Virus record (IMG/VR): IMGVR_UViG_3300044878_000205
Span: 1-64,000 of that record
Direction: 5' to 3' (one strand)
From: a virus
Taxonomy: Duplodnaviria > Caudoviricetes
Length of the DNA: 64,000 nucleotides
In this document: positions 1 through 64,000 of the stretch, piece after piece
How positions within the stretch are numbered: position 1 is the stretch's first letter
Layout of the letters: every line of letters begins with the position of its first letter
Position numbers and translations under genes: made by a program
Notes under the pieces: model-generated
Database searches by the model: none
Seen by the model: only the letters and a program-made list of their open reading frames with translations
What the model was told of the DNA's origin: nothing

Positions 1-185
1 TGCGTGGCGACCTCAAGGGCCGCTACGAATCCTACGGCAAGGGCATTCAGTGGGGGATTTTGAGCCCCAACGATTGCCGCGAACTGGAAGACCTCAACCC
101 CCGCGAGGGCGGCGATATCTACCTGACTCCGATGAACATGACCACCAAGCCCGAGGCCGGCGATGCAGACAAAACAAAGACGTGA
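1..185 (+). CDS. Portal protein, C-terminal fragment (copy 1)
   Basis: Nearly identical to 38116-38300, the end of the intact portal ORF. Confidence 0.93.
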   Translation, partial: RGDLKGRYESYGKGIQWGILSPNDCRELEDLNPREGGDIYLTPMNMTTKPEAGDADKTKT

Positions 186-822
186 TTTACCGCTGACGAT
201 CAAGTCGGTCAGCGAGACCGGCGAGTTCGAGGGCTATGGCTCGGTGTTCGGGGTCAAGGATTCGCATTCGGACATCATCGTGCCGGGCGCCTTCCTGAAG
301 TCCCTGGCGCGCTGGAAAGAAAAGGGCCGCCTGCCGGCGATGCTCTGGCAGCACCAGATGTCCGAGCCCATCGGCGTCTACACCGAGATGCGCGAGGACG
401 ATGTCGGGCTGTTCGTCAAGGGCCGCCTGTTAATCGAGGCCGATCCGCTGGCCAAGCGCGCGCATGCGCACATGAAGGCCGGCAGCCTGACCGGGTTATC
501 CATTGGCTTCACGCTTGATGACGATGGCTACGCATACGACACGGAAAAGGGCGCCTGGCTGCTCAGCGGGATCGACCTGTGGGAAGTGTCTCCTGTGACG
601 TTCCCGTCCAACGATGAGGCGCGTATCGCCGACGTGAAATCCCAGCTTCAGCGCGGCGAAACACCGCCGCCGAGCAAGATCGAGAAAGCCCTGCGTGAGG
701 TGGGGTTCTCGGGCTCACAGGCCAAGGCCTTTATGGCCAAAGGCTACAGCGCCATAGGCCCGCGAGAGGCGGGTCTGGATCAAGCGCTGGAATCAGTTAA
801 ATCCCTTATTTCCCGAATCTGA
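163..822 (+). CDS. HK97-family prohead protease (copy 1)
   Basis: FEGYGSVF, LWQH, GLSIGF and LWEVSPVTFPSN motifs; lies between portal and capsid. Confidence 0.95.
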   Translation: MQTKQRRDLPLTIKSVSETGEFEGYGSVFGVKDSHSDIIVPGAFLKSLARWKEKGRLPAMLWQHQMSEPIGVYTEMREDDVGLFVKGRLLIEADPLAKRAHAHMKAGSLTGLSIGFTLDDDGYAYDTEKGAWLLSGIDLWEVSPVTFPSNDEARIADVKSQLQRGETPPPSKIEKALREVGFSGSQAKAFMAKGYSAIGPREAGLDQALESVKSLISRI

Positions 823-833
823 AGGAGCCTCTC

Positions 834-2039
834 ATGGCTGTTGAATTAAAAGATGTGCAGGACGTTGCCGAGGCGCTCGGCAAGAAGTTTGACGAGTTTG
901 CGAAAAAGAACGACCAGCGCGTCGACGCCCTGGAATCGGAAAAGGGCAAGCTCTCCGGCCAGGTTGAAACCCTCAACGCGAAACTGTCCGAGCTGGACGA
1001 ACTGAAGTCCAACCTGGAGAAGGAGCTGCTGGAGATCAAGCGCCCAGGTGGCGGTGGCAACACCAAGGCGGTGACTGAGCACAAGGCAGCGTTCCTGTCG
1101 TTTGTGCGCAAGGGCAAGGAAGACGGCTTGGCCGAACTGCAACAAAAAGCCTTGCAGACCACCGTCGAGTCGGACGGCGGTTACGCGGTGCCGGAAGAGC
1201 TGGACCGCACCATTCTGGAGCTGCTGCGCGACGAGTCGCCGATGCGCCAGATCTGCGGGCAGATGACCATCGGCACCGCGGACTACAAGAAGTTGGTCAA
1301 CACCGGCGGCGCGGGCTCCGGCTGGGTCGGTGAAACCGACGACCGCCCGGAGACCGGCACCCCCTCCCTGAAGCAGATCGCCGCGGTGATGGGCGAGATT
1401 TATGCCAACCCGCAGGCGACCCAGACCAGCCTGGACGATATGTTCTTCAACGCCGAAGCCTGGCTCAACGCCGAGGTGGCCCGCGAGTTCGCCGAACGCG
1501 AAGGCTCGGCGTTCCTGTTGGGTGACGGCACCAACAAACCCAAGGGCCTGCTGGCCTATGCCATGGCCTTGACCGGTGACAAGACCCGCGCCTTTGGCGT
1601 GCTGCAGAACATCAAGTCGGGCACCGCCGGCGACTTCGATGCCGATGATCTGGTGAAGATGGTGTACAGCCTGAAGAAGGGCTACCGCGCCAATGCATCG
1701 TGGATGCTGCCGACCATGACCCTGTTCAAGGTGCGCACCTTCAAGGATGCCGTGACCGGCGCGTACATCTGGCAGCCGGGCCTGCAGGCGGGCCAGCCGT
1801 CGAGCCTGTTGGGCTATGGCGTAGCGGAAAACGAAGACATGCCGGCGGTGGCTGCGGACGCGAATGCGGTGGCGTTTGGCGACTACAAGCGTGCCTACAC
1901 CATCGTCGACCGCCTCGGCACCCGCGTGCTGCGCGACCCGTACACCAACAAGCCGAATGTCGGCTTCTACACCACCAAGCGCGTCGGCGGCATGCTCACC
2001 GATTCCAACGCGGTCAAGGTGCTGACCCTCAGCGCGTAA
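834..2039 (+). CDS. HK97-family major capsid protein (copy 1)
   Basis: Coiled-coil delta domain, DGGYAVPEE, GDGTNKPKG and FGDYKRAYTIVDR motifs. Confidence 0.96.
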   Translation: MAVELKDVQDVAEALGKKFDEFAKKNDQRVDALESEKGKLSGQVETLNAKLSELDELKSNLEKELLEIKRPGGGGNTKAVTEHKAAFLSFVRKGKEDGLAELQQKALQTTVESDGGYAVPEELDRTILELLRDESPMRQICGQMTIGTADYKKLVNTGGAGSGWVGETDDRPETGTPSLKQIAAVMGEIYANPQATQTSLDDMFFNAEAWLNAEVAREFAEREGSAFLLGDGTNKPKGLLAYAMALTGDKTRAFGVLQNIKSGTAGDFDADDLVKMVYSLKKGYRANASWMLPTMTLFKVRTFKDAVTGAYIWQPGLQAGQPSSLLGYGVAENEDMPAVAADANAVAFGDYKRAYTIVDRLGTRVLRDPYTNKPNVGFYTTKRVGGMLTDSNAVKVLTLSA

Positions 2040-2087
2040 CCGCCCAGGGCACCCTGCGGGGTGCCCTGACTTCGAGGAGGTAGGGTT

Positions 2088-2459
2088 ATGCCAAGAATTC
2101 TAGTCACCGCGGCCTTCAAGTTCGCGGTCGATGGTCTGCATGTGATCGAGGTCGAGCCTGGCGAGCAGGACGTGTCCGAGCGCTGCGCCGACGTGGCGGT
2201 GGACCACCTCAAGGTGGCGAGCCGTTTGGAGGGCGCTGCGCCCGTGGTGTCGGCCAGTCCGCTGTTCGTTGGGCCTGTCGTGACGACCAAGCCGCCGCTG
2301 GTGGCGGCCGTGGTACCGGTTGTCACGCAAACTCCGCCTGTGGCGCCTCCAGCGCCCGTCAAGCCGGTGAGCCAAGCCAAGCCTGCGGCCAAGCCGAAGA
2401 CCGCTGCCAAAGCCAAGCCAAGCGCCAAAGCCACGGCTAAGCCCGGGGGCGCGGCATGA
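2088..2459 (+). CDS. Small post-capsid protein with P/A/K-rich tail (copy 1)
   Basis: GAGG RBS; N-terminus shared with 40203..40442. Confidence 0.75.
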   Translation: MPRILVTAAFKFAVDGLHVIEVEPGEQDVSERCADVAVDHLKVASRLEGAAPVVSASPLFVGPVVTTKPPLVAAVVPVVTQTPPVAPPAPVKPVSQAKPAAKPKTAAKAKPSAKATAKPGGAA

Positions 2460-2770
2460 TCGATCTGGCCAAGGTGAAGTTGCACCTGCGGGTGGATGTG
2501 GCGGATGAAGATGAGTTGCTGCAGGACTACCTCGACGCGGCGATCAGTGCGTTCGAGACCTGGTGCAACCGCACTCTGGTCGCGGCTGGCGCGCCGTTGC
2601 CGGAGCCGCTGGGCAATGCCCTGGTGCTGAGCAAGGGCATTGCCCAGGGCGCGCTGCTGCTGATCGGTCATTGGTACGCCAATCGCGAGTCCTCGGTGGC
2701 CGGGGTGGCGTCTGAGCTGCCGCTGTCCACCCAGGCGCTGTGGCGTCCGCACCGTTGGATGAACATCTGA
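2456..2770 (+). CDS. Head-tail connector (HK97 gp6-like)
   Basis: VKLHLRVD and LLLIGHWYANRE motifs. Confidence 0.9.
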   Translation: MIDLAKVKLHLRVDVADEDELLQDYLDAAISAFETWCNRTLVAAGAPLPEPLGNALVLSKGIAQGALLLIGHWYANRESSVAGVASELPLSTQALWRPHRWMNI

Positions 2771-2782
2771 TAAGGAGAGGCC

Positions 2783-3190
2783 ATGGCCTATCGAGAACCG
2801 GCGGCCGGCGATCTGAATCGGCGGGTTGCCATCCGCCTGCGCACGGATATCCCGGCCGACGACATGGGCGTGTCGTCGGAGTTTTCCGAGATCAAACCGC
2901 GCTGGGCCAAGATTGAACCGGTCGGTACCGGCGTGTATTCCGCCGGGGTGCAGACCGGCAACAAGGTCACCCACCGGATCTGGATCAGATCGCTACCGGG
3001 TGTCACCGAGGCGCATGAAGTGGTGCATGTCACGCACCTGCCGGGTGAGCCGGTGTACTCGGTGGTCGAGGGTGCGCCGATCTACCGGATCAAGCGCAAT
3101 GCCGACCTCAACGGTGGCCGGCGTTTCACCCTGCTCGAGGTCGAGGAGTTGGGTGCCGATCAAGCGGGGTTAAACATCTATGGCGAGTAG
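2783..3190 (+). CDS. Head-tail adaptor / head closure protein
   Basis: AGDLNRRV...WAKIEP...THRIWIR pattern and synteny. Confidence 0.85.
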   Translation: MAYREPAAGDLNRRVAIRLRTDIPADDMGVSSEFSEIKPRWAKIEPVGTGVYSAGVQTGNKVTHRIWIRSLPGVTEAHEVVHVTHLPGEPVYSVVEGAPIYRIKRNADLNGGRRFTLLEVEELGADQAGLNIYGE

Positions 3191-3698
3191 TCCGGCGGCA
3201 TACCTGCACTTCGGCGAGTTTGACTCTTACGGCAAGCTCGACTTTGACAAAAAAGCCATCCGCAAGGGCATGCGCCTGGTCGGTGCCCTGGTGCGCCGTG
3301 AAGCCCGCGCCCTGGTCAACAAGCAGTCGCCTTCGGCGGGTGGTGAGTACCCCTCGCGCGCCGAGGGGCTGTTGTACCGCTCGATCCGCGCCAAGGTCAG
3401 TCGCCCGGGTTTTTTGGTGAAAATCGCCCCGCAAAAGATCGCCGGCATGAAGGACTTCTACCCGGCGTACCTGCATTACGGGGTCAAGCAGGGCGGGCGT
3501 CTGAAGGCGGTCCCACAAATCGCCATTGGCAAGAAGAGCCGCCGCAAGAAGGGCGAACGCGCCGCCGCCCTGGCTGCGCGCGCCGCCGGGGCCTGGAAGC
3601 TGGAGCCGCGCAAGAACTTCATGGCCGATGCCCTGGAGAGCAGCACTGACCGGGTCCAGCAGATCCTCCGGCAAGCGTTCGCCGACTCGCTGAAGTAA
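3180..3698 (+). CDS. Neck/tail completion protein (HK97 gp10-like)
   Basis: Basic protein with G.LYRSI, YLHYG and PRKNFM motifs; synteny. Confidence 0.7.
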   Translation: MASSPAAYLHFGEFDSYGKLDFDKKAIRKGMRLVGALVRREARALVNKQSPSAGGEYPSRAEGLLYRSIRAKVSRPGFLVKIAPQKIAGMKDFYPAYLHYGVKQGGRLKAVPQIAIGKKSRRKKGERAAALAARAAGAWKLEPRKNFMADALESSTDRVQQILRQAFADSLK

Positions 3699-3717
3699 GC
3701 GGTGTAGGTGTGTGGTG

Positions 3718-3740
3718 CCCGCTTCGGCGGGTTTTTTTTC
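3718..3740 (+). terminator. Intrinsic terminator inside late operon
   Basis: CCCGC-TTCG-GCGGG followed by a T run; conserved at ~41701-41722. Confidence 0.8.
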
Positions 3741-3755
3741 GCCTGGACATAACCG

Positions 3756-4364
3756 ATGAAAATTACCCCTGTCGTGGCGCACCTGCGCCAGTACTGCCCG
3801 AGCTTCCAAGACCGTGTGGTCGGCGGCATTGATTTCGAGGCGGTGGCCAACAGCATCAAGCTGAGCCGGCCATCGGCCTATGTGATTGCCACCGGCGACT
3901 TGGCCAGCAAAAACGCCAACCAGAACGCGGTGCAGCAAAACATCCGCGATGACTTTGACGTGGTCCTGGTGCTCGACACCCAGGACGAGCGCGGCCAGGA
4001 AGCGGTCGACCTGCTGCACGACCTGCGCGCCGAGTTGTGGCGCGCCCTGGTCGGCTGGAAGCTCGGCCCGGCTTACGACCCTATCGAATACGCCGGCGGC
4101 GAAGCGGTGGCGATCAACCGCGCGCGGGTGCTCTACCGCTTCAGCTTCACCGCCGAGTTCCAGCTGGGCCGCAACCGGCAAAGTGAGCCGGCCGAGACCT
4201 GGGTCGAGCATGAATTGGACGGCCTGCCGCCGTTGGTGGGGCTTGACGTTCGCGTGGACTTTATCGACCCGGCGGACCCCAACCTGCAGCGCCCTGGCCC
4301 GGATGGCCGGGTCGAGGCGACTTTCTCCGTTGAACTACCGCAACCCACTGAGGACTCTCCATGA
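3756..4364 (+). CDS. Tail terminator-like protein
   Basis: Position before DUF2635-like gene and sheath in Mu/SfV-type tails. Confidence 0.65.
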   Translation: MKITPVVAHLRQYCPSFQDRVVGGIDFEAVANSIKLSRPSAYVIATGDLASKNANQNAVQQNIRDDFDVVLVLDTQDERGQEAVDLLHDLRAELWRALVGWKLGPAYDPIEYAGGEAVAINRARVLYRFSFTAEFQLGRNRQSEPAETWVEHELDGLPPLVGLDVRVDFIDPADPNLQRPGPDGRVEATFSVELPQPTEDSP

Positions 4365-4570
4365 GCCGCATGACTGTGTACCCGGCCGCGGGCCGGGTAG
4401 TGCCCGACCCTGAAACCGGCGGCGACTTGCCCGCGGAGGGACGTGACGTCCCGCGTGACGCGTACTGGCTGCGCCGCTTGCGTGATCAGGACGTCACCCC
4501 CGACGCGCCGAAGCCGGCCAAGGCCGCCACTAAAACCCCGGCTTCGGCCATCCCTGGGAGCGCTGAATAA
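4361..4570 (+). CDS. DUF2635-like small tail protein
   Basis: VPDPETGGDLPAEG...YWLRRL..D motif directly before the sheath gene. Confidence 0.8.
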   Translation: MSRMTVYPAAGRVVPDPETGGDLPAEGRDVPRDAYWLRRLRDQDVTPDAPKPAKAATKTPASAIPGSAE

Positions 4571-6054
4571 TGGCGATCAGCTTTAACTCCATCCCGAGCG
4601 ACCTGCGCGTGCCGCTGTTCTACGCTGAGGTCGACAATTCGCAGGCCAGCAGCGCCGCCTCGAGCATGCCGCGGCTGCTCGTGGCGCAGGTCAACGACGA
4701 TGCCACCGCGGCCGAGATCGGCCAGCTGACCCTGGTGTCGAGCCTGGGCCTGGCCAAGAGCATCGGTGGCGTCGGCTCGATGCTCGCGCAGATGTACGAC
4801 ACCTGGCGCCGTAACGATCCGGCCGGTGAGGTCTGGTGCCTGCCGATCAAGGCCACCGGCAGCAAGGCGTCCGGCACCGTCACCGTCACCGGCACGGCCA
4901 CCGAGGGCGGCGAGCTGAACCTGTACCTGGGGGCCAGCCGTGTGCGGGCGACCGTGGTCAAGGGGGCCACCCCGACCGCGGTGGCCAGCGCCTTGGCGGC
5001 CGCGGTGAATGCCGCCGGCTTGGGGGTAACCGCGGTGGCGGCGGTGGGGGTGGTGACCCTGACCTGCACATGGTCCGGCCTCAGCGGTAACGACCTGCTG
5101 CTGCAACTCAATCGCCAGGGCCGCAACAATGGCGAAGCGACCCCGGAAGGTCTGACCGTGGTCCTGACGCCGATGAGCGGCGGTGTGGGCACGCCGGACG
5201 TGGCGCTGGCCTTGGCCAGCCTCGGTGATGAGCCGTTCGAGTTCATCTGTGCACCGTGGGCCGATGCCACGTCGTTGGATGCCTGGAAAGCCTTTATGGA
5301 CGATTCCAGCGGGCGCTGGAGCTGGGCTAAACAGCTTTACGGGCATGTCTACACCGCCGTGCGCGGCACGCTCGGCAGCCTGGTGGCGTTGAGCGCGACG
5401 CGCAATGATCAGCACGCGACGATTCATGGCTTTGAGTCGACCTGCCCTGATCCAGTGTGGAACGTGGCGGCCGCCTATGCGGCGCGCACCGCGGTGTTTA
5501 TTTCGGCAGACCCGGCGCGGCCAACCCAGACCGGCGAGCTCAGCGGCCTGACCCCGGCCCCGGCCGGTGATCGCTTCACCCTGACCGAGCGCCAGTCGTT
5601 GTTGAGCCGCGGCATTGCCACGGCCTACTTCGGCGGCGGCGCGCAGCGCATCGAACGGGCGATCACCAGCTACCAGTTCAACGCCTATGACCAGCCGGAC
5701 GACTCCTACCTGGACAGCGAAACGCTGCACCAGTCGGCCTTTGTCATCGGCTACCTGAAGGCGCGGGTGACCAGCAAATACGGCCGGCACAAGCTGGCCA
5801 ATGACGGCACGCGTTTCGGCGCCGGCCAGGCCATCGTCACGCCGAACGTGATTCGCGCGGAAATGATCGCCGGCTACTACGCGCTGGAGCAGCTGGGCAT
5901 TGTCGAAAACGCCGAGGCCTTCGCGGCCAATCTGATCGTGGAACGATCGAGCACCAACCCCAATCGGCTGAACGTGCTGTACCCGCCGGACCTGGTCAAT
6001 CAGCTGCGGATCTTCGCGCTGCAATACCAGTTCCGCCTGCAGTACGCCGTCTGA
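4570..6054 (+). CDS. Mu-like contractile tail sheath (copy 1)
   Basis: ISFNSIPSDLRVPLFYAEVDNS start, DPARP and PDLVNQLRIFA motifs. Confidence 0.95.
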   Translation: MAISFNSIPSDLRVPLFYAEVDNSQASSAASSMPRLLVAQVNDDATAAEIGQLTLVSSLGLAKSIGGVGSMLAQMYDTWRRNDPAGEVWCLPIKATGSKASGTVTVTGTATEGGELNLYLGASRVRATVVKGATPTAVASALAAAVNAAGLGVTAVAAVGVVTLTCTWSGLSGNDLLLQLNRQGRNNGEATPEGLTVVLTPMSGGVGTPDVALALASLGDEPFEFICAPWADATSLDAWKAFMDDSSGRWSWAKQLYGHVYTAVRGTLGSLVALSATRNDQHATIHGFESTCPDPVWNVAAAYAARTAVFISADPARPTQTGELSGLTPAPAGDRFTLTERQSLLSRGIATAYFGGGAQRIERAITSYQFNAYDQPDDSYLDSETLHQSAFVIGYLKARVTSKYGRHKLANDGTRFGAGQAIVTPNVIRAEMIAGYYALEQLGIVENAEAFAANLIVERSSTNPNRLNVLYPPDLVNQLRIFALQYQFRLQYAV

Positions 6055-6109
6055 CGTTAACGTCCGTTCATAGCCCGCCGCGTGCGGGCTTTTTTGTAGG
6101 AGAAAGGCC

Positions 6110-6457
6110 ATGGGCCAGAAAGTTGCGGGCACCGTCTACATCAAGGCAGACGGCGTTCAGTTCACCGTCACCGGCGGTGTGGAAGTGCCGCTGAGTGACG
6201 TCAAGCGCGAGTCGGTGGCACCCGGCTTTTTCAAGGAAGAGGACCTGGTGGCGTATGTGAAGGCCACCGTGGTGGACTCGCCGGATCTGCCGATCAAGCA
6301 AATCATGGCGGCCACCGATCAGACGGTCACCGTCGAGTTCAAGAACGGCCGGGTGTACGTGCTGGCCGGCGCGTATGTGGTCGACGAGCCAAGCGCCAAG
6401 GGCGATGACGGCACCATCGACATTCAGTGGGATGGCAGCAAGGGGGGCTTCCAATGA
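6110..6457 (+). CDS. Mu-like tail tube
   Basis: 115 aa, AGTVYIKADG start, follows sheath. Confidence 0.9.
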   Translation: MGQKVAGTVYIKADGVQFTVTGGVEVPLSDVKRESVAPGFFKEEDLVAYVKATVVDSPDLPIKQIMAATDQTVTVEFKNGRVYVLAGAYVVDEPSAKGDDGTIDIQWDGSKGGFQ

Positions 6458-6765
6458 GTCAAGTGACGACCTACAAACTGGCCGCGCCGATTCAGGCGCA
6501 TGACCAGGAAGTGCTGGAGCTGACCCTGCGTCGGCCGACGGTGGCCGAGGTCCGTGGCATCAAGGCGCTGCCGTACAAGATCGACAAAAACGAGGACGTC
6601 TCGCTCGACCTGGACGTGGCGGCCAAATACATCGCCATCTGCGCGGCGATTCCGGCGCCGTCGGTCAACCAACTGGACCTGTCGGACTTGAACAACCTGG
6701 CGTGGGCCGTTTCGGGTTTTTTCATGACTGCGGCATCGGCGAAGCCGGAGACGTCGGCGGGCTGA
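6454..6765 (+). CDS. Tail assembly chaperone (short form)
   Basis: ATG overlaps tube stop; LTLRRPT motif; precedes tape measure. Confidence 0.85.
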   Translation: MSQVTTYKLAAPIQAHDQEVLELTLRRPTVAEVRGIKALPYKIDKNEDVSLDLDVAAKYIAICAAIPAPSVNQLDLSDLNNLAWAVSGFFMTAASAKPETSAG

Positions 6766-6893
6766 TTGCCGTGGCCTATGACCTGGCTTTTTTCTGGAAA
6801 GTCGGACCCGAACAGATGATGGCGCTGCCGCTGGATACGTTCGCCGAATCGCTGGCGAACGCCCAGCGCATAAATCAAGTTCAGCAGGGGTAG
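6714..6893 (+). CDS. -1 frameshift extension of tail assembly chaperone
   Basis: G GGT TTT slippery heptamer at 6714-6720 in frame; -1 frame stays open to 6893; conserved in copy 2. Confidence 0.8.
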   Translation, partial: GFFHDCGIGEAGDVGGLIAVAYDLAFFWKVGPEQMMALPLDTFAESLANAQRINQVQQG

Positions 6894-6896
6894 GGT

Positions 6897-8813
6897 ATGG
6901 CCGATAAGTTTCAACTCAAGGCGCTGATCACCGGCGTCGATAAGCTGTCACCGACCCTGGCCGGTATCCGCAAAAACGTCGCTGGCTTTCGCAAGGGGCT
7001 GGAGCGTACCGGTCTGGGCAAGATCGGTTTTAGCGACGTGGTCACCGGCGGGGCCTTGGCGGCCCCGTTCATTGCCGGGGCCGCGGCGGCGATTCAATTC
7101 GAGTCGGCCCTGGCCGACGTGAAGAAGGTGGTCAACTTTGACACCCCGGCGCAGTTCAAGCAGATGGGGGAGGACATCGGCAAAATGTCCGAGCGGCTGC
7201 CGATGGCCGCCAATGACATTGCCAAGATCGTCGCCGCTGGTGGCCAGTCGGGCATTGCCCGGGATGAACTGCTGGGCTTCGCTGAGGCCGCGGTGAAGAT
7301 GGGCATTGCCTTTGACCAGAGCGCCGACGAAAGCGGCAGCATGATGGCGACGTGGCGCACCGCATTCAAAATGACTCAAACCGATGTGGTCGGGTTGGCG
7401 GATAGGATCAACTACCTGGGCAACACCGGCCCGGCCAACACCAAGCAGATTTCCGCCATCGTCACGGAGGTCGGGTCGCTGGGTGAGGTCGCCGGTCTGT
7501 CGTCGGGGCAGATCGCCGCGTTGGGCGCGACCATGGCCGGTGTCGGCGTGAAGCAAGATGTGGCCGCCACTGGCATCAAGAACTTCATGTTGGCGATGAC
7601 CAAGGGCTCGGCGGCGACCAAGAGCCAAACGGAGGCTTACAAGGCGTTACGGCTGGACTCCAAAAGCGTGGCGGTGGCGATGCAAAAAGATGCCCAAGGG
7701 ACAATGCTGGATCTGCTCAAGCGGATTTCGCAGGTCGATAAAGCCAAACGTCCAGCGTTGCTCACCAATCTATTCGGTAGCGAATCGATCTCGGCCATTA
7801 CGCCGCTGCTGACCAACTTGGAGTTGCTCGAGAGTAACTTGCAAAAAGTCGGCGACGCCTCGAAATACGCCGGCTCGATGGATACGGAGTACGCCTCCCG
7901 CGCGGCCACCACGGCCAACAACCTGCAGCTGTTGCGCAACGCCGCCGCCAGTGTGGCGCGGGCGGTGGGCAATGCCCTGCTGCCGGGGATCAACGCGGTG
8001 GTGGACAGCCTGCGGCCGATGATTTCGCAAGCGGCCGAACTGGTCCAGGCCAACCCGCAGTTGGTCAAAGGCCTGGCCATCGCCGGCGCTGCCTTCACCG
8101 CGCTGCGCGTTGGGGTTTACGCCGCGACCGTGGCCACCCGGGTGTTGGGCGTGGCGTTTGCCGCCTCGCCGGTGGGCATCATTGCCGTGGTCATCGCCGC
8201 CGCGGCCGGTTTGATCGTGGCCAACTGGGCCACGGTCGGGCCGTTCTTCACCGCGTTGTGGGAGCTGATCAAGGCCCTGGCCACCCCGTTCATGGAATTC
8301 ATGAAGACCGTGTTTGATTGGTCGCCGCTAGGGATGCTGGTCAAGCACTGGTCGCCGATCACCGAGTTCTTCAAAGGGTTGTGGGAGGGCGTCAAGCCGT
8401 ACCTGCAGCCGATCATGAGTTTCTTCGGGCTGGAAGACGGCGGCGTCGGTCTTACCGCGAAAGTGGCGAGTTACGCCGAGGAGCAACGCCAACGCAATGC
8501 CGGCGCCGGCGGCGGTACCGGGGCGTTCCTGCAGGCCAATGCGGTGAGCATTGCCAAGGGGCAGCAGAGCCAACGCAACCTGACCCAAGCCGGCCTCGAC
8601 CCGGGCCAGCTGTTGCGCCCGCCCGCCCTGCCAGCCCCGGGGGCACTGCTGCAGCAAACCGCGGCGAACAACCGGACGCAGCTGGAAGGTGGCCTGGTGG
8701 TGCGCTTCGAGAATGCCCCGCCGGGCTTGCGCGCCGATCCGGGGACCAGCAATCAGTCGGGACTGGCGATCACGCCGAAGGTCGGCTACCGCACGCTAGG
8801 GAGTAATCCGTAA
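6897..8813 (+). CDS. Tape measure protein (copy 1)
   Basis: 638 aa Ala/Gly-rich, FESALADVKKV core, hydrophobic segments. Confidence 0.93.
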   Translation: MADKFQLKALITGVDKLSPTLAGIRKNVAGFRKGLERTGLGKIGFSDVVTGGALAAPFIAGAAAAIQFESALADVKKVVNFDTPAQFKQMGEDIGKMSERLPMAANDIAKIVAAGGQSGIARDELLGFAEAAVKMGIAFDQSADESGSMMATWRTAFKMTQTDVVGLADRINYLGNTGPANTKQISAIVTEVGSLGEVAGLSSGQIAALGATMAGVGVKQDVAATGIKNFMLAMTKGSAATKSQTEAYKALRLDSKSVAVAMQKDAQGTMLDLLKRISQVDKAKRPALLTNLFGSESISAITPLLTNLELLESNLQKVGDASKYAGSMDTEYASRAATTANNLQLLRNAAASVARAVGNALLPGINAVVDSLRPMISQAAELVQANPQLVKGLAIAGAAFTALRVGVYAATVATRVLGVAFAASPVGIIAVVIAAAAGLIVANWATVGPFFTALWELIKALATPFMEFMKTVFDWSPLGMLVKHWSPITEFFKGLWEGVKPYLQPIMSFFGLEDGGVGLTAKVASYAEEQRQRNAGAGGGTGAFLQANAVSIAKGQQSQRNLTQAGLDPGQLLRPPALPAPGALLQQTAANNRTQLEGGLVVRFENAPPGLRADPGTSNQSGLAITPKVGYRTLGSNP

Positions 8814-10072
8814 TGAGTGAATGGCGCGAGCGCAAACAAGGCGCCTCCTTTCGGGGGGTGCCGTTCCTGGTCGACACCGACAGCGTGCCGGTCGGGCGCC
8901 GCACCCAGCTGCATGAGTTCCCGCAGCGCGATCAGCCCTTTGTCGAAGACCTCGGGCGGCGCACCCGGCAGTACAAGTTCGTGGGCTTTGTCGCCGGGGA
9001 CGATTTCCTGGCACAACGTGACCGGCTGCTGACCGCGCTGGACACGCCCGGTCCCGGCGAGCTGGTGCATCCGTGGTTCGGCCGCCTGACCGTCACCGCC
9101 GGCGAGTGTGAGTTGTCGCATGCGCGCAATGAGTTGGGCATGGCGCGCTTTAACCTGGTGTTTATCGACGGCATGCTGGAATTCCCCACGCAGTCGGCGA
9201 ACACCCGGCGCGTGCTCGCCGCCAAGTCGCCGAGCCTATTCGAATCGAGCAAGGGTCGTTTCAACGCGGCGATGGCCACCGTCGATTTAGCCCGCCAGCG
9301 CACCTCGGCGGTGCGCTCGGCGCTGTCGGGAGCCTTGGGCTATGCGCTGAAGTTCCTCAGTCCCGGTACCGCCTTGGGCACCGACCTCAACGGCCTGGTG
9401 TCCTCGCTGATGAATGGCCCCGGGGCGTTTGCCGACAGTCTGTTGTCCGGGGTCAGTGGCCTGCAGCGCACTTTCAGCGGCTACGGCTCCAGTGGGGCGT
9501 TTAACAGCAGCCGCACCAAAGCCGCAGAGTTGTCGTCGTTGCAGGCCTCGGCGCCGGTACCAGCTGACCCGGAGGTGGCGGCGATTCAGGTCGCGGTGGT
9601 GGGCCTGGTGCAGGACGCGGCGCTGCTGGATGTGCTGTTGGACATGGCCGAGGTGCCGGTCGCGGTCAGTCAGGGGGTTAGTGCGCCGGCGGCGGTGGAC
9701 GTGCAACTGGCACAGCAAGGGGCGACGGTCACGGCCGGTACCGAGGTCGAGACGGCGGTGCCGGTGGCCGATGACGTGCTGGCCGTGCGTGATGCGATCA
9801 GTGAGGCGTTGTGGTCGGTGGCGGGGGAAAGCCCGCCGGATCACTTCGGCGTGCTGAGCGAGGCCCGCGTGGCCTTGGATCGGCACTTGACCGAGGTGGC
9901 CCGCAGCGGGGTCGGCCTGCGCGTGTATGCCCCGGCTGAAACCGTGTCGGCCCTGGTGCTGGCTCATGCGCTGTATGGCGATGCACAGCGCAGTGGGGAA
10001 ATCGTTGCGCGCAACCGTGTACGTCACCCGGGCTTTGTGCCCGCCACCGAACTTCAAGTCGCGAAAACCTAA
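8813..10072 (+). CDS. Mu-like DNA circularization / tail protein
   Basis: ASFRGVPF...HEFPQRD.PFVEDLGR...LVHPWFG N-terminus; RN.VRHPGF C-terminus. Confidence 0.9.
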   Translation: MSEWRERKQGASFRGVPFLVDTDSVPVGRRTQLHEFPQRDQPFVEDLGRRTRQYKFVGFVAGDDFLAQRDRLLTALDTPGPGELVHPWFGRLTVTAGECELSHARNELGMARFNLVFIDGMLEFPTQSANTRRVLAAKSPSLFESSKGRFNAAMATVDLARQRTSAVRSALSGALGYALKFLSPGTALGTDLNGLVSSLMNGPGAFADSLLSGVSGLQRTFSGYGSSGAFNSSRTKAAELSSLQASAPVPADPEVAAIQVAVVGLVQDAALLDVLLDMAEVPVAVSQGVSAPAAVDVQLAQQGATVTAGTEVETAVPVADDVLAVRDAISEALWSVAGESPPDHFGVLSEARVALDRHLTEVARSGVGLRVYAPAETVSALVLAHALYGDAQRSGEIVARNRVRHPGFVPATELQVAKT

Positions 10073-10074
10073 CC

Positions 10075-11184
10075 ATGGACGAGCTGAACAAAGTCACCCT
10101 GAGCGTGGGTGGGCATGACTATGCCGGTTGGAAAAGCGTCAGTGTCGGCGCCGGTCTGGAACGCCAAGCGCGCGATTTTAGCCTGGGCATTACCTGGCGC
10201 TGGCCAGGCAGTGCCGAGGTGCCGGTGCGCATTCGCCAGGGCGAAGCGGTGGAGTTGCGCATTGGCCAGGATCTGCTGTTGACCGGTTATGTGTTCAGCA
10301 CGCCGATTCGTTACGACGACGAGTCGGTGACCTTGAGCATTAGCGGGCGCTCGCGCACGGCGGACCTGGTGGACTGCGCCGCGGTCAATCAGCCAGGACA
10401 ATGGCGCGGGCAGAGCGTGCAAACGATCATCGCGGCGATTGCCGGCGAATACGGGATCAAGGTGGTCAACGATGCCGCGGTGACCTTGGGCCTGGAGGAC
10501 CACACGCTGGAGCCGGGTGAGACGGCGTTTGAAAGCATCGACCGGCTGTTGACCCTGTCGCGGTTGTTCAGCACCGACGACGGCCAGGGCCGTCTGGTGA
10601 TTGCCCGCGCCGGCAGTGCCGGGCGTGCGGTCGACACTTTGGCGTTGGGTAAAAATCTGTTGTCCGGCGACACCGCCCTGGACTTTTCCGCCGTGTTTTC
10701 CGAGTACGTCAGCAAGGGCCAGCGCAGTGGCAGCGATGCCAGTTTTGGTGCCGCGGCCAGCGAGGTTGAAGCGCGCCTGAGCGATGAGCGCATCGCCCGG
10801 CGGCGGGTGAAGGTCATCCAGCAATCCGGCCAACTCACCCCCTCGCTGGCTCGCGAGCGGGTCGAATGGGAGCGGGCCAGTGCGGTCGGCAAGGCCTTGA
10901 CCGTGAACTATGTGGTGCAGGGTTGGCGGCAAAGCAACGGCGCGCTGTGGCGGCACAACATGCTGGTGCGGGTGATCGATCCGTTGATCGGCCTGGACCG
11001 CGACATGCTGATCAGTGAAATCAGTTACGAACTGAGCGAGCAGGGGACCACGGCGAAAATCAGCGTGGCCCCGCCGGAGGCTTTCCTACCGGAGCCGAAC
11101 GACGCGTTGGCCAAACGGAAGCTCAAGAAAGGCAAGAAGAGCGACAACTTCGAGTACCTCATTCCAGCGGACTACAAACCATGA
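10075..11184 (+). CDS. Mu gpP-like baseplate hub
   Basis: GWKSVSV, GRSRTADLVDC and VQGWRQSNGALW motifs. Confidence 0.9.
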   Translation: MDELNKVTLSVGGHDYAGWKSVSVGAGLERQARDFSLGITWRWPGSAEVPVRIRQGEAVELRIGQDLLLTGYVFSTPIRYDDESVTLSISGRSRTADLVDCAAVNQPGQWRGQSVQTIIAAIAGEYGIKVVNDAAVTLGLEDHTLEPGETAFESIDRLLTLSRLFSTDDGQGRLVIARAGSAGRAVDTLALGKNLLSGDTALDFSAVFSEYVSKGQRSGSDASFGAAASEVEARLSDERIARRRVKVIQQSGQLTPSLARERVEWERASAVGKALTVNYVVQGWRQSNGALWRHNMLVRVIDPLIGLDRDMLISEISYELSEQGTTAKISVAPPEAFLPEPNDALAKRKLKKGKKSDNFEYLIPADYKP

Positions 11185-11684
11185 GAAACATTTTGGCGCG
11201 CGGCCTGGTGGCCCTGGGCAACTCGGCGAGCAAGTTGCAAAGCTTGCAGCTGCGGCTGTTGGCCGGTGAGGTCAAGGATAACGTGGAACACTTGGAGCCC
11301 TATGGCTTCACGGCCAGCCCCCTGGAGGGGGCCGAGGCGCTGGCCGGGTTCATCGGCGGCGACCGCAGCCACGCGGTGGTGATCGTGGTCGCGGATCGGC
11401 GATTTCGCCTGCAGGGCCTCAAGCCGGGCGAGGTGGCGTTGTACACCGACGAAGGCGATTGCATTCATTTCAAACGCGGCCGGGTCATCGACATCGACAC
11501 CGTGACCCTCAACATCAAGGCCACGGACTCGGTGAACTTTGATACGCCGCTGATCACCAGTAGCGGGCGCATCGAGTCGGCCGGCGATCAGATCGCGGCC
11601 GGGGTCAGCCAAATCAATCACCCGCATGACGGGGTGAAACAAGGCACCGACCAAAGCGGCCCGCCGGTCGGGGGTGGCGCATGA
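11181..11684 (+). CDS. Baseplate spike (Mu gp45 / P2 gpV-like)
   Basis: EPYGFT, GEVALY and C-terminal HxH iron-binding motif. Confidence 0.9.
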   Translation: MRNILARGLVALGNSASKLQSLQLRLLAGEVKDNVEHLEPYGFTASPLEGAEALAGFIGGDRSHAVVIVVADRRFRLQGLKPGEVALYTDEGDCIHFKRGRVIDIDTVTLNIKATDSVNFDTPLITSSGRIESAGDQIAAGVSQINHPHDGVKQGTDQSGPPVGGGA

Positions 11685-12067
11685 CCCGTGAGGAGTTGTT
11701 GCGCCGCGCGGTGACCATCAGCCTGTTCACCTGGCGCCGCGCCGGGCCGGATGACGTGGTGGACGACAGCGACCTCAAAGGCTGGTGGGGCGACTGCGTG
11801 CCGTCGGTGGCCGGTGACAAGATCGGCTCGCGGCTGTGGTTGTTGGCGCGGCGCACGCTGGTCGCGCAGACGCTGCAGGACGCCCAGGCTTACGCCGAAG
11901 AGGCGCTGGCCTGGCTACTCGAGGACGCGATTGTCACGGCCGTGGCGGTCGCGGTCGAGCGCCAGGGCAATGACCGGCTGAACCTGCGGGTGACGCTGAC
12001 CGAGGCCAGCGGCGAAACGCTGGCACTGAATTTTGCAGACACCTGGGAGCTGATCAATGGCGTATGA
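11681..12067 (+). CDS. Mu gp46-like baseplate protein
   Basis: ISLFT, GWWGD, GSRLWLL and AEEALAWL motifs. Confidence 0.9.
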   Translation: MTREELLRRAVTISLFTWRRAGPDDVVDDSDLKGWWGDCVPSVAGDKIGSRLWLLARRTLVAQTLQDAQAYAEEALAWLLEDAIVTAVAVAVERQGNDRLNLRVTLTEASGETLALNFADTWELINGV

Positions 12068-13100
12068 GATTCCGACGCTACCGGCGCTGATCCAGCGCAC
12101 CGAGGCTGATTTCGAACGCAATGCCCCGGACGCCTTGCGCCGAGCCGATGCCAAGGTGGCGGCGCGGGCGCTAAGCGGTACCGCCTATGAGCTGTACGGC
12201 TATCAAGACTGGATCGCCCGCCAGTCCAATCCGGCGACGTGCGATGAAGCCATGTTGCTTCGCTGGGCCGAATGGCGCCTGGAGGGCGGGCGCAACCCGG
12301 CGGTGGCGGCCACTGGAGTGGTTACGGTCAGCGGTTCAACGGGCGCCCTGGTCGATGCCGGCCAGCTCTACCAATCGGAGGACGGGCGGCGCTATGAGGT
12401 GCTGCACGCCGTAACGCTGGTGAATGGCGCGGCCACCTTGCAAGTGATGGCCGAAGCGGTGGGCGGCCTGGGCAACCTCGAGGCCGGCAATCTGACGGCG
12501 GTGACGCCGGTGTTGGGGGTGAATGCCACGGCGGTGATTGGCGCCGATGGCATCGTCGGCGGTACCGAGCAAGAGACACTGGAGGCGCTGCGTGCGCGGG
12601 TGCAGGCGGCCTTCAAAAACCCCAGCAAGGTCGGCAACGGTGCCGATTTTATCGAGTGGGCCTTGGAGGTGCCGGGTGTCACCCGGGCCTGGGCCCTCCA
12701 GCGCTGGATGGGGCCTGGCACGTTTGGCCTGGCGTTCGTGCGCGATGGTGATCCCGACATCATCCCCACGCCGACGCAGGTCGCCGAAGTGCAAGCCCAT
12801 CTGGACAAAAAACGGCCGGTGACGTCCGAGGTGTATGCCTTGGCTCCGGCGAAGCGCCTGCTGAATTTCAGCCTGCACTTGACCCCTGACAGCACGGCGT
12901 TGCGCGCGGCCGTCGAGCAGGCGTTGTCCGGTCTGATCGTGGATGAAGGCGGCCCCGGCGAAACGCTGCTGCTGACCCATGTGCGGGCCGTGATCAGCAA
13001 CACCCCGGGGGAAACCAACCATGTGTTGAGTGCGCCGGTGGCGGATGTGGTGATGGCGGCTAACGAAGTGGCGGTGCCGGGGGTGTTCACATGGCTTTAA
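12057..13100 (+). CDS. Baseplate J / Mu gp47-like wedge protein
   Basis: WALEVPGVTRAW...GPGT motif. Confidence 0.92.
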   Translation: MAYEIPTLPALIQRTEADFERNAPDALRRADAKVAARALSGTAYELYGYQDWIARQSNPATCDEAMLLRWAEWRLEGGRNPAVAATGVVTVSGSTGALVDAGQLYQSEDGRRYEVLHAVTLVNGAATLQVMAEAVGGLGNLEAGNLTAVTPVLGVNATAVIGADGIVGGTEQETLEALRARVQAAFKNPSKVGNGADFIEWALEVPGVTRAWALQRWMGPGTFGLAFVRDGDPDIIPTPTQVAEVQAHLDKKRPVTSEVYALAPAKRLLNFSLHLTPDSTALRAAVEQALSGLIVDEGGPGETLLLTHVRAVISNTPGETNHVLSAPVADVVMAANEVAVPGVFTWL

Positions 13101-13735
13101 CCGAGGCGGATTACCGGCAGCAGCTGGGCCAGCTGCTGCCGCCAGGCCCGGCGTTTGATCTGGAGTTGCAGCCGGACTGGGCGCAGATCGTGGCAGCCCT
13201 GGCCCCGGAGCTGGCCCGGGTCGATGACAACGGCGAGGCGCTGCTGCTGGAGATGAACCCGGCCACGGCCACGGTGTTGCTGCCGTATTGGGAGGGCTAT
13301 CTGGGCCTGCCCGATGTATGCACGGTGCCCGGTTCGCAAACCCTGGAGGAGCGCCGCCAAGCGGTGATCGACAAGCTGACCGCGACCGGTGCGCCGCAAC
13401 TGAGCTATTACCGCAAGCTGGCCACTCAGCTGGGTATCACCATGGAGATTGAAGAATTCCGCCCAGCTCGGGTGGGCGTAGCTAAGGTCGGCGATTTTCT
13501 CTATGGGGCCGGCTGGCCCTGGAGTTGGATCGCCTCAGTACCCATTGACGCCTATGGCACGCCCGAGGCGGCCGCGCTGGATTGTCGGCTGCGGCGCGAC
13601 GCGCCGGAGTACACCGATGTGGAGCTGGGCTTTGGTCACGAGGTTGTCGCGGGCATTACGTCGAAAGTGGATCAACTGTTCAACGCCATTCATTACGTGG
13701 TGCCGGGCGCTGTGGCCGGCATCGAGGACCTATAG
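13091..13735 (+). CDS. YmfQ / Mu gp48-like baseplate protein
   Basis: LLPPGPA and LPYWE.YLGLPD motifs. Confidence 0.88.
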   Translation: MALTEADYRQQLGQLLPPGPAFDLELQPDWAQIVAALAPELARVDDNGEALLLEMNPATATVLLPYWEGYLGLPDVCTVPGSQTLEERRQAVIDKLTATGAPQLSYYRKLATQLGITMEIEEFRPARVGVAKVGDFLYGAGWPWSWIASVPIDAYGTPEAAALDCRLRRDAPEYTDVELGFGHEVVAGITSKVDQLFNAIHYVVPGAVAGIEDL

Positions 13736-13736
13736 C

Positions 13737-14516
13737 ATGCAGAGAATTTCCAGCTGGACCGATTTGGTCGCCGCCCTGGGCCTTTTTCGTTACGGCACCG
13801 TAACGGGCGGGGTCGCACCCACACCGCTCAAGGCGGAATGGCTGAACATGGTGCAGGAAGAGTTGGCCAATTTTATCCTGGCTTACTTGCCCGCGCTGGA
13901 CGTCAATGACAACACGCAGCTGCTCAAGGCCATTCAGGCCTTTGGGTCAAGCTACCCCCTGAAGGCCACCACCTTGGCCGGCTACGGCATTTCGAATGCG
14001 TACACCAAGCTGGAGACTGATGGGCTGCTGTCGCAGAAAGCCAACAACGCCACCACCTTGGCCGGGTACGGCATCCTTAATGCCTATACCAAGCCGGAGA
14101 CTGATTGGCTGTTGTCGCAGAAAGCCAACTGGGCGATCACCTTGGCGGGCTATGGCATTGGCGATGCGTATACCAAGACAGTGATCGACGCCGCGTTGGC
14201 TACCAAGCAAGACAAAAACACCGCGGTGATGGCGCCCGTGGGATGGCGCCTGGATAAAGCCACTGGGTTTCTGGAACAGTGGGGCAATGGCTATTGCCCG
14301 CCGGATACCACCACCGCACCAATCGACTTTCCGACGCCCTTTGCCGAGGTTTACAACTGCTTCGGAAACAAGATCACCACCAACGCGGTGGACAGTGACG
14401 GCAACTCCGCCGGGGCTTTTTCGACCAGCGCGACGCAGTATCAGTTGTTCAACGATACGAATCTCATTGGGGTCACCGTGCATTGGCGCGCAATTGGCAA
14501 GGCCCCTGGGTACTAA
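13737..14516 (+). CDS. Short tail fibre with ~27-aa TLAGYGI.NAYTK repeats (copy 1)
   Basis: ATG at 13737 right after the YmfQ stop; AEWLNMVQEEL anchor; three repeats; LEQWG...FPTPF C-domain. Confidence 0.85.
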   Translation: MQRISSWTDLVAALGLFRYGTVTGGVAPTPLKAEWLNMVQEELANFILAYLPALDVNDNTQLLKAIQAFGSSYPLKATTLAGYGISNAYTKLETDGLLSQKANNATTLAGYGILNAYTKPETDWLLSQKANWAITLAGYGIGDAYTKTVIDAALATKQDKNTAVMAPVGWRLDKATGFLEQWGNGYCPPDTTTAPIDFPTPFAEVYNCFGNKITTNAVDSDGNSAGAFSTSATQYQLFNDTNLIGVTVHWRAIGKAPGY

Positions 14517-14590
14517 CCCGGACAGGCCCGGTCACCCCTCACACAGCCCCGGCCCGCACAGCGGGTTTTTTTACGTCTGGAGAAACATGC

Positions 14591-16393
14591 ATGACCGAGA
14601 TTTCCGCGCTAGAAGCCTACGCAGGCCAGATATCGGAAGCGGCGCAGCTTTCGACTGCGGCAGCAGAACTACAGCACCGCTTTGTCCATGGTGGCGTGGA
14701 TGAGGTCATCCAGACCGAATCTGGCCCGCTGCCGTCGCTGGCCAAGTGGCGCCAGGATTTAGCGCTGCTGGAGACGCTGCTGGCCGACCCGAACGATCCG
14801 AGTAAGGGGGTAGGGAAAATTCCCTCGGCGATTCGCACCGTCGGCACGGTGGCTGAGATGGTGGCCATGTCCGGGTGGGTGGCTGGGCAGCGCGTGCAAA
14901 CCTTGGGGTACTACGCCTTGGGTGATGGCGGGGCTAACGTGTACACGGTGGTCGCCAAGGGGGCGTCAGTCGTGGATGGCGGGCGCTTCATCGCCACCTC
15001 GAATGCCGGGCTATTGTTTCGCGGCGAGTTTATCAATGGCGAAGTCCGGGTCAAGCAGTTCGGTGCTGCCTTCAACGTTGCGGTGAATGACACCTTACCG
15101 TTTGCATTGGCCACGTTGTTTGCCCGCACGCGGGGGTATTGCCCGGTAAAACTGGAACCGGCCACGATCCTGATCGACCCGTGGACGCCGGGCAACAAGG
15201 ATGTGTTGGAAGGGGCTGGGCGAGGTCGCAGTTTCATCAAGGGCACCGCGGGCACTCACGTCTTAAAGCTCAGCAGTAAAGCCGTGGGGGTCGTCACCGA
15301 TCGTTTAGACCCATGTAAAGACGTCAAGTTGCGGGATTTCACCGTCCTCGCCGACAACGCCGATTTTGGCATCTACGTGAACTTCGGGTTATTCCTCGAC
15401 CTGGATCGGATTACCGTGTGGAACGCCAAGGTGTGCAACGTGTTTATTGCGTACTGCTTTGGCTGTGACTTCGGCGATCTGACGTACGAGTACGGAAAAG
15501 GCACGGGGCTCGAGTTCGGCAACAACCGGTTTGGCTGGCCCAATATCGTGGGCGAATCCCCGGTGTTGAACCACGGCAACTGTATCCGGCGGGCGCGTGG
15601 ATACAGTAATGGCCTGGGCTTGGTCGCCAGACCCGCCACCGTCAGCGGCGCTATTGATGGGGCCGGTTCGGTGTGGGGCCCGGGTTTCGTCAATGATATC
15701 GGCCTGGTCTACAACGAACTCAATAATGGGACTGGGGTTGTGGTGCTGCCCGGAATGGGCTACACGCTGGCGATGGTGTACAACGAGAAAAACGACAACT
15801 TAGCACTGCCGGCGGACACTCGCACTGAGGTGTATGCCAACAGCAGTGAGGCGTCTATTGGTGACGTGTTTACCGAATACGGTGGCAATCATGCTGTCTG
15901 GAACGCCAACGTGCTCTGTATCAACAACCACCGTGGGGTACAACTCAACGGCCCCGGCTTCGTCAAGATCACCGGGCTGTACAAGGGCACCTACGCCACC
16001 AATCCCCGCCTAGTTCCGCTGCTGATCTTCTCCGCCAAGGGCAACAAGTTGGAACTTACTAACAGCTTTACTTTGCCGGCCAACTTGCCGCCTGAATCTT
16101 CCCGGCAGTATGAGCGCAGCGGCGCCTACCGCATGTACCCGGAGGTCACCATTGAGGATGCGGCGACGCTGACAGCGGGCCCGAACATCCGCATCTACAA
16201 AAAGTCGGATGGGACGTCGGTCTACAATGGCACTCTCTTGATGACAGGCGCGCAGACAGCGGGCACGCGGGTAAAGCTGCCGGCCTTGGACTTTTTATGG
16301 GACCCGGCGGAAACCTATCGAATTCAGTTTTATGGGTTGGATGGTTACGCCGGCCGGGTCGGCATTAGTCTGTATGTCGAGGTGATGGTCTGA
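14591..16393 (+). CDS. Tailspike / receptor-binding protein, putative beta-helix depolymerase (copy 1, 600 aa)
   Basis: GGAG RBS; N-terminal ~68 aa shared with 52569..54947; GYY..GDGG and VKQFGA motifs; G/N-rich core. Confidence 0.75.
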   Translation: MTEISALEAYAGQISEAAQLSTAAAELQHRFVHGGVDEVIQTESGPLPSLAKWRQDLALLETLLADPNDPSKGVGKIPSAIRTVGTVAEMVAMSGWVAGQRVQTLGYYALGDGGANVYTVVAKGASVVDGGRFIATSNAGLLFRGEFINGEVRVKQFGAAFNVAVNDTLPFALATLFARTRGYCPVKLEPATILIDPWTPGNKDVLEGAGRGRSFIKGTAGTHVLKLSSKAVGVVTDRLDPCKDVKLRDFTVLADNADFGIYVNFGLFLDLDRITVWNAKVCNVFIAYCFGCDFGDLTYEYGKGTGLEFGNNRFGWPNIVGESPVLNHGNCIRRARGYSNGLGLVARPATVSGAIDGAGSVWGPGFVNDIGLVYNELNNGTGVVVLPGMGYTLAMVYNEKNDNLALPADTRTEVYANSSEASIGDVFTEYGGNHAVWNANVLCINNHRGVQLNGPGFVKITGLYKGTYATNPRLVPLLIFSAKGNKLELTNSFTLPANLPPESSRQYERSGAYRMYPEVTIEDAATLTAGPNIRIYKKSDGTSVYNGTLLMTGAQTAGTRVKLPALDFLWDPAETYRIQFYGLDGYAGRVGISLYVEVMV

Positions 16394-16547
16394 CGCCAGT
16401 GAAGGCCTATGGCGGGGCGCCCCGCCACACCTCCCAGGCGGCTCGCTGAGTTTAAAATACCCTTAAAGTTAGGCGTGTATGCAGCAGCAAAGCCGGTTCG
16501 GTTAGTGTAAAGTTGCCACACTTAATTGAACTGGCTGAGGGGTACTT

Positions 16548-17693
16548 ATGCAGGATGCAAAACGGTTTCGGGCGCTCGATAGTTTTAGGGGACTCTTTGC
16601 GCTATCCGTGGTTATTTATCATATGGATATTGTCGGGACCTTCACAGACTTAGCGTTTTTTCGACATGCCGATTTATTTGTGGAGTTCTTTTTTGTCTTG
16701 AGCGGGTTTGTCATGGCACATGCTTATGGCAAAAAAGAACGCGTGGATTTTCGGCGGTTTGTGATTGCTCGGACGTTCAGACTGTTGCCGCTGCACTGGC
16801 TAATGCTGGCAGTCTTTATAGTGTTAGAAGTCTGCAAGTCAATTGCTTATAGCAAAGGTATTTCGTTTAACTATGAGCCTTTCACCGGCGCCGCTGCACC
16901 GTCTGAAATCCTCCCGAATGCCCTGTTGCTTCAGTCGTGGACCAGCTTGACCGACCCGTTGTCGTTTAACTATCCGTCCTGGAGCATCAGCGTCGAATAT
17001 TACATGTACATGATTTTTCTGGCGGTCTTAGCGGTCGGGCTCAAGCAAAGGGTGTTGGTCTGGGCGGCCATAGCGGCATTGGCCTTTGTGGCCTTAACCT
17101 CGGATGTTGATATCCTGACGCCGAGCGCACTGCGCGGCTTGTCATGCTTCTTTGCGGGCGCGTTGTCCTATGTGCTGTATCGTTATATCAGCGACAAAGT
17201 GTCTTGCAGCTTTAAAGTACTTACGTGTTTAGAGCTGCTGTCGTTGCTGTTGGTTGTCCTGCTGCTGTCGTTTAACTTTGACAGCAAGGTGCTACTGGCC
17301 AGCCTGCTGTTCTGTTTGGTGGTGGTGGTGTACGCGTTCGATGGGGGCGCCGTGTCCAAAGCACTAGATACCCGCTGGTTTTCCTTGGTCGGCAAAGTCT
17401 CCTATTCAGTTTACCTCACGCATGCCGCAGTGTGGTTTTGCACCCTTTCCGGGTTCATCGTTATGCAAAAGGTCTTCGGTATTGAGCTGGCGCCGATGAT
17501 TGATGACAAGCGCTACATTGATACAGGCAACCTGCTTTTAAATAATGTTCTGGCGGTGTCTGTGTTATTGATTGTTATTGGTGTTTCTGTCGTAACGTAC
17601 AAGTACGTCGAAGTGTGGGGCCAGAGCATCGGCTCACGCATCATTAATAGAGGATCGAAGTTTAGCGCGATGCCGGAGATTGGCCGTCCATAA
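16548..17693 (+). CDS. Acyltransferase-3 (OafA/YrhL-like) membrane O-acyltransferase, moron
   Basis: LDSFRG..A..V..YH, VEFFFVLSGF, WSISVE and G.VSYSVYL.H motifs; many TM segments; AT-richer than flanks. Confidence 0.9.
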   Translation: MQDAKRFRALDSFRGLFALSVVIYHMDIVGTFTDLAFFRHADLFVEFFFVLSGFVMAHAYGKKERVDFRRFVIARTFRLLPLHWLMLAVFIVLEVCKSIAYSKGISFNYEPFTGAAAPSEILPNALLLQSWTSLTDPLSFNYPSWSISVEYYMYMIFLAVLAVGLKQRVLVWAAIAALAFVALTSDVDILTPSALRGLSCFFAGALSYVLYRYISDKVSCSFKVLTCLELLSLLLVVLLLSFNFDSKVLLASLLFCLVVVVYAFDGGAVSKALDTRWFSLVGKVSYSVYLTHAAVWFCTLSGFIVMQKVFGIELAPMIDDKRYIDTGNLLLNNVLAVSVLLIVIGVSVVTYKYVEVWGQSIGSRIINRGSKFSAMPEIGRP

Positions 17694-18055
17694 AATTCCG
17701 GAAATGGCGGTTGGATCTGATACGACCGCCATTTTACTTTTAGTAGCTACCGTCGTTTTTGCCGGAGGCGAACCTTATCCCAGCTTTTGTCGTTGTAAAA
17801 CGAGCCAGTATCACCGCGAATTAAGAACAAGGTCGCTCTGTAAAAGGATGTCCGGCGAGTGCATCGCAACTCTCTCAGCTTGAGATAAGCCCATTTCCAG
17901 CTGCGCTTAGGTGTGTGTTCCATACATATCCCTGAACCAAAGTCGTAAGTTTACTGATTGTATCAGCCCGAACTGATGTCAGGCTCCGATTGGATGCCTC
18001 GATTTCAACCTACGAGCCCGCCATGCGCGGGCTTTCTTTCGCCCGGAGAAAAGTA

Positions 18056-18481
18056 ATGACTGATACATCGAAAGACCGTGACGTCCTCGCCCGCACCTTA
18101 TGGGGCGAGGCCCGGGGCGAGAGCCAAGCCGGCATGGAGGCGTGTGCCTGGACCATCCGTAACCGGGTATTTGATGGCAAGGCCAAGTCCTGGTGGGGCG
18201 AGGGCTATGCCGGGGTGTGTCAGCAGCCCTGGCAGTTCAGCTGCTGGAACGCCAACGATCCCAACTCGCCGTACCTCAAGGGGGCCAAGCCGATCCCGGC
18301 CGGCGAATACAAGAAGGCGTTGGCGGTGGCCACCGCGGTGATCAATGGCACGGTGCCGGACCCCACCGGCGGCGCCACGCACTACTACGCGACCACCATG
18401 CCCAAGGCCCCAACGTGGTCCAAGGGCGCCACGCTGACGCTCAAGCTCGGCCAGCACCGGTTCTATAAGGACGTGCCGTGA
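18056..18481 (+). CDS. Endolysin, SleB/Hydrolase_2 family (copy 1)
   Basis: ARTLWGEARGE, QFSCWN, DPTGGATHYY and HRFY motifs. Confidence 0.92.
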   Translation: MTDTSKDRDVLARTLWGEARGESQAGMEACAWTIRNRVFDGKAKSWWGEGYAGVCQQPWQFSCWNANDPNSPYLKGAKPIPAGEYKKALAVATAVINGTVPDPTGGATHYYATTMPKAPTWSKGATLTLKLGQHRFYKDVP

Positions 18482-19047
18482 GTCCCGCGGCGCTGAAAGG
18501 CGCGTTGCTCGGTGGGCTGCTGCTGGTGCTGCTGACCGCCGCCGGCGTGTGGCAGGTGCAGGACTGGCGTTATGGTCAGCAGCTGGCCATGCAGGCCGGG
18601 AGGCATCAGGACGATCTGACGGCCCTGGGCAATGCCGCCGCGGCTCAGGTCCGCACCGTTCAAGCCCGGCGTCTGGCCCTCGAGCAGCGCCTGGCGACCC
18701 TCGATCAATCCCACCATAAGGAACTGTCCGATGCGCACACCCTGCAGGCTCGCCTGCGTGACCGTCTGGCTACTGCTGATCTGCGGCTGTCAGTCCTCCT
18801 CGCCGCACCTGCAGGTGGTGGCGACCGAGTGTCAACCACCCCCGGCGCCGGCGGCGTGGTTCATGGAGGCGCGCGCGGCGAACTTGACCCAGCGGCTGCT
18901 CAACGAATTGTCGCCATCACCGGCGCCGGCGATGACGGACTGATCGCCCTGGCCGCGTGTCAGGCCTATGTGCGTGAGGTCAGCACGGCGACCGGGCCGG
19001 AGCCAACAGGCCCGGACACTTCGCCCCGGTGGCGGGGTGGCGGGTAA
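18478..19047 (+). CDS. i-spanin (Rz-like), copy 1
   Basis: N-terminal TM, coiled coil and L.ACQAYV motif; follows lysin. Confidence 0.88.
   Translation: MSPAALKGALLGGLLLVLLTAAGVWQVQDWRYGQQLAMQAGRHQDDLTALGNAAAAQVRTVQARRLALEQRLATLDQSHHKELSDAHTLQARLRDRLATADLRLSVLLAAPAGGGDRVSTTPGAGGVVHGGARGELDPAAAQRIVAITGAGDDGLIALAACQAYVREVSTATGPEPTGPDTSPRWRGGG
18731..18943 (+). CDS. Embedded o-spanin (Rz1-like lipoprotein), copy 1
   Basis: +1 frame inside Rz; signal peptide with lipobox-like LICGC; Pro-rich CQPPPAP; conserved in copy 2. Confidence 0.82.
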   Translation: MRTPCRLACVTVWLLLICGCQSSSPHLQVVATECQPPPAPAAWFMEARAANLTQRLLNELSPSPAPAMTD

Positions 19048-19247
19048 CGAAACGTTTTGATTTGCGGGAGGTTTGGCGACTACTATCAGCGGGCGCCGGG
19101 TGGGACGATGGTGTCTTTTGGAGCGTTGCGCTCCAGTCCCGCGGAAAATATTAAACAGTATTGATGTTAAATACACGGCGCTTTTGCTATGCTTTTGCCG
19201 TCTGGCACGAAAGCCAGGGAAGAATTAGAACTAAAACAAGGGCTTAG

Positions 19248-19325
19248 AAAAAAGAAAACCCCAGGCCTGCAAGCCTAGGGTTTTCGGTGATCGATCCGCT
19301 AAACAAACTCTGGATGACCGTCGCA
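19248..19325 (-). ncRNA. Predicted counter-transcribed copy-control antisense RNA (copy 1)
   Basis: Minus-strand TTGCGC(19360-19355)-N17-TAAACT(19337-19332) promoter; terminator hairpin 19254-19285 plus U-run; sits in the rep leader. Ends are approximate. Confidence 0.7.
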
Positions 19326-19381
19326 GGTCGGAGTTTAGTGGACGGTCCCCTTCTGCGCAAGCCCGTTGCTGGGGAGCAACC

Positions 19382-19459
19382 ATGCTGCATTTCGACCGTT
19401 TGCCGCGGCTACACCCGCGGTCCGACCGCACCACTCGCCTCGCAAGGGGCGCGCTATGA
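19382..19459 (+). CDS. Rep leader peptide (Tap-like, 25 aa: MLHFDRLPRLHPRSDRTTRLARGAL)
   Basis: GGAG RBS; TGA overlaps rep ATG (ATGA); frame preserved across a 21-nt length difference in copy 2. Confidence 0.75.
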   Translation: MLHFDRLPRLHPRSDRTTRLARGAL

Positions 19460-20349
19460 CCCTCCGTGCGGTCAAGTCGTTTCTCCCGGCGGGCTCGCCG
19501 GCCAGTGCGGTGTATGCCGCCCTCGATGCCGCCCTCGACGCGCCGGCCGCCCCCTCCCAGCCACCCCCCTTCAAAAAAGTCTTGCCGCCGGTGGGCCACC
19601 AGTCTGTGCGCCGTCCGCGCCGGCTGTCGGCCAAACAAGCGGCGACCTTCCTCGGTGACGCGGTCAAGCGCATCAAGGCCGAGGCCAGCGACCGCTCCGG
19701 CAAATACCTGCGTTGCCTGGACACCGTGCACCAGGCCGGCGGCCGTACCCGCGCCGAGCGCTGGCAGGCCCTGGCGGCGATTGCCGAGCCGCTGCTGGCC
19801 CGGCTTGACATTGCCACCGGCTGCCTGGGCTACCTGGACGCGCAGGGCCAGTTCCGCCTCAACCGCCAGAACGGCATGGCCGAGGACGCGGGCATCAGCC
19901 CGACGCGCCTGTGCCGGCTGCTCAAGGCCCTGGAGAAAGCCAAGTACACCTTGCGCAAGATCAAGCGCCTGTACCGCAACGGTAAGCGCTGGGTCTGCCG
20001 CATCACCATCTACGTGCGCCCGCGCTTCTTTATTGACCTCGGACTGGGCTTCCAGCACGCCGCGTCACGCACCGCTAAGGCCAAGGCCTACCTGAAGAAG
20101 CGCCGTCAGGCGCAGGCCGTGCAGCAGCAGGCGCTGCTCGATGACGTGGCTGCCGCCCATGACCGGCGCATGAGCCATCGCGGGGCCGAGGCCGCCCGTG
20201 CTGAGACGCGCAAGGCCGCCGAGAACACCTCGAAAATCCAGGCGATGCAGCACAAGGCTGGCGTCCTCTCGGAGCTGGCCAAGGCCAACCCGGGCAAGGG
20301 CCATGCCGAGATCATGGCCCTCTACCACCAGCTGCATCCCGCCTCCTAA
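19456..20349 (+). CDS. Plasmid-type replication initiator (IncFII RepA-like), copy 1
   Basis: wHTH-like MAEDAGISPTRLCRLLKALE, I.VRPRFF..LG motif, basic C-terminal helix; leader architecture of antisense-controlled replicons. Confidence 0.7.
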   Translation: MTLRAVKSFLPAGSPASAVYAALDAALDAPAAPSQPPPFKKVLPPVGHQSVRRPRRLSAKQAATFLGDAVKRIKAEASDRSGKYLRCLDTVHQAGGRTRAERWQALAAIAEPLLARLDIATGCLGYLDAQGQFRLNRQNGMAEDAGISPTRLCRLLKALEKAKYTLRKIKRLYRNGKRWVCRITIYVRPRFFIDLGLGFQHAASRTAKAKAYLKKRRQAQAVQQQALLDDVAAAHDRRMSHRGAEAARAETRKAAENTSKIQAMQHKAGVLSELAKANPGKGHAEIMALYHQLHPAS

Positions 20350-20494
20350 GCCCCGTCCTTTGCGCACCGCTACCGGCGGTGTGTTCGCGTGCCTGCCCTT
20401 CTGACAACGCCGTCCAGCCCCCTTCCAGCGCCCTTGTCGGCCCTCGTTCTGCCCCTCATTTGCCGCCATTCCCCTCCGTTTCACCGGTCGTTCC

Positions 20495-20690
20495 GGCGCG
20501 CGCCCGTCCAGGCGTTAAAGCCTTTGGAATAACTGCAATTTTATAGGTCGAGTGGTACCACCCAAGGGTTAGTAACAGAGCCTTTAGGTTCCGTGGAGTG
20601 CTCTGGATCGAGGCCTGACTTGATTCAGTAGAAAGAATGCCTGCCCACTTCGCGCCTGGAGGCGCGGGGCAAGGGCACCCCTCGGTGCCC
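20495..20690. other. Candidate replication origin downstream of rep
   Basis: Non-coding block more conserved than its flanks versus ~59138-59330; AT-rich tract and CGCGCC-TGGA-GGCGCG hairpin. Confidence 0.45.
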
Positions 20691-21086
20691 GTGCCGCCGC
20701 CGGCGTGTCAGGTGGCCGCCGTTCCAGTTACTCCCGCCGCTGCGCGTCGTCCGCGCCTTCACGTCGCCAGGGCTACGCCCCACGAAGGTCGCGCACGCGC
20801 TCCAGCGATCAATGAACGGGGTGGGCTGGTCGATTTTGTCCGCCCTAGACGGCCGCAGCGCTTGCTCTGGCGTCGAGCGGGTGTCAGGCAAGGCGTGGCG
20901 TCAGGTTCGGTGGGGCACGGTGCAGGCGCGCTTGGGCGGGTTCGGATGTTTGTGTCCGAGCGCGGGTGGTGGTCGGGTCGTGTTGCGTGGCCATCATTTG
21001 GCCACCGTCCGGTGCCTCGGGGTAAAGGCGTGAAAGCCTTGTCCCGCAAGGGTTGCGGACCGAGCGATCCTTGGGAAGTTCCATAG

Positions 21087-21134
21087 GCGAATTAGCGAAT
21101 TAGCTATTGAGATACGTCGGTCGCTATGTAAAAT
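21087..21134 (+). promoter_or_regulatory. 8-bp repeat array abutting a sigma70-like promoter
   Basis: GCGAATTA-GCGAATTA-GCTA then TTGAGA-N16-TAAAAT; same at 59757-59804. Confidence 0.65.
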
Positions 21135-21175
21135 GCATCATCGCCCAGGCCTTTTGCCCGGGCCCAGATGGAGCT

Positions 21176-21409
21176 GTGCCGTTGAGCCGCGAAGCCTTAC
21201 ACACCCAAATGAAGGAACATGCCCGGTGTCTGTCCCTGCCTCAAGTGGTCCAGTCGATTGAGAACCTGGGCGGCGGGAATTTGCCGGCGATTGAGCTCAT
21301 CTTGCGCAGCCTGCTGCTTGACGTGTACAGCGAACGTCAGGGCGCCGAAGCGGCCCGCCGGCTGATGGCTCAGCTGGAGATTGCCCAGCCGGGTGTGTTG
21401 CTGGCCTGA
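21176..21409 (+). CDS. Conserved hypothetical protein (first gene of variable operon)
   Basis: GGAG RBS and GTG start (start uncertain); near-identical to the ORF ending at 60078. Confidence 0.7.
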   Translation: MPLSREALHTQMKEHARCLSLPQVVQSIENLGGGNLPAIELILRSLLLDVYSERQGAEAARRLMAQLEIAQPGVLLA

Positions 21410-21474
21410 TTTGGATAGGGCTAGTCCCGACTTTACACCTGGTGTAAAGATGGACTTTTGAAAGGAGTCGTCGC

Positions 21475-21966
21475 ATGAGTGTCCTCTATACCCTGCCGCT
21501 AATTGACGGTCCGCTGACGTTGACCCTGGACGGTGACGCGTTGGCCGCCTTGAACCGCTATCGGCAGCTTTTGGTCTGGTCGGTCTCTCCCTGGCTTGGC
21601 CCACCGGGCGAGCCGGTGCATGAGGGATTGATCGAGGCAATGACTACGCTGGCCGATGCGATGTCGAGGTTGTCCAAGGATGCGCGCCGTGTGCCCGCTG
21701 ATCCCACGCAAGGAGCCCCCGCCCGGCCATCCGTATTGATTAATGGCGTCGAGTACGTGCCCCGCGCCGAGGTGCCGGAGCTGACCGACGAACGCCTGCA
21801 GCGCGCCCTGGGCGAGCTGGTGGCCATCCAGTATTTCCGCGAGGACCACAAGGCGGTTCGCCAAGCCTGGGACGCGCTCAAGGCGCTGGCCCCCGAGTTG
21901 GCCGAGCTGGCCGCCCGCGACTCGCAGGCCGCGTATTATCGAATCCACGGCACTCCCGACGACTGA
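21475..21966 (+). CDS. Hypothetical protein, copy-1-specific
   Basis: AAAGGAG RBS; absent from copy 2. Confidence 0.7.
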   Translation: MSVLYTLPLIDGPLTLTLDGDALAALNRYRQLLVWSVSPWLGPPGEPVHEGLIEAMTTLADAMSRLSKDARRVPADPTQGAPARPSVLINGVEYVPRAEVPELTDERLQRALGELVAIQYFREDHKAVRQAWDALKALAPELAELAARDSQAAYYRIHGTPDD

Positions 21967-21980
21967 AAGGAACCCCCGCC

Positions 21981-22223
21981 ATGCCGACCTATCACGACCG
22001 CTACGCCGCCCGCCTGCGGGCCTTTGTCTCAACGTGGTCCGGCCACAACATGGCCCATATCGCCTACCTGTCCGGGCGCAAGGCGCGCTCCCAGGGCCGT
22101 TCGCGGGGCTGGTCGTATGCTGGTGTCCTGACCTATCCGGCGCAGCGCCTGGCCCGCCTTGGTTATGTCGATGAGGCGCGCGGCCTGCCGGACCGGCTGG
22201 AGCGTGAGCGGTGGCAGGATTGA
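21981..22223 (+). CDS. Hypothetical 80-aa cassette-like ORF
   Basis: Starts in the shared GAAAGGAACCCCCGCCATG leader; ends 10 bp before the dif-like site. Confidence 0.7.
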   Translation: MPTYHDRYAARLRAFVSTWSGHNMAHIAYLSGRKARSQGRSRGWSYAGVLTYPAQRLARLGYVDEARGLPDRLERERWQD

Positions 22224-22232
22224 GCCCCGCGC

Positions 22233-22260
22233 GTTACGAGTAACGGCGTTTATGTCAAAT
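22233..22260. other. dif-like XerC/XerD recombination site 1
   Basis: GTTACGAGTAA-CGGCGT-TTATGTCAAAT (11-6-11); right arm matches the XerD arm TTATGTTAAAT at 10/11. Confidence 0.7.
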
Positions 22261-22274
22261 CGCACGGCACACAA

Positions 22275-22340
22275 GGCTACCAAAGGGTGGCCTTTTTTTG
22301 TGCCCGCCGTTACCACTTTGCGGTAAAATGGACTACCGTT
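22275..22340 (+). promoter_or_regulatory. Terminator followed by promoter with palindromic operator
   Basis: GGCTACC-AAAG-GGTGGCC plus T run, then TAAAATGG-ACTA-CCGTTTTA; equivalent at ~60938-61020. Confidence 0.55.
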
Positions 22341-22396
22341 TTAGCGTGTTCTGGTTTTAGAGCGCGTCACCCCACACCCCGAAAAGGAGATCCCGC

Positions 22397-22750
22397 ATGA
22401 CCCTGCTGACCCCGATAATTCGCAAAGACACCCCGGACGCGGAGTACCGCTTTTTTGTCTACTGCCCCAACGACGCAGACTTCACCTACTACCGCAGCGC
22501 AGAGGACCGCGACAAGGACGCTGACCGGGTGATCCAGTCCTATCTCGATGATGGCTGGGATGAAATGGTCGAACAGGTGGTGGCTGGGGAAATGACCCAC
22601 TTCTGCGGGCAGGTCGGTCGCGAAGATCGACCCGCCGAGAGCGAGCTGGATGAAGAGCAGTGCGACGGCACCGGCAAGCATTGGGGCGAGTGGGATTACA
22701 CCTGCAATTACGATCTGCTGCCGTTGGCAGAGCTAGAGGTAGCGGCATGA
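22397..22750 (+). CDS. Acidic hypothetical phage protein
   Basis: AAGGAG RBS; coupled to next ORF. Confidence 0.7.
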   Translation: MTLLTPIIRKDTPDAEYRFFVYCPNDADFTYYRSAEDRDKDADRVIQSYLDDGWDEMVEQVVAGEMTHFCGQVGREDRPAESELDEEQCDGTGKHWGEWDYTCNYDLLPLAELEVAA

Positions 22751-23106
22751 GCATCGCCGTGGATATTGACGCCCAGGTGAGCCTGCTGCTGGAGCGCCTG
22801 GACAACACCGCGACCGATGCCCAGCTGCTGGTCGGGTTGTGCGCCCAGGCGCCGCTGGTACGGGAGGTGGCCGCCGCCTGCCGGCAGACCGCCGCCTTTA
22901 CCCGATCCGCCGCGCAGTTCGCGGCCTTCCAGGTCGAACTGGAAGCGGAGCATGCCGAGGACGAGCGCCTGCTCGCGGCCTGGCTGCACTTTCTGGATCG
23001 CCTCATCAGTGCCCCGACTCGCTTGCACATGATCGGCTCGGTGCGCCTGTGCTTGCCGCTGGTGGCCCACTACCTGCCGGAGGTCGGCGATGGCGACCCT
23101 CGCTGA
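22747..23106 (+). CDS. Hypothetical protein
   Basis: ATGA overlap with upstream ORF; GAGG RBS. Confidence 0.65.
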   Translation: MSIAVDIDAQVSLLLERLDNTATDAQLLVGLCAQAPLVREVAAACRQTAAFTRSAAQFAAFQVELEAEHAEDERLLAAWLHFLDRLISAPTRLHMIGSVRLCLPLVAHYLPEVGDGDPR

Positions 23107-23266
23107 AATTCGCGACCTGCTGCAGCGCGGCGAAACCGTGAGTCTGCAGCGCCGTTACGTGGCGCGCGTGCTGGAAGGCCTGGCCGCCTCGGCGCAGGGC
23201 ACCGAGCAATACCGCGTGACCCCGCGGCCGGGTCGCATGGCCGACCTGGTCCTGGAGCGAAAATGA
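23090..23266 (+). CDS. Hypothetical 58-aa protein (MATLAEIRDLLQRGE...)
   Basis: GGAGG RBS; stop overlaps next ATG; read manually, not in ORF track. Confidence 0.6.
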   Translation: MATLAEIRDLLQRGETVSLQRRYVARVLEGLAASAQGTEQYRVTPRPGRMADLVLERK

Positions 23267-23469
23267 ACAATCGTCACGGGCTGGACGTGGACTACTTCCG
23301 GCGCAAATTGCTGCGCCTGGCCCGTGACCTGGAGCAACAAACGCCGTCCGACTTTGCTCGGGACTGTGCGCGTCTGTCGTGTCAGGCAGACGCGGCGGTG
23401 CGGGCTCAGGCAGAGTACGCCCGCCCGGCGCCGGCCCCCGACGATCAAGACCTGCAGGAGGAGCGCTAA
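23263..23469 (+). CDS. Conserved small hypothetical protein
   Basis: Homologue at 61363..61569. Confidence 0.75.
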   Translation: MNNRHGLDVDYFRRKLLRLARDLEQQTPSDFARDCARLSCQADAAVRAQAEYARPAPAPDDQDLQEER

Positions 23470-23867
23470 TGCCCCGTTACTGGATTCGTTTCACTGTGAC
23501 CACCAAGCGCCAAAGCACGGAGCACACGCGCACTCTGGAAACGGAATTCCCGCTCGAATACGACAGCGATATCGCCGCATTGCAAAAGGCCCTGGAGGCG
23601 TCCCGCAGCCCTGGCAGCACGGTGACGCTGACCACCTGGCGCGAACTCAAAGGCGAGTCGCGCTACGTCGATCCCTGGTCAACCACGCATAACCCGCTGG
23701 CCGATCCGACGCAGCCGGCAGGCTGGATCTATACCCTGCACCTGGACGAGGGGCGGACCGTCAGCCGCTTCAGCTGGACCCCGGACAATCCGTTCGGCGA
23801 TGTCGCTGCCGGGCAGGCGCTGACCGTGGCGCCGTTGAAGGTCGACCTGGACGAGGCGACGTCGTGA
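23469..23867 (+). CDS. Conserved hypothetical protein
   Basis: GGAGGAG RBS, TAATG coupling; homologue at 61569..61967. Confidence 0.75.
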   Translation: MPRYWIRFTVTTKRQSTEHTRTLETEFPLEYDSDIAALQKALEASRSPGSTVTLTTWRELKGESRYVDPWSTTHNPLADPTQPAGWIYTLHLDEGRTVSRFSWTPDNPFGDVAAGQALTVAPLKVDLDEATS

Positions 23868-24019
23868 CGGCGTGCCTGGGGCTGGTCGGTGAGGCGCGGC
23901 TGGGCGCGACCCCGGCTGGGCTGGTACGCTGGCACCGCTGCCGGGCGGTGGCAGTTGGCCGCGCCGCGCCGCTGTGGCAAGGTGCGCGCCAGTCTCATGG
24001 ATTTGATGCGAGGGTATGC

Positions 24020-24271
24020 ATGATTGGAAAGGCCTTGGATGAGGATGCGTTGCGGCTGCTGGTGAGCCAGCAGGCGGTGCGCGAGTGCAAGGTGGCCCGG
24101 CAACGGCAGGCCCCGCAGCGCTGGACCCTGGAGGTGCGCTTGGGCGGGTCGCAGGCGCGCTGGATACCGGTGCGCTCGCGGCGTGAACCGGTGCGAACCT
24201 GGGCCAGCCTGGAGACCCTGAGCCGCTTTGCCGTGGCGGTCGGCCTGCAGGAGTTTGTCGTGGAGCTGTGA
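24020..24271 (+). CDS. Small conserved protein, weak resemblance to plasmid 'ParC'-annotated proteins
   Basis: R.W.SL.TL..F...G...F.V pattern; homologue at 62066..62317. Confidence 0.55.
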   Translation: MIGKALDEDALRLLVSQQAVRECKVARQRQAPQRWTLEVRLGGSQARWIPVRSRREPVRTWASLETLSRFAVAVGLQEFVVEL

Positions 24272-24287
24272 CCGGTCACATGCGCAC

Positions 24288-24318
24288 AAAAAAGCCCCGA
24301 ACCAGTCGGGGCTTTTTG
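24288..24318. terminator. Bidirectional intrinsic terminator
   Basis: AAAAAGCCCCGA-ACCAG-TCGGGGCTTTTT between convergent genes; identical at ~62335-62363. Confidence 0.85.
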
Positions 24319-24335
24319 TTGGGCGCTGGAGCGGC

Positions 24336-24479
24336 CTAGCGGTTCCACCGTGCCAGGGCCAAGGCTTGCTTGGTCCGCGGTGAGCAAGTGGCGAGGAAGT
24401 AGGCCATCTGCCGCGCGGACAGGTTCAGCAGTTCGTTCAGCGGTTTGGCGCGCAGGGTGGTATATTCGTGCTCTGACAT
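24336..24479 (-). CDS. Conserved 47-aa microprotein (MSEHEYTTLRAKPLNELL...)
   Basis: AAAAGG RBS; same length and frame at 62382..62525. Confidence 0.65.
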   Translation of the reverse strand: MSEHEYTTLRAKPLNELLNLSARQMAYFLATCSPRTKQALALARWNR

Positions 24480-24554
24480 GTCGGTTACCTTTTGCGGGGT
24501 TTCGGTGTGTTATGAGCGCCCAGGTCTTCGACCACCTGGGCGCTCAATCCCTTC

Positions 24555-24851
24555 TCAGTTGCTGGGTTCCCAGCCTTTCTTTTTCATGTAATCAGCCATC
24601 GCTTCTTTCAGCACATCCACTTGCGCCATGTCGTTGCTCGCGCAGAACAGGCGGAAGTTGCGGCGGTACTCCTGGGCGACCTTAAAGCCCAAATCCACCA
24701 GTTTGTTATCGGCCGGCACCTTGGTGTTGTTGCCGACGCTGGCCGTTTCCGCGGCGGACTGCGGCGGCTCGCCCAGGCTGCGGCGCGGGGGCTTGGCCAC
24801 TTTGACGGCTGGGGCGGTAGTGGGCTTGGTTTGGGTGGTATTGGTGGGCAT
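24555..24851 (-). CDS. Ribbon-helix-helix partition partner (type Ib, ParG-like), copy 1
   Basis: Disordered N-terminus, LGFKV beta-strand plus two helices; directly downstream of parA. Confidence 0.75.
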   Translation of the reverse strand: MPTNTTQTKPTTAPAVKVAKPPRRSLGEPPQSAAETASVGNNTKVPADNKLVDLGFKVAQEYRRNFRLFCASNDMAQVDVLKEAMADYMKKKGWEPSN

Positions 24852-24895
24852 GGCAGTGATCCTGTGGTGAATGACTGGAGCTTAGCAGGGGTTGC

Positions 24896-24923
24896 GCTAA
24901 TTAGCTAATTCGCTAATTGGCTA
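24896..24923. repeat. 8-bp-period repeat array (parS-like)
   Basis: GCTAATTA-GCTAATTC-GCTAATTG-GCTA between parA and its partner. Confidence 0.75.
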
Positions 24924-24929
24924 TGCGGA

Positions 24930-25583
24930 TCAAACCGCGGTCAGCCGTTCAAAGTGGTCAACGGCGGATTGGATGACTTCCAGGGCTTTCAGGCGCGGCC
25001 CTTTGTACGGGGTTTCGATGATCGAGCGGCCTTCGTTCATGGCGTTGGCGTAAGCGTCTTGATGCTGAATCGAGCCGGCGAGCACGGCAAAGCGGGTCTT
25101 GCCCAGGTACTCGCGCGCGAGGTCAATCGGCGCCTTGCGCGCTGTGGCCTTGCACAAGGCAAAGACCAGGCGCTCGGCGGGGATGCCGTGTTGGTCGACC
25201 AGACTGTTGGCCAGGGCCACCTGCGGCTCCAGGTCATCCAGGGTCAGGCCGGTGGGCAAAATCAGCAGCTGACAGGCTTTGGCGATCTTCACGGTTTCTT
25301 CGGTGGCGTTGGCCGGGCCGTCGAAAATGAACAGGTCCGCGTCACCGGCGCGGCTGAGGGCGGTGGCGACGTTTCCATACAGCTGCACTGGCACGTCGGG
25401 GGTGATGCCGGCGCGCAGGCGGCGGTGTTGCCAGTTGGTGGCGGTGGCTTGTTTGGTGTCGAGGTCGATGATCTTCATCAGCCAGCCGGCTTCGGTGTAG
25501 GCGGTGCCGAGGGCGCGGGCCATGGTGGATTTCCAGGCGCCGCCTTTCTGTGAAATGCAGCCGATAGCGAGGGGGATTTGCAT
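24930..25583 (-). CDS. parA: ParA-family ATPase (copy 1)
   Basis: SQKGGAWKST Walker A, IDLD.KQ, FIFDGP and LILPT motifs; 217 aa without N-terminal HTH. Confidence 0.9.
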   Translation of the reverse strand: MQIPLAIGCISQKGGAWKSTMARALGTAYTEAGWLMKIIDLDTKQATATNWQHRRLRAGITPDVPVQLYGNVATALSRAGDADLFIFDGPANATEETVKIAKACQLLILPTGLTLDDLEPQVALANSLVDQHGIPAERLVFALCKATARKAPIDLAREYLGKTRFAVLAGSIQHQDAYANAMNEGRSIIETPYKGPRLKALEVIQSAVDHFERLTAV

Positions 25584-25603
25584 GCGGGGTTTCCTTGTGC
25601 GAT

Positions 25604-25696
25604 TTAGCGAATTAGCTAACGTCGGAGCCAGTATAGGCAGCACGGGGGAAACTGCATAGCGAATTTGCGAATTAGCTAATGGGCTAACTCGCAAAC
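25604..25696. repeat. Two 8-bp-period arrays flanking the parA promoter
   Basis: TTAGCGAA-TTAGCTAA (25604-25619) and 25657-25696, either side of minus-strand TATACT. Confidence 0.75.
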
Positions 25697-25736
25697 TGGA
25701 GAGGGCCGGGGGTGGCGGCTGGGCGGGGGCGGTCTG

Positions 25737-25988
25737 TTACTGCGGGGCGACGAGGGCGGTCGGGGTCATTTGCCCCGTCATATGGGACAGTTCGTCCAGG
25801 GATTCGGTCAATTGCGCGGCCAGTGCTGCGATCCGTTCGAGTGCGTTCAGATCGCCTTCGCTGATGGCCACTTTGGCCATCGCCTCAATCCCGGCAGCCT
25901 GTGCGCTTTTCCGCGTCAGCCGGGTAAAGAGGTAGCGTTGCGTGTCTTCAGTGAACAGCACCACACCATCAATCATTCCGTTAGTCAT
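25737..25988 (-). CDS. Conserved hypothetical protein
   Basis: TEDTQRYLFTRLTR also encoded at the right window edge. Confidence 0.7.
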   Translation of the reverse strand: MTNGMIDGVVLFTEDTQRYLFTRLTRKSAQAAGIEAMAKVAISEGDLNALERIAALAAQLTESLDELSHMTGQMTPTALVAPQ

Positions 25989-26069
25989 CAGATTACTACC
26001 TTGCAAACTGTTAATTACACTTATGCTGTAAGTGTTGGGCGTAAGAACGCCCCGTGAGGGGCAGGGGGT

Positions 26070-26729
26070 TTAGCGCAGGTGAGCGATCATTCTAACGCGG
26101 CCGAGGATGTGCATGCCGGCCATGGTTTGCGCGCTGACTTGTTCGTCGGGAAAGCGCTCGCGCAACTCGGCCTGAATGCAATACGAGCCGTCGATGTTCT
26201 GCCGAATCCAGCGCAGCCACAGGCGCCCGTTAATGATCAGCGCGAACAGGTCATCTTGCAGCACCTTGGTGTCGGTCAGGTCGATCAACACCCGATCATC
26301 CTTGGTGATGACCCCGCTCATGCTGTCGTCGGGGGCGACCACCAGCAGCAGGCGCTCGCGGTCCAGCTTGAACTCTTTGAGAAAGGTCTTGCGAAAGGCC
26401 AGGGCATCGTCGGCCAGCTCGATCAAGCCACTGGCGGTGGCGATCGGTTCGGCCAAGGGCACGGTGTAGCGGGCGGCTTCTGGTGAGGTGCCATCGTCGT
26501 CGGAGAGTGCCGCGAGCCAGGCCGCCGGCTTGCCGAATAGTTGACTGAGGGCAATCAGGATGTCGCCGGGCGGGATGTTGATGCCGAGTTCCCAGTTACC
26601 GTAGCGCGAGGGGATGACCTTGTTCTGAACGATGGCCGACAGGTTTTGCGCGGTCTCTTGATAAGTCCAGCCTTTGGCGGCGCGGCAGGCCTTTAGGCGG
26701 GCGGAAATCTTGGGGCGAATATCAAACAT
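26070..26729 (-). CDS. CI-like repressor (XRE HTH + S24-like domain)
   Basis: RLKACR...WTYQETA...YGNWELG HTH and DSM motif; divergent from cro-like gene. Confidence 0.88.
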   Translation of the reverse strand: MFDIRPKISARLKACRAAKGWTYQETAQNLSAIVQNKVIPSRYGNWELGINIPPGDILIALSQLFGKPAAWLAALSDDDGTSPEAARYTVPLAEPIATASGLIELADDALAFRKTFLKEFKLDRERLLLVVAPDDSMSGVITKDDRVLIDLTDTKVLQDDLFALIINGRLWLRWIRQNIDGSYCIQAELRERFPDEQVSAQTMAGMHILGRVRMIAHLR

Positions 26730-26855
26730 GGGTATCTCGACCAGTTGTCTACTGCTCCAAATATACACGCAAACTGTAAAATAACATTCAAGCTGTTGTT
26801 TTTTTCTGAGGCCCGCATAGAATAACCAGTAATACTGTTTAAAACAGGTTGCTCT

Positions 26856-27086
26856 GTGGAACTCAACGATTGGATCAACAGCTTGGCCCCCACCGCGGCC
26901 TCACAGGTCGCGGCGGATCTGCTCGGCGAAAAGCGCCGCACCGTGGATTCCTGGCGGCGCTTTGAAAACCCGCCGGTGTTCCGCGCGGCGCACAAGATCA
27001 CCCGCGTGTCACAGGGCCTGGTCGACTTCAACGGCATTTATGCGCCGTATGCGCGTGCCCTGGAGGCTGGCCATGTCCAGTCCTAA
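26856..27086 (+). CDS. Cro-like regulator
   Basis: 76 aa with AADLLG...TVDSW HTH, divergent from repressor. Confidence 0.75.
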   Translation: MELNDWINSLAPTAASQVAADLLGEKRRTVDSWRRFENPPVFRAAHKITRVSQGLVDFNGIYAPYARALEAGHVQS

Positions 27087-27666
27087 GCCGTGGCTGTGGT
27101 CGTCGCTGGTGATCAGCAAAAAGCTCGAGCAGCGCTTTGGCCTGATCGGCATGGCCCGGCTGTTAAAGCTGGTGGAGCTGGTCGACGAGCGGTTGCCGGC
27201 GGAAGGGCCGTTGACCGTGGTGCTGGCCTGGGGTGATTTCCTCACCGAGCTGAGCTGCAACCAGGAGCAGGCCACCGAGTTCCTCGCCTATTGCGACCAT
27301 GCCCGGGTGCTGGACCAAGCCACCGAGGACGGCCGCTTGCGCCTGACCCTGGTCGGCGAGCTGGCCTTGCGCTTGCGCCCGGCCGTGCCGACCCCGCAGC
27401 CGCAGGCCTCCGGGCGCCTGCTGTTCGACACCGATAAGCAGTGGGCCGCCTGGTTTAAAGACGACCTCAACTGCCCGCCATACCTGGCCAATGATCCGCT
27501 GACCCGCCAATTGTTCCGCCGCTGGTGTGCCACCAACGTCACGGTCGATGAAGTCGAGGCCGCCACCGAGCGCGCCTTGGCCGCCGGTGAAGCGCCGCTG
27601 CCGTTGGTGCTGCACGACCACCTGAAAGTCATCCGTCAAGCCAAGATCGACCGCGCAGTGGCCTAA
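27073..27666 (+). CDS. Hypothetical protein in the slot usually held by a phage replication organiser
   Basis: GGAGG RBS; follows cro; function inferred from position only. Confidence 0.5.
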   Translation: MSSPKPWLWSSLVISKKLEQRFGLIGMARLLKLVELVDERLPAEGPLTVVLAWGDFLTELSCNQEQATEFLAYCDHARVLDQATEDGRLRLTLVGELALRLRPAVPTPQPQASGRLLFDTDKQWAAWFKDDLNCPPYLANDPLTRQLFRRWCATNVTVDEVEAATERALAAGEAPLPLVLHDHLKVIRQAKIDRAVA

Positions 27667-27686
27667 GCGCGGCAAGGGGAATTGCT

Positions 27687-28115
27687 GTGTTGTTGATTGC
27701 TCTCTCGGGCGGCCTGCCCGCTGAACGTTTGGCCATTGCCGACCACCTGGTGGCATCCGGCAAAGCCCGCCTGGCGTCCTATGCGCAGACCACGCCGCGG
27801 GCTGACTTCGGCGTGTCGCGTGCGCGCATCCTTGGCGAGGCCTTGTCCAGCCTGGAAGGCCGGCGCTCGCTGGCCGGGGGCTTGGTGGTGGTGCATTGCC
27901 TGTCGGCCGAGGAGGCGCAGCTGGTGCGCGAACAGGGCGGGGTACTGTGGCATGTGCATGGCAGCATTCATTCCGGGTCGGTGGCGATTCGCCGCGAAGA
28001 CGTGATGGTCACCGATGGCCAGGCCGGTTACGCCCATGTCCGCGCGCCGCTGGAGGCGCTGTCCGAGCTGCTGCTGGCTCAGGGCTTGGGCAAGCGAGCC
28101 ACCACTCTTGGTTAG
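27687..28115 (+). CDS. Hypothetical protein, weakly dNMP-kinase-like
   Basis: LIALSG start and EA..VR..GG.LWHV pattern, but no intact P-loop. Confidence 0.45.
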   Translation: MLLIALSGGLPAERLAIADHLVASGKARLASYAQTTPRADFGVSRARILGEALSSLEGRRSLAGGLVVVHCLSAEEAQLVREQGGVLWHVHGSIHSGSVAIRREDVMVTDGQAGYAHVRAPLEALSELLLAQGLGKRATTLG

Positions 28116-28314
28116 CCGGGCACTGCCGGGCTACGCCTATGGCGATCCGGCGAAGATTGTCGAAGCGCAGGAGATTCGCGCCAAGGGCTGCAGCGTGTGT
28201 ACGCGGGCGGTGTTCATCTTTGATCTGCCGGTGTGCAGCAACAACTTGAAGTTTCCGGCCTGTCGCCGGGATCGCAGAAACGGCCATCAGCTGACCCCTG
28301 AAGCCGGCGGCTAA
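28108..28314 (+). CDS. Small Cys-containing hypothetical protein
   Basis: YGDPA...CxxC...C...C; TTG start overlaps upstream stop. Confidence 0.55.
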   Translation: MVSRALPGYAYGDPAKIVEAQEIRAKGCSVCTRAVFIFDLPVCSNNLKFPACRRDRRNGHQLTPEAGG

Positions 28315-28324
28315 GGGGCAAGCA

Positions 28325-28747
28325 ATGGCAAGGCGCGCGCGCAACGGATTGGACGATGCCCTGGAGCTGTGGGCCCGCTGGTGTTTTGCCGGCGGTGAGC
28401 AGGCCAGTGCTGGTCGCTCGATGCTGGCCAAGTTGATCGACAACAAGGGCGAGCTGATGTTTGGCAGCAGTGGTGGCTCGCGTGAGCCGTCCGACAGCCT
28501 CGAGGCGCACATTGAATCGGCCGCCCTGCGCTTGTTTGCCCGTGACCCGTTGTGCGCCGATGTGCTGCGCCTGGAGTACGGCGCCGGTTGGTGGCAAGTC
28601 GCCAAGCGCCGGCGCATCGGCGGCTATGACCCGCGAGGCATCGGCCAGTTTGAACACGCCGCGGCCCTGGGCATCAGTCTGCGGACCTACCGCCGGCGGT
28701 TGGCCGAGGCTCGCGCCTTTATCGAAGACCAAGTGGGGACCGTATGA
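28325..28747 (+). CDS. Late-gene regulator (antiterminator Q / PA0613-like)
   Basis: LELWARW N-terminus and C-terminal HTH AAALGISLRTYRRRL. Confidence 0.7.
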   Translation: MARRARNGLDDALELWARWCFAGGEQASAGRSMLAKLIDNKGELMFGSSGGSREPSDSLEAHIESAALRLFARDPLCADVLRLEYGAGWWQVAKRRRIGGYDPRGIGQFEHAAALGISLRTYRRRLAEARAFIEDQVGTV

Positions 28748-29250
28748 CCATGCACCCGTTGTTTGCTGGATTTAAGGACGTCAGTCCCTACGCGCTGGGC
28801 GCTGCCCTGGGCTTTGCGGTGCATGTCGAGGTCGGGCGCGGCAGCTTGCCGTCGGAGCTGCCGACGGAAGTGGTTGGGCGCCTGCAGGCCGGTGGAGATC
28901 TGGCCGGTCATCTGTGGGCCGGTGGCTGGGAGGCGCCGGGGCGTGCGCACTGCCTGATGTTCGTCAAGCCGCTGACCGCGCTGGCCTCGGTGTGCTGGCT
29001 GGCCGGGCTGGGTGGACAGTGGATCGATCTGCGCCCGAGCTACTTCTACACCGGCGCGCAGGTGCTGGGCGATCTGGAGGCGGCGCTGTACGCGGCCGGC
29101 GGTGAATCGACGTTGGGCTGGCCACGGGTGGCGCCGGCGGACACGCAACTGTTCGCTGAGGCCTTCGCCTTGCTCCTGGACGGGTTTATGGTGCAGTCCG
29201 GCAACGATCAGTTGCCCTTGGAGTGTCTGGAGCTCTCTCCATCATGCTGA
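28744..29250 (+). CDS. Hypothetical protein
   Basis: ATGA overlap within operon. Confidence 0.55.
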   Translation: MTMHPLFAGFKDVSPYALGAALGFAVHVEVGRGSLPSELPTEVVGRLQAGGDLAGHLWAGGWEAPGRAHCLMFVKPLTALASVCWLAGLGGQWIDLRPSYFYTGAQVLGDLEAALYAAGGESTLGWPRVAPADTQLFAEAFALLLDGFMVQSGNDQLPLECLELSPSC

Positions 29251-30197
29251 CCTATGGCAGCGTCTGCAGCGGTATCGAGGCCGCGACGGTGGCCTGGCAC
29301 CCGCTGGGGTTCAAGGCCGAGTGGTACGCCGAGATCGAGCGCTTCCCGTCGGCCGTGCTGGCCCATCACTACCCACAGATACCCAACCTCGGTGACATGA
29401 CCCGCCTCGGCGCTCAGGTGCTGGCCGGCAAGATCGCCGCGCCGGACATCCTCGTCGGTGGTACCCCGTGCCAGGCCTTTAGTGTCGCCGGTATGCGCGA
29501 AGGTCTTGCCGACCCGCGCGGCGCCCTCACCATCAAATACGTGGAGCTCGCAGATGCAGTTGACTATGTTCGCGCCGGCCAGCGAAAGCCCGCCTGCGTT
29601 CTCACCTGGGAAAACGTCCCCGGCGTCCTCAGCGACAAAGGGAACGCCTTCGGATGCTTTCTTGGTGCGCTTGCTGGGGAAGACTGCGAACTGCAGCCTT
29701 CAGGGGAAAGGTGGCCGGACGCTGGTTGTGTGTATGGACCCCGGAGAACAATCGCGTGGCGGGTCCTGGACGCCCAACATTTCGGCTTGGCCCAACGACG
29801 TCGCCGTGTGTTCGTTGTCGCAAGTGCTCGAAACGGATTCGATCCCTTCGAGGTACTTTTTGAGCGCGAAGGCCTGCGCCGGGATTGCCCGCCGGGACGG
29901 GAAGCGCAGTCACTTCATCCTACTCTCACGGCTCAAGGGGGGGGCGCTCTCGATGACCGAGAGGCATATGTGCTGGAGTCAGAAGGGGTCCGCCGAACCA
30001 CTCCCGTCGAGTGGGAGCGCTGCCAGGGCTTCCCGGACAGTTACACCATGATTCCATGGCGCGGCAAGTCCGCCGAGCTGTGTCCTGATGGTCCGCGCTA
30101 CAAGGCGCTGGGCAACAGCAAGGCGGTGCCTGTGGTGCGCTGGATCGGTCGGCGGCTTCAGCAGCAACTTGATTGTTCATCAAAGGAGCGGGCATGA
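29244..30197 (+). CDS. Orphan C5-cytosine DNA methyltransferase
   Basis: CSGI (I), GGTPCQ (IV), ENV (VI), QRRRRVF (VIII) and GNS (X) motifs. Confidence 0.93.
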   Translation: MLTYGSVCSGIEAATVAWHPLGFKAEWYAEIERFPSAVLAHHYPQIPNLGDMTRLGAQVLAGKIAAPDILVGGTPCQAFSVAGMREGLADPRGALTIKYVELADAVDYVRAGQRKPACVLTWENVPGVLSDKGNAFGCFLGALAGEDCELQPSGERWPDAGCVYGPRRTIAWRVLDAQHFGLAQRRRRVFVVASARNGFDPFEVLFEREGLRRDCPPGREAQSLHPTLTAQGGGALDDREAYVLESEGVRRTTPVEWERCQGFPDSYTMIPWRGKSAELCPDGPRYKALGNSKAVPVVRWIGRRLQQQLDCSSKERA

Positions 30198-30436
30198 GTC
30201 AGTCGAGAAAGGCCAGTGCCGCAGAGGCGTTGGTGGGTGTGCTCGTCGGCCTGGCCGTCAGCATGGTCGCCAATGCCATCGTCTTCCCGCTCTATGACTT
30301 CCACCCATCGCTGCTCGATAACGTTGCGATCAGCCTCATCTACACCGGTATTTCTCTGGTGCGCGGCTACTGCGTGCGCCGGGCGTTCAATCGGTTGGCC
30401 GCCCGGTGTGCTGGCAATCAATCGCTAACTAGCTAA
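30194..30436 (+). CDS. Small two-TM membrane protein
   Basis: AAGGAG RBS; two hydrophobic helices, S..R.Y..RR.F ending. Confidence 0.7.
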   Translation: MSQSRKASAAEALVGVLVGLAVSMVANAIVFPLYDFHPSLLDNVAISLIYTGISLVRGYCVRRAFNRLAARCAGNQSLTS

Positions 30437-30454
30437 TTCGCTAAATCGCTAAGC
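30424..30454. repeat. 8-bp-period repeat array upstream of recombinase
   Basis: GCTAACTA-GCTAATTC-GCTAAATC-GCTAA. Confidence 0.7.
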
Positions 30455-30511
30455 GGGCGCCTTGTGCGTCACGGCCTCGCTTTGCCTGAAATCCGTCCAA
30501 GGAGGCTTTCC

Positions 30512-31801
30512 GTGCCGAAAACCCTGCAGGTCGCGCTGTCCGATGCGGCCATCAAAAAGCATGCGGCTGACCCTGCTGTTCGCGAGCTCAACGACCCGCG
30601 GCACCCCTTGCGCTTTCGCTACCGGCTCAAGGATCGCACTCAGGGCAGTTGGCATGTGGTGCGTCGTGGTCAATGGAAGAAGGCCGGCAACTGGCCGGAA
30701 ATCAACGCCCGGACCATGCTCGACAACCTACCAGCGGTGTTGTCGCGCCTGCAGGTTGATCCGGCGGCGGTGGCCACGGTCGGTGCCTGGAGTAGTGTCG
30801 GCCAGTTGCTTTCCTGGTACGCCGAACGGGTCCAAGTCGGGCGCACCTTGTCCAAGCCGCGGCAAAGCACCGTGCTCTCGGCGATCCGCAGGCAACTGGT
30901 ACCGCGCCTGGGTGATCTGCCCTTGGCCGACCTCAATAAGACCAGCCTGGACGAGCGCCTGTACCTGCCCCTACAAGCCGAAGCCAGCCTGGCGCATGTC
31001 CGCGCGGTGTTCGCCATCCTCAAGTTGGCCTGTCGTCGGGCCGTGGCCATGGACCGTCTGCCGACCGATCCGCTGGCTGGGGTGTCGTTTGGGCAGTTCA
31101 ATAAAACCAACATCAAACCCAAGGGTGCGCGTCTGCGACATACCGCGGTACCGGCGCTGCTGGCTCATTGGGCGGCGTCCTATGTCACCGCACCGCGCCA
31201 CGTGACCTTTGCCGTGCTGATGTTGGCCCATGGCACCCGCCTCAATGAAACCCGTTTGGCCCGCTGGCAGGACGTCGACCTGGTCAATGCCGAGTGGTTT
31301 ATCCCGGCGCGGGTGACCAAGGGTGGCCGAGACCATGTCCTGCCGCTGACCGTCCAGGCGTTGGCCTTCCTTCAACAACATAAACGTCTTCAACAGGGGC
31401 GTGGTTATGTTGGGGCCTTTCTCTTTCCCTCGACCACCCGATCCGGCCAGCCCCTGAGTCGTGCTCAAGCCTTTGAATTGTTCACCTGGTTAGGCCAAGG
31501 CGAATGGACCAGTCACGACCTGCGCAAATTGGCCAGAACCACGTGGGCCGAGTTGGGTGTGGATTCGGTGGTCGGTCGCTTGTTGCTCAATCAGGCCCTG
31601 CCCACCCTCGAAGCCACCTATGTGCAAACCACTGCCCTGGTGCGCAAGCGTGAGGCCCTGGAGCGCTGGCACGCCTGGCTCGATGAGCGCGGGTTTGCCG
31701 CCCTGCACGGTGCGACCCCGGCAAGACCGGTCGCCACGGCCACCCCCGTTCAGCCCGCGTCCGCCGTGGCCTGCGCGGCCTTTTCCCAACCTAACGTATA
31801 A
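30512..31801 (+). CDS. Tyrosine recombinase / integrase
   Basis: GGAGG RBS and GTG start; GTRLNE (R), TKGG (K), HDLRK (HxxR), ATY (Y). Confidence 0.88.
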   Translation: MPKTLQVALSDAAIKKHAADPAVRELNDPRHPLRFRYRLKDRTQGSWHVVRRGQWKKAGNWPEINARTMLDNLPAVLSRLQVDPAAVATVGAWSSVGQLLSWYAERVQVGRTLSKPRQSTVLSAIRRQLVPRLGDLPLADLNKTSLDERLYLPLQAEASLAHVRAVFAILKLACRRAVAMDRLPTDPLAGVSFGQFNKTNIKPKGARLRHTAVPALLAHWAASYVTAPRHVTFAVLMLAHGTRLNETRLARWQDVDLVNAEWFIPARVTKGGRDHVLPLTVQALAFLQQHKRLQQGRGYVGAFLFPSTTRSGQPLSRAQAFELFTWLGQGEWTSHDLRKLARTTWAELGVDSVVGRLLLNQALPTLEATYVQTTALVRKREALERWHAWLDERGFAALHGATPARPVATATPVQPASAVACAAFSQPNV

Positions 31802-31813
31802 GAGGATCTAAAT

Positions 31814-31990
31814 ATGGATAAGCCAGCAAAAGCGCCGCAGGTCCTGGTGGTCAGCACCGGTCCTTGGGCGTCGATCAAGTTCGGCTTCTGGAGCTTTGTC
31901 GGGGCCATGTCCGCCTTGGGTGCGATGGTCAGCGTGGATCAGCTGCTGACGTTGGTCAGGGCGGCGCTGCGCACCTGGTTGGGGCTCTGA
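31814..31990 (+). CDS. 58-aa hydrophobic protein (MDKPAKAPQVLVV...)
   Basis: GAGG RBS; read manually. Confidence 0.5.
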   Translation: MDKPAKAPQVLVVSTGPWASIKFGFWSFVGAMSALGAMVSVDQLLTLVRAALRTWLGL

Positions 31991-31992
31991 CC

Positions 31993-32178
31993 ATGTGCCG
32001 GCGCCGCGAGACGAATCGTTGCAGCAACTGCCAGGGCACTGAGTTCGGGATGACCAAGATTGCTGGTCGCTGGGTCTGCGACCCGTGCAATCGGCAGGAG
32101 CCTGAAGGCGATGACCTGGACATCGAAGGCTATGAAGAACGCCGCCGGCAGCGCCTGGCTGAAGCCGAGGAGTATTGA
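31993..32178 (+). CDS. Small Zn-ribbon protein
   Basis: CSNC...CDPC, acidic tail. Confidence 0.55.
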   Translation: MCRRRETNRCSNCQGTEFGMTKIAGRWVCDPCNRQEPEGDDLDIEGYEERRRQRLAEAEEY

Positions 32179-32534
32179 ACATGGGGCCGACCAATGAGGA
32201 ACGCAGCCCCGAGGCGATCCGCAAGGCTGAGCAGCGCGAGCGGGATGCCGAAGCCGGCTTCGAGGTGGTGCCGCTGCGCCTAGGCCCCGTGGAGCTGGCC
32301 ATGCTGCGCAAGGGTCAGCGCGCCCGCGGGGGTGATGAGCCGTACACCGCGGTCGAGTACTTGGCCACCTTGCTGCGCCGCGACCATGCCTGGCTCCAGC
32401 AACAGCAGGGGCTGGTCGCGGGGCGGATCTGCGGGCAGTGTCGTAAGCCGCTGCCGCAAGGCTGTGGTGGTTTCTGGATCAAGGAGGTCGCCGTCTGCGA
32501 ACGGGCGCAACTGGAACGCGCCATGCAGTTGTGA
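32175..32534 (+). CDS. Hypothetical phage protein with C-terminal Cys cluster
   Basis: RK.EQRER...Y...EY..TL.RRD...CGQC..PLP.GC. Confidence 0.7.
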   Translation: MNMGPTNEERSPEAIRKAEQRERDAEAGFEVVPLRLGPVELAMLRKGQRARGGDEPYTAVEYLATLLRRDHAWLQQQQGLVAGRICGQCRKPLPQGCGGFWIKEVAVCERAQLERAMQL

Positions 32535-32730
32535 CATGTCACAACGCTAAAAGATTGACAAAAGAGCGGTTAGACAGATTTACTGTTTTTTTACAGGAAT
32601 ACTGTTTACAAGGCTGGCAGTTTGCCCTAGCATTTGCTCCATCGTGGTGTTCTTGCGGACGCGGCGATACACCTGTACTGCCCCCCTAAACCCCCAGGCC
32701 TCCCCAGCCCTGGGGGTTTTTTTATTCCTT
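32528..32730 (+). promoter_or_regulatory. Late control region: palindrome, TTGACA, operator-like motifs and terminator
   Basis: GTTGTGACATGTCACAAC (32528-32545), TTGACA (32555-32560), hairpin AAACCCCCAGG...CCTGGGGGTTT plus T run before holin. Confidence 0.6.
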
Positions 32731-32771
32731 TTTTCCGTTGTCAGGGCGCGTCGGCCCTCAAAGGACCGCTG

Positions 32772-33110
32772 ATGAATACAGATCACCAAGCCCTGACTGA
32801 TATGCCGTTCTGGTTACTCGTCCTGCTGAGCATGGCCGGGCTGTCCGGCGAGATGCTGCGGGCATCGGGCAGTGACTTGAGCCTGCGGCAGATCCTGCAG
32901 CGGGTCGCGTTGCGCTTCCTGGCGTCGGGCTTGCTCGGCATGGCCACGCTGCTGCTCGCGCTGGCCGTGTGGAGCAACCTCTACCTAGCCGCCGGCCTGG
33001 GCATTGTCATCGCCGTGATCGGCGCGGACGTGGCGGGCGGGCTGTACACCCAGCTCCTGGCCAAGAAGGCCGGGCTTCCCATTGGGGAGCGTAATGACTC
33101 CGTCCGTTAA
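32772..33110 (+). CDS. Holin
   Basis: 112 aa, 2-3 TM segments, MP.WL...GLSGEM.RA pattern; first late gene. Confidence 0.8.
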   Translation: MNTDHQALTDMPFWLLVLLSMAGLSGEMLRASGSDLSLRQILQRVALRFLASGLLGMATLLLALAVWSNLYLAAGLGIVIAVIGADVAGGLYTQLLAKKAGLPIGERNDSVR

Positions 33111-33408
33111 GCGCCTGCGCCGGCACGATGGCAGTCCACGGATCACCGGCCGGGCCTTGCAGAAGCGGCGCTTGAGTGTCTGGACCAAAGACCCGACCTG
33201 CGCCGTGTGTGGCCGGGTCGTGGACTTCCCGTCCGGCTTCGAGCTGGACCACCGCGTGCCGCTGTTCAAGGGTGGCGAGGACACCGAGGACAACTGTCAG
33301 GTGCTCTGCAATGGGGTCAATGGCTGCCATGAGAAGAAGACGGCCGCCGACCTCGGCTACCGCCATCGGCAGACCATCGGCCTCGACGGCTACCCCGTCC
33401 AGAGCTGA
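33094..33408 (+). CDS. HNH endonuclease (terminase-associated)
   Basis: CAVC...LDHRVPL..GG.D...N.Q.LC....CH..KT. Confidence 0.92.
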   Translation: MTPSVKRLRRHDGSPRITGRALQKRRLSVWTKDPTCAVCGRVVDFPSGFELDHRVPLFKGGEDTEDNCQVLCNGVNGCHEKKTAADLGYRHRQTIGLDGYPVQS

Positions 33409-33543
33409 CCCAAACGCGACCGATTCCCATCGGCGCGCACCAAAGGGGAGGGGGGGGTGAAAAACCTCCAACCCTCGCTGAGCGGAAACCGATCGCTCCC
33501 CTCTTTACGCATAACCGCGAAAAACGGACCGGGGGTCTACCGC
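33409..33543. other. Probable cos packaging region
   Basis: Gap between HNH and MTase/terS with G-run and ACCGCGAAAAA, as in HK97-like cos phages; exact cut site not determinable. Confidence 0.5.
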
Positions 33544-34923
33544 GTGAAAAACCCGCTGAAAATCGTCTACCGAGCGCTAGGCGAGCTCGTACCCTATGCC
33601 CGCAACAGCCGCACCCATGACGCGGCGCAGGTCGCGCAGATCGCGGCCTCGATCCGTGAGTTCGGTTTCACCAACCCGGTGCTGATCGACGAGGACGGCG
33701 GCATCATTGCCGGCCATGGTCGGGTGCTCGGGGCCGCCAAAGAGGCCATGGAGAAAGTCCCGACCATCACCCTGGCCGGCCTGACCGAAACCCAGCGCCG
33801 CGCCTATGTGATTGCCGACAATAAATTGGCACTCAACGCCGGTTGGGACGAGGCCATGCTCAAGGTCGAGCTGGAAGCGCTCAGCGAGTTCGGTTTTGAC
33901 ATCGAGCTGACCGGTTTTAGCAGCGATGAAATGGCCGCGATGTTCGCCGGCGAGCCAGAGAAGGCCGGTCTGACCGACCCGGACGCGGCGCCGGATGTGG
34001 CCGATCCGGTCAGCGTGCCGGGTGACACCTGGGTGCTCGGCCCTCACCGGGTGCACTGCGGCGACTCGACCTCGATCACCGCCGTGGACACCCTGATGGC
34101 CGGGCTGATGGTCGATGCCTGCTGGACCGACCCACCGTACAACGTCAACTACGAATCGAAGCTGGCCGGCAAGATCAAGAATGACCACATGAAAGATGCG
34201 GCCTTTCGCACCTTTCTGCATGACGCTTATGTCTGTGCGTTCGCCGTGATGAAGCCGGGCGCGCCGATCTACGTGGCGCATGCTCACACCGAAGGCGTGA
34301 ATTTTCACGGCGCCTTTCGCGACGCCGGATTCAAAACGTCGGGGTTCCTGGTGTGGGCCAAGGATTCGCTGGTGCTCGGGCGCTCGGATTACCAGTGGCA
34401 GCATGAGCCGATCCTCTACGGCTGGAAGCCGGGCGCGGCGCACCGCTGGTACGGCGGGCGCAAGCAGACCACGGTGATGAAGATGGGCGGCTCGATCTTC
34501 ACCCAAAACGAAGACGGCACGGTCACGGTGAAAGTCGGCGGCGAGTCCATCGTCATCAGCGGCGAAAACCTCAAGGCCGCGCCGCTGGCCTCGACCGTGA
34601 TCCGCTGTGAAAAGCCCAAGCGTTCCAGCGAGCACCCGACCATGAAGCCGGTCGAGCTGATCGCCAAGATGCTGCGCAACTCCACCCGCGAAGGTGACCT
34701 GGTGCTGGACCTGTTCGGCGGCTCCGGCTCGACCCTGATCTGCTGCGAAATGCTCGGGCGTCAGGCGCGCCTGATGGAGCTGGACCCACGCTTTGCCGAT
34801 GTGATCGTCAAGCGCTGGCAGGACTTCACTGGCCTCATCGGCGTGCTCGAAGGTGACGGCCGAACATTTGCGGAGGTGCAAGCATGGCGGGCTCAGGACG
34901 CAAGCCAACCCCCACCGCCTTAA
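33544..34923 (+). CDS. ParB-like domain fused to amino (N6A/N4C) DNA methyltransferase
   Basis: PYARNSRTH...FGFTNPVLID...AGHGR; TDPPYN, HPTMKP and DLFGGSGST. Start may be 33457. Confidence 0.92.
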   Translation: MKNPLKIVYRALGELVPYARNSRTHDAAQVAQIAASIREFGFTNPVLIDEDGGIIAGHGRVLGAAKEAMEKVPTITLAGLTETQRRAYVIADNKLALNAGWDEAMLKVELEALSEFGFDIELTGFSSDEMAAMFAGEPEKAGLTDPDAAPDVADPVSVPGDTWVLGPHRVHCGDSTSITAVDTLMAGLMVDACWTDPPYNVNYESKLAGKIKNDHMKDAAFRTFLHDAYVCAFAVMKPGAPIYVAHAHTEGVNFHGAFRDAGFKTSGFLVWAKDSLVLGRSDYQWQHEPILYGWKPGAAHRWYGGRKQTTVMKMGGSIFTQNEDGTVTVKVGGESIVISGENLKAAPLASTVIRCEKPKRSSEHPTMKPVELIAKMLRNSTREGDLVLDLFGGSGSTLICCEMLGRQARLMELDPRFADVIVKRWQDFTGLIGVLEGDGRTFAEVQAWRAQDASQPPPP

Positions 34924-35369
34924 AGCTGGTCAAGGGCAACCCCGGCAAGCGCGCGGTGAACAAAAAAGAGGCCCAGGTGGCCCTGTCGCAGCCGACGCCG
35001 CCGGCGTTTCTCTGCGACGACGGAAAGGTCGAGTGGGGCCGGGTGGTCGACAAGCTGTACAGCGCCGGGCTGATGACCGAGCTGGACCGCGCGGTGCTCG
35101 CCGCCTATTGCCAGTCCTACGGCCGCTGGGCCCAGGCCGAGCGCGCCCTGGCGCGCATGGCTGAAAAAGATCCGCTCAACAGTGCGTTGATGGTCAAGAC
35201 CACCAACGGTAACGCCGTCCAAAACCCCTTGGTCGGTACCGCCAATAAAGCCCAGGCGGACATGGTTCGGTATGCGCTGGAGTTCGGCATGTCACCGTCC
35301 TCCCGCTCTAAAGTGAACGCCACGCCCGATGACCACGAAAAAGACGCGCTCGCGGACTTCTTCGCCTGA
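34884..35369 (+). CDS. Terminase small subunit (P27-like)
   Basis: GRKPTPT.LK...GNPG.R...EFGMSPSSR. Confidence 0.93.
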   Translation: MAGSGRKPTPTALKLVKGNPGKRAVNKKEAQVALSQPTPPAFLCDDGKVEWGRVVDKLYSAGLMTELDRAVLAAYCQSYGRWAQAERALARMAEKDPLNSALMVKTTNGNAVQNPLVGTANKAQADMVRYALEFGMSPSSRSKVNATPDDHEKDALADFFA

Positions 35370-37077
35370 TGATCCGGCCACCCAGTACGCGCTGGAGGTC
35401 GACTCGGGCGCTCGAATTGCCGGCCCCGATATCCGTAACGCCTGTGCCCGCCACCTGCGGGATTTGAAGGACGGCCCCAAGCGTGGGCTGCTGTGGGACG
35501 TGGAGGCGGCCAACAAGGCCATCCGCTTTTACCGCCAGGTACTCAAGCTCAACGGCGGCGAGTACGAGGGTCAGCCTTTCGAGCTGCTGGCCTGGCAAAA
35601 ATTCATCGTCGGCAGCCTGTTCGGCTGGAAAGGCAAGGACGGCTATCGGCGCTTTCGCGTGGCCTATGTCGAGACCGGCAAGGGTTCTGGCAAATCGCCG
35701 CTGGCCGCCGGCGTCGGCCTCACGGGCGTGCTCGCCGATGGTGAGGCGCGCGCCGAGGTGTATGCGGCGGCGACCAAAAAAGACCAGGCGATGATCCTGT
35801 TTCGCGATGCCGTGGCCATGGTCCAGCAGTCGCCGGAACTGTCCAAGCGCCTGACCACCAGCGGCACCGGGCTGAACATCTGGAACCTGGCCTACCTGAA
35901 GAACGGCTCGTTTTTCCGGCCGATCAGTTCCGACGATGGCCAGTCCGGGCCGCGGCCGCACATGGCCTTGATCGATGAGGTGCATGAGCACAAGACCAAC
36001 CACGTCGTGGAGATGATGCGTGCGGGCACCAAGAGCCGCAAACAAGCGCTGATTTTCATGATCACCAACAGCGGCTCGAACAAGCTCGGTCCGTGCTGGG
36101 GTTATCACGAGTACGGCTCGCGGGTCGCCGCCGGTGAGCTGGTCGATGATGGTTTCTTTGCCTTCATCTGTTCGCTGGATGAAGGCGACGATCCGATCCG
36201 CGACGAGGGCTGTTGGTTCAAGTCCAACCCATCGCTGCAGGATGCCGATCTGCCGGGCATGAAGTACTTGCGCGAGCAGGTCACCGAGGCCCGCGGCATG
36301 CCCTCGAAAGAGGCCATGGTGCGGCGCTTGAACTTCTGCGAATGGACCGGCGCCGAGGCGCCGTGGATCAGCGCTGACGTGTGGAAGGGCGCCAAGCGTG
36401 ACTTCGATTGGGAGTCGCTGCGCGGTCGCCGCGCCTATGCCGGCCTCGACTTGTCCAGTACGCAGGATTTGACCGGCCTGGTGTTCCTGGTCGAGCCGCT
36501 GCGCGAGGGCGAGCCGTGGCTGTTGGTGCCGTTCGCCTGGCTGCCGGATGACGACCTGGAGCGCAAAGGCGAACAGGACCGGGTGCCGTATGTGGAATGG
36601 CGCGACGCCGGGTTCCTCAACACCACGCCGGGCAAGGCCGTCAGTAAGCGCATGGTGCTGCAGCGTCTGTCGGCGCTGTGCGAGTTCTTCGACGTGGCGG
36701 CGGTCGCTTATGACCGCTGGCGGATCGAGGACTTGAAGTCGATGGCCGCTGACGAGGGCATCACCTTGCCGCCCATGGTGCCGTTCGGCCAGGGCTACAA
36801 GGACATGTCGCCGGCGGTGGAGCGCTTCGAGGAGCTGTTGCTCAACGGCGAAATCGTCCACGCCGGGCACCCGGTGATGAACTGGAACGCCAACAACGCG
36901 GTAACCACGTCCGACGATGCCAACAACCGTAAGCCTTCCAAGGAAAAAGCCATTGGCCGCATCGACTTGATTGTCGCCGCGATCATGGCCTGTGGCATCT
37001 CGGCCAAGGAAGACGAAAAACCGCCGGACACCAGCCTTTCCGACCACCTCGAAAAACACGGGATACGGACGCTCTGA
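35329..37077 (+). CDS. Terminase large subunit
   Basis: GKGSGKS Walker A, LIDEVH Walker B, GLDLS...D and RIDLIVA nuclease motifs. Confidence 0.96.
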   Translation: MTTKKTRSRTSSPDDPATQYALEVDSGARIAGPDIRNACARHLRDLKDGPKRGLLWDVEAANKAIRFYRQVLKLNGGEYEGQPFELLAWQKFIVGSLFGWKGKDGYRRFRVAYVETGKGSGKSPLAAGVGLTGVLADGEARAEVYAAATKKDQAMILFRDAVAMVQQSPELSKRLTTSGTGLNIWNLAYLKNGSFFRPISSDDGQSGPRPHMALIDEVHEHKTNHVVEMMRAGTKSRKQALIFMITNSGSNKLGPCWGYHEYGSRVAAGELVDDGFFAFICSLDEGDDPIRDEGCWFKSNPSLQDADLPGMKYLREQVTEARGMPSKEAMVRRLNFCEWTGAEAPWISADVWKGAKRDFDWESLRGRRAYAGLDLSSTQDLTGLVFLVEPLREGEPWLLVPFAWLPDDDLERKGEQDRVPYVEWRDAGFLNTTPGKAVSKRMVLQRLSALCEFFDVAAVAYDRWRIEDLKSMAADEGITLPPMVPFGQGYKDMSPAVERFEELLLNGEIVHAGHPVMNWNANNAVTTSDDANNRKPSKEKAIGRIDLIVAAIMACGISAKEDEKPPDTSLSDHLEKHGIRTL

Positions 37078-38300
37078 TGAAAGTATTAAAGAAACTCGGC
37101 CAGTTGATGGGCCGCAAGAGCGATCCCCTGGTCATCGACACGCCGGAAAAATTGGCGCGCGCCCTGGGGATCGGCTACGACAGCACCGCCGGGCAGATGG
37201 TCACCACCACCAGCGCCATGCAGCAGACGGCGGTGTTCAACTGCGTGCGGGTGCTGGCCGAATCGGTGGGCATGCTGCCCTGCCGGCTGTTCAAGAAGTC
37301 CGGCCGCGACTTGCTGCCGGCCACCGATCACCGGCTGCATGAGCTGTTGACCATCGCACCGAATGACTACATGACCGCCCAGGAGTTTTGGGAGCTGCTG
37401 GTGGCCTGCCTGTGCCTGCGCGGCAACTTCTTTGCCTACAAGGTCGTGGCCCTGGGCAACGTGGTCGAGCTGCTGCCGCTCAACCCGTCGATTGTCACGC
37501 CCAAGCTCAAGGACGATTGGACGGTCGAGTACAAAGTCGACTTTGCCGACGGCACCCGCTATCTGTCCCAGGATGAAATCTGGCATGTGCGCCTGTTCAC
37601 CCTGGACGGTCTCAACGGTCTGAATCCGATTGCCTATGCCCGGCAAGCCCTGGGCTTGGGGCAGGCGATGGAGGCGCACGCGGCGAAGTTGTTCACCAAC
37701 GGCGCGGTCACCTCCGGCGTGTTGTCCACCGAGCAGGCGTTGAGCGACGAAGCCTTCGGGCGGTTGAAGACGCAGTTCCAGGGCGAGCACATGGGCGTGG
37801 CCAACGCCTATAAGCCGATGATCCTGGAGATGGGCCTGAACTGGAAACCGATCAGCCTCAATGCCCAGGACACGCAGTTCATCGAATCCAGGCGCCTGAG
37901 CGAGTCGCAGATCTGCGGCCTGTTTCGCGTGCCGCCGCACCTGGTGGCGAACCTGGAAAAGATGACCCTGAGCAACGTCGAAAACATGGGCATGAGCTTC
38001 GTCAATTACTCGTTGGTGCCCTACCTGACCCGCATCGAACACCGCATTCAAGTCGGCCTGCTGAAGAAGTCTGAGCGAATTAGCTATTTCGCGAAGTTCA
38101 ACGCCGGCGCGCTGATGCGTGGCGACCTCAAGGGCCGCTACGAATCCTACGGCAAGGGCATTCAGTGGGGGATTTTGAGCCCCAACGATTGCCGCGAACT
38201 GGAAGACCTCAACCCCCGCGAGGGCGGCGATATCTACCTGACCCCGATGAACATGACCACCAACCCCGAGGCGGACGATGCAAACAAAACAAAGACGTGA
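37077..38300 (+). CDS. HK97-family portal protein
   Basis: AVFNCVRVLAE, PNDYMT, F.VPPH and GILSPND.R.LE motifs. Confidence 0.96.
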   Translation: MKVLKKLGQLMGRKSDPLVIDTPEKLARALGIGYDSTAGQMVTTTSAMQQTAVFNCVRVLAESVGMLPCRLFKKSGRDLLPATDHRLHELLTIAPNDYMTAQEFWELLVACLCLRGNFFAYKVVALGNVVELLPLNPSIVTPKLKDDWTVEYKVDFADGTRYLSQDEIWHVRLFTLDGLNGLNPIAYARQALGLGQAMEAHAAKLFTNGAVTSGVLSTEQALSDEAFGRLKTQFQGEHMGVANAYKPMILEMGLNWKPISLNAQDTQFIESRRLSESQICGLFRVPPHLVANLEKMTLSNVENMGMSFVNYSLVPYLTRIEHRIQVGLLKKSERISYFAKFNAGALMRGDLKGRYESYGKGIQWGILSPNDCRELEDLNPREGGDIYLTPMNMTTNPEADDANKTKT

Positions 38301-38937
38301 CCTGCCGCTGACGCTTAAGTCGGTCAGCGAGACGGGCGAGTTTGAAGGCTATGGCTCGGTGTTCGGGGTCAAGGATGCCCACTCGGACATCATCGTACCG
38401 GGTGCCTTCCAGAAGTCCTTGGCGGCCTGGGCTTTGAAGGGCCGCTTTCCGGCAATGCTCTGGCAGCACCGCATGGACGAGCCCATCGGCATTTACACCG
38501 AGATGCGCGAGGACGACGTCGGCCTCTACGTCAAGGGGCGGCTGTTGATCGACGCTGATCCGCTGGCCAAACGTGCGCATGCGCACATGAAGGCCGGCAG
38601 CCTGACCGGTCTGTCGATTGGCTACATCCTCGCGGACAACGGCTACGAATACGACAAGGACAAGGGCGCCTGGCTGCTCAAGGAAATTGACCTGTGGGAA
38701 GTCTCCCCGGTGACCTTCCCGTCCAACGACGAGGCGCGTATTGCCGACGTGAAATCACTGCTGGCGCGCGGGGAAACGCCGCCGCCGAGCAAGGTCGAGA
38801 AAGCCCTGCGTGAAGTGGGGTTCTCGGGTTCCCAGGCCAAGGCCTTTATGGCCAAAGGCTACAGCGCCATTGGCCCGCGAGAGGCGGGGCAGGATCAAGC
38901 GCTGGACTCCGTTAAATCACTTATTTCCCGAATCTGA
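38278..38937 (+). CDS. Prohead protease (copy 2)
   Basis: Homologue of 163..822. Confidence 0.95.
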   Translation: MQTKQRRDLPLTLKSVSETGEFEGYGSVFGVKDAHSDIIVPGAFQKSLAAWALKGRFPAMLWQHRMDEPIGIYTEMREDDVGLYVKGRLLIDADPLAKRAHAHMKAGSLTGLSIGYILADNGYEYDKDKGAWLLKEIDLWEVSPVTFPSNDEARIADVKSLLARGETPPPSKVEKALREVGFSGSQAKAFMAKGYSAIGPREAGQDQALDSVKSLISRI

Positions 38938-38948
38938 AGGAGCCTCTC

Positions 38949-40154
38949 ATGGCTGTTGAATTAAAAGATGTGCAGGACGTGGCCGAAGCCCTCGGCAAAA
39001 AGTTTGACGAGTTCAAAGAGCGCAACGACAAGCGTGTCGACGCGCTGGAAGCGGAAAAGGGCAAACTCTCCGGTCAGGTCGAGACCCTCAACGGCAAGTT
39101 GACCGAGCTGGACGAGTTGAAGTCCAACCTGGAGAAGGAGCTGCTGGAGCTCAAACGTCCAGGTGGCGGCGGTAACAACAAGGCGGTGTCTGAGCACAAG
39201 GCAGCGTTCCTGTCGTTCGTGCGCAAGGGTAAAGAAGACGGCCTCGCCGAGCTGCAGCAGAAGGCCCTGCAGACCACCGTCGATGCCGACGGCGGTTTTG
39301 CCGTGCCGGAAGAGCTGGACCGCAACATCCTCACCCTGCTGAAAGACGTATCGCCGATGCGCCAAGTCTGTGGGCAGATGACCATCGGTACCGCGGACTA
39401 TAAAAAACTGGTCAGCCAAGGCGGTGCTGGTTCCGGCTGGGTCGGCGAAACGGACGCACGCCCAGAAACCGGCACTCCGACCCTGGCACAGATCGCGGCG
39501 TTTATGGGCGAGATTTATGCCAACCCGAAAGCGACCCAGACCAGCCTCGACGACCTGTTCTTCGATGCCGAGGCCTGGCTCAACGGCGAAGTGGCCCGCG
39601 AGTTTTCCGAGCGCGAAGGCGCCGCCTTCCTCACCGGTGACGGCACCCTCAAACCGAAAGGTTTGCTGGCCTACACCATGGCCTTGACCGACGACAAGAC
39701 CCGCGCCTTCGGCCAGCTGCAGAAGATCAAATCGGGCACTGCCGGCGACTTTGACGCCGATGACCTGCTCAAACTGGTGTACAGCCTGAAGGCCGGCTAT
39801 CGCCCTGGTGCGAATTGGATGATGCCAACCATGACCCTGTTCAAGGTGCGCACCTTCAAGGACGCCACCAGCGGCGCCTATATCTGGCAGCCGGGTCTGC
39901 AGGCCGGTCAGCCGTCGAGCCTGCTCGGCTACGGCATCGCCGAAAACGAGGACATGCCAGCGGTGGCGGCGGATGCTAACGCGGTGGTGTTTGCCGACTT
40001 CAAACGCGCCTACACCATTGTCGACCGCCTCGGCACCCGCGTGCTGCGTGACCCGTACACCAACAAGCCGAACGTCAGCTTCTACACCACCAAGCGCGTC
40101 GGCGGCATGCTGACCGACTCGTGTGCGGCCAAGGTGCTGACCCTCAGCGTGTAA
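38949..40154 (+). CDS. Major capsid protein (copy 2)
   Basis: Homologue of 834..2039, same length. Confidence 0.96.
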   Translation: MAVELKDVQDVAEALGKKFDEFKERNDKRVDALEAEKGKLSGQVETLNGKLTELDELKSNLEKELLELKRPGGGGNNKAVSEHKAAFLSFVRKGKEDGLAELQQKALQTTVDADGGFAVPEELDRNILTLLKDVSPMRQVCGQMTIGTADYKKLVSQGGAGSGWVGETDARPETGTPTLAQIAAFMGEIYANPKATQTSLDDLFFDAEAWLNGEVAREFSEREGAAFLTGDGTLKPKGLLAYTMALTDDKTRAFGQLQKIKSGTAGDFDADDLLKLVYSLKAGYRPGANWMMPTMTLFKVRTFKDATSGAYIWQPGLQAGQPSSLLGYGIAENEDMPAVAADANAVVFADFKRAYTIVDRLGTRVLRDPYTNKPNVSFYTTKRVGGMLTDSCAAKVLTLSV

Positions 40155-40202
40155 CCGCCCAGGGCACCCTGCGGGGTGCCCTGGCTTCAAGGAGGTAGGG
40201 TT

Positions 40203-40442
40203 ATGCCAAGAATTCTAGTCACCGCGGCCTTCAAGTTCGCGGTCGATGGCCTGCATGTGATCGAGGTCGAGCCGGGCGAGCAGGACGTGTCCGAGCGCTG
40301 CGCCGAAGTGGCGGTGGACCACCTCAAGGTGGCGAGTCGTTTGGATGGCTCTGCGCCCGTCAAGCCGGCGATCCCGCCCAAGCCTGTGGCTAAGCCGAAG
40401 ACTGCCGCCAAACCCAAGGCGAACGCCGGGGGCGCGGCATGA
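40203..40442 (+). CDS. Small post-capsid protein (copy 2, 79 aa)
   Basis: Homologue of 2088..2459, 44 aa shorter. Confidence 0.75.
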   Translation: MPRILVTAAFKFAVDGLHVIEVEPGEQDVSERCAEVAVDHLKVASRLDGSAPVKPAIPPKPVAKPKTAAKPKANAGGAA

Positions 40443-40753
40443 TCGATCTGGCCAAGGTGAAGTTGCACCTGCGGGTCGATGTGGCGGATGAAGATGAGCT
40501 GCTGCAGGACTACATCGACGCGGCGATCAGTTCGTTCCAGACCTGGTGCAACCGCACCTTGGTCGCGCCGGGCGAGGCGTTGCCGGAGCCGCTGGGCAAT
40601 GCCCTGGTACTGAGCAAGAGCATTGCCCAGGGCGCGCTGTTGTTGATCGGGCATTGGTACGCCAATCGTGAATCCTCGGTGCTCGGGGTGGCCGCGGAGC
40701 TGCCGCTGTCCACCCAGGCGTTGTGGCGTCCGCACCGTTGGATGAACATCTGA
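40439..40753 (+). CDS. Head-tail connector (copy 2)
   Basis: Homologue of 2456..2770. Confidence 0.9.
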   Translation: MIDLAKVKLHLRVDVADEDELLQDYIDAAISSFQTWCNRTLVAPGEALPEPLGNALVLSKSIAQGALLLIGHWYANRESSVLGVAAELPLSTQALWRPHRWMNI

Positions 40754-40765
40754 TAAGGAGAGGCC

Positions 40766-41173
40766 ATGGCCTATCGAGAACCGGCGGCCGGCGATCTGAC
40801 CCGGCGGGTCGCCATCCGCCTGCGCACCGATATCCCGGCCGACGACATGGGCGTGGACTCGGAGTTTTCCGAGATCAAACCGCGTTGGGCCAAGATTGAA
40901 CCGGTCGGCACCGGCGTGTATTCGGCCGGGGTGCAGACCGGCAACAAGGTCACGCACCGGATCTGGATCAGGGCACTGCCGGGCGTCACCGAGGCGCATG
41001 AAGTGGTGCACGTCACGCACCTGCCCGGCGCTCCGGTGTATTCGGTGGTCGAGGGTTCGCCGATCTACCGGATCAAACGTAATGCCGACTTGAACGGTGG
41101 CCGGCGTTTCACCCTGCTCGAGGTCGAGGAGCTGGGAGCGACTCAAGCGGGGTTAAACATCTATGGCGAGTAG
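40766..41173 (+). CDS. Head-tail adaptor (copy 2)
   Basis: Homologue of 2783..3190. Confidence 0.85.
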   Translation: MAYREPAAGDLTRRVAIRLRTDIPADDMGVDSEFSEIKPRWAKIEPVGTGVYSAGVQTGNKVTHRIWIRALPGVTEAHEVVHVTHLPGAPVYSVVEGSPIYRIKRNADLNGGRRFTLLEVEELGATQAGLNIYGE

Positions 41174-41681
41174 TCCAGCGGCATACCTGCACTTTGGCGA
41201 GTTTGACTCCTACGGCAAGCTCGACTTCGACAAAAAAGCTATCCGCAAGGGCATGCGCCTGGTCGGTGCCCTGGTGCGCCGGGAAGCCCGCGCCCTGGTC
41301 AACAAGCATGAGCCTTCGGCGGGTGGCGAGTATCCCGCGCGCGCCGCGGGCCTGCTGTACCGCTCGATCCGCGCCAAGGTCAGCCGGCCGGGGTTTCTGG
41401 TCAAGATCGCCCCGCAAAAGATCGCCGGCATGAAGGACTTCTACCCGGCGTACCTGCATTACGGGGTCAAGCAGGGCGGGCGTTTGAAGTCGCTGAACCC
41501 CGACAAGATCAAAGGTCGTGGCCGCCGCGGTCGGGGTGTCCGGGCCGCCGCCCTGGCCGCACGGGCCGCCGGCGCCTGGAAGCTGGAGCCGCGTAAAAAC
41601 TTCATGGCCGATGCCTTGGAGAGCAGCACGGACCGGGTCCAGCAGATCCTCCGACAAGCGTTCGCCGACTCGCTGAAGTGA
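41163..41681 (+). CDS. Neck/tail completion protein (copy 2)
   Basis: Homologue of 3180..3698. Confidence 0.7.
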   Translation: MASSPAAYLHFGEFDSYGKLDFDKKAIRKGMRLVGALVRREARALVNKHEPSAGGEYPARAAGLLYRSIRAKVSRPGFLVKIAPQKIAGMKDFYPAYLHYGVKQGGRLKSLNPDKIKGRGRRGRGVRAAALAARAAGAWKLEPRKNFMADALESSTDRVQQILRQAFADSLK

Positions 41682-41738
41682 GCGGTGTGGGTGTGTGATG
41701 CCCGCTTCGGCGGGTTTTTTTTCGCCTGGACATAACCG

Positions 41739-42347
41739 ATGAAAATTACGCCTGTCGTGGCGCACCTGCGCCAGTACTGCCCGAGCTTCCAAGACCGTGT
41801 GGTCGGGGGCATTGATTTCGAGGCGGTGGCCAACAGCACCAAGCTGAGCCGGCCGTCCGCCTATGTGATTGCCACCGGTGATGTGGCCCGCAAAAACCAG
41901 ATGCAGAACGCGGCGCAGCAAGTCATCCGCGATGACTTTGACGTGGTCCTGGTGCTCGACACCCAGGACGAGCGCGGCCAGGAAGCGGTCGACCTGCTGC
42001 ACGACCTGCGTGCCGAGTTGTGGCGTGCCCTGGTCGGCTGGACGCCCGGCCCGGAGTACGACCCCATCGAATACGCCGGCGGCGAGGCGGTGGCGATCAA
42101 CCGCGCGCGGGTGCTCTACCGCTTCAGCTTCACCGCCGAGTTCCAGCTGGGGCGCAACCGGCAGAGCGAGCCGGCCGAGACCTGGGTCGAGCATGAGCTG
42201 GACGGCCTGCCGCCGCTGGTGGGCCTTGACGTCCGCGTGGACTTCATCGACCCGGCTGATCCCAACCTGTCGCAACCTGGCCCCGATGGCCGGGTCGAGG
42301 CGACTTTCTCCGTTGAACTACCGCAACCCACTGAGGACTCTCCATGA
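41739..42347 (+). CDS. Tail terminator-like protein (copy 2)
   Basis: Homologue of 3756..4364. Confidence 0.65.
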   Translation: MKITPVVAHLRQYCPSFQDRVVGGIDFEAVANSTKLSRPSAYVIATGDVARKNQMQNAAQQVIRDDFDVVLVLDTQDERGQEAVDLLHDLRAELWRALVGWTPGPEYDPIEYAGGEAVAINRARVLYRFSFTAEFQLGRNRQSEPAETWVEHELDGLPPLVGLDVRVDFIDPADPNLSQPGPDGRVEATFSVELPQPTEDSP

Positions 42348-42553
42348 GCCGCATGACTGTGTACCCCGCCGCGGGCCGGGTGGTGCCCGACCCTGAAGCC
42401 GGCGGCAACTTGCCCGCGGAGGGACGTGACGTCCCGCGTGACGCTTATTGGCTGCGCCGCCTGCAGGATCAGGACGTCACCCTCGACGCGCCGAAGCAGG
42501 CCAAGGCCACCCCTAAAACCCCGGCTTCGGCCACCCCTGGGAGCGCTGAATAA
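42344..42553 (+). CDS. DUF2635-like protein (copy 2)
   Basis: Homologue of 4361..4570. Confidence 0.8.
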   Translation: MSRMTVYPAAGRVVPDPEAGGNLPAEGRDVPRDAYWLRRLQDQDVTLDAPKQAKATPKTPASATPGSAE

Positions 42554-44037
42554 TGCCGGTCAATTTCAATTCCATCCCCAGCGATCTGCGCGTGCCGCTG
42601 TTCTACGCCGAGGTCGACAATTCGCAGGCCAACAGCGGCGGTTCGCGCATGCCGCGGCTGATCGTGGCGCAGGTCAACGACGACGCCACCGCGGCGGAAA
42701 TTGGCCAGCTCACCCTGGTATCGAGCCTGGGCCTGGCCAAGAGCATCGGCGGCATCGGCTCGATGCTCGCGCAGATGTACGACACCTGGCGCCGTAGCGA
42801 TCCGGCGGGCGAGGTCTGGTGCCTGCCGCTCAAGGGCACCGGCGTCAAGGCGTCCGGTACCGTGACGCTCACCGGCACGGCCACCGCCGGTGGCGAGCTG
42901 AACCTGTATGTCGGTGGCAGCCGTGTGCGCGCGACCGTGACCAAAGGCGCCACCCCGACGGCCGCGGCCGCGGCGTTGGCGGCGGCAGTGAATGCTGCCG
43001 GGCTGCCGGTGACGGCCGTGGCGGCCGTCGGCGTGGTGACCCTGACCTGTAAATGGTCTGGCCTGAGCGGTAACGACCTGGCGCTGCAACTCAATCGTTT
43101 GGGCCGTAACAACGGCGAGGCCACCCCCGCCGGGCTGACCGCCGTGGTGGCGCCGATGACTGGCGGCGTGGGCACGCCCGACGTCGCGGTGGCCTTGGCC
43201 AGCCTCGGCGACGAGCCGTTCGAGTTCATCTGTGCGCCGTGGGCCGATGCCACCTCGCTGGACGCTTGGAAAGCCTTCATGGACGACTCCAGCGGCCGCT
43301 GGAGCTGGGCCAAGCAGCTTTATGGGCATGTCTACACCGCCCAGCGCGGCACCCTCGGCGAACTGGTGGCGTTGAGCGCGACGCGCAACGATCAGCACGC
43401 CACCATTCACGGCTTTGAAGCGAGCTGCCCTGATCCGGTGTGGAACGTGGCGGCGGCCTATGCGGCGCGCACGGCGGTGTTCATCTCGGCGGACCCGGCG
43501 CGGCCGACGCAAACTGGCGAGCTGGCGGGTATCACCCCGGCCCCGGCCGGTGCGCGCTTCACCTTGACCGAGCGCCAGTCGTTGTTGAGCCGCGGCATTG
43601 CCACGGCCTACTTCGGTGGCGGCGCGCAGCGCATCGAGCGGGCGATCACCAGTTATCAGTTCAACGCCTTCGGCCAGGCGGATGACTCCTACCTGGACAG
43701 CGAGACGCTGCACCAGTCGGCGTTTGTGATTGGCACCCTGAAGTCGCGGGTCACCAGCAAGTACGGCCGGCACAAGCTGGCCAATGACGGCACGCGCTTC
43801 GGCGCTGGCCAGGCCATCGTCACGCCGAACGTGATTCGCGCGGAAATGATCGCCGGCTACTACGCGCTGGAGCAGCTGGGCATCGTGGAAAATGCCGACG
43901 CCTTCGCGGCGCACCTGATCGTCGAGCGTTCGAGCACCAACCCGAACCGGGTGAACATCTTGTATCCGCCGGACCTGGTCAATCAGCTGCGGATCTTCGC
44001 GCTGCAGTACCAGTTCCGCCTGCAGTACGCGGTCTGA
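42553..44037 (+). CDS. Tail sheath (copy 2)
   Basis: Homologue of 4570..6054. Confidence 0.95.
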   Translation: MPVNFNSIPSDLRVPLFYAEVDNSQANSGGSRMPRLIVAQVNDDATAAEIGQLTLVSSLGLAKSIGGIGSMLAQMYDTWRRSDPAGEVWCLPLKGTGVKASGTVTLTGTATAGGELNLYVGGSRVRATVTKGATPTAAAAALAAAVNAAGLPVTAVAAVGVVTLTCKWSGLSGNDLALQLNRLGRNNGEATPAGLTAVVAPMTGGVGTPDVAVALASLGDEPFEFICAPWADATSLDAWKAFMDDSSGRWSWAKQLYGHVYTAQRGTLGELVALSATRNDQHATIHGFEASCPDPVWNVAAAYAARTAVFISADPARPTQTGELAGITPAPAGARFTLTERQSLLSRGIATAYFGGGAQRIERAITSYQFNAFGQADDSYLDSETLHQSAFVIGTLKSRVTSKYGRHKLANDGTRFGAGQAIVTPNVIRAEMIAGYYALEQLGIVENADAFAAHLIVERSSTNPNRVNILYPPDLVNQLRIFALQYQFRLQYAV

Positions 44038-44091
44038 ATTCACCCCCGTTCATAGCCCGCCGCGTGCGGGCTTTTTTGTAGGAGAGAGGCC

Positions 44092-44439
44092 ATGGGCCAG
44101 AAAGTTGCGGGCACCGTCTACATCAAGGCAGACGGCGTTCAGTTCACCGTTACCGGCGGTGTGGAAGTGCCGCTGAGTGACGTCAAGCGCGAAACCGTGG
44201 CGCCGGGCTTTTTCAAGGAAGAGGACCTGCCGGCGTTTGTGAAGGCCACCGTGGTGGATTCGCCGGACCTGCCGATCAAGCAAATCATGGCGGCCACCGA
44301 CCAGACGATCACCGTCGAGTTCAAGAACGGCCGGGTCTACGTGCTGGCCGGTGGTTATGTGGTGGACGAGCCGACGTCCAAGGGCGATGACGGCACCATC
44401 GACATTCAGTGGGATGGCAACAAAGGGGGCTTCCAATGA
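44092..44439 (+). CDS. Tail tube (copy 2)
   Basis: Homologue of 6110..6457. Confidence 0.9.
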   Translation: MGQKVAGTVYIKADGVQFTVTGGVEVPLSDVKRETVAPGFFKEEDLPAFVKATVVDSPDLPIKQIMAATDQTITVEFKNGRVYVLAGGYVVDEPTSKGDDGTIDIQWDGNKGGFQ

Positions 44440-44738
44440 GCCAAGTGACGACCTACAAACTGGCCGCGCCGATTCAGGCGCATGACCAGGAAGTGCTGGA
44501 GCTGACCCTGCGCCGGCCGACCGTGGCCGAGGTCCGCGCGATCAAGGCGTTGCCGTACAAAATCGACAAAAACGAGGACGTCTCGCTCGACCTGGACGTG
44601 TCGGCCAAGTACATCGCGATCTGTGCCGGCATTCCTTCGCCGTCGGTCAACCAGCTGGACCTGGCGGACCTGAACAAACTGGCGTGGGCGGTTTCGGGTT
44701 TTTTCATGACTGCGGCATCGGTGAAGTCGACGACCTGA
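44436..44738 (+). CDS. Tail assembly chaperone (copy 2); -1 frameshift at 44696-44702 extends it to 44866
   Basis: G GGT TTT conserved; -1 frame ORF 44684..44866. Confidence 0.85.
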   Translation: MSQVTTYKLAAPIQAHDQEVLELTLRRPTVAEVRAIKALPYKIDKNEDVSLDLDVSAKYIAICAGIPSPSVNQLDLADLNKLAWAVSGFFMTAASVKSTT

Positions 44739-44869
44739 TTGCCGTGGTCTATGACCTGGCCTTTTTCTGGAAGGTTGGACCCGAACAGATGATGGTGCTG
44801 CCGCTGGATACGTTCGCCGAATCGCTGGCGAACGCCCAGCGCATTAATCAAGTTCAGCAGGGGTAGGGT

Positions 44870-46789
44870 ATGGCCGATAAGTTTCAACTCAAGGCGCTGA
44901 TCACCGGCGTCGACAAGCTGTCACCGACCCTGGCCGGTATCCGGAAAAACGTCTCCGGCTTTCGCAAAGGGCTGGAGAGCACCGGGCTGGGCAAGATCGG
45001 CTTTAGCGACATCGTCACCGGCGGGGCCTTGGCGGCCCCGTTCCTTGCCGGGGCCGCGGCGGCGATTGAATTCGAGTCGCAAATGGCCGATGTGAAAAAG
45101 GTGGTCAACTTTGACACCCCGACGCAGTTCAAGCAGATGGGCGAGGACATCAGCAAAATGTCCGAGCGGCTGCCGATGGCCGCCAATGACATCGCCAAGA
45201 TCGTCGCCGCCGGCGGCCAGTCGGGCATAGCCCGCGAGGAGCTGCTGGGCTTTGCTGAGGCGGCGGTGAAGATGGGCATTGCCTTCGACCAGAGCGCTGA
45301 CGAAAGCGGCAGCATGATGGCGACGTGGCGCACGGCGTTCAAAATGACCCAGACCGATGTGGTCGGCTTGGCGGATAAAATCAACTACCTGGGCAACACC
45401 GGCCCGGCCAACACCAAGCAAATTTCCGGCATCGTTACGGAAGTCGGGGCGCTGGGTGAGGTGGCCGGCCTTTCGTCGGGGCAGATCGCCGCGATGGGGG
45501 CGACCATGGCCGGCGTCGGCGTGAAGCAAGATGTGGCCGCGACCGGCATCAAGAACTTTATGTTGGCGCTGACCAAAGGTTCGGCGGCGACCACAGCCCA
45601 GGCGGAGGCTTACAAGGCGTTACGGCTGGACTCGAAAAGCGTGGCGGTGGCGATGCAGAAAGATGCGCAGGGGACCATGCTGGATCTGCTCAAGCGCATT
45701 TCGCAGGTCGATAAAGCCAAGCGTCCCGCGTTGCTGACCAATTTATTCGGCAGCGAATCGATCTCGGCCATTACGCCGCTGTTGACCAACCTGGCGCTGC
45801 TCGAGAGCAACTTGCAAAAGGTCGGCGACACCACGAAATATGCCGGCTCGATGGATACGGAGTACGCCTCGCGCGCGGCCACCACGGCCAACAACCTGCA
45901 GCTGTTGCGCAACGCCGCGGCCAGCGTCGCGCGAGCGGTGGGCAATGCCCTGCTGCCGGGGATCAACGCGGTGGTCGATAGCCTGCGGCCGATGATTTCG
46001 ACCGCGGCCGAGTTGATCCAGGCCAACCCACAGTTGGTCAAGGGCCTGGCCATCGCCGGCGCAGCCTTCACCGCGCTGCGCATTGGGGTGTACGCCGCGA
46101 CCGTGGCCACCCGGGTGTTGGGCGTGGCGTTTGCCGCCTCGCCGGTGGGCATCATTGCCGTGGGCATTGCGGCGGCGGCCGGGTTGATCGTGGCCAATTG
46201 GGACACGGTCGGGCCGTTCTTCACCGCGCTATGGGAGTTGATCAAGGCGCTGGCCACCCCGTTCATGGACTTCATGAAAACGCTGTTTGATTGGTCGCCG
46301 CTGGGCATGCTGGTCAAGCACTGGTCGCCGATCACCGCCTTTTTTAAAGGGTTGTGGGAGGGCGTTAAACCGTATCTGCAGCCGATCCTGAGTCTGTTCG
46401 GGATGGAGGAGGGCGGCGCGGGGCTCACGGCCAAGGTGGCGAGTTACGCCGAGGAGCAACGTCAGCGCAATGCCGGTGCTGGCGGCGGTACCGGCGCGTT
46501 CCTGCAGGCCGACGCGGTGAACATTGCCAAGGGCCAACAGGCGCAACGCAACCTGACCCAAGCCGGCCTCGATCCCGGGCAACTGTTGCGGCCGCCGGCG
46601 ATGCCGGCCCCGGGCGCTCTGCTGCAGCAGGGCGCGGGGAATAACCGGGCGCAGTTGGAAGGCGGCCTGGTGATGCGTTTCGAGAATGCCCCGCCCGGCT
46701 TTCGGGTCGATCCGGGGACCAGCAATCAGCCGGGTCTGTCGATCACGCCGAAGGTCGGCTACCGCTCGCTGGCAGGGAGTAACCCGTAA
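44870..46789 (+). CDS. Tape measure protein (copy 2)
   Basis: Homologue of 6897..8813. Confidence 0.93.
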   Translation: MADKFQLKALITGVDKLSPTLAGIRKNVSGFRKGLESTGLGKIGFSDIVTGGALAAPFLAGAAAAIEFESQMADVKKVVNFDTPTQFKQMGEDISKMSERLPMAANDIAKIVAAGGQSGIAREELLGFAEAAVKMGIAFDQSADESGSMMATWRTAFKMTQTDVVGLADKINYLGNTGPANTKQISGIVTEVGALGEVAGLSSGQIAAMGATMAGVGVKQDVAATGIKNFMLALTKGSAATTAQAEAYKALRLDSKSVAVAMQKDAQGTMLDLLKRISQVDKAKRPALLTNLFGSESISAITPLLTNLALLESNLQKVGDTTKYAGSMDTEYASRAATTANNLQLLRNAAASVARAVGNALLPGINAVVDSLRPMISTAAELIQANPQLVKGLAIAGAAFTALRIGVYAATVATRVLGVAFAASPVGIIAVGIAAAAGLIVANWDTVGPFFTALWELIKALATPFMDFMKTLFDWSPLGMLVKHWSPITAFFKGLWEGVKPYLQPILSLFGMEEGGAGLTAKVASYAEEQRQRNAGAGGGTGAFLQADAVNIAKGQQAQRNLTQAGLDPGQLLRPPAMPAPGALLQQGAGNNRAQLEGGLVMRFENAPPGFRVDPGTSNQPGLSITPKVGYRSLAGSNP

Positions 46790-48048
46790 TGAGTGAATGG
46801 CGTGACCGCAAACAAGGCGCCTCCTTTCGAGGGGTGCCGTTCCTGGTGGACACCGACAGCGTGCCTGTCGGGCGGCGGACCCAGTTGCATGAGTTCCCGC
46901 AGCGCGATCAACCCTTTGTCGAAGACCTCGGGCGGCGCACCCGGCAATACAAGTTCACCGGCTTTGTCGCCGGTGATGACTTCCTGGCGCAACGCGACCG
47001 CCTGCTGACCGCGCTGGACACGCCCGGCGCCGGTGAGCTGGTGCATCCGTGGTTCGGCCGCCTGACCGTGACCGCCGGCGAGTGCGAGTTATCGCATGCA
47101 CGCACTGAGCTGGGCATGGCGCGCTTTAACCTGGTGTTTATCGACGGCATGCTGGAGTTCCCAGCGCAGTCGCCGAACACCCGCCGCGCGCTGGCGGCGC
47201 AGGCGCCGAGCCTGCTGGGCTCGATCAAGGAGCGCTTCAACGCGGCCATGGCCCCGGTCGATTTGGCCCGGCAACGGGCCAGCGCCGTGCGTTCGGCGCT
47301 GTCGGGGGCCATGGGCTTTGCGCTGAAGTTCCTCAGTCCCGGTACCGCCTTGGGCACCGATATCAGCGGTCTGGTGTCCTCGCTGATGAATGGCCCGGGG
47401 GCGTTCGCTGACAGCCTGCTGTCCGGGATCAGTGGCCTGGAGCGCTCCTTCAGCGGCTACGGCTCCAGCGGTTCGTTTAGCGGCAGCGCCGCCAAGGCGG
47501 CGGCGGTGTCGGCGTTGCCGACCTCGGCGCCGGTGCCGGTTGACCCGGAGGTGGCGACCATTCAGCGCGCGGTGATTGGCCTGGTGCAGGATGCGGCGCT
47601 GTTGGATGTGCTGCTGGACATGGCCGAGGTGCCGGTCGCGGTCCGTCAGGGGGTTAGTGCGCCGGCGGCCGTGGACGTACAACTGGCGCAGCAAGGGGCC
47701 ACGGTCGAGGCCGGTACCGAGGTCGAGACGGCGGTGCCGGTGGCCGATGACGTGCTGGCGGTGCGTGACTCGATCAGCGAGGCGTTGTGGTCGGTGGCGG
47801 GGGAAAGCCCGCCGGAACACTTCGGCGTGCTGAGCGAGGCGCGGGTGGCCCTGGATCGGCACTTGACCGAGGTGGCGCGCAGTGGGGTCGGGCTGCGCGT
47901 GTATGCCCCGGCTGAAACTGTATCGGCCTTAGTGCTGGCCAATGCGCTGTATGGCGATGCGCTGCGCAGTGGTGAAATCGTTGCGCGTAATCGTGTGCGT
48001 CATCCGGGCTTCATGCCCGCCACCGAACTTCAAGTCGCGAAAACCTAA
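46789..48048 (+). CDS. DNA circularization / tail protein (copy 2)
   Basis: Homologue of 8813..10072. Confidence 0.9.
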   Translation: MSEWRDRKQGASFRGVPFLVDTDSVPVGRRTQLHEFPQRDQPFVEDLGRRTRQYKFTGFVAGDDFLAQRDRLLTALDTPGAGELVHPWFGRLTVTAGECELSHARTELGMARFNLVFIDGMLEFPAQSPNTRRALAAQAPSLLGSIKERFNAAMAPVDLARQRASAVRSALSGAMGFALKFLSPGTALGTDISGLVSSLMNGPGAFADSLLSGISGLERSFSGYGSSGSFSGSAAKAAAVSALPTSAPVPVDPEVATIQRAVIGLVQDAALLDVLLDMAEVPVAVRQGVSAPAAVDVQLAQQGATVEAGTEVETAVPVADDVLAVRDSISEALWSVAGESPPEHFGVLSEARVALDRHLTEVARSGVGLRVYAPAETVSALVLANALYGDALRSGEIVARNRVRHPGFMPATELQVAKT

Positions 48049-48050
48049 CC

Positions 48051-49160
48051 ATGGACGAGCTGAACAAAGTCACCCTGAGCGTGGGTGGGCACGACTACGC
48101 CGGTTGGAAAAGCGTCAGTATCGGCGCCGGTCTGGAACGTCAGGCGCGGGATTTTAACCTGGGCGTGACCTGGCGCTGGCCGGGCAGCGCCGAGGTGCCG
48201 GTGCGGATCGCCCAGGGCGAAGCGGTGGAACTGCGCATTGGCCCGGATCTGCTGTTGACCGGTTATGTGTTCAGCACGCCGGTTCGTTACGACAGCGAGT
48301 CGGTGACGCTGAGCATTAGCGGACGTTCGCGTACCGCGGATCTGGTCGACTGCGCCGCGGTCAATCAGCCCGGGCAATGGCGCGGGCAAAGCGTGCAAAC
48401 GATCATCGCGGCGATTGCCGGTGAATACGGGATCAAGGTGGTCAACGATGCCGCGGTGACCTTGGGCCTGGAGGACCACACGCTGGAGCCGGGCGAGACG
48501 GCGTTTGAAAGCATCGACCGGCTGTTGACCCTGTCACGGCTGTTCAGCACTGACGATGGCCAGGGGCGCCTGGTGATCGCCCGTGCCGGCAGTGCCGGGC
48601 GCGCGGTCGACACCCTGGAGCTGGGCAAAAACCTGCTGTCCGGCGATACCGCGCTGGACTTTTCCAACGTGTTTTCCGAATACGTCAGCAAGGGTCAGCG
48701 CAGCGGCAGCGACACCAGTTTTGGCGCCGCGGCCAGCGAGGTCGAAGCGCGCCTGAGCGACCCGCGCCTTGCCCGGCGACGGGTGAAGGTCATCCAGCAA
48801 TCCGGGCAACTGACCGCGGCGCTGGCCCGCGAGCGGGTCGAGTGGGAACGGGCCAGCGCGGTCGGTAAAGCCTTGACCGTGAACTACGTGGTGCAGGGCT
48901 GGCGGCAAAGCAACGGCGCGCTGTGGCGGCACAACATGCTGGTGCGGGTGGTCGATCCGTTGATCGGCATCGACCGCGACATGCTGATCAGTGAAATCAG
49001 TTACGAGCTGAGCGAGCAGGGCACCACGGCCAAAATCAGCGTGGCGCCGCCGGAGGCTTTCCTGCCGGAGCCGAACGACGCGCAGGCCAAACGCAAGCTC
49101 AAGAAAGGCAAGAAGACCGACAACTTTGAATACCTCATTCCAGCGGACTACAAACCATGA
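48051..49160 (+). CDS. Baseplate hub (copy 2)
   Basis: Homologue of 10075..11184. Confidence 0.9.
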   Translation: MDELNKVTLSVGGHDYAGWKSVSIGAGLERQARDFNLGVTWRWPGSAEVPVRIAQGEAVELRIGPDLLLTGYVFSTPVRYDSESVTLSISGRSRTADLVDCAAVNQPGQWRGQSVQTIIAAIAGEYGIKVVNDAAVTLGLEDHTLEPGETAFESIDRLLTLSRLFSTDDGQGRLVIARAGSAGRAVDTLELGKNLLSGDTALDFSNVFSEYVSKGQRSGSDTSFGAAASEVEARLSDPRLARRRVKVIQQSGQLTAALARERVEWERASAVGKALTVNYVVQGWRQSNGALWRHNMLVRVVDPLIGIDRDMLISEISYELSEQGTTAKISVAPPEAFLPEPNDAQAKRKLKKGKKTDNFEYLIPADYKP

Positions 49161-49672
49161 AAAACGGCATCGCGAACTTTCTGGCCCGCGGCATGGTGGC
49201 TCTGGGCAACTCGGCCAGCATGCTGCAAAGCCTGCAGCTGCGGCTGTTGGCCGGCGAGGTCAAAGACAACGTGGAGCACCTGGAGCCCTATGGCTTTACG
49301 GCCTGCCCCAAGGAAGGCGCCGAGGCGCTGGCCGGGTTCATCGGCGGCGACCGCAGCCACGCGGTGGTGATCGTGGTCGCGGATCGGCGCTTTCGCCTGC
49401 AGGGCCTCAAGCCGGGCGAGGTGGCCCTGTACACCGACGAAGGCGATTTCATTCATTTCAAGCGCGGCCGGATCATCGACATTGAAACCGTGACGCTGAA
49501 CGTCAAGGCGACGGAGGCGGTGCACTTCGATACGCCGCTGATCAGCACCACCGGGCGCATTGAGTCGGCGGGCGATCAGATCGCGGCCGGCATCAGCCAA
49601 ATCAACCACCCGCACAGCGACGTTCAAACCGGCAACGGCCAAAGCGGGCCGCCGGTCGGGGGTGGCGCATGA
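49157..49672 (+). CDS. Baseplate spike (copy 2)
   Basis: Homologue of 11181..11684. Confidence 0.9.
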   Translation: MKNGIANFLARGMVALGNSASMLQSLQLRLLAGEVKDNVEHLEPYGFTACPKEGAEALAGFIGGDRSHAVVIVVADRRFRLQGLKPGEVALYTDEGDFIHFKRGRIIDIETVTLNVKATEAVHFDTPLISTTGRIESAGDQIAAGISQINHPHSDVQTGNGQSGPPVGGGA

Positions 49673-50055
49673 CCCGTGAAGAGTTATTGCGCCGCGCGGT
49701 GACCATCAGCCTGTTCAGCTGGCGCCGGGCTGGACCGGATGACGCGGTGGACGACAGCGACCGTAAAGGCTGGTGGGGCGACTGCGTGCCGTCGGTGGCC
49801 GGCGACCGGATCGGCTCGCGGCTGTGGCTGTTGTCGCGTCGCACGCTGGTCGCGCAGACGCTGCAGGACGCCCAGGCCTACGCCGAAGAGGCACTGGCCT
49901 GGCTGCTCGATGACCAGATTGTCACGGTGGTGACGGTCACGGCCGAGCGCCAAGGCAACGACCGGATGAACCTGCGCGTGATGCTGACCGAGCAGAGCGG
50001 CGAAACGCTGGAACTGAATTTTGCAGACACCTGGGAGCTGATCAATGGCGTATGA
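49669..50055 (+). CDS. gp46-like baseplate protein (copy 2)
   Basis: Homologue of 11681..12067. Confidence 0.9.
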   Translation: MTREELLRRAVTISLFSWRRAGPDDAVDDSDRKGWWGDCVPSVAGDRIGSRLWLLSRRTLVAQTLQDAQAYAEEALAWLLDDQIVTVVTVTAERQGNDRMNLRVMLTEQSGETLELNFADTWELINGV

Positions 50056-51088
50056 GATTCCGACGCTGCCGGCGCTGATCCAGCGCACCGAGGCCGATTT
50101 TGAGCGCAATGCCCCGGACGCCTTGCGCCGCGCGGATGCCAAGGTGGCGGCGCGGGCGCTGAGCGGTACGGCCTACGAGCTGTACGGCTATCAAGACTGG
50201 ATCGCTCGGCAGTCCAGCCCGGCGACGTGCGATGAAGCCATGTTGCTGCGCTGGGCCGACTGGCGTTTGGAGGGCGGGCGCAACCCGGCCGTGGCGGCCA
50301 CTGGGGTGGTGTCGGTCACCGGCTCCACGGGCGCCCTGGTCGATGCCGGCCAGCTCTACCAATCGGAGGACGGTCGACGCTATGTGGTGCTGCACGCCGT
50401 CACACTGGTGAATGGCGCGGCCACCTTGTCAGTGATGGCTGAGGCGGTGGGCAGCCTGGGCAACCTCGAGGCCGGCAGCCTAACGGCGGTGACGCCGGTG
50501 ATGGGCGTCAACGCGACGGCCAGCATTGGCCCCGATGGCATTGTCGGCGGTACCGAACAAGAGGCGTTGGAGGCGCTGCGCGCGCGGGTGCAGGCGGCGT
50601 TCAAAAACCCGAGCAAGGTCGGCAACGGTGCCGACTTTGTCGAGTGGGCCTTGGAGGTGCCGGGTGTCACCCGCGCCTGGGCCTTACCGCGCTGGATGGG
50701 GCCGGGCACGTTTGGCCTGGCGTTCGTGCGTGATGGCGATCCTGACCTGATCCCTACGCCCGTCCAGGTCGCCGAGGTGCAAGCCTACTTGGACCTGAAT
50801 CGTCCGGTCACCTCAGAAATTTACGCCTTGGCGCCCGAGGCCCGGCCGATTGATTTCAGCCTGCACCTGGTGCCGGATGGCAGCGCGCTGCGTGCGGCCG
50901 TCACGCAAGCCTTGCACGGCCTGATCATCGACGAAGGCGGGCCCAGCGAAACGCTGAGGATTACCCATGTGCGCAACACCATCAGCAACACCCCCGGGGA
51001 AACCGACCATGTGTTGAGTGCGCCGACGGGGGATGTGCTGATGGGCGCCAATCAAGTGGCGGTGCTGGGGGTGATCACATGGCTTTAA
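50045..51088 (+). CDS. Baseplate J-like protein (copy 2)
   Basis: Homologue of 12057..13100. Confidence 0.92.
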   Translation: MAYEIPTLPALIQRTEADFERNAPDALRRADAKVAARALSGTAYELYGYQDWIARQSSPATCDEAMLLRWADWRLEGGRNPAVAATGVVSVTGSTGALVDAGQLYQSEDGRRYVVLHAVTLVNGAATLSVMAEAVGSLGNLEAGSLTAVTPVMGVNATASIGPDGIVGGTEQEALEALRARVQAAFKNPSKVGNGADFVEWALEVPGVTRAWALPRWMGPGTFGLAFVRDGDPDLIPTPVQVAEVQAYLDLNRPVTSEIYALAPEARPIDFSLHLVPDGSALRAAVTQALHGLIIDEGGPSETLRITHVRNTISNTPGETDHVLSAPTGDVLMGANQVAVLGVITWL

Positions 51089-51723
51089 CCGAGGCGGATT
51101 ACCAGCAGCAACTGCGCCAGCTGTTACCGCCGGGGCCGGCGTTTGATCCGGCGTTACAGCCGGACTGGGCGCAGATCGTGGCGGCCCTGGCCCCGGAGCT
51201 GGCCCGGGTCGATGGCAACGGCGAGGCGTTGTTGCTGGAGTTGAACCCGGCCACGGCCACGGCGTTGTTGCCGTATTGGGAGAGCTATCTGGGTCTGCCG
51301 GATGTGTGCACGGTGCCCGGTTCGCAAACCCTGGAAGAGCGCCGCCAAGCGGTGATCACCAAGCTGACCGCGACCGGGGCTCCGCAGCTGAGCTACTACC
51401 GCAAGTTGGGTACTCAGGTCGGTATCAGTATCGATATTCAGGAGTTCCGTCCGGCTCGGGTTGGTCCGGCCAGTGTCGGCGATTTCCTGTACGGCGCGGG
51501 TTGGCCGTGGAGCTGGATCGCTTCGGCCCCGGTTGAAGCCTATGGCACGGCGGCCGCGGCGACGCTGGATTGCCGGTTGCAGCGCGACGCCCCGGAATAC
51601 ACCGACGTCGTGCTGGGGTTTGGTCACGAGGTTGTCGCCGGTATCGCGTCGAAAGTGGATCAGCTGTTCAACGCCATTCATTACGTGGTGCCGGGCGCTA
51701 TGGCCGGCATCGAGGACCTATAG
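51079..51723 (+). CDS. YmfQ-like baseplate protein (copy 2)
   Basis: Homologue of 13091..13735. Confidence 0.88.
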   Translation: MALTEADYQQQLRQLLPPGPAFDPALQPDWAQIVAALAPELARVDGNGEALLLELNPATATALLPYWESYLGLPDVCTVPGSQTLEERRQAVITKLTATGAPQLSYYRKLGTQVGISIDIQEFRPARVGPASVGDFLYGAGWPWSWIASAPVEAYGTAAAATLDCRLQRDAPEYTDVVLGFGHEVVAGIASKVDQLFNAIHYVVPGAMAGIEDL

Positions 51724-51724
51724 C

Positions 51725-52504
51725 ATGCAGAGAATTTCCAGCTGGACCGATCTGGTCGCAGCCCTTGGGCTGTTCCGTTATGGCACCGTGACGGGCGGGG
51801 TAGCCCCGACCCCGCTCAAGGCGGAGTGGCTGAACATGGTTCAGGAAGAGTTGGCGAACGCCATCCTGGCTTTTTTGCCTGAGCTGGATGCCAATGACCC
51901 GACGCAACTGCTCAAGGCGATTCAAGCCTCGGGCGCTAACTATGCGCTGAAAGCGACCACGCTGGCTGGGTACGGCATTGTGAATGCCTACACCAAGCCG
52001 GAGACCGATTGGCTGCTGTCACAGAAAGCCAACAACGCCATCACCCTGGCCGGCTATGGCATCGGCGATGCCTACACCAAAACGGCCACCGACACGCTGC
52101 TGGCCGGCAAAGCCAACAACGCCACGACCCTGGGCGGCTATGGCATCGCCGATGCTTACACCAAAGCGGCCACCGACACGCTGCTGGCTGCCAAGCAAGA
52201 CAAGAACACGGCTTTGATGGAGGCCACCGGGTGGCGCCTGGACAAAGCGACCGGGTTTCTGGAGCAGTGGGGGAGCGGCGTTTGCCCGGCGGATACCACC
52301 ACCGCGCCGATTAACTTCCCCACGCCCTTTGCCGAGGTCTACAACTGCTTTGGCAACAAGATCAACACCAACTCGGTGGACGGGGATGGCAACGCCGCTG
52401 GGGCGTTTGCTACCAGCGCAACGCAGTATCAGTTGTTCAACGATACGAACCTGATGGCGGTCACCGTGCATTGGCGCGCGATTGGCAAGGCGCCCGGCTA
52501 TTAA
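51725..52504 (+). CDS. Short tail fibre (copy 2)
   Basis: Homologue of 13737..14516, same length. Confidence 0.85.
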   Translation: MQRISSWTDLVAALGLFRYGTVTGGVAPTPLKAEWLNMVQEELANAILAFLPELDANDPTQLLKAIQASGANYALKATTLAGYGIVNAYTKPETDWLLSQKANNAITLAGYGIGDAYTKTATDTLLAGKANNATTLGGYGIADAYTKAATDTLLAAKQDKNTALMEATGWRLDKATGFLEQWGSGVCPADTTTAPINFPTPFAEVYNCFGNKINTNSVDGDGNAAGAFATSATQYQLFNDTNLMAVTVHWRAIGKAPGY

Positions 52505-52568
52505 CCGTTAAAAACATAAGTTTTACACAACCCGCTTCGGCGGTTTTTTTTCGCCTGGAGAAAAGTTA

Positions 52569-54947
52569 ATGACCGATATCACGGCGCTGGAGGCTTACGC
52601 GGGTACGCTGTCGGAGGCGGCGCAGTTATCAATGGGCGCGGCCCTACTGCAACATCAATTCGTCCATGGCGGAGTTGATGAGGTCATCCAGACAGAATCA
52701 GGGCCCCTGCCATCGCTGGCCAAATGGCGCGTCGACTTGGCGACCATTGAAACGGCGCTGGCCAACCCGAATGTCGGGCCGGGCATGGTCGGTTGGAAGC
52801 GCAGTGCGTTGTCTGATTCGATTAAAACAATCGGCCAGATGCTGTCGGCCCAGGCCTATAACGTCTGGGAGCACGCGAACCTCATCATTAGCAAGCCCAC
52901 ATCGGACCACCGCACCTGGGACTGGGCGCCCGCTATCGTGGCCGCCTGGAATGCAACGCCGATTGGCGGCTCCCTTGTTATTCCGATGGGGGTACATATT
53001 GGTTCGGCCGTTACCCTGACAGACAAGGCGGTCAATCTGTACTGCATGGGTCCGATCACGGTCGCCGATGGTAATTTTACGGCCCTGTACTTCGACGGCA
53101 CGGCCAATGTGACCGAGTACCCTGGCACCATCCTGACCGGCATTGCCGGTGGCGATACGAAGCTGAATTTTATCCCTGGAATGGCGCCTGCGCTTAACCC
53201 GACCGACTACTACTTGGTCATCTACTCGCTTGAGGCCAACGTCAACCGGGTCAACGAGACGTACTACATCCCTTACAGCAAGCGGGAGACTCACGGACTC
53301 AGCCACTATGACTGGTCGCTCCACGATCCAATCCTGTACACCTATGCTGATCTGTCGGGTGTCACCTTGCGGTTCATCAAGAAGGCCGCCAGGACCAAGA
53401 TCGTCGGCCTGACGCTGCAGGCGGACGCCAGCACAAACCGCTCTGCGCGCGACCTTCTGCGCACCCGCTGCAAGAGTTGCGTTGACTTCGAGGGTCTGCA
53501 CATCAACAGCGCCCTGGCCGATCGCGCTGGGTTTGGCTTCGAAATCTACGAGTGTTTTGATTTCGTGCTCAACTCGCCGCGGGTATCCGGCTACAACGTA
53601 AGCGGGGTGGACTCGTACAAGATCAGAAGTTTCATGTCGGCGCACCTGGTCTTTAACGACTACATTGATGCCACTGATGCTGACCCTGTCTCGCCCAATA
53701 ACAAAACAGAGCGCGCCTACGCCTCTATGTACAGCAACATGATCACCTTCAACAATTGCTACTTGAATGGGATCGATGAGCACTACGGCAGTCGATACGT
53801 GATTAACGGTGGCAGCCTGTCCCATCGCGGTATCGGGTTTGCAGGGCGAGACGTGACGATCAACGGGACGAAGTTTACCGGCCCTGGCGCGCTGTTCCAG
53901 CCCCGCGATGATTCGCCGTCTTGTCACGGCACGCTGCTCATCAATAACGTTGAGCTCGACGCGGTTAGCCAGTTGATCCAGGGTGAAACAGGCATCATCA
54001 CGGACCCGCTGGGGCGCACCACGCCGTTCAAAATGTTCGACCGGATACTTGTCGATGGAGTGGTAGTAAAAGGTGGTCTTCAGTCTTGGGAGAACATTAT
54101 TTCGTTCCGCGGCATCCGCAACGCAACAACCTTCACTTCATCCAAGACCACATTGATTGATGTGCGCAACTTGAAGGTCTACAGCGAGCGGACCAATGTC
54201 AACCACAGCATCATGCAGTTCGCGAGCATCTGGGTCGAAACGGTTAACGCAGAAAACTGGGAGATCGCTGATAGCGCGGTGGCGTACCGGGGAGACATTC
54301 GATACTTGGGTCCGGCCTACGATGCGCTCAACATCGGCGAGCTGAAAGTTGCCAACAGCCGGGTGACTGTTTACGGGATAAGGAACACGGCCAAGTTCAC
54401 CATGCGCGGCGGATCTCTGGCCGGTAGCGGTGAGAGCCTTCTGGTGGAGGGGGGCTTTGGTGCCGTGGCGGTATCGCTGAAAGGGGTCGAGCTGAACAAG
54501 CCCCTGGCAGAGTCGGTGCCAGTGGCCGGAGTCAACCCCACTTGGGATATCGTCGATTGCACGATAAATGTTGCCCCTAGCAACTTGACTGGGCGAATTG
54601 CGCGAGGTCTTCGCAATAGCATAGCTCTCGGCGTGACCATTCCTGGAGCGCTGGTGGGTAAGCTGCGGATCTACGAGAACCCCGCAATGTTTTCGCCTAC
54701 CACGATCACGGGTAGCGCGTCGTGGACGATTCCCGCTATCGCGTCGGGTGCGTCATTGCCTAACAACTTTACCCTGGCAGGTGTCGCGTTTGGCGATCAA
54801 GTCGATGTTGCCATATACGCCCCCTCCGTTTCGGCAACGGCTCAAGTCACCACGGCCGACACGATTGCCGTGGTGATCAACAACAACTCTGGGACTTCGG
54901 TGACGCTTGGGGCTCAGACGCTACGGTTCACGGTAAGAAAGCTCTAA
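52569..54947 (+). CDS. Tailspike / receptor-binding protein (copy 2, 792 aa)
   Basis: Shares only the N-terminal ~68 aa with the copy-1 spike; long beta-rich body. Confidence 0.75.
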   Translation: MTDITALEAYAGTLSEAAQLSMGAALLQHQFVHGGVDEVIQTESGPLPSLAKWRVDLATIETALANPNVGPGMVGWKRSALSDSIKTIGQMLSAQAYNVWEHANLIISKPTSDHRTWDWAPAIVAAWNATPIGGSLVIPMGVHIGSAVTLTDKAVNLYCMGPITVADGNFTALYFDGTANVTEYPGTILTGIAGGDTKLNFIPGMAPALNPTDYYLVIYSLEANVNRVNETYYIPYSKRETHGLSHYDWSLHDPILYTYADLSGVTLRFIKKAARTKIVGLTLQADASTNRSARDLLRTRCKSCVDFEGLHINSALADRAGFGFEIYECFDFVLNSPRVSGYNVSGVDSYKIRSFMSAHLVFNDYIDATDADPVSPNNKTERAYASMYSNMITFNNCYLNGIDEHYGSRYVINGGSLSHRGIGFAGRDVTINGTKFTGPGALFQPRDDSPSCHGTLLINNVELDAVSQLIQGETGIITDPLGRTTPFKMFDRILVDGVVVKGGLQSWENIISFRGIRNATTFTSSKTTLIDVRNLKVYSERTNVNHSIMQFASIWVETVNAENWEIADSAVAYRGDIRYLGPAYDALNIGELKVANSRVTVYGIRNTAKFTMRGGSLAGSGESLLVEGGFGAVAVSLKGVELNKPLAESVPVAGVNPTWDIVDCTINVAPSNLTGRIARGLRNSIALGVTIPGALVGKLRIYENPAMFSPTTITGSASWTIPAIASGASLPNNFTLAGVAFGDQVDVAIYAPSVSATAQVTTADTIAVVINNNSGTSVTLGAQTLRFTVRKL

Positions 54948-55034
54948 CGGGGCTCCCTCCTCCTGTTGTTTTGGGAGGGTGGGGCTGGATCAAAACTTAA
55001 AATTTACCGTTCGTAAACGGTAGGGGCTCTTTTA

Positions 55035-55289
55035 ATGGCACTTAAAAAAAACCTTGAATTCCGTGGCATCTTGGTTCCGGATGCCTACATCAAGATTGCA
55101 ACCACCACGATCATCGCCGGCAATGAGTGGATTGACTTCTGCGTGCATTACCTGGCCACGGATACTGGATCACCCTTTAACAGCGTGAACGTGCAGTGCG
55201 CCTACAATCTGCTGGGCGACAATCCCATCAAGCAGGGCTATGAGCACCTGAAGACGCTTCCTGAGTTCGAGGGCTGCACCGACTGCTGA
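55035..55289 (+). CDS. Small tailspike-associated protein
   Basis: MAL.K...DAYIKI...NPIKQGYEHLKTLPEF...DC pattern typical of genes after tail fibres; copy-2-specific. Confidence 0.65.
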   Translation: MALKKNLEFRGILVPDAYIKIATTTIIAGNEWIDFCVHYLATDTGSPFNSVNVQCAYNLLGDNPIKQGYEHLKTLPEFEGCTDC

Positions 55290-55344
55290 CAGTTAGTCGG
55301 CAGAACGCCGTGGATGTGGAGCCCGAAGGCTCCATTTTGACTTG

Positions 55345-56379
55345 TCAGGCTGCTTGATATTGTCGGATTCGCTGAAACAGGGATTCCGCAGAGACTGATT
55401 TTGGCGGGGCCAAAAGTGCGCCGAGCCGGTAACGCTTGATGATGGCCTGGGCGACCAGGGGCGCTGCTATGCCGATCAGCGTACCAATGATCAGGTGAGC
55501 TGCCGGCGTCTGCACCCCGAGCAACTTGCTAAGCGCGACTCGCGCACCGCTCCCCGCAAGAATATGCATCAGATAAATCGTCATTGACGACGCTCCTACA
55601 TACATGAGCCACTTTATGTTTATTCGGCTGAGGCACATGGATACTGCAACAATGAAGAGTATTGAAACTGTTGCGAGAATTAAAGATTCAATCCCTTCTG
55701 ATTCAGAAGACAACGCCATGACGTCATGAAAAATATATTGCCCGGCTATAAACAGGGCGCCAAAAGCAATTGCAAGTGCTGCGTACGTCCTCTCGAATAT
55801 TGATTTTATATCGTCGAAGCAAATCCCAAGGATGAAGAAAAATGTATTCCCCAGGATGAATTCAGTGATCATATTTGAAGGCATAGCACCCTTGATGGTG
55901 TATAGAACAGCAAAGGCAGTTAGTATCAATAAACTCCGAGACTTATCAAATAGCGTGTACACCAATGAGCTGGTGACGAATACCAAAAATAATGCATACA
56001 AGAACCAGAACTGAGCCCTTGGCTCCCACGCGAACGACAGAACCTCGCCGAATGTCACGCTGCCATTTGTGTATTTTGACAGGACGCTTTCCATGGAACC
56101 CTGCAGTAGAGACCATATAACGAATGGGTAAAGTATCGTGTCGACCTTGTTAATTATCAGGCCTGTTGCGCCGCGGCTTTTGAGGGAGTTGTAAAAAAAC
56201 AGGCCTGACAGGAAAAAGAAAAGAGGCATGTGGAAGCTGTAAATAATGCTGTCCACCAGCTGGAATATGCTTTCATCCATCTGCATCCCAGCACTGTGTA
56301 CGCCGCGCGCAACATGCCCGTACACGACAAGGATTATTCCTATTGCCTTTGCGTAGTCTACCCAGGAATTTCTTTCCAT
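55345..56379 (-). CDS. Acyltransferase-3 (NolL / fucose O-acetylase-like), moron
   Basis: WVDYAKAIGIILVVYGH, FHMPLFFFLSG, WFLYALF and IYLMH motifs; AT-rich. Confidence 0.9.
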   Translation of the reverse strand: MERNSWVDYAKAIGIILVVYGHVARGVHSAGMQMDESIFQLVDSIIYSFHMPLFFFLSGLFFYNSLKSRGATGLIINKVDTILYPFVIWSLLQGSMESVLSKYTNGSVTFGEVLSFAWEPRAQFWFLYALFLVFVTSSLVYTLFDKSRSLLILTAFAVLYTIKGAMPSNMITEFILGNTFFFILGICFDDIKSIFERTYAALAIAFGALFIAGQYIFHDVMALSSESEGIESLILATVSILFIVAVSMCLSRINIKWLMYVGASSMTIYLMHILAGSGARVALSKLLGVQTPAAHLIIGTLIGIAAPLVAQAIIKRYRLGALLAPPKSVSAESLFQRIRQYQAA

Positions 56380-56686
56380 TATTTTGGTCTCGGTTAGGGA
56401 AGGGGAGTTGCGATGAGTGCTGCGCTAGCGCTAATTGTGGCTGGCCAGAAACTGGCTACGATGATCGCGACTGACAACCCAGTATTTTATGAGCGGACAG
56501 CGATGCGTCACGCCACCCAGTATCAATCCGCTGATAAGTTTATCTATCTGTTATTCATCTAGAGCGTCATTAGTCAGACGGTTTTTAACAGTTGTGATGT
56601 TTTATGCTCGTCATGCAGCAGCCGTTACTGCATATCCCCTCGAATGCCCGCCCAGTCGCGGGCTTTTTTACGCCTGGAGAAAGGTT

Positions 56687-57112
56687 ATGAACGCAACCGA
56701 GAAAGACCGCGACATCCTCGCCCGCACCTTGTGGGGCGAGGCCCGCGGCGAGAGTCAGGCCGGCATGGAGGCGTGCGCCTGGACCATCCGTAATCGGGTG
56801 TTCGACGGCCGGGCTAAGTCCTGGTGGGGCGAAGGCTATGCCGGGGTGTGCCAGAAGGCCTGGCAGTTCAGCTGCTGGAACGCCAATGATCGCAACTCGC
56901 CGTACCTCAAAGGCGCCAAGCCGATTCCCGCCGGCGAATACAAGCAGGCGCTGGCGGTGGCCACCGCGGTGATGAGCGGGGCGGTGCCCGATCCCACCGG
57001 CGGCGCCACCCACTACTACGCGAGCAGCATGCCCAAGGCCCCGGCCTGGGTGAAGGGCGCCACGCTGACGCTCAAGCTCGGCGGGCACCTGTTCTATAAG
57101 GATGTGCCGTGA
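56687..57112 (+). CDS. SleB-family endolysin (copy 2)
   Basis: Homologue of 18056..18481. Confidence 0.92.
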   Translation: MNATEKDRDILARTLWGEARGESQAGMEACAWTIRNRVFDGRAKSWWGEGYAGVCQKAWQFSCWNANDRNSPYLKGAKPIPAGEYKQALAVATAVMSGAVPDPTGGATHYYASSMPKAPAWVKGATLTLKLGGHLFYKDVP

Positions 57113-57630
57113 GCCCCGCGGCGTGGAAGCTGACGGTGCTCGGGGTGGTGCTCCTGGTGCTGCTCAGCGCGGCCGGTGTGTGGCAGGTCCAGGACTGGCG
57201 CTATGGTCAGCAGCTGGCCCAGCAGGCCACGGCCCATCAAGCCGATCTGACCGTCCTGGGCAATGCCGCGGCGGCCCAGCTGCAGACCGATCAAGCCCGG
57301 CGCCTGGCCCTCGAGCAGCGCTTGGCCACCCTCGATCAATCCCACCACAAGGAACTGTCCGATGCGCACACCCTGCAGGCTCGCCTGCGTGACCGCCTGG
57401 CTACTGCTGATCTGCGGCTGTCAGTCCTCCTCGCCACGCCTGCAGCCGGTGGCGACCCAGTGCCCGCCACCCCCGGCACCGGCGGCGTGGTTCATGGAGG
57501 CGCGCGCGGCGAACTTGACCGAGCGGCTGCTCAACGAATTGTCGCCATCACCGGCGCCGGCGATGACGGACTGATTGCCCTGGCGGCCTGTCAGGCCTAT
57601 GTGCGTGAGATCACGGCGCGGCCCCCATAG
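57109..57630 (+). CDS. i-spanin (copy 2)
   Basis: Homologue of 18478..19047. Confidence 0.88.
   Translation: MSPAAWKLTVLGVVLLVLLSAAGVWQVQDWRYGQQLAQQATAHQADLTVLGNAAAAQLQTDQARRLALEQRLATLDQSHHKELSDAHTLQARLRDRLATADLRLSVLLATPAAGGDPVPATPGTGGVVHGGARGELDRAAAQRIVAITGAGDDGLIALAACQAYVREITARPP
57362..57574 (+). CDS. Embedded o-spanin (copy 2)
   Basis: LICGC lipobox-like motif and CPPPPAP. Confidence 0.82.
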   Translation: MRTPCRLACVTAWLLLICGCQSSSPRLQPVATQCPPPPAPAAWFMEARAANLTERLLNELSPSPAPAMTD

Positions 57631-57868
57631 GCACGGGCGCCGCGGCCCCGGCCACGCTGGGGGCGAACGAAACGTTTTGATTTGCGGACGGGTTGGCGAC
57701 TACTATCGGTGGGCGCCGGGTGGGACGATGGTGTCTTTTGGAGCGTTGCGCTCCGGTCCCGCGGAAAAATATTAAACAGTATTGATGTTAAATACACGGC
57801 GCCTTTGCTATGCTTTTGCCGTCTGGCACGAAAGCCAGGGAAGAATTAGAACTAAAATAAGGGCTTAG

Positions 57869-57946
57869 AAAAAAGAAAACCCCAGGCCGGCAAGCCTAGG
57901 GTTTTCGGTGATCGATCCGCAAAACAAACTCCGGAAGACCCTCGCA
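57869..57946 (-). ncRNA. Predicted copy-control antisense RNA (copy 2)
   Basis: Minus-strand TTGCAC-N17-TAAACT and the same terminator hairpin. Confidence 0.7.
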
Positions 57947-58002
57947 GGTCGGAGTTTAGTGGACGGTCCCCTTCTGTGCAAGCCCGTTGCTGGGGAGCAA
58001 CC

Positions 58003-58101
58003 ATGCTGCATTTCGACCGTTTGCCGCGGCTACATCCGCGGTCCGTCCGCACCACCCGCACCCTTGCCGCCGCTGTCGGCGTCGTAAGGGGCTCGCTATG
58101 A
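58003..58101 (+). CDS. Rep leader peptide (32 aa, copy 2)
   Basis: MLHFDRLPRLHPRSVRTTRTLAAAVGVVRGSL; ATGA overlap with rep. Confidence 0.75.
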   Translation: MLHFDRLPRLHPRSVRTTRTLAAAVGVVRGSL

Positions 58102-58991
58102 GCCTGCGTGTGGTCAAGTCGTTTCTCCCGGCGGGCTCGCCGGCCAGCGCGGTGTATGCCGCCCTCGATGCCGCCCTCGATGCGCCTGCCGCCGCCCCGC
58201 AACAGCCCCCCTTTAAGAAAGTCCTGCCGCCGGTCGGCCATATGGCCGTGCGTCGTCCGCGCCGTTTGTCGGCCAAGCAGGCGTCGACCTTCCTCGGTGA
58301 AGCGGTCAAGCGCATCAAGGCCGAGGCCAGCGACCGCACCGGTAAATACCTGCGCTGCCTGGACACCGTGCACCAAGCCGGCGGCCGCACCCGCGCCGAG
58401 CGCTGGCAGGCCCTGGCAGCGATTGCCGAGCCGCTGTTGGCCCGTCTGGACATTGCCACCGGCTGCCTGGGCTACCTGGACCAACACGGCCAGTTCCGCC
58501 TCAACCGGCAGAACGGCTTGGCCGAGGATGCCGGCATCAGCCCGACCCGCCTGTGCCGGCTGCTGAAGGCCCTGGAGAAAGCCAAGTACACCCTGCGCAA
58601 GATCAAGCGCCTGTATCGCAACGGTAAGCGCTGGGTCTGCCGCATCACCATCTATGTGCGCCCGCGCTTCTTTATCGACCTCGGCCTGGGCTTCCTGCAC
58701 GCCGCCTCGCGCACCGCCAAGGCCAAGGCCTACCTGAAGAAGCGCCGCCAGGCGCAGGCCGTGCAGCAGCAAGCGCTGCTCGATGACGTGGCCGCCGCGC
58801 ATGACCGGCGCATGAGCCACCGCAACGCCGAGGCCGCCCGCGCCGAGACGCGCAAGGCCGCCGAGAACACCTCGCGCATCCAAGCGCTGCAGCACAAGGC
58901 CGGTGTCCTCTCGGACCTGGCCAAAGCCCACCCGGGCAAGGGCCATGCCGAGTTGATGGCCCTCTACCACCAGCTCCACCCCGCCTCCTGA
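58098..58991 (+). CDS. RepA-like initiator (copy 2)
   Basis: Homologue of 19456..20349. Confidence 0.7.
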   Translation: MSLRVVKSFLPAGSPASAVYAALDAALDAPAAAPQQPPFKKVLPPVGHMAVRRPRRLSAKQASTFLGEAVKRIKAEASDRTGKYLRCLDTVHQAGGRTRAERWQALAAIAEPLLARLDIATGCLGYLDQHGQFRLNRQNGLAEDAGISPTRLCRLLKALEKAKYTLRKIKRLYRNGKRWVCRITIYVRPRFFIDLGLGFLHAASRTAKAKAYLKKRRQAQAVQQQALLDDVAAAHDRRMSHRNAEAARAETRKAAENTSRIQALQHKAGVLSDLAKAHPGKGHAELMALYHQLHPAS

Positions 58992-59844
58992 GCCCCGCTC
59001 AACCCGCCCCGCTACCGGCGGTGCGTTCGCGTGTCCGCTCGTCTGTCAGCCCCGCACAACCCCCTGTCCTACGCCGTTTACGGTCCCCGCCACGCCAGTT
59101 TTCTCACGCCAATTCCCCTGCAGCCCCGTCCTTTTCCCGCGCGCCCGTCCAGGCCCCTAAAGCCTTTGGAATAACTGCAATTTTAGAGGTCGAGTGGTAC
59201 CACCCAAGGGTTAGAAACAGAGCCTTTCGGTTCAGTGGAGTGCTCTAGATCGGGACCTGACTCGATGCCATAGAAAGAATGCCTGCCCACTTCGCGCCTG
59301 GAGGCGCGGGGCAAGGGCACCCCTCGGCGTCGGTGCCGCCGCCGTTCCGTCAGTGAGGCGCCCTCCAGTTGCTGTGGGCCGGTCGGCGAGCGATTCCGAC
59401 CGCCACACCGCGTGCCGTCCCTTCGCGCCTTCACGCGCCGCCTGCGGCCAGTCAGTCGCGCAAGCGCTCCAGTGATCAATGAGCGGGGTGGGCTTGCCGA
59501 TTTTTCCCAGCCTGAAGCGCCGCGTGGCCTGTTCGGGCGTCGTCGGGTCTTCAGGTAAGGCGTGGCGTCAGGTAAGGCGGCGCGTGGTGCAGGCGCGCTG
59601 TGGTGGGCTCGGGCGTCAGGGCTGGTGCGCGCTCGGCCGGCGCGAAGGGACGGCGGGCGGTGGCGGTGGTCGCTGGATCTGCCGCCCGTGGCGAAATGTC
59701 TGAAAGCCTTGCGCGGCATGGCTTGCCGACCGTTTTTAACGTGAGAAGTTTCATAGGCGAATTAGCGAATTAGCTATTGAGATAAGCCGGTCGCTATGTA
59801 AAATGCCTCGTCCCCGGGCATTCCTGCCTGGCCCAGATGGAGCT

Positions 59845-60078
59845 GTGCCGTTGAGTTGCCAAGCCTTACACACCCAAATGAAGGAACATGCCCGGTGTCT
59901 GTCCCTGCCTCAAGTGGTCCGGTCGATTGAGAACCTGGGCGGCGGGAACTTGCCGGCGATTGAGCTGATCTTGCGCAGCCTGCTGCTCGATGTGTACGCC
60001 GAGCGTCAGGGCCTCGAGGCCGCCCGGCGGCTGATGGCGCAGGTGGGCATTGCCCAGCCGGGCGTGTTGCTGGCATAA
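59845..60078 (+). CDS. Conserved hypothetical protein (copy 2)
   Basis: Homologue of 21176..21409. Confidence 0.7.
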   Translation: MPLSCQALHTQMKEHARCLSLPQVVRSIENLGGGNLPAIELILRSLLLDVYAERQGLEAARRLMAQVGIAQPGVLLA

Positions 60079-60117
60079 CCTGAACTCCTCCCGGTGCGAC
60101 TGAAAGGAACCCCCGCC

Positions 60118-60342
60118 ATGCCGATGATCGACAGTGACACTTTCAAAGCCGAACTGGATGCCGCGAACGCTGCCCGCGAAGCGCTGGTAGACCATCAGAT
60201 TTTGCCGAAGCCGTATGATCGTGAGTGGCATCAAGCCGAAGGCGTGCGTCTGCTGGAGGCCTATCAGGCCGCCACCAATACGCTGGCCCATCAAATGAAA
60301 AGAGTGGTCGAGCTGGCCGAGACCGTGGCCCTGATTGGGTAG
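60118..60342 (+). CDS. Cassette-like ORF A (74 aa)
   Basis: Starts in the shared 19-nt leader. Confidence 0.72.
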   Translation: MPMIDSDTFKAELDAANAAREALVDHQILPKPYDREWHQAEGVRLLEAYQAATNTLAHQMKRVVELAETVALIG

Positions 60343-60384
60343 GCCCGTCGCGTTACCCCTAACGAACTGAAAGGAACCCCCGCC

Positions 60385-60633
60385 ATGTTCGACGAGTCCC
60401 CGCCGCTCACCGATGCCCAGGTCGCGGCCTTGGCCAAGCCCGGCGAAAGCTGGGCGGCCGCCCGCGACCGCGCCGCGCGCTTGTACCGCTGCGTGGTCGA
60501 GTGCTGGCCGTGCCCCGTCTGCAACGCCGGCGGCGTGCAGCCGTATGGCGGCTGGATTGAGGATGAGTTCAACGGCTGCGGCACTTGCGCCGCGATGTGG
60601 CGACATTTGCCCAAGCGCCCGAATAGTTTTTGA
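60385..60633 (+). CDS. Cassette-like ORF B (82 aa, two CxxC motifs)
   Basis: Starts in the shared 19-nt leader. Confidence 0.72.
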   Translation: MFDESPPLTDAQVAALAKPGESWAAARDRAARLYRCVVECWPCPVCNAGGVQPYGGWIEDEFNGCGTCAAMWRHLPKRPNSF

Positions 60634-60652
60634 CGAGAAAGGAACCCCCGCC

Positions 60653-60904
60653 ATGGAAAAAATAGTCCCGATTGACATTGATGAAAGTTGCGTCGAGCTG
60701 GTGCAGCGCTTCCAGGCCCTCGACCGCCAGGTCAACGACATGATCTTTGGCCCGCCGGGCTACGATCATGCGGTTGTGGAGGCGTTGCAGACTGAGCGCG
60801 CCAATGTCAGCAACCTGGCCATGTTTCACCTCGGCGTGGCGTTCCGGACGTGTGGCTATTTCGATGGACCGGGCGAAGCCGCCTCGAGGGAAATCGAAGA
60901 GTAG
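60653..60904 (+). CDS. Cassette-like ORF C (83 aa)
   Basis: Starts in the shared 19-nt leader; ends 5 bp before the dif-like site. Confidence 0.72.
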   Translation: MEKIVPIDIDESCVELVQRFQALDRQVNDMIFGPPGYDHAVVEALQTERANVSNLAMFHLGVAFRTCGYFDGPGEAASREIEE

Positions 60905-60909
60905 GCCGC

Positions 60910-60937
60910 GTTACCCATAACGCCGTTTATGTGAAAT
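60910..60937. other. dif-like XerC/XerD recombination site 2
   Basis: GTTACCCATAA-CGCCGT-TTATGTGAAAT; XerC-type CATAA inner end, XerD arm 10/11. Confidence 0.75.
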
Positions 60938-61072
60938 CGGCCCCCCCCTTTCGACCAAAGGTGGGGGCCTTTTTTTGTGCTCGCCGTTACCAGAATGCTA
61001 TAAAATGGACTACCGTTTTATAGTGTTCTGGTTTTACGCAGAGCCCGCCACTCACTCGAAAGGAAACCGCCC

Positions 61073-61366
61073 GTGCCCTGTTACACGCTCTACGACGAAG
61101 ACCGAAACCCGCGAGGCCATCTGTGTGGCGACCTGGGCGCGCATTGCGGTGAGTGCGGTGACCTCGGCACGAACCTGTGCGATTACCCGGTGGGTCAAGG
61201 CAAGACCTGCGACCGCCTGCTGTGCGATTACCACGCCCAACTGATCGCGCCGAACCTGCATTACTGCAGCCCGCATGCAGTCGAGTGGCGCGCGTTTCGC
61301 GATGCCGGCGGCGTGCGCCAGGAGCTGGAGAACGTGATTGCCTTTAAGGAGGAAAAGAAGAAATGA
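61073..61366 (+). CDS. Cys/His-rich putative Zn-binding protein, copy-2-specific
   Basis: CGEC...LCDY...TCD..LC..H...YC..H; AAAGGA RBS. Confidence 0.75.
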   Translation: MPCYTLYDEDRNPRGHLCGDLGAHCGECGDLGTNLCDYPVGQGKTCDRLLCDYHAQLIAPNLHYCSPHAVEWRAFRDAGGVRQELENVIAFKEEKKK

Positions 61367-61569
61367 ACAACCGTCACGGCCTGGACGTGGACCGGTTCCG
61401 CCGCAAGGTGCTGCGCCTGGCGCGTGACCTGGAGCAGTCCACCCCGGTCGAATTCGCCCGGGCTTGTGCACGTCTGTCGCGTGCGGCTGACGCGGCGCTG
61501 TCGGCTCAGGCAGAGTACGCCCGCCCAGGGCCGGCCCTCGACGATTTAGACCTGCAGGAGGAGCGCTAA
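61363..61569 (+). CDS. Conserved small protein (copy 2)
   Basis: Homologue of 23263..23469. Confidence 0.75.
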   Translation: MNNRHGLDVDRFRRKVLRLARDLEQSTPVEFARACARLSRAADAALSAQAEYARPGPALDDLDLQEER

Positions 61570-61967
61570 TGCCCCGTTATTGGATTCGCTACACCGTGAC
61601 CAACGCGCGCCGCAGCTCGGAGCACACGCGCACCCTCGACACCGAGTTTCCGCTGGAATACGACAGCGATATCGCGGCGCTGCAAAAGACCTTGGAGGCC
61701 GCCCGCGGCCCCGGCAGCACCGTGACCCTGACCACCTGGCGCGAACTCAAGGGCGAGTCGCGCTACGTCGATCCGTGGTCGACCCTCAGCAACCCCTTGG
61801 CCAATCCGCAACAGCCGGTGGGCTGGCTGTACACCCTGCACCTGGATGACGCGCGCACCGTCACCCGCTTCAGCTGGACCCCGGAGAACCCGTTCGGTGA
61901 GCTCGACGCCGGCCAGGCACTGACGGTGTCGCGGCTGCGGCTGGACCTGGACGAGGCGGCGCCGTGA
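61569..61967 (+). CDS. Conserved hypothetical protein (copy 2)
   Basis: Homologue of 23469..23867. Confidence 0.75.
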   Translation: MPRYWIRYTVTNARRSSEHTRTLDTEFPLEYDSDIAALQKTLEAARGPGSTVTLTTWRELKGESRYVDPWSTLSNPLANPQQPVGWLYTLHLDDARTVTRFSWTPENPFGELDAGQALTVSRLRLDLDEAAP

Positions 61968-62065
61968 GACATGCGCAAACCATCCCCCTCGGTGGGGCAG
62001 TTGGCCGCGCCGCGCCGCTGTGGCAAGGTGCGTGCCAGTCTCACGGATTTGAAACGAGGGTATGC

Positions 62066-62317
62066 ATGATTGGGAAGTCACTGGATGAGGACGCATTGCG
62101 CCTGCTGCTGAGCCAGAACGCGGTGCGCGAGTGCAAGGTGGCCCGGCAAAAGCAGGCGCCGCAGCGCTGGACCCTGGAGGTGCGCCTGGGCGGATCGCAG
62201 GCGCGCTGGATACCGCTGCGCTCACGCCGTGAGCCGGTGCGCACCTGGGCCAGCCTGGACACCCTGGAGCGCTTCACCAATAGCGTGGGGATTCTGGCGT
62301 TTCTCGTGGAGTCGTGA
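62066..62317 (+). CDS. Small conserved protein (copy 2)
   Basis: Homologue of 24020..24271. Confidence 0.6.
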   Translation: MIGKSLDEDALRLLLSQNAVRECKVARQKQAPQRWTLEVRLGGSQARWIPLRSRREPVRTWASLDTLERFTNSVGILAFLVES

Positions 62318-62381
62318 CCGGTCACACGCGCACAAAAAAGCCCCGAACCAGTCGGGGCTTTTTGTTGCTGGAGGAAAGGTC

Positions 62382-62525
62382 CTAGCGGTTCCAGCGCGCC
62401 AGGGCCAAGGCTTGTTTGGTCTTGGGTGAGCAGGTGGCGAGGAAGTAGGCCATCTGCCGCGCGGAAATCTGCAGCAGTTCGTTCAGCGGTTTAGCGCGCA
62501 GGGTGATATATTCGTGCTCTGACAT
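62382..62525 (-). CDS. 47-aa microprotein (copy 2)
   Basis: Homologue of 24336..24479. Confidence 0.65.
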   Translation of the reverse strand: MSEHEYITLRAKPLNELLQISARQMAYFLATCSPKTKQALALARWNR

Positions 62526-62600
62526 GTCGTGTACCTTTTGCGGGGTTTCGGTGTGTTATGAGCGTCCAGGTCTTCGACCACCTGGACGCTCGCTCCCTTC

Positions 62601-62894
62601 TCAGTTGCTGGGTTCCCAGCCTTTCTTTTTCATGTAATCGGCCATCGCTTCTTTCAGCGCATCCACTTGCGCAATGTCGTTGCTCGCACAAAAGGTGCGG
62701 AAGTTGCGGCGGTATTCGTGCGCGACCTTGAAGCCCAGGTCGACCAGTTTGTTATCGGCCGGCACCTTGGTGTTGTTGCCGACGCTGGCCGTTTCGGCGG
62801 CAGACTGGGGCGGCTCGCCCAACGTGCTGCGGCGGGGTGGCTTGGCCACTTTGACGGCGGGGGTTTCGGGGGTCTTGGCGGTCTTGGTCGGCAT
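62601..62894 (-). CDS. RHH partition partner (copy 2)
   Basis: Homologue of 24555..24851. Confidence 0.75.
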   Translation of the reverse strand: MPTKTAKTPETPAVKVAKPPRRSTLGEPPQSAAETASVGNNTKVPADNKLVDLGFKVAHEYRRNFRTFCASNDIAQVDALKEAMADYMKKKGWEPSN

Positions 62895-62972
62895 GGCGGT
62901 GATCCTGTGGGTAGTGGTTGGAGCTTAGCAGGCATTGCGCTAATTAGCGAATTCGCTAATTAGCTGTTGAGG

Positions 62973-63626
62973 TCAGGCCGCGGTCAGCCGCTCGAAGTGG
63001 TCGACGGCGGACTGGATGACTTCCAGGGCCTTGGCGCGCGGCCCCTTGTACGGGGTTTCGATAATCGAACGGCCTTCGTTCATGGCGTTGGCATAGGCGT
63101 CCTGGTGCTGGATCGCGCCGTCGAGCACGGCAAAGCGGGTCTTGCCCAGGTATTCACGTGCCGCGTCAATCGGCGCCTTGCGCGCGGTGGCCTTGCACAA
63201 GGCGTAGACGATGCGCTCCACCGGAATGCCGTGTTGATCGACCAGGCTGTTGGCCAGGGCGACCTGGGGTTCGAGGTCATCCAGGGTCAAGCCGGTAGGC
63301 AGAATCAGCAGCTGACAGGCTTTGGCGATCCGCACGGTTTCTTCGGTGGCGTTGGCCGGGCCATCGAAAATGAACAGGTCGGCATCCCCCGCGCGGCTGA
63401 GGGCGGTGGCGACGTTGCCATACAGTTGCACGGGCACATCGGGGGTGATGTTGGCGAACAGCCGGCGGCGTTGCCAGTTGGTGGCGGTGGCTTGTTTGGT
63501 GTCGAGGTCGATGATCTTCACCGCCCAGCTGGCCTGGGTGTACGCGGTGGCGAGGGCGCGGGCGAGGGTCGATTTCCACGCGCCGCCTTTCTGAGAAATG
63601 CAGCCAATGCCGTAGGGGTTTTGCAT
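62973..63626 (-). CDS. parA: ParA ATPase (copy 2)
   Basis: Homologue of 24930..25583; flanked by the same 8-bp arrays (62939-62965, 63645-63740). Confidence 0.9.
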   Translation of the reverse strand: MQNPYGIGCISQKGGAWKSTLARALATAYTQASWAVKIIDLDTKQATATNWQRRRLFANITPDVPVQLYGNVATALSRAGDADLFIFDGPANATEETVRIAKACQLLILPTGLTLDDLEPQVALANSLVDQHGIPVERIVYALCKATARKAPIDAAREYLGKTRFAVLDGAIQHQDAYANAMNEGRSIIETPYKGPRAKALEVIQSAVDHFERLTAA

Positions 63627-63791
63627 GCGGGGTTTCCTTCTGGTCGAATTAGCGAATTCGCTAAGGTCGTGCCCAGTATAGGCGCCGCGGAAAAAGGTGC
63701 ATAGCTAATTTGCGAATTAGCTAATGGGCTAATTCGCAAATCTTGGGCAGGGGGGGGGCGAGAGCGGCTGGCGGTGACGGCGGGGGCTGCG

Positions 63792-64000
63792 TTACTGCGG
63801 GCTGGCGATAGCCATCTGTCCGGTCAGGTCGGACAGATGATCGGAGCTTTCCAACAACTGCGCGGCCAGTTCTGCGATGCGTTCCAGGGCATTTAGATCT
63901 CCTTCATTAATGGCCACCGTGGCGATTGCCCGAATGCCGGCGAGGCCCGCGCTGTTGCGGGTCAGGCGGGTAAACAGGTAGCGCTGGGTGTCTTCGGTGA
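63792..64000 (-). CDS. Conserved hypothetical protein, truncated by window edge
   Basis: Homologue of 25737..25988. Confidence 0.65.
   Translation of the reverse strand, partial: TEDTQRYLFTRLTRNSAGLAGIRAIATVAINEGDLNALERIAELAAQLLESSDHLSDLTGQMAIASPQ

Follow-up and report, generated by a model that had tools for sequence, protein, structure and literature searches.

The 38-kb periodicity of this viral sequence is real, but the head-to-tail linkage of its units most likely arose through an error of short-read assembly and is not a natural array: two co-occurring sibling circular phage-plasmids, here called A and B, were very probably concatenated by the assembler. The window (the whole 64,000-nt stretch analysed) is part of a 76,588-bp contig that ends in a 71-nt repeat of its start (position 1). 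The corresponding circle of 76,517 bp consists of exactly two units, 38,115 bp (A) and 38,402 bp (B), placed as follows:

1..38115, + strand: unit A, complete circular phage-plasmid genome, permuted within the portal gene; 1-127 recurs exactly at 38116-38242
38116..64000, + strand: first 25.9 kb of unit B (full unit, contig 38116-76517)

Gene order recurs at an offset of 38.0-38.7 kb, and the long collinear blocks of A and B share 83-92% nucleotide identity, with a peak of 92-94% at 33-37 kb; the tailspike, the O-acyltransferase and small-gene cassettes are swapped between them. A partner in the other unit was found for 65,612 of the 76,588 contig bases, the gaps being phage cassettes, and a Pfam scan together with the A/B pairing revealed no host gene on the whole contig. 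The preliminary description had recognised the ~38-kb period, the divergence of the copies with swapped genes, the lack of host DNA between them, and in each unit virion and lysis genes, a Rep-like gene, a par pair (ParA plus a ribbon-helix-helix, RHH, protein) and an Xer-like site, all of which were borne out. The stacked array that it proposed is refuted by the contig itself, which is circular and holds two units. Inspected past the window's edge for more units and host junctions, the contig contains only the remainder of unit B (64,001-76,588) and the 71-nt repeat; the further unit supposed to start after 60909 wraps round into what had been called unit A.

The join and both contig ends fall within a single stretch of the portal gene, one of three exact A/B repeats that form crossing nodes at k=127:

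38069..38242, + strand: 174-nt portal-gene stretch, identical in A and B; A-to-B join and both contig ends
33513..33731, + strand: exact A/B repeat, 219 nt, partner at contig 71733; second k=127 crossing node
34567..34694, + strand: exact A/B repeat, 128 nt, partner at contig 72787; third k=127 crossing node

Because the join and both ends lie in the shared 174-nt stretch, either half forms a circle by itself with the portal gene kept in frame, and the 71-nt terminal repeat is no proof of a single circle. At k=127 there are three out-branching vertices, one of them at position 1; at k=55, 77 or 99 no branch vertex lies there. A contig start on a branch vertex would be expected of short-read assembly under an artefact or a heterodimer model alike. 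Taken by itself, unit A carries a terminal repeat of 127 nt, equal in length to that of a monomer relative, G001 (37,011 bp), and a terminal repeat as long as the k-mer is a known assembly signature, as part of the CheckV paper describes (PMC8116208). The concatenated IMG/VR viral contigs treated in the same part (PMC8116208) resemble A plus B in being about twice the family genome length and in having a k-mer-tied terminal repeat, but each of them contains one genome over again. The present contig instead links two distinct genomes of 83-92% identity (k=21 frequency 1.08), at an exact repeat longer than k and with the contig end on a graph vertex.

The assembler was presumably a k=127 de Bruijn graph program, which would have taken a wrong turn at the shared portal node and produced a 76.5-kb figure-eight path. 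As no read or contig across the 174-nt join was seen among the listed pieces of run X1, we only infer this turn. Against mis-assembly count the contig's terminal overlap, which is 71 nt and not 127 nt, and the fact that a 174-nt repeat is normally resolved by read pairs. An exact search of viral and metagenome contigs with the shared 40-mer gave 0 matches (the window's own records were possibly left out). Relatives gave no phase signal at the join, since on either side of it five close ones mix letters of A with letters of B, and identity in the genes downstream is only 73-80%. Mis-assembly is nevertheless favoured, given the depth step at the portal, the location of the join and both ends at one node, and the k=127 start vertex. 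The preliminary description had named mis-assembly of two replicons as an objection to its own proposal; that reading is now rated likelier than the heterodimeric cointegrate, which keeps a small probability. When diverged sibling phages are concatenated, the product is taken for a 'complete' circular genome and slips through filters based on k-mer frequency, as A plus B likely would, and a viral record about twice its family's size calls for a check at shared exact repeats.

Read depth was taken from run X1, the only run with both units and possibly the source sample, in which 26 of 26 checked 'other letters' were B alleles. Values came from k-mer contigs and from a displayed subset of the data, 40 out of 1,415 rows of variants and 24 out of 822 pieces across three runs, and past 42.4 kb the B depth is that of B-allele rows read on A's coordinates. 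Runs X2 and X3, with relatives only (mostly 90-99% alike), were left out; 21 other listed runs had small shares. A was deeper than B both in the medians (36.8 versus 24.4, 15 values each, Mann-Whitney p=0.0003) and in 9 of the 10 pairs of places compared, where the A/B ratio had a median of 1.45; one homologous place read 43.6 for A and 21.7-22.8 for B. Across the portal region the depth steps from ~36 (22.3-38.0 kb) to ~22 (39.1-40.3 kb).

These data bear on a real heterodimer, in which A and B would have co-infected one cell and undergone one homologous crossover in the packaging region (portal/methylase repeat), leaving a 76.5-kb circle and excess free A. The assembler did go from A to B at the node, the A/B identity maximum lies at 33-37 kb, and in the terminase-portal region the B-allele depths (30.8, 32.3 and 42.3) approach those of A (33.6-36.8). 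However, near-equal depth was found only at 35.5-37.7 kb, the A/B ratio is ~1.5 over 22-33 kb and 39-40 kb, equal copy number does not hold overall, and the contig ends at the same node as the join. We regard such a heterodimer as unlikely. If true, it would give a rare view of module exchange among such phages. Unequal A and B depth is still compatible with dimers mixed with free A.

Pfam and PHROGs identified a complete virion, packaging, lysis and repressor gene set, with the following virion, lysis and packaging genes in the window:

163..4364, + strand: A head genes, prohead protease, HK97-type capsid, connector, head completion, tail terminator (Pfam)
4361..14516, + strand: A Mu-like contractile tail, sheath, tube, tape measure, DNA circularisation, gp44-48, baseplate J, fibre (Pfam)
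14594..16393, + strand: A tailspike, predicted beta-helix, body unlike B's
16548..17693, + strand: A O-acyltransferase moron (PF01757), low GC
18056..19047, + strand: A endolysin (Hydrolase_2) and Rz-like spanin
32772..38300, + strand: holin, HNH nuclease, N6/N4 methylase, TerS, TerL, portal (portal spans the join)
38278..52504, + strand: B head and contractile tail genes, collinear with A
52569..54947, + strand: B tailspike-like protein, 792 aa
55345..56379, - strand: B O-acyltransferase moron (PF01757), on the opposite strand to A's and 19.5% identical to it

Maintenance and lysogeny genes were annotated alongside these:

19456..20349, + strand: A putative replication initiator (Rep), predicted winged helix, 93% identical to B's
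58098..58991, + strand: B putative replication initiator
24555..25583, - strand: A partition pair, ParA (24930-25583) and RHH protein (24555-24851) (Pfam/PHROGs)
62601..63626, - strand: B partition pair, RHH protein and ParA (Pfam)
26070..26729, - strand: A CI-like repressor (HTH + S24), 97.7% identical to B's
30464..31801, + strand: A tyrosine recombinase (PF00589, above cutoff), in the rightward operon ahead of the holin

Rep had no Pfam, PHROG or PDB-sequence match; by fold, Foldseek returned no PDB match at E<=0.001 and one viral model at 1.2e-7. Structure comparison gave winged-helix matches only, and 10% of the Atlas neighbour cluster of Rep is IncFII_repA. ParA matched phrog_164 (E 1.7e-19), the B copy matched PF01656 above cutoff, and the adjoining RHH match was below cutoff; the two ParA proteins are 90% identical. 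A and B probably live on in Pseudomonas as plasmid prophages of low copy number, for which the putative winged-helix Rep would start replication, with ParA and the RHH protein predicted to partition the plasmid, and the CI-like repressor expected to hold lysogeny. Host XerCD would resolve dimers at a dif-like site, and induction would yield particles with a Mu-like contractile tail and an HK97-type head, into which DNA of unit length is packaged. The identities of CI (97.7%), Rep (93%) and ParA (90%) suggest that A and B are likely homoimmune and incompatible, and the differing tailspikes and O-acyltransferases that they likely use different receptors, which argues against a single molecule that holds both.

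The tyrosine recombinase found in each unit (that of B at contig 68569-69861, PF00589 above cutoff) was absent from the preliminary description. We considered it as an att integrase and set this assignment aside: in PseuP_224 its homolog lies between DnaB and Q, beside a separate integrase. A recombinase in each unit would fit a chromosomal polylysogen or tandem array with at least three units, as would distant Rep homologs on chromosomal contigs, Rep homologs being present in 32 plasmid records but in chromosomal prophages too. This arrangement is extremely unlikely in view of the PseuP_224 gene order, of the long contigs, on which Rep homologs have no ParA or dif-like site within 10 kb, and of the contig itself, two units that close on themselves with no host gene. 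As an array, the sequence would have no significance, being most likely an artefact.

Each unit carries one Xer/dif-like site:

22233..22260, + strand: unit A site, 28 nt (11+6+11), central hexamer CGGCGT
60910..60937, + strand: unit B site, 28 nt, central hexamer CGCCGT

The sites are direct repeats spaced 38,677 bp apart (2 observed versus 0 in 100 Markov resamples), and the structure of two 11-bp arms round a 6-bp centre is kept across relatives; dimer resolution is their likely role. The preliminary description took them as unit borders (unit B, 22233-60909), and a cointegrate made by Xer recombination would accord with one directly repeated site per unit and with the gene cassettes that change on both sides. 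This placement fails on X1 depth, which is flat across each site (A 43.6/43.5, B 22.8/22.3 on the two sides) and falls from ~36 to ~22 inside the proposed unit. Furthermore, the site occurs in 22 of the 29 related records examined, free circles included, where it lies mid-genome on the Rep side of ParA, and comparison of its flanks with relatives gave no phase signal. We therefore consider an Xer-made cointegrate highly unlikely; with the join inside the portal gene and depth unchanged at these sites, the units share no att-type border. The one-base difference between the two centres might hinder resolution, a point for the heterodimer. A natural 76.5-kb heterodimer of homoimmune, differently tailed phage-plasmids, formed by a portal-gene crossover and kept fused by the differing Xer hexamers, appears improbable; it would represent phage mosaic formation caught at an intermediate stage, with recombinant phages set free by unit-length packaging.

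By sequence comparison, A and B belong to a Pseudomonas phage-plasmid lineage that is akin to pPAC1.3b and pHN2 and, more remotely, to Vibrio LG49/TG34. The earlier term 'sibling phage-plasmids' is supported, as relatives with the A/B backbone are closed plasmids of cultured Pseudomonas and stand-alone 34-41-kb circles, G001, G009, G010, G013 and G014 being circles with terminal repeats. All 67 viral loci found with the Rep profile lie on records of <=41,352 bp, and none of the 7 ParA loci is on a record longer than 40,868 bp. The closed isolate plasmids pPAC1.3b (NZ_CP097559.1), pHN2 (NZ_CP085886.1) and pPL-38ph (NZ_CP062157.2) have a control backbone like that of A and B (CI 51-64%, recombinase 56-61%; in pPAC1.3b and pHN2 also ParA 60-81% and RHH 65-78%). 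Rep of pPAC1.3b is 50% identical, whereas pHN2 and pPL-38ph have no Rep match; a dif-like site of the A/B kind is present in the latter two. All three have a lambda-type terminase and P2-type tails, in contrast to the HK97-type head and Mu-like tail of A and B. A and B are new members of a lineage of 34-43-kb circular Pseudomonas phage-plasmids in which the repressor-recombinase-ParA-dif backbone stays constant and the virion and Rep modules can be exchanged. Literature searches of open-access full texts found no account of it as a group, and no phage or plasmid record covers 80% of positions 1-22,000.

The circular phage-plasmid LG49/TG34 of Vibrio crassostreae (phage K303) is, in the part of its report drawn on here, episomal at 3-10 copies and plaque-forming, and resembles A and B in its size of 36 kb, its HK97-type head, its leftward ParA and repressor genes, and an 'integrase' ahead of holin, HNH and TerS (PMC13230959). 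Its recombinase (39%), portal (37%), TerL (32%) and CI (31%) match those of A and B, but Rep, ParA, sheath and baseplate do not, there is no matching dif-like site, and the host differs; with 26-42% protein identity in 8 of 17 proteins, it falls outside their genus. P1, N15 and the F116 community, as partly covered in PMC7969092, likewise combine virion, lysis and lysogeny genes with partition and dimer resolution on one replicon. Among 73 proteins scanned, Pfam named no protelomerase (as in N15) or Cre (as in P1).

For a heterodimer, no diverged two-unit record was found among the relatives. The 74-84-kb portal-bearing records (3 among 80 portal matches) proved to be single-portal proviruses, and pHN2, the one two-copy plasmid examined, has copies 99.97% identical and was rejected as a precedent. 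[quoted passage not shown] The relevant part of PMC3091646 offers it as a precedent, two phage genomes on one extrachromosomal circle. Also in favour of a heterodimer, two distant family members seem, from their locus tags, to share one P. putida isolate, as separate contigs of 37,174 and 38,325 bp.

The preliminary description had read the window as an array of stacked phages. The window comprises the initial 64,000 bases of a 76,588-bp virus record (the contig), and self-comparison confirmed the ~38-kb gene-order period as collinear repeats at an offset of 38.0–38.7 kb, with 83–92% identity in long collinear blocks. The 12.6 kb past the window is homologous to 25.9–38.2 kb, and the final 71 nt of the contig copy its initial 71 nt; this makes the record a circle of 76,517 bp made up of two units and no more, A (1–38115) and B (38116–76517). 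The periodicity is thus real, but the contig holds two units with overlapping ends: the further unit expected after unit B is absent, since only 12.6 kb follow the window and end by repeating position 1. A Pfam scan of 73 contig proteins found no host gene, and an array is extremely improbable. In total, 65,612 of the 76,588 contig bases are paired with the other unit, and the nine unpaired gaps >150 nt contain tailspike/acyltransferase cassettes and small genes. Each unit carries the following features.

Gene and site content of each unit (protein classes from Pfam and PHROGs, except Rep)
Packaging and head: HNH nuclease, methylase, TerS, TerL, portal, S78 protease, HK97-type capsid
Tail: Mu-like contractile tail and tailspike
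Moron and lysis: O-acyltransferase, endolysin, spanin, holin
Rep-like protein: 297 aa
Xer-like (dif-like) site: 28 nt; 22233–22260 (A), 60910–60937 (B)
Partition pair: RHH and ParA, leftward
Other control genes: CI-like repressor, C5 methylase, tyrosine recombinase

Protein identity between A and B is 97.7% for CI, 93% for Rep, 90% for ParA, 87% for the recombinase, 100% for TerS and 87% for the capsid. The tailspikes share only 33% identity and the acyltransferases 19.5%, and the acyltransferase genes lie on opposite strands in the two units. Tailspike and O-acyltransferase are swapped jointly as one low-GC cassette (14594–17693; 52569–56379), which suggests a receptor-binding plus receptor-masking pair. 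The tail-fibre genes of both units contain 84-nt tandem repeat units, ~81% identical (13962–14179; 51950–52194). A gene for a 66-aa membrane protein lies between TerL and portal in unit B (contig 75294–75494) and is missing from unit A; Vibrio phage K303 has a small gene in the same position. Because the named close Rep homologs come from Pseudomonas, this genus is the likely host of both units.

The A-to-B join is, in our assessment, most probably an assembly chimera. Only three exact A/B repeats of at least 127 nt exist, of 219 nt (33513), 128 nt (34567) and 174 nt (38069–38242), and the last, inside the portal gene (the portal node), contains the join and both contig ends, so that self-closure of B would account equally well for the 71-nt terminal repeat. 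Unit A closes on itself through a 127-nt repeat, and the portal gene stays in frame in either self-closure. When the circle is drawn as a de Bruijn graph with k=127, only three vertices branch outward and position 1 is among them; with k=55, 77 or 99 no branching occurs there. This proves that the record came out of a short-read graph, but does not prove that a wrong turn was taken. Among complete relatives the closest is G001, a monomer of 37,011 bp whose terminal repeat measures 127 nt; it matches 27,775 bases of unit A at ~80%. The CheckV paper treats terminal repeats equal to assembler k-mers, and contigs made over-long by concatenation, as probably artefactual (PMC8116208). We infer that the record was assembled by metaSPAdes, for which the relevant part of the published account gives path extension from an edge start, with coverage as a possible fallback if read pairs are undecided (PMC5411777).

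Sequencing run X1 contains 88% of sampled words from 32000–41500 and may be the source sample. Over 22500–42400 it yields long pieces without any difference from one or other unit, and its "other letters" were B alleles in 26/26 checked. Median depth per contig was 36.8 for A versus 24.4 for B (15 values each, p=0.0003; unchanged with six excluded rows, not assignable to a unit, restored; p=0.001 without two then-unverified B rows), drawn from 40 of 1,415 variant rows and the pieces listed (24 of 822). A exceeded B in depth at nine of ten paired places (median ratio 1.45; sign test p=0.02). A piece whose 43 A/B differences are exactly those predicted for A 1713–2191 had a depth of 43.6, compared with 22.8 and 21.7 for the adjacent B pieces. 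This imbalance counts against a real heterodimer formed by homologous crossover, although dimers mixed with free A would likewise yield unequal depth, and at 35.5–37.7 kb B-allele depth (30.8–42.3) is close to that of A (33.6–36.8), which speaks against a chimera; we regard the heterodimer as unlikely. Depth was equal left and right of the dif-like sites (A 43.6/43.5; B 22.8/22.3) and dropped from ~36 to ~22 between 37.7 and 39.1 kb, which places the unit boundary at the portal node, not at the dif-like sites proposed earlier as borders, and makes a cointegrate formed by Xer recombination very improbable. No piece spanning the node was among those listed.

Relatives are of single-unit size: the Rep profile detects 67 viral loci, none on a record longer than 41,352 bp, none of the 7 ParA loci is on a record longer than 40,868 bp, and 5 of 14 relatives with ends looked up (34.3–40.7 kb) have terminal repeats. 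Three of 80 portal matches fall on 74–84-kb records, all proviruses with a single portal each. The closed plasmids pPAC1.3b, pHN2 and pPL-38ph of cultured Pseudomonas share the control backbone of A and B but differ in virion genes. Plasmid pHN2 (NZ_CP085886.1; 81,985 bp) is one ~41.2-kb phage-plasmid twice over, the second copy shorter by about 500 bp, and represents either a homodimer or over-circularisation by the assembler; identity between its halves is 99.97%, a further point against a heterodimer. In species genomes, Rep and ParA co-occur on 30.6–40.5-kb contigs in four cases. Where a Rep homolog lies on a long chromosomal contig, neither ParA nor a dif-like site is present within 10 kb, so Rep by itself does not establish a plasmid. 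Of 29 related records chosen for carrying ParA or as plasmids of the A/B backbone, 22 have the dif-like site, against 0/100 resamples of the contig; in the central hexamer of the site the first two bases (CG) are invariant and the other four variable (L058, L003, L014, L063 and other relatives). Rep is unmatched in relatives L009–L012, L243 and L246, which keep repressor, recombinase, dif-like site and mostly ParA (~80%), and TerL is unmatched in G005–G008; replicon and virion modules thus appear swappable. Two divergent Rep homologs, P0023 and P0108, whose locus tags point to a single P. putida assembly, lie on contigs of 37,174 and 38,325 bp, and family members may share one cell as separate replicons.

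A possible heterodimeric element is reportedly known from Sodalis, going by a title only. Phage-plasmids that combine partition genes with dimer-resolving recombinases form a known class (PMC7969092), to which units A and B add two new members. K303 shares their layout, with 26–42% identity in 8 of 17 proteins; its supplement row gives 49 under the VIRIDIC heading, which we read as genus LG49, a circular Vibrio phage-plasmid that the relevant section reports as demonstrated episomal and plaque-forming (PMC13230959). Searches of open-access full texts yielded no account of the Pseudomonas lineage as a group; subscription papers and the supplements of PMC7969092 may list members.

Each unit would be a circular plasmid prophage, replicated by its putative winged-helix Rep (structure model pLDDT 80, generic winged-helix matches only; an Atlas neighbour with 10% IncFII_repA) and partitioned by ParA/RHH. 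The HNH nuclease and terminase type presumably indicate unit-length cos packaging, which would preclude packaging of a 76-kb molecule in one piece. Host XerCD acting at the dif-like site would keep each unit monomeric, by analogy with plasmid cer and psi sites (PMC5357621). Since repressor and replicon are near-identical and tailspikes differ, the sequences suggest two strains that occupied separate host cells within one sample and were joined in silico. What the data show directly are the gene content, the two units, the node and the depth.

A tyrosine recombinase, missing from the earlier gene inventory, is present in each unit (30464–31801 in the window). By inspection it keeps R, K, HxxR and Y, with Q in the second H/W position. 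Its family occurs in 36 plasmid records, 19 of them 36–43.4 kb, and in 165 phage records (147 Vibrio); 34 of the 36 plasmid records carry one copy and pHN2 two. In PseuP_224 the homolog is flanked by DnaB and Q and adjoins a separate integrase, so the gene is probably not an att integrase; resolvase and nin-region recombinase are both candidate roles. The Vibrio anguillarum plasmid NZ_CP034674.1 (56,630 bp) has three copies and may be a ~19-kb element in trimeric form.

Follow-up and report, generated by a model that had tools for sequence, protein, structure and literature searches.

What would a tailed phage do with a site for the chromosome-dimer recombinases of its host? The 64,000-nt stretch analysed here (the window; positions 1 to 64,000 of the IMG/VR record IMGVR_UViG_3300044878_000205) carries two copies of a 28-bp dif-like sequence, one in each of two related phage units, A and B. 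The original prediction proposed that such a site is either the resolution site of a plasmid form or the junction through which units integrate and stack in tandem. Our preferred reading, with a probability of about 0.55, is that host XerCD would resolve plasmid dimers at this site and that its accessory DNA would be bound by a protein encoded by the element itself.

22233..22260, + strand: Xer core of unit A, with a XerC-like arm at 22233-22243, the spacer CGGCGT and a XerD-like arm at 22250-22260
60910..60937, + strand: Xer core of unit B, with the spacer CGCCGT

Both are 11-6-11 sites which, as described originally, are intergenic, lie at the equivalent position in each unit and have neighbouring genes that are not homologous between the units. 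The joint core pattern at up to three mismatches matched these two places alone, where none was expected (100 shuffles). Compared with the Pseudomonas aeruginosa dif as excerpted from PMC2731167, the arms match at 17/22 and 18/22 positions, the two top scores of the contig; two of 60 shuffled contigs reached 17 and none reached 18. Five dif sites were taken from Pseudomonas genomes harbouring relatives; unit A matched these at 16-18/22 and unit B at 17-19/22, and in one host the first six bases of the XerC arm of dif are identical to those of the phage arm. The sites have the parts of an XerC/XerD core: 11-bp arms, a spacer, an inner dyad and 17-20 of 22 matches to dif arms. Among 68 distinct cores from related elements, 60 have a 6-bp and eight a 7-bp spacer. 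The inner TAA, C5, G22-T23 and A26-A27 are conserved and position 24 varies, the pattern of conserved and variable positions described for dif in the part of PMC2731167 consulted. Counting against an Xer site is A25, which is highly conserved in dif and is C in 23 of the 68 cores. The sites do not resemble a chromosomal dif in their setting, since they lie on a phage-plasmid, have GC-rich spacers and are not points of convergence of the KOPS motifs (5 and 4). Conservation extends about 100 bp past the XerD arm, which the original prediction had overlooked.

The record is a single 76,588-bp contig made up of two units of about 38.2 kb, with no host DNA. The units are 83-92% alike across long BLAST segments and have three exact repeats of at least 127 bp in common, their lengths being 174, 219 and 128 bp; the contig passes from A to B at the 174-bp one.

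38069..38242, no strand assigned: 174-bp exact repeat of units A and B

The contig starts with exactly the final 127 bases of this repeat, 16 kb from the Xer site. In SPAdes assemblies, 127 is the largest usual k. A plasmid contig (L029) likewise has a 127-bp terminal repeat. In run X1, pieces of unit A had a depth of 46-49 before the 174-bp repeat and 22.8 after it, with 52 for the other version; elsewhere depth was 30-35 and paired ratios of 1.0-2.1 show that the measure is noisy, so this drop is only suggestive of an assembly join. The simplest reading, and a likely one, is that the two-unit contig is a figure-of-eight assembly path through two co-occurring circles. With exactly two units, no host DNA and a start inside the 174-bp repeat, the record gives no footing to the array or junction first proposed; because the joined units are probably an assembly product, the one-base spacer difference between them, taken originally as a means of stabilising the array, needs no such role. 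All third relatives are 79-92% identical to both units, making crossover mapping between A and B uninformative. Phage contigs of two units can be assembly products, and caution is advisable in interpreting them.

Each unit encodes a head, a contractile tail, lysis functions, cI/cro, a tyrosine recombinase and a ParA-ribbon-helix-helix pair, together with a Rep whose assignment is weak.

19456..20349, + strand: candidate plasmid replication initiator of unit A (RepA_IncFII_LM, E 1.3e-4, a weak match below the cut-off)
24555..25583, - strand: ParA ATPase and its ribbon-helix-helix partner, a plasmid partition pair, unit A
30464..31801, + strand: phage tyrosine recombinase of unit A, in the late-gene region, with R, K, HxxR and Y present and Gln at the His/Trp position

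Homologues of the candidate Rep occur on 33 PLSDB plasmids. A search of PLSDB with the recombinase gene returned 36 circular, non-mobilisable records, many of 36-48 kb, from Vibrio to Delftia, and the four Pseudomonas relatives inspected, pHN2 among them, are phage-plasmids. No phage in INPHARED matched the par-cI region. Virion genes, replication and partition genes (the Rep assignment being weak) and circular extrachromosomal relatives indicate that each 38-kb unit is likely a phage-plasmid of Pseudomonas. The 82-kb record of pHN2 (L001/L002, NZ_CP085886.1) contains a 41-kb phage-plasmid twice over, in nearly exact copies. The tailspikes differ between units A and B and each adjoins an O-acetyltransferase, in unrelated orientations (14483-17693; 52569-56379), suggesting that the two may use different O-antigen receptors and carry out serotype conversion. 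Upstream of the site, several small unrelated genes are preceded by a 19-bp ribosome-binding repeat (21965, 60102, 60369, 60637), forming a cassette-like gene array.

The conserved DNA beyond the XerD arm is part of a module whose order is Xer core, terminator, two YCA-N13-TGR boxes on the XerD side, variable genes and a gene for an 83-aa ParC-like protein.

22273..22299, + strand: intrinsic-terminator-like hairpin and T run of unit A, between core and boxes
22313..22331, + strand: box 1 of unit A, CCA-N13-TGG, at +53 from the core end, with a -10-like TAAAAT at 22324-22329
22336..22354, + strand: box 2 of unit A, CCG-N13-TGG, at +76 from the core end
60990..61031, + strand: boxes 1 and 2 of unit B (60990-61008 and 61013-61031)
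24020..24271, + strand: 83-aa ParC-like gene of unit A, last in the operon behind the boxes, with the co-varying Arg54 in RS-R-RE
62066..62317, + strand: ParC-like gene of unit B, with Arg at the co-varying position

About 95 bp past the XerD arm align without gaps, including the hairpin, the T run and the boxes at +53 and +76, and on the XerC side nothing is conserved beyond 10 bp (majority frequency 0.37). Elements were admitted with at least 10/12 box bases, at least 15/22 arm bases and a shift of at most one. The register from core to box is exact in 109 of 117 elements (61/68, and 48/49 further ones) and off by one in the remainder; it was scored only within ±1, so that larger shifts count as misses, as in a Delftia plasmid that is off by about 2. 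The register holds across 52 bp of intervening sequence with a mean identity of only 0.53. Of 61 in-register elements, 52 have a T run starting at +33; the terminator is lost in 9 of 61. Between box 2 and the next start codon the distance varies widely, from 13 to 84.

Carriers of the module include Pseudomonas phage-plasmids, small plasmids, prophages and an ICE. A strict pattern for core plus box 1 was found in 24 of 401 Pseudomonas species genomes (including the unpublished G155) and its reversed control in none. Scanning by pattern yielded 13 loci in IMG/VR and 8 in GTDB, of which one was discarded as chance; the Cyclobacteriaceae match L028, which arose from a repeat, was discarded on this ground. 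Searches anchored on proteins avoid the circularity of such scans. Among 31 loci anchored on the recombinase, 18 have the ParC-like gene, and 16 of those 18 have the core. The best 30 ParC-like loci from the 401 Pseudomonas genomes have a core in 27 cases, with 22 within 1.5 kb, three with 7-bp spacers and two farther upstream. For 17 weaker homologues, seven have a core, one has boxes only, one is ambiguous and eight lack core and boxes alike within 5 kb. In IMG/VR, 70 of 80 ParC-like loci have the core, seven are too short and three miss it. The ParC-like gene lies 0.1-3.7 kb behind the boxes, immediately behind them in some small plasmids. Six complete plasmids of 3.9-8.3 kb (two of them near-identical) have the core and no recombinase Pfam match, and the chance of finding such a core was 0.5-2% each for the four tested. 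The "resolution site of the plasmid form" proposed originally fits well with these small recombinase-free plasmids. Counting against it, many copies are within an ICE or prophages that are integrated, and it is hard to see what such elements would gain from a site for resolving dimers. A blastn search of PLSDB with the 141-bp site returned nothing, the query being too short and too diverged.

Outside Pseudomonas, the betaproteobacterial Delftia phage-plasmid pHQS1 (L138:23006) has the module with a 7-bp spacer, boxes off by about 2 and the ParC-like gene, and an Aeromonas relative has one 17/22 site and no ParC-like gene. Broken modules were also seen (L044:2602, L045:2004, L021:10027); in one type the end of a serine-resolvase gene has replaced the XerC arm, in another the core is shortened, and in the third the core stands alone, with both boxes and gene missing. 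In P. aeruginosa plasmids (L040:2719-5550) the module operon continues into anti-CRISPR genes, and in another locus (L003) it includes a Lar restriction-alleviation gene; from these operons, the ParC-like protein may regulate anti-defence cargo. ParC-like genes without a module adjoin reverse-transcriptase and AAA-subtilase defence-type genes in three loci (L126, L127, L129).

The 83-aa protein is a distant relative of the ParC (NF041544) and KorA (NF041289) models. It falls short of the cut-offs of both, at 14 bits for the window protein (KorA) and 27 bits for its best homologue (ParC, cut-off 95). Its fold is predicted with confidence (pLDDT 90). A Foldseek search with this predicted fold gave no match at E 0.001 and a sequence search gave no solved relative. 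VIA-align ranked ribosomal eL38 first (Z 7.0, rmsd 2.5 over 64 residues), a degree of similarity that common arrangements also reach. A free integrase arm-binding domain was considered and had no real support, with an hhalign probability of 3.5% and no place among the fold-search rows.

Residue 54 of this protein co-varies with the outer bases of the boxes. Where it is Gln, all four variable box positions are T/A (TCA..TGA) in 10 of 10 elements; where it is Arg or Lys, none of 57 elements has at least three T/A positions, although Lys is mixed in 4/9. In 49 held-out elements the rule held for Gln in 5/5 and for Arg/Lys in 44/44, in a search that sampled only Arg, Lys and Gln. Pooled over 115 elements, 15 with Gln have TCA..TGA and 100 with Arg/Lys have CCA..TGG, with no exception, and the box bases of two loci (L118 and L038) were predicted prior to inspection. 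Every other protein column makes at least four errors in tracking the box bases. On a tree built with residue 54 masked, there are 5-6 changes and the boxes switch with each; a tree of the DNA region has only three. Five independent pairs of starred branches give a sign-test p of 0.0625, which is the floor for five pairs and puts 0.05 out of reach. Pairing of Arg or Lys with guanine and of Gln with adenine is the textbook recognition code. The co-variation is good evidence for direct binding, and the ParC-like protein very likely binds the boxes, with Arg/Lys reading G and Gln reading A.

It is highly probable, judging from the core and its carriers, that XerCD acts at the core in plasmid-dimer resolution. 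It is also probable, with somewhat less assurance, that the ParC-like protein represses a promoter inside the boxes. A -10-like hexamer lies within them in 50 of 61 elements, the gene is the last of its operon, its product has a distant similarity to the KorA repressor model, and two loci (L119 and L137, one with its own tyrosine recombinase) keep boxes and gene without a core. A sigma-70 scan of 21300-24600 found no promoter. Autorepression, which the coreless boxes and the hexamer make likely, is enough to explain binding. The core could in that case be an ordinary plasmid Xer site, acting by itself or helped by host factors, and the boxes only an operator for autorepression that travels with it as a block, an alternative we regard as doubtful but serious. 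An operator alone does not account for the exact spacing of core and boxes in 109/117 elements across a diverged terminator, kept even when the terminator is lost (9/61), while spacing downstream of the boxes drifts; nor does it account for the absence of KOPS polarity for FtsK. The fixed phasing, this absence and the parallel with parCBA of RP4 are the grounds for arguing that the same complex serves recombination too, for which we see the odds as about even.

In our preferred reading, in which the accessory boxes assist recombination, host XerC and XerD would resolve plasmid dimers at the 28-bp core and the 83-aa protein would occupy both boxes on the XerD side as accessory sites. When two sites lie in direct repeat, their protein-bound boxes might then wrap into a synapse, making the reaction intramolecular and independent of FtsK. 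The protein-box complex would replace the host PepA, ArgR and ArcA, with XerD possibly cutting first; Bregu et al. in 2002 reportedly found that accessory DNA on the XerD side reverses the order of strand exchange. GC-rich spacers unlike that of dif would guard against recombination between element and chromosome.

The other half of the original proposal, in which units would attach and integrate at chromosomal dif through the site, or be joined in tandem by it, now seems very improbable. The arms are dif-like, two direct-repeat units share a contig and the depth evidence opposing a real dimer is noisy, but none of the 68 distinct cores has the TGTATA spacer of dif or homology to it, and dif is intact on another contig in all five genomes carrying the site. 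Only one of the 401 Pseudomonas genomes has dif with box 1, off register and without the hairpin, and about one is estimated by chance. Chromosomal modules instead sit within P2-like prophages, an ICE transfer region or an island, the site being internal to integrated elements that have their own integrase. The element lacks the marks of an IMEX such as CTX, VGJ, TLC or GGI, namely dif integration and an attP spacer partly homologous to dif. The contig begins at a 127-mer branch point 16 kb away from the site, and relatives give no sign of a parental switch at the site, a comparison of low power.

An apparently intact tyrosine recombinase is encoded 8 kb from the site, and the two could in principle form a pair like Cre/loxP. 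This is very improbable given that the module also occurs on recombinase-free plasmids and unrelated backbones, that its asymmetric arms follow host dif, and that a Vibrio relative with the same recombinase has no convincing site; the target of the phage enzyme is probably other than the 28-bp site. Lastly, it is scarcely credible that the sequence is a repressor operator built on the CGTTA-N4-TAACG palindrome, which does occur alone ahead of cassette genes (at 60351, before one copy of the 19-bp repeat, and likewise in pHN2), because the relatives keep the XerD arm even though their left arms come in 37 forms and only 30 of 68 elements retain the palindrome, the reverse of what had been named as the sign of an operator, and because GTTAC matches a host's own XerC arm.

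The locus very probably holds a real plasmid-type Xer site within an apparently undescribed variant of Xer accessory control. The openly accessible full texts searched describe neither the module nor any tailed phage-plasmid resolved by host Xer, and the word "xer" is absent from the consulted part of a phage-plasmid survey (PMC7969092). The finding bears on how plasmids outside the enterobacteria direct host XerCD, the module being present on clinical and environmental plasmids, and it names a candidate accessory protein, its predicted binding sites and a predicted one-residue specificity switch. Core, boxes and a 250-bp gene might also make a compact stability cassette for Pseudomonas vectors. 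More tentatively, and with slightly less than even confidence, we propose a third route of Xer control in Pseudomonas plasmids, phage-plasmids and prophages, which would use a self-encoded ParC-like protein, phased boxes on the XerD side and a one-residue code, and be XerD-first, FtsK-independent and free of PepA and ArgR. If this is true, the ParC family, long without an assigned role, would gain a function in multimer resolution.

Several known systems have part of this arrangement, as far as the consulted portions of the cited papers describe them. The closest are cer of ColE1, psi of pSC101 and mwr of pJHCMW1, which similarly have two 11-bp arms, a 6-8 bp spacer and no recombinase of their own. 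In these, the accessory DNA is 180-200 bp long, lies next to the XerC arm and is bound by PepA together with ArgR or ArcA, all of them host proteins (PMC11724359, PMC5357621, PMC2699498). The module shares with them accessory DNA at a fixed position beside the core (109/117), but at about 95 bp it is half the size, lies on the XerD side and co-varies with an element-encoded protein. In Acinetobacter, dif-like pdif sites on plasmids also lie beside variable genes; those sites occur in multiple copies bounding modules, whereas here there is one per replicon, with accessory boxes. P1 with Cre/loxP and other phage-plasmid resolvases (PMC7969092) are likewise cases of a tailed phage in plasmid form with a dimer-resolution site, although here a host-type XerC/XerD core replaces the symmetric site of a phage enzyme. 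In the satellite phage TLC, the element-encoded factor XafT lets XerCD work without FtsK and with XerD first, and brings about integration at dif by way of an attP that shares homology with the XerC arm and spacer of dif (PMC9226527). In contrast, the module's spacer differs from that of dif, no integration at dif was seen and its protein has DNA boxes of its own. Finally, parCBA of RP4/RK2 encodes a small ParC-family protein alongside a system for multimer resolution, the site of which is also a promoter (PMC7314908, PMC6312765); there the enzyme is the plasmid's own ParA resolvase and ParC has no listed function, while the module protein is only a distant relative of that ParC.

Follow-up and report, generated by a model that had tools for sequence, protein, structure and literature searches.

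A variable array of small genes sharing a 19-nucleotide translation-start leader and ending at a single dif-like site in Pseudomonas phages, prophages, and plasmids

The stretch of DNA analyzed here (64 kb, referred to below as the window) belongs to a Pseudomonas phage that carries a row of small genes between a conserved first gene and a single dif-like site. The row, made of interchangeable genes of ~80 amino acids, is real and widespread in Pseudomonas phages, prophages, and plasmids. Comparison of sequences, from which we infer recombination, makes it somewhat probable that this is a variable micro-gene array whose units are exchanged, gained, and lost when short stretches of homology within the leader that opens each gene recombine.

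The leader is the 19-mer GAAAGGAACCCCCGCCATG, which is made up of a Shine-Dalgarno-like GAAAGGA, a fixed spacer, and ATG. It has four exact copies in the 64-kb window, at 21965, 60102, 60369, and 60637, all on the + strand, versus a mean of 0.03 occurrences in shuffled sequence, and there was no fifth copy even when up to 3 mismatches were allowed. A reading of the sequence alone (here, the sequence-only reading) had reported three open reading frames (ORFs), at 60118, 60385, and 60653, that each open with this leader and a fourth, at 21981, in the equivalent slot of an earlier copy of the array; all four were recovered, at 74, 82, 83, and 80 amino acids, respectively. The features of the array and of its counterpart are as follows.

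59777 to 59804, + strand: sigma70-like promoter TTGAGA-16-TAAAAT (pattern scan), predicted to drive the array
59851 to 60078, + strand: conserved first gene, 75 amino acids, no known family; its family is in 7 of 16 genomes
60102 to 60120, + strand: leader 1, exact 19-mer
60118 to 60342, + strand: ORF of unit 1, 74 amino acids, predicted helical hairpin
60352 to 60364, + strand: XerC-arm-like half-site GTTACCCCTAA-CG within the unit 1 tail, matching the host XerC arm at 9/11 and, with 3/11 at the XerD position, lacking an XerD arm
60369 to 60387, + strand: leader 2, exact 19-mer
60385 to 60633, + strand: ORF of unit 2, 82 amino acids, C-terminal CxxC..CxxC, N-terminal part common to other cassettes
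60637 to 60655, + strand: leader 3, exact 19-mer
60653 to 60904, + strand: ORF of unit 3, 83 amino acids, predicted helical hairpin
60910 to 60937, + strand: single Xer (dif-like) site GTTACCCATAA CGCCGT TTATGTGAAAT, matching a Pseudomonas chromosomal dif at 10/11 and 10/11 in the arms and 1/6 in the center
60939 to 60976, + strand: intrinsic-terminator-like G+C hairpin with T7, seen in the sequence
61073 to 61366, + strand: first gene of a second variable gene row, past the terminator, with a weaker leader
21475 to 21966, + strand: first-slot ORF of phage 1, 163 amino acids, divergent leader
21965 to 21983, + strand: leader of phage 1, exact 19-mer
21981 to 22223, + strand: ORF of the terminal unit of phage 1, 80 amino acids, singleton family
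22233 to 22260, + strand: Xer-like site of phage 1, GTTACGAGTAA CGGCGT TTATGTCAAAT, matching host dif at 9/11 and 10/11 in the arms

The layout proposed from the sequence alone held up at both ends of the row. Upstream, a pattern scan of 59600 to 61200 found one promoter-like site, with 0.3 expected, and placed it before the first gene; identical hexamers recur in phage 1 at 21107 to 21134, and none of the leaders had a promoter-like site of its own in that scan. The first gene matched nothing in Pfam, PHROG, or PADLOC. Downstream, the gap between the end of the last ORF and the dif-like site is 5 nt (60904 to 60910), or 9 nt (22223 to 22233) in phage 1, and the site is followed by the terminator hairpin. 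That hairpin is absent from the pattern-scan listing and was recognized by reading the sequence; a comparable hairpin lies 3' of most of the 38 sites collected below. In the second row, relatives carry different families at +160 to +170. The identity between the two copies, given earlier as 24 nt, is real and in fact extends over 28 nt (21960 to 21987 and 60097 to 60124). The array layout is indeed present in both of what had been called copy 1 and copy 2, but these belong to two different phage genomes.

The source contig is a 76,588-bp circle that contains two related phage genomes of ~38 kb, mostly 85 to 92% identical, joined via a 174-bp identical stretch; the circle could be a figure-of-eight created by assembly or a real cointegrate. 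The deposited sequence of pHN2, a related element, is a tandem double, perhaps as a result of assembly. Phage 1 was annotated with an HK97-type head, a contractile tail, lysis genes, a tyrosine recombinase, ParA, and a CI-like repressor, and the second phage has orthologues of phage 1 genes plus a Rep-like gene. Three of these genes provide context for the array.

57987 to 58991, + strand: Rep-like gene, start codon uncertain; NCBIfam RepA_IncFII_LM at E = 3e-4, below the cutoff
62973 to 63626, - strand: ParA partition ATPase of the second phage, family in 16 of 16 genomes
30512 to 31801, + strand: tyrosine recombinase of phage 1 (PF00589), family in 16 of 16 genomes

Because related elements are deposited as Pseudomonas plasmids, the elements in the window are likely phage-plasmids. 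Their plasmid nature is also backed by the Rep-like gene, whose DNA matches Pseudomonas plasmids, and by ParA, whose phage 1 orthologue (24930 to 25583) matches ParA_partition at E = 6e-24. Among the 16 genomes compared, the structural modules differ, and ParA, the repressor, and the tyrosine recombinase are common.

Next, we examined what the array encodes and how its content varies. ORF1, ORF2, and ORF3 have 8, 6, and 11 relatives, respectively, the named ones being hypothetical proteins, and the cassette ORFs of the window had no family match in Pfam, PHROGs, NCBIfam, or PADLOC. ORF1 and ORF3 are predicted helical hairpins (pLDDT of 87 and 85), both with a P-Y-D loop, and Foldseek gave no match at an E value of ≤0.001 for ORF1 (viral) or ORF3 (viral and PDB). 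Atlas matches for the cassette ORFs were unnamed or under 0.9, the one for ORF2 being a lead only, and Rfam returned only two subthreshold chance matches. Nearly all of the 48 families described below likewise lack a Pfam, PHROG, or PADLOC match. When 65 cassette proteins of relatives were scanned with Pfam, 9 matched: two Lar-like (just below the cutoff and from one relative's cassette family), two HTH, two DUF7706, one DUF551, and two weak zinc ribbons; no Ard family was among them. The cassette genes are likely accessory genes for host- or competitor-directed proteins, and with these matches an antidefense function is only a lead.

To collect relatives, we searched viral contigs with the exact leader and obtained 27 loci, 20 of them with the site downstream. 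A reverse search by the site gave 20 viral loci, partly on the same contigs, and the leader lay upstream of the site in 16 of these. The site was present in 9 of 401 Pseudomonas genomes; seven of these loci were examined (one had already been counted, and one unpublished genome was left out), and five had a leader ORF at most 540 bp upstream of the site. The degenerate leader alone was unspecific: among the matches listed, a site lay downstream in just 6 of the 118 loci from metagenomes and 2 of the 120 from genomes; matches to it that lacked the site were treated as chance and dropped, and many of those loci were only ~600 bp long. Sixty loci were taken forward, of which 7 had no site and L014, L023, and L112 were dropped as false sites; merging of identical sites left 38.

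Arrays of 1 to 7 units were found at 33 of the 38 nonredundant sites, and the strict unit call gave none at the other 5. They comprise 92 ORFs in 48 BLAST families (32 singletons), a number that overstates independence because profile searches merge some families into looser groups. The Chao1 estimate is ~93 families, and of 12 leader ORFs collected afterward by anchoring on the site, 9 matched none of the 92. No multigene order recurred among the 38 sites, the sole repeated order being a lone C1 gene, and every multigene array differed in content. Six families were found in both terminal and internal slots. The units of the window behave in the same way: the unit 1 ORF is the terminal unit in relative L027 (96% amino acid identity), and the unit 3 ORF is internal in L116, terminal in L082, and, in L330, follows parA with no dif-like site present. 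We found the layout in other prophages as well, some of them P2-like by our reading of gene order, in plasmid pPL2, and in the conjugative plasmid pA506, where klcB, hicAB, and four small ORFs precede the site. The gene pool is shown to be common to phage-plasmids, other prophages, and plasmids. Viral-contig searches with the first gene and with ORF2 yielded no confirmed locus. Run X1 carries the array exactly and was not counted as support because it may be the source data; no RNA data set with the array was found among the matches listed, and run X21 is probably DNA.

These data bear directly on whether one small gene, simply duplicated in tandem and then diverged, gave rise to a row of fixed content. 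The hairpins with a P-Y-D loop predicted for both ORF1 and ORF3, the joining of several families into looser superfamilies by profile searches, and the narrow unit length (~270 bp; median, 264 to 277 bp) would be in line with such an origin. However, the three ORFs have no detectable pairwise similarity by sequence or profile, as had been claimed before; ORF1 has remote profile links to other cassette families among the 92 (E values of 1e-4 to 2e-2). Furthermore, HTH, Lar-like, DUF551, and DUF7706 proteins all belong to the pool, and the variable content of the arrays contradicts duplication with fixed content. We therefore find this origin hardly credible. Of the two outcomes that the sequence-only reading named as counting against it, neither was observed: gene content is not fixed in relatives, and the three ORFs are not detectable paralogues.

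We then examined where the units begin and end, comparing homologous units of ≥80% DNA identity in the 25 nt before their own leader and the 25 nt before the next leader. Where the previous gene differs, identity before the unit's own leader averaged 0.49 (n = 21), equal to the control (0.51; 1,580 pairs), versus 0.80 before the next leader (n = 17). The homologous pairs are not independent, with a seven-member C2 family dominating the test, and 4 of the 17 downstream values were low (0.48 to 0.56); two of these were due to a misplaced next-leader call in L012, and two reflect a real tail change in L150. BLAST segments of 94 to 97% identity likewise run from GAAAGG into the next leader (L012/L119, L009/L032, and L026/L105). 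In runs X3 and X5, there are contigs whose first unit differs from that of the window but whose next stretch matches unit 2, beginning precisely at 60369 and ending at 60647; in a contig of run X2, the array spans 386 bases rather than 915. This pattern of flank identity implies, at the level of sequence comparison, that the mobile unit runs from leader to leader, that is, leader plus ORF plus tail, and is not bounded as attC, pdif, or IMEX elements are. Many stop codons fall within the next leader. Units of 93 to 98% identity are flanked by different neighbors on both sides, which points to frequent and recent exchange.

The leader itself is confined to this locus. A leader profile run on 16 near-complete genomes gave 45 matches in the 2 kb upstream of the site, 3 a short way downstream of it, and 0 elsewhere; since these leaders were used to train the profile, the informative part of this result is the lack of matches elsewhere. 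Spacing is canonical in 72 of 92 units, with substitutions and spacing changes tolerated, and among those 72 the spacer ACCCCCGCC is kept in 66 to 72 at most positions, which exceeds the needs of a Shine-Dalgarno sequence. Such conservation would also be expected if the leader were regulatory, a start-associated binding site or an RNA that pairs with the downstream terminator, and if selection had filtered rare illegitimate joints. Leaders do pair better with the 3' arm of their own terminator (mean of -16.1 kcal/mol, n = 16) than with other terminator-like hairpins (-9.6, n = 369), but the control is loose and the genomes are related. A fixed 9-nt spacing between half-site arm and leader at 14 of 21 arm-bearing junctions recalls the palindrome-plus-SAS (ESAS) sites in the accessible description of PMC3203893, and the scattered 3' breakpoints described below would suit illegitimate joints. 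Against a purely regulatory role, SAS repeats are described in that source as spread over a genome arm and staying with gene families, and nearly identical units of the array have different neighbors on both sides. We regard this explanation as unlikely.

The sharp 5' boundary could instead reflect a dedicated site-specific recombinase that crosses over at the leader. The conserved tyrosine recombinase is a candidate in that its family is in all 16 genomes although these seem to be kept as plasmids. However, it lies ~8 kb from the array and is not IntI (15.6 bits on TIGR02249, versus a cutoff of 265), its gene is not beside the arrays of other prophages and plasmids in the stretches read, and the leader is asymmetric and tolerates the changes in sequence and spacing noted above. 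We give this possibility little credence.

The 3' side of the array is marked by the Xer site. Its layout, an 11-bp XerC arm, a 6-bp center, and an 11-bp XerD arm, is conserved in the 38 sites (site anatomy was compared with that in the available part of PMC5357621), and each of the 16 genomes has one full high-scoring site. With dif-like arms and a center matching at 1/6, the terminal site looks like a plasmid dimer-resolution site that avoids the chromosome, the appearance expected of such a site. Within the row, the half-site at 60352, just before leader 2, is a feature that the sequence-only reading did not contain. Similar XerC-arm-like half-sites followed by CG occur at 21 of 59 internal junctions.

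These half-sites raise the possibility of an integron without an integrase, or a miniature IMEX, in which unit circles enter by XerC exchange, leave the old arm upstream, and regenerate the full site downstream. Integration of IMEX by XerC alone is established (PMC5357621, in the part available), and several observations agree with such a process: of the six center bases, the first two (CG) are conserved in 37 and 38 of 38 sites and the remaining four are variable; the identity of the gene shared by L005 and L039 stops at the arm; the terminal arm of the window is of the internal CC type; and the row of plasmid pPL2 closes with an XerC arm and a degenerate XerD side. Entry of circles would predict that the DNA between arm and leader follows the downstream gene, yet it travels with the upstream gene, L005/L039 being one contrary case. 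The CC type is found in 19 of 21 internal arms versus 1 of 38 terminal arms, so that the junction half-sites are mostly not left-over terminal arms, an origin we mostly rejected. Moreover, 38 of 59 junctions have no arm, and half-site frequency does not peak beside the site (8/27, 9/17, and 4/10). Finally, the half-site palindrome is scattered, often within genes, in most relatives that have a KlcB-like gene, though not in the phages of the window; this scatter suggests that it may be the binding site of another protein, and a dispersed palindrome in many of the genomes could account for the conserved CG. Given this balance, entry of circles by XerC exchange appears decidedly unlikely.

Units have rougher 3' ends than 5' ends. 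In several shared ORFs, the break falls within the last codons, and the final residue is Glu in 17 of 33 unrelated terminal ORFs versus 3 of 59 internal ORFs, a pattern indicating that unrelated genes have been fused to a common tail before the site. Leader crossovers alone do not account for this pattern. In L016 and L043, the same terminal gene and the entire 28-bp site are followed by different downstream DNA, which fits a second crossover supplied by XerCD. By Mantel test, covariation of the XerC arm with downstream DNA is weak (r = 0.22, P = 0.017), and there is none with the terminal ORF (r = -0.04), a result that counts against routine Xer exchange; as a candidate, routine exchange of the terminal gene drew no support from these Mantel tests, which have low power. 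Separately, quartiles of terminal ORF length were 76/80/81 amino acids versus 89/92/102 for the first downstream gene. We considered a length rule for these ORFs but did not adopt it, since a difference in spread appeared only after two long outliers were removed (P = 0.004 versus 0.15).

Leader recombination, the reading we prefer, could operate as follows. The single upstream promoter would transcribe the whole row as far as the terminator, with each leader providing ribosome binding. A crossover between one leader of a circle and another leader of a coresident circle would reassort the rows, and unequal pairing of leaders would change the number of units. The second crossover might fall in another leader, further downstream, or in a GCCGC-GTTAC repeat, which is common to the terminal site and many junctions. 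Host XerCD would normally resolve dimers at the site and might also resolve cointegrates when the 6-bp centers match, in which case only the block from leader to site would be exchanged; such resolution would account for a hot spot that hugs the site. Counting against exchange at the leader, 16 to 19 nt of homology is short for recombination, and scans of 65 and 63 proteins turned up no annealing protein of the Erf, RecT, or Sak type. A fuller version of this reading is tentative and, taken as a whole, rather doubtful: an integrase-free exchange platform common to Pseudomonas phage-plasmids, prophages, and conjugative plasmids, with the leader as the first crossover and host XerCD as the second, would trade the leader-to-site block between coresident replicons, the XerC half-sites would be intermediates of the cycle, and the pool of ~80-amino-acid proteins would consist of undescribed antidefense or exclusion factors.

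We next compared the array with known systems. An expandable row of promoterless micro-genes with a standard leader, varying in number, order, and identity and ending at an Xer-type site, had been proposed from the sequence alone, and that description is supported; the integron-like mechanism attached to it is not. Integrons are defined by IntI, attI, and attC, with one promoter reading promoterless single-gene units of variable order. The array resembles them in having such units, variable in number and order, behind one predicted promoter, but it has no IntI, has one full Xer site per genome, carries its conserved repeat at the 5' end of each gene, and has its boundaries in the leader rather than at the Xer cleavage position. 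Junctions read by eye showed no attC-like hairpin, most being 14 to 70 nt with no common long inverted repeat.

As far as the accessible parts of the papers cited here describe them, other systems are closer, and the array appears to work most like the PeSL of T4-type phages and the CUP repeats of IncN plasmids while looking like SAS/ESAS. In phages RB49 and phi1, genes are reordered, acquired, and lost through recombination between PeSL repeats, for which no dedicated recombinase is needed, and these intergenic repeats end in a Shine-Dalgarno sequence and start codon before orphan genes (PMC2839356). As with PeSL, the boundaries of gene gain and loss in the array fall inside the repeat. PeSL are ~100 bp, each include a promoter and a stem-loop, and occur in ~50 copies per genome, distributed among several regions (PMC2839356), whereas the present repeat is 19 nt (~45 with the arm), is confined to one locus, abuts an Xer site, and, by pattern scan of 59600 to 61200, contains no sigma70 promoter with stem-loop, the sole promoter-like site being upstream of the first gene. 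Mini-circles have been demonstrated for PeSL (PMC2839356), whereas the present array is known from assembled contigs, and among the joints listed from these there were no go-back joints of excised circles.

CUP repeats precede small plasmid maintenance genes, and rearrangements there are attributed to repeat recombination, in the part of PMC5371602 available. A CUP contains a promoter and an ArdK site and heads operons (PMC5371602), whereas the present leader is the translation start of single genes in a row closed by an Xer site; leaders without a promoter-like site and cassette proteins without an Ard family in the Pfam scan also set the array apart. SAS/ESAS of cluster K mycobacteriophages are short asymmetric ribosome-binding repeats, conserved beyond rRNA pairing and sometimes with an upstream inverted repeat; they occur in 11 to 19 copies across the right half of the genome and are conserved with gene families (accessible part of PMC3203893). 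The resemblance to start-associated repeats that had been noted holds for an asymmetric ribosome-binding repeat in one orientation and fails for dispersal, since all copies of the present leader sit in one hypervariable row, where they mark exchange boundaries, with none outside the locus in 16 genomes.

Two Xer-based systems share other features with the array. The pdif/dif modules of Acinetobacter combine a plasmid XerC/XerD site with turnover of accessory genes and consist of pairs of complete, inversely oriented sites (PMC6449649 and PMC12907356, in part), whereas the array has one complete site per genome (16/16) and at most XerC-side half-sites between units. Cointegrate fusion and resolution by Xer are known in Acinetobacter and would be a plausible common step (PMC5790767, accessible part). 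IMEX such as CTXphi, VGJphi, and TLCphi also show XerC-side similarity, a divergent XerD side, and tandem stacking at an Xer site, but they are whole elements with an attP that targets chromosomal dif (PMC5357621), whereas in the array the boundaries lie at the leader and not at the XerC cleavage position and the center matches host dif at 1/6. Fast gene swapping is also known at hot spots of P2/P4 phages (available text of PMC13586616). The array itself is apparently undescribed: no description of it or of the leader was found in the openly available articles searched, and the accessible parts of papers citing pA506 do not mention the repeats.

These results describe a shuffling repeat that consists of little more than a 19-nt translation start and is linked to a single Xer site, in elements of differing capsids, tails, and lifestyles. 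Additional members can be recognized in any Pseudomonas data set by the combination of leader and site, and the array is an easily mined library, with 48 families so far and a ribosome-binding leader on each unit; its genes, most of them unknown, form a small set that can be tested for antidefense roles. Because the crossover is predicted to within 20 bases and there are two candidate catalysts to knock out, the exchange of very small accessory genes between temperate phages and plasmids, a long-standing question, becomes directly testable.

In the arrays of micro-gene units, each unit opens with the shared 19-nt leader and the row is closed by a single Xer (dif-like) site. This site lay 200 to 263 nt past the final ATG in 32 of the 33 unit-carrying arrays, and the terminal ORF ended in Glu in 17 of the 33. 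Immediately 3' of the site is a terminator (60938 to 60976 in the window, with equivalents elsewhere, e.g., at locus L032 of a relative) whose stem resembles the spacer of the leader. Furthermore, the leader is predicted to pair with the 3' arm of this terminator, with a mean of -16.1 kcal/mol versus -9.6 kcal/mol for other hairpins. The likeness and the pairing may reflect common ancestry, RNA-level control, or chance. Past the site (60977 to 61366 and 22300 to 22750), a conserved module of ~165 bp precedes another row of small genes, which is likewise variable but has a weaker leader than the array. Thus, variability lies on both sides of the Xer site.

The palindrome CGTTAC-NN-GTAACG can be read as a XerC arm on either strand. 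In the window's phages it is restricted to the array; relatives G001, G003, G004, G010, G011, G013, G017, G018, G020, and G021:C27 (loci L290 to L311) carry 8 to 10 copies per genome, within genes and ahead of terminators, and most of them also have a KlcB-like gene. The palindrome is a candidate centromere or operator.

Contig G000, from which the window is taken, consists of two related phage genomes of ~38 kb joined by an identical stretch of 174 bp (near 38069 to 38242 and at the contig ends). This may be a figure-of-eight created during assembly, or the two genomes may really form a heterodimer. The Xer-site centers of the two phages, CGGCGT and CGCCGT, differ by 1 base, and this mismatch could hinder resolution. 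A doubled record exists for pHN2 (NZ_CP085886.1; L333/L334), in which 82 kb represents a phage-plasmid of ~41 kb twice in tandem with identical protein accessions. The tail-fiber regions of the window's phages (14483 to 17693 versus 52569 to 56379) are wholly different. Each includes an O-acetyltransferase-like gene of its own, and these two genes are oppositely oriented. Within the tail-fiber gene, tandem repeats of 84 bp (13962 to 14177 and 51950 to 52194) are unequal in copy number between the two phages. A tyrosine recombinase (30512 to 31801) is retained in all 16 near-complete genomes compared, which otherwise resemble plasmid prophages.

In phage PARCL1pr (L028:8540-8750) the layout is the same; the leader is degenerate, and the Xer-like site differs in its left arm. 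At L330:2480-2740, a homolog (87%) of ORF3, the unit at 60653 to 60904, lies downstream of a parA operon; its leader is degenerate, and a dif-like site is absent. This placement indicates that array units also leave the platform.
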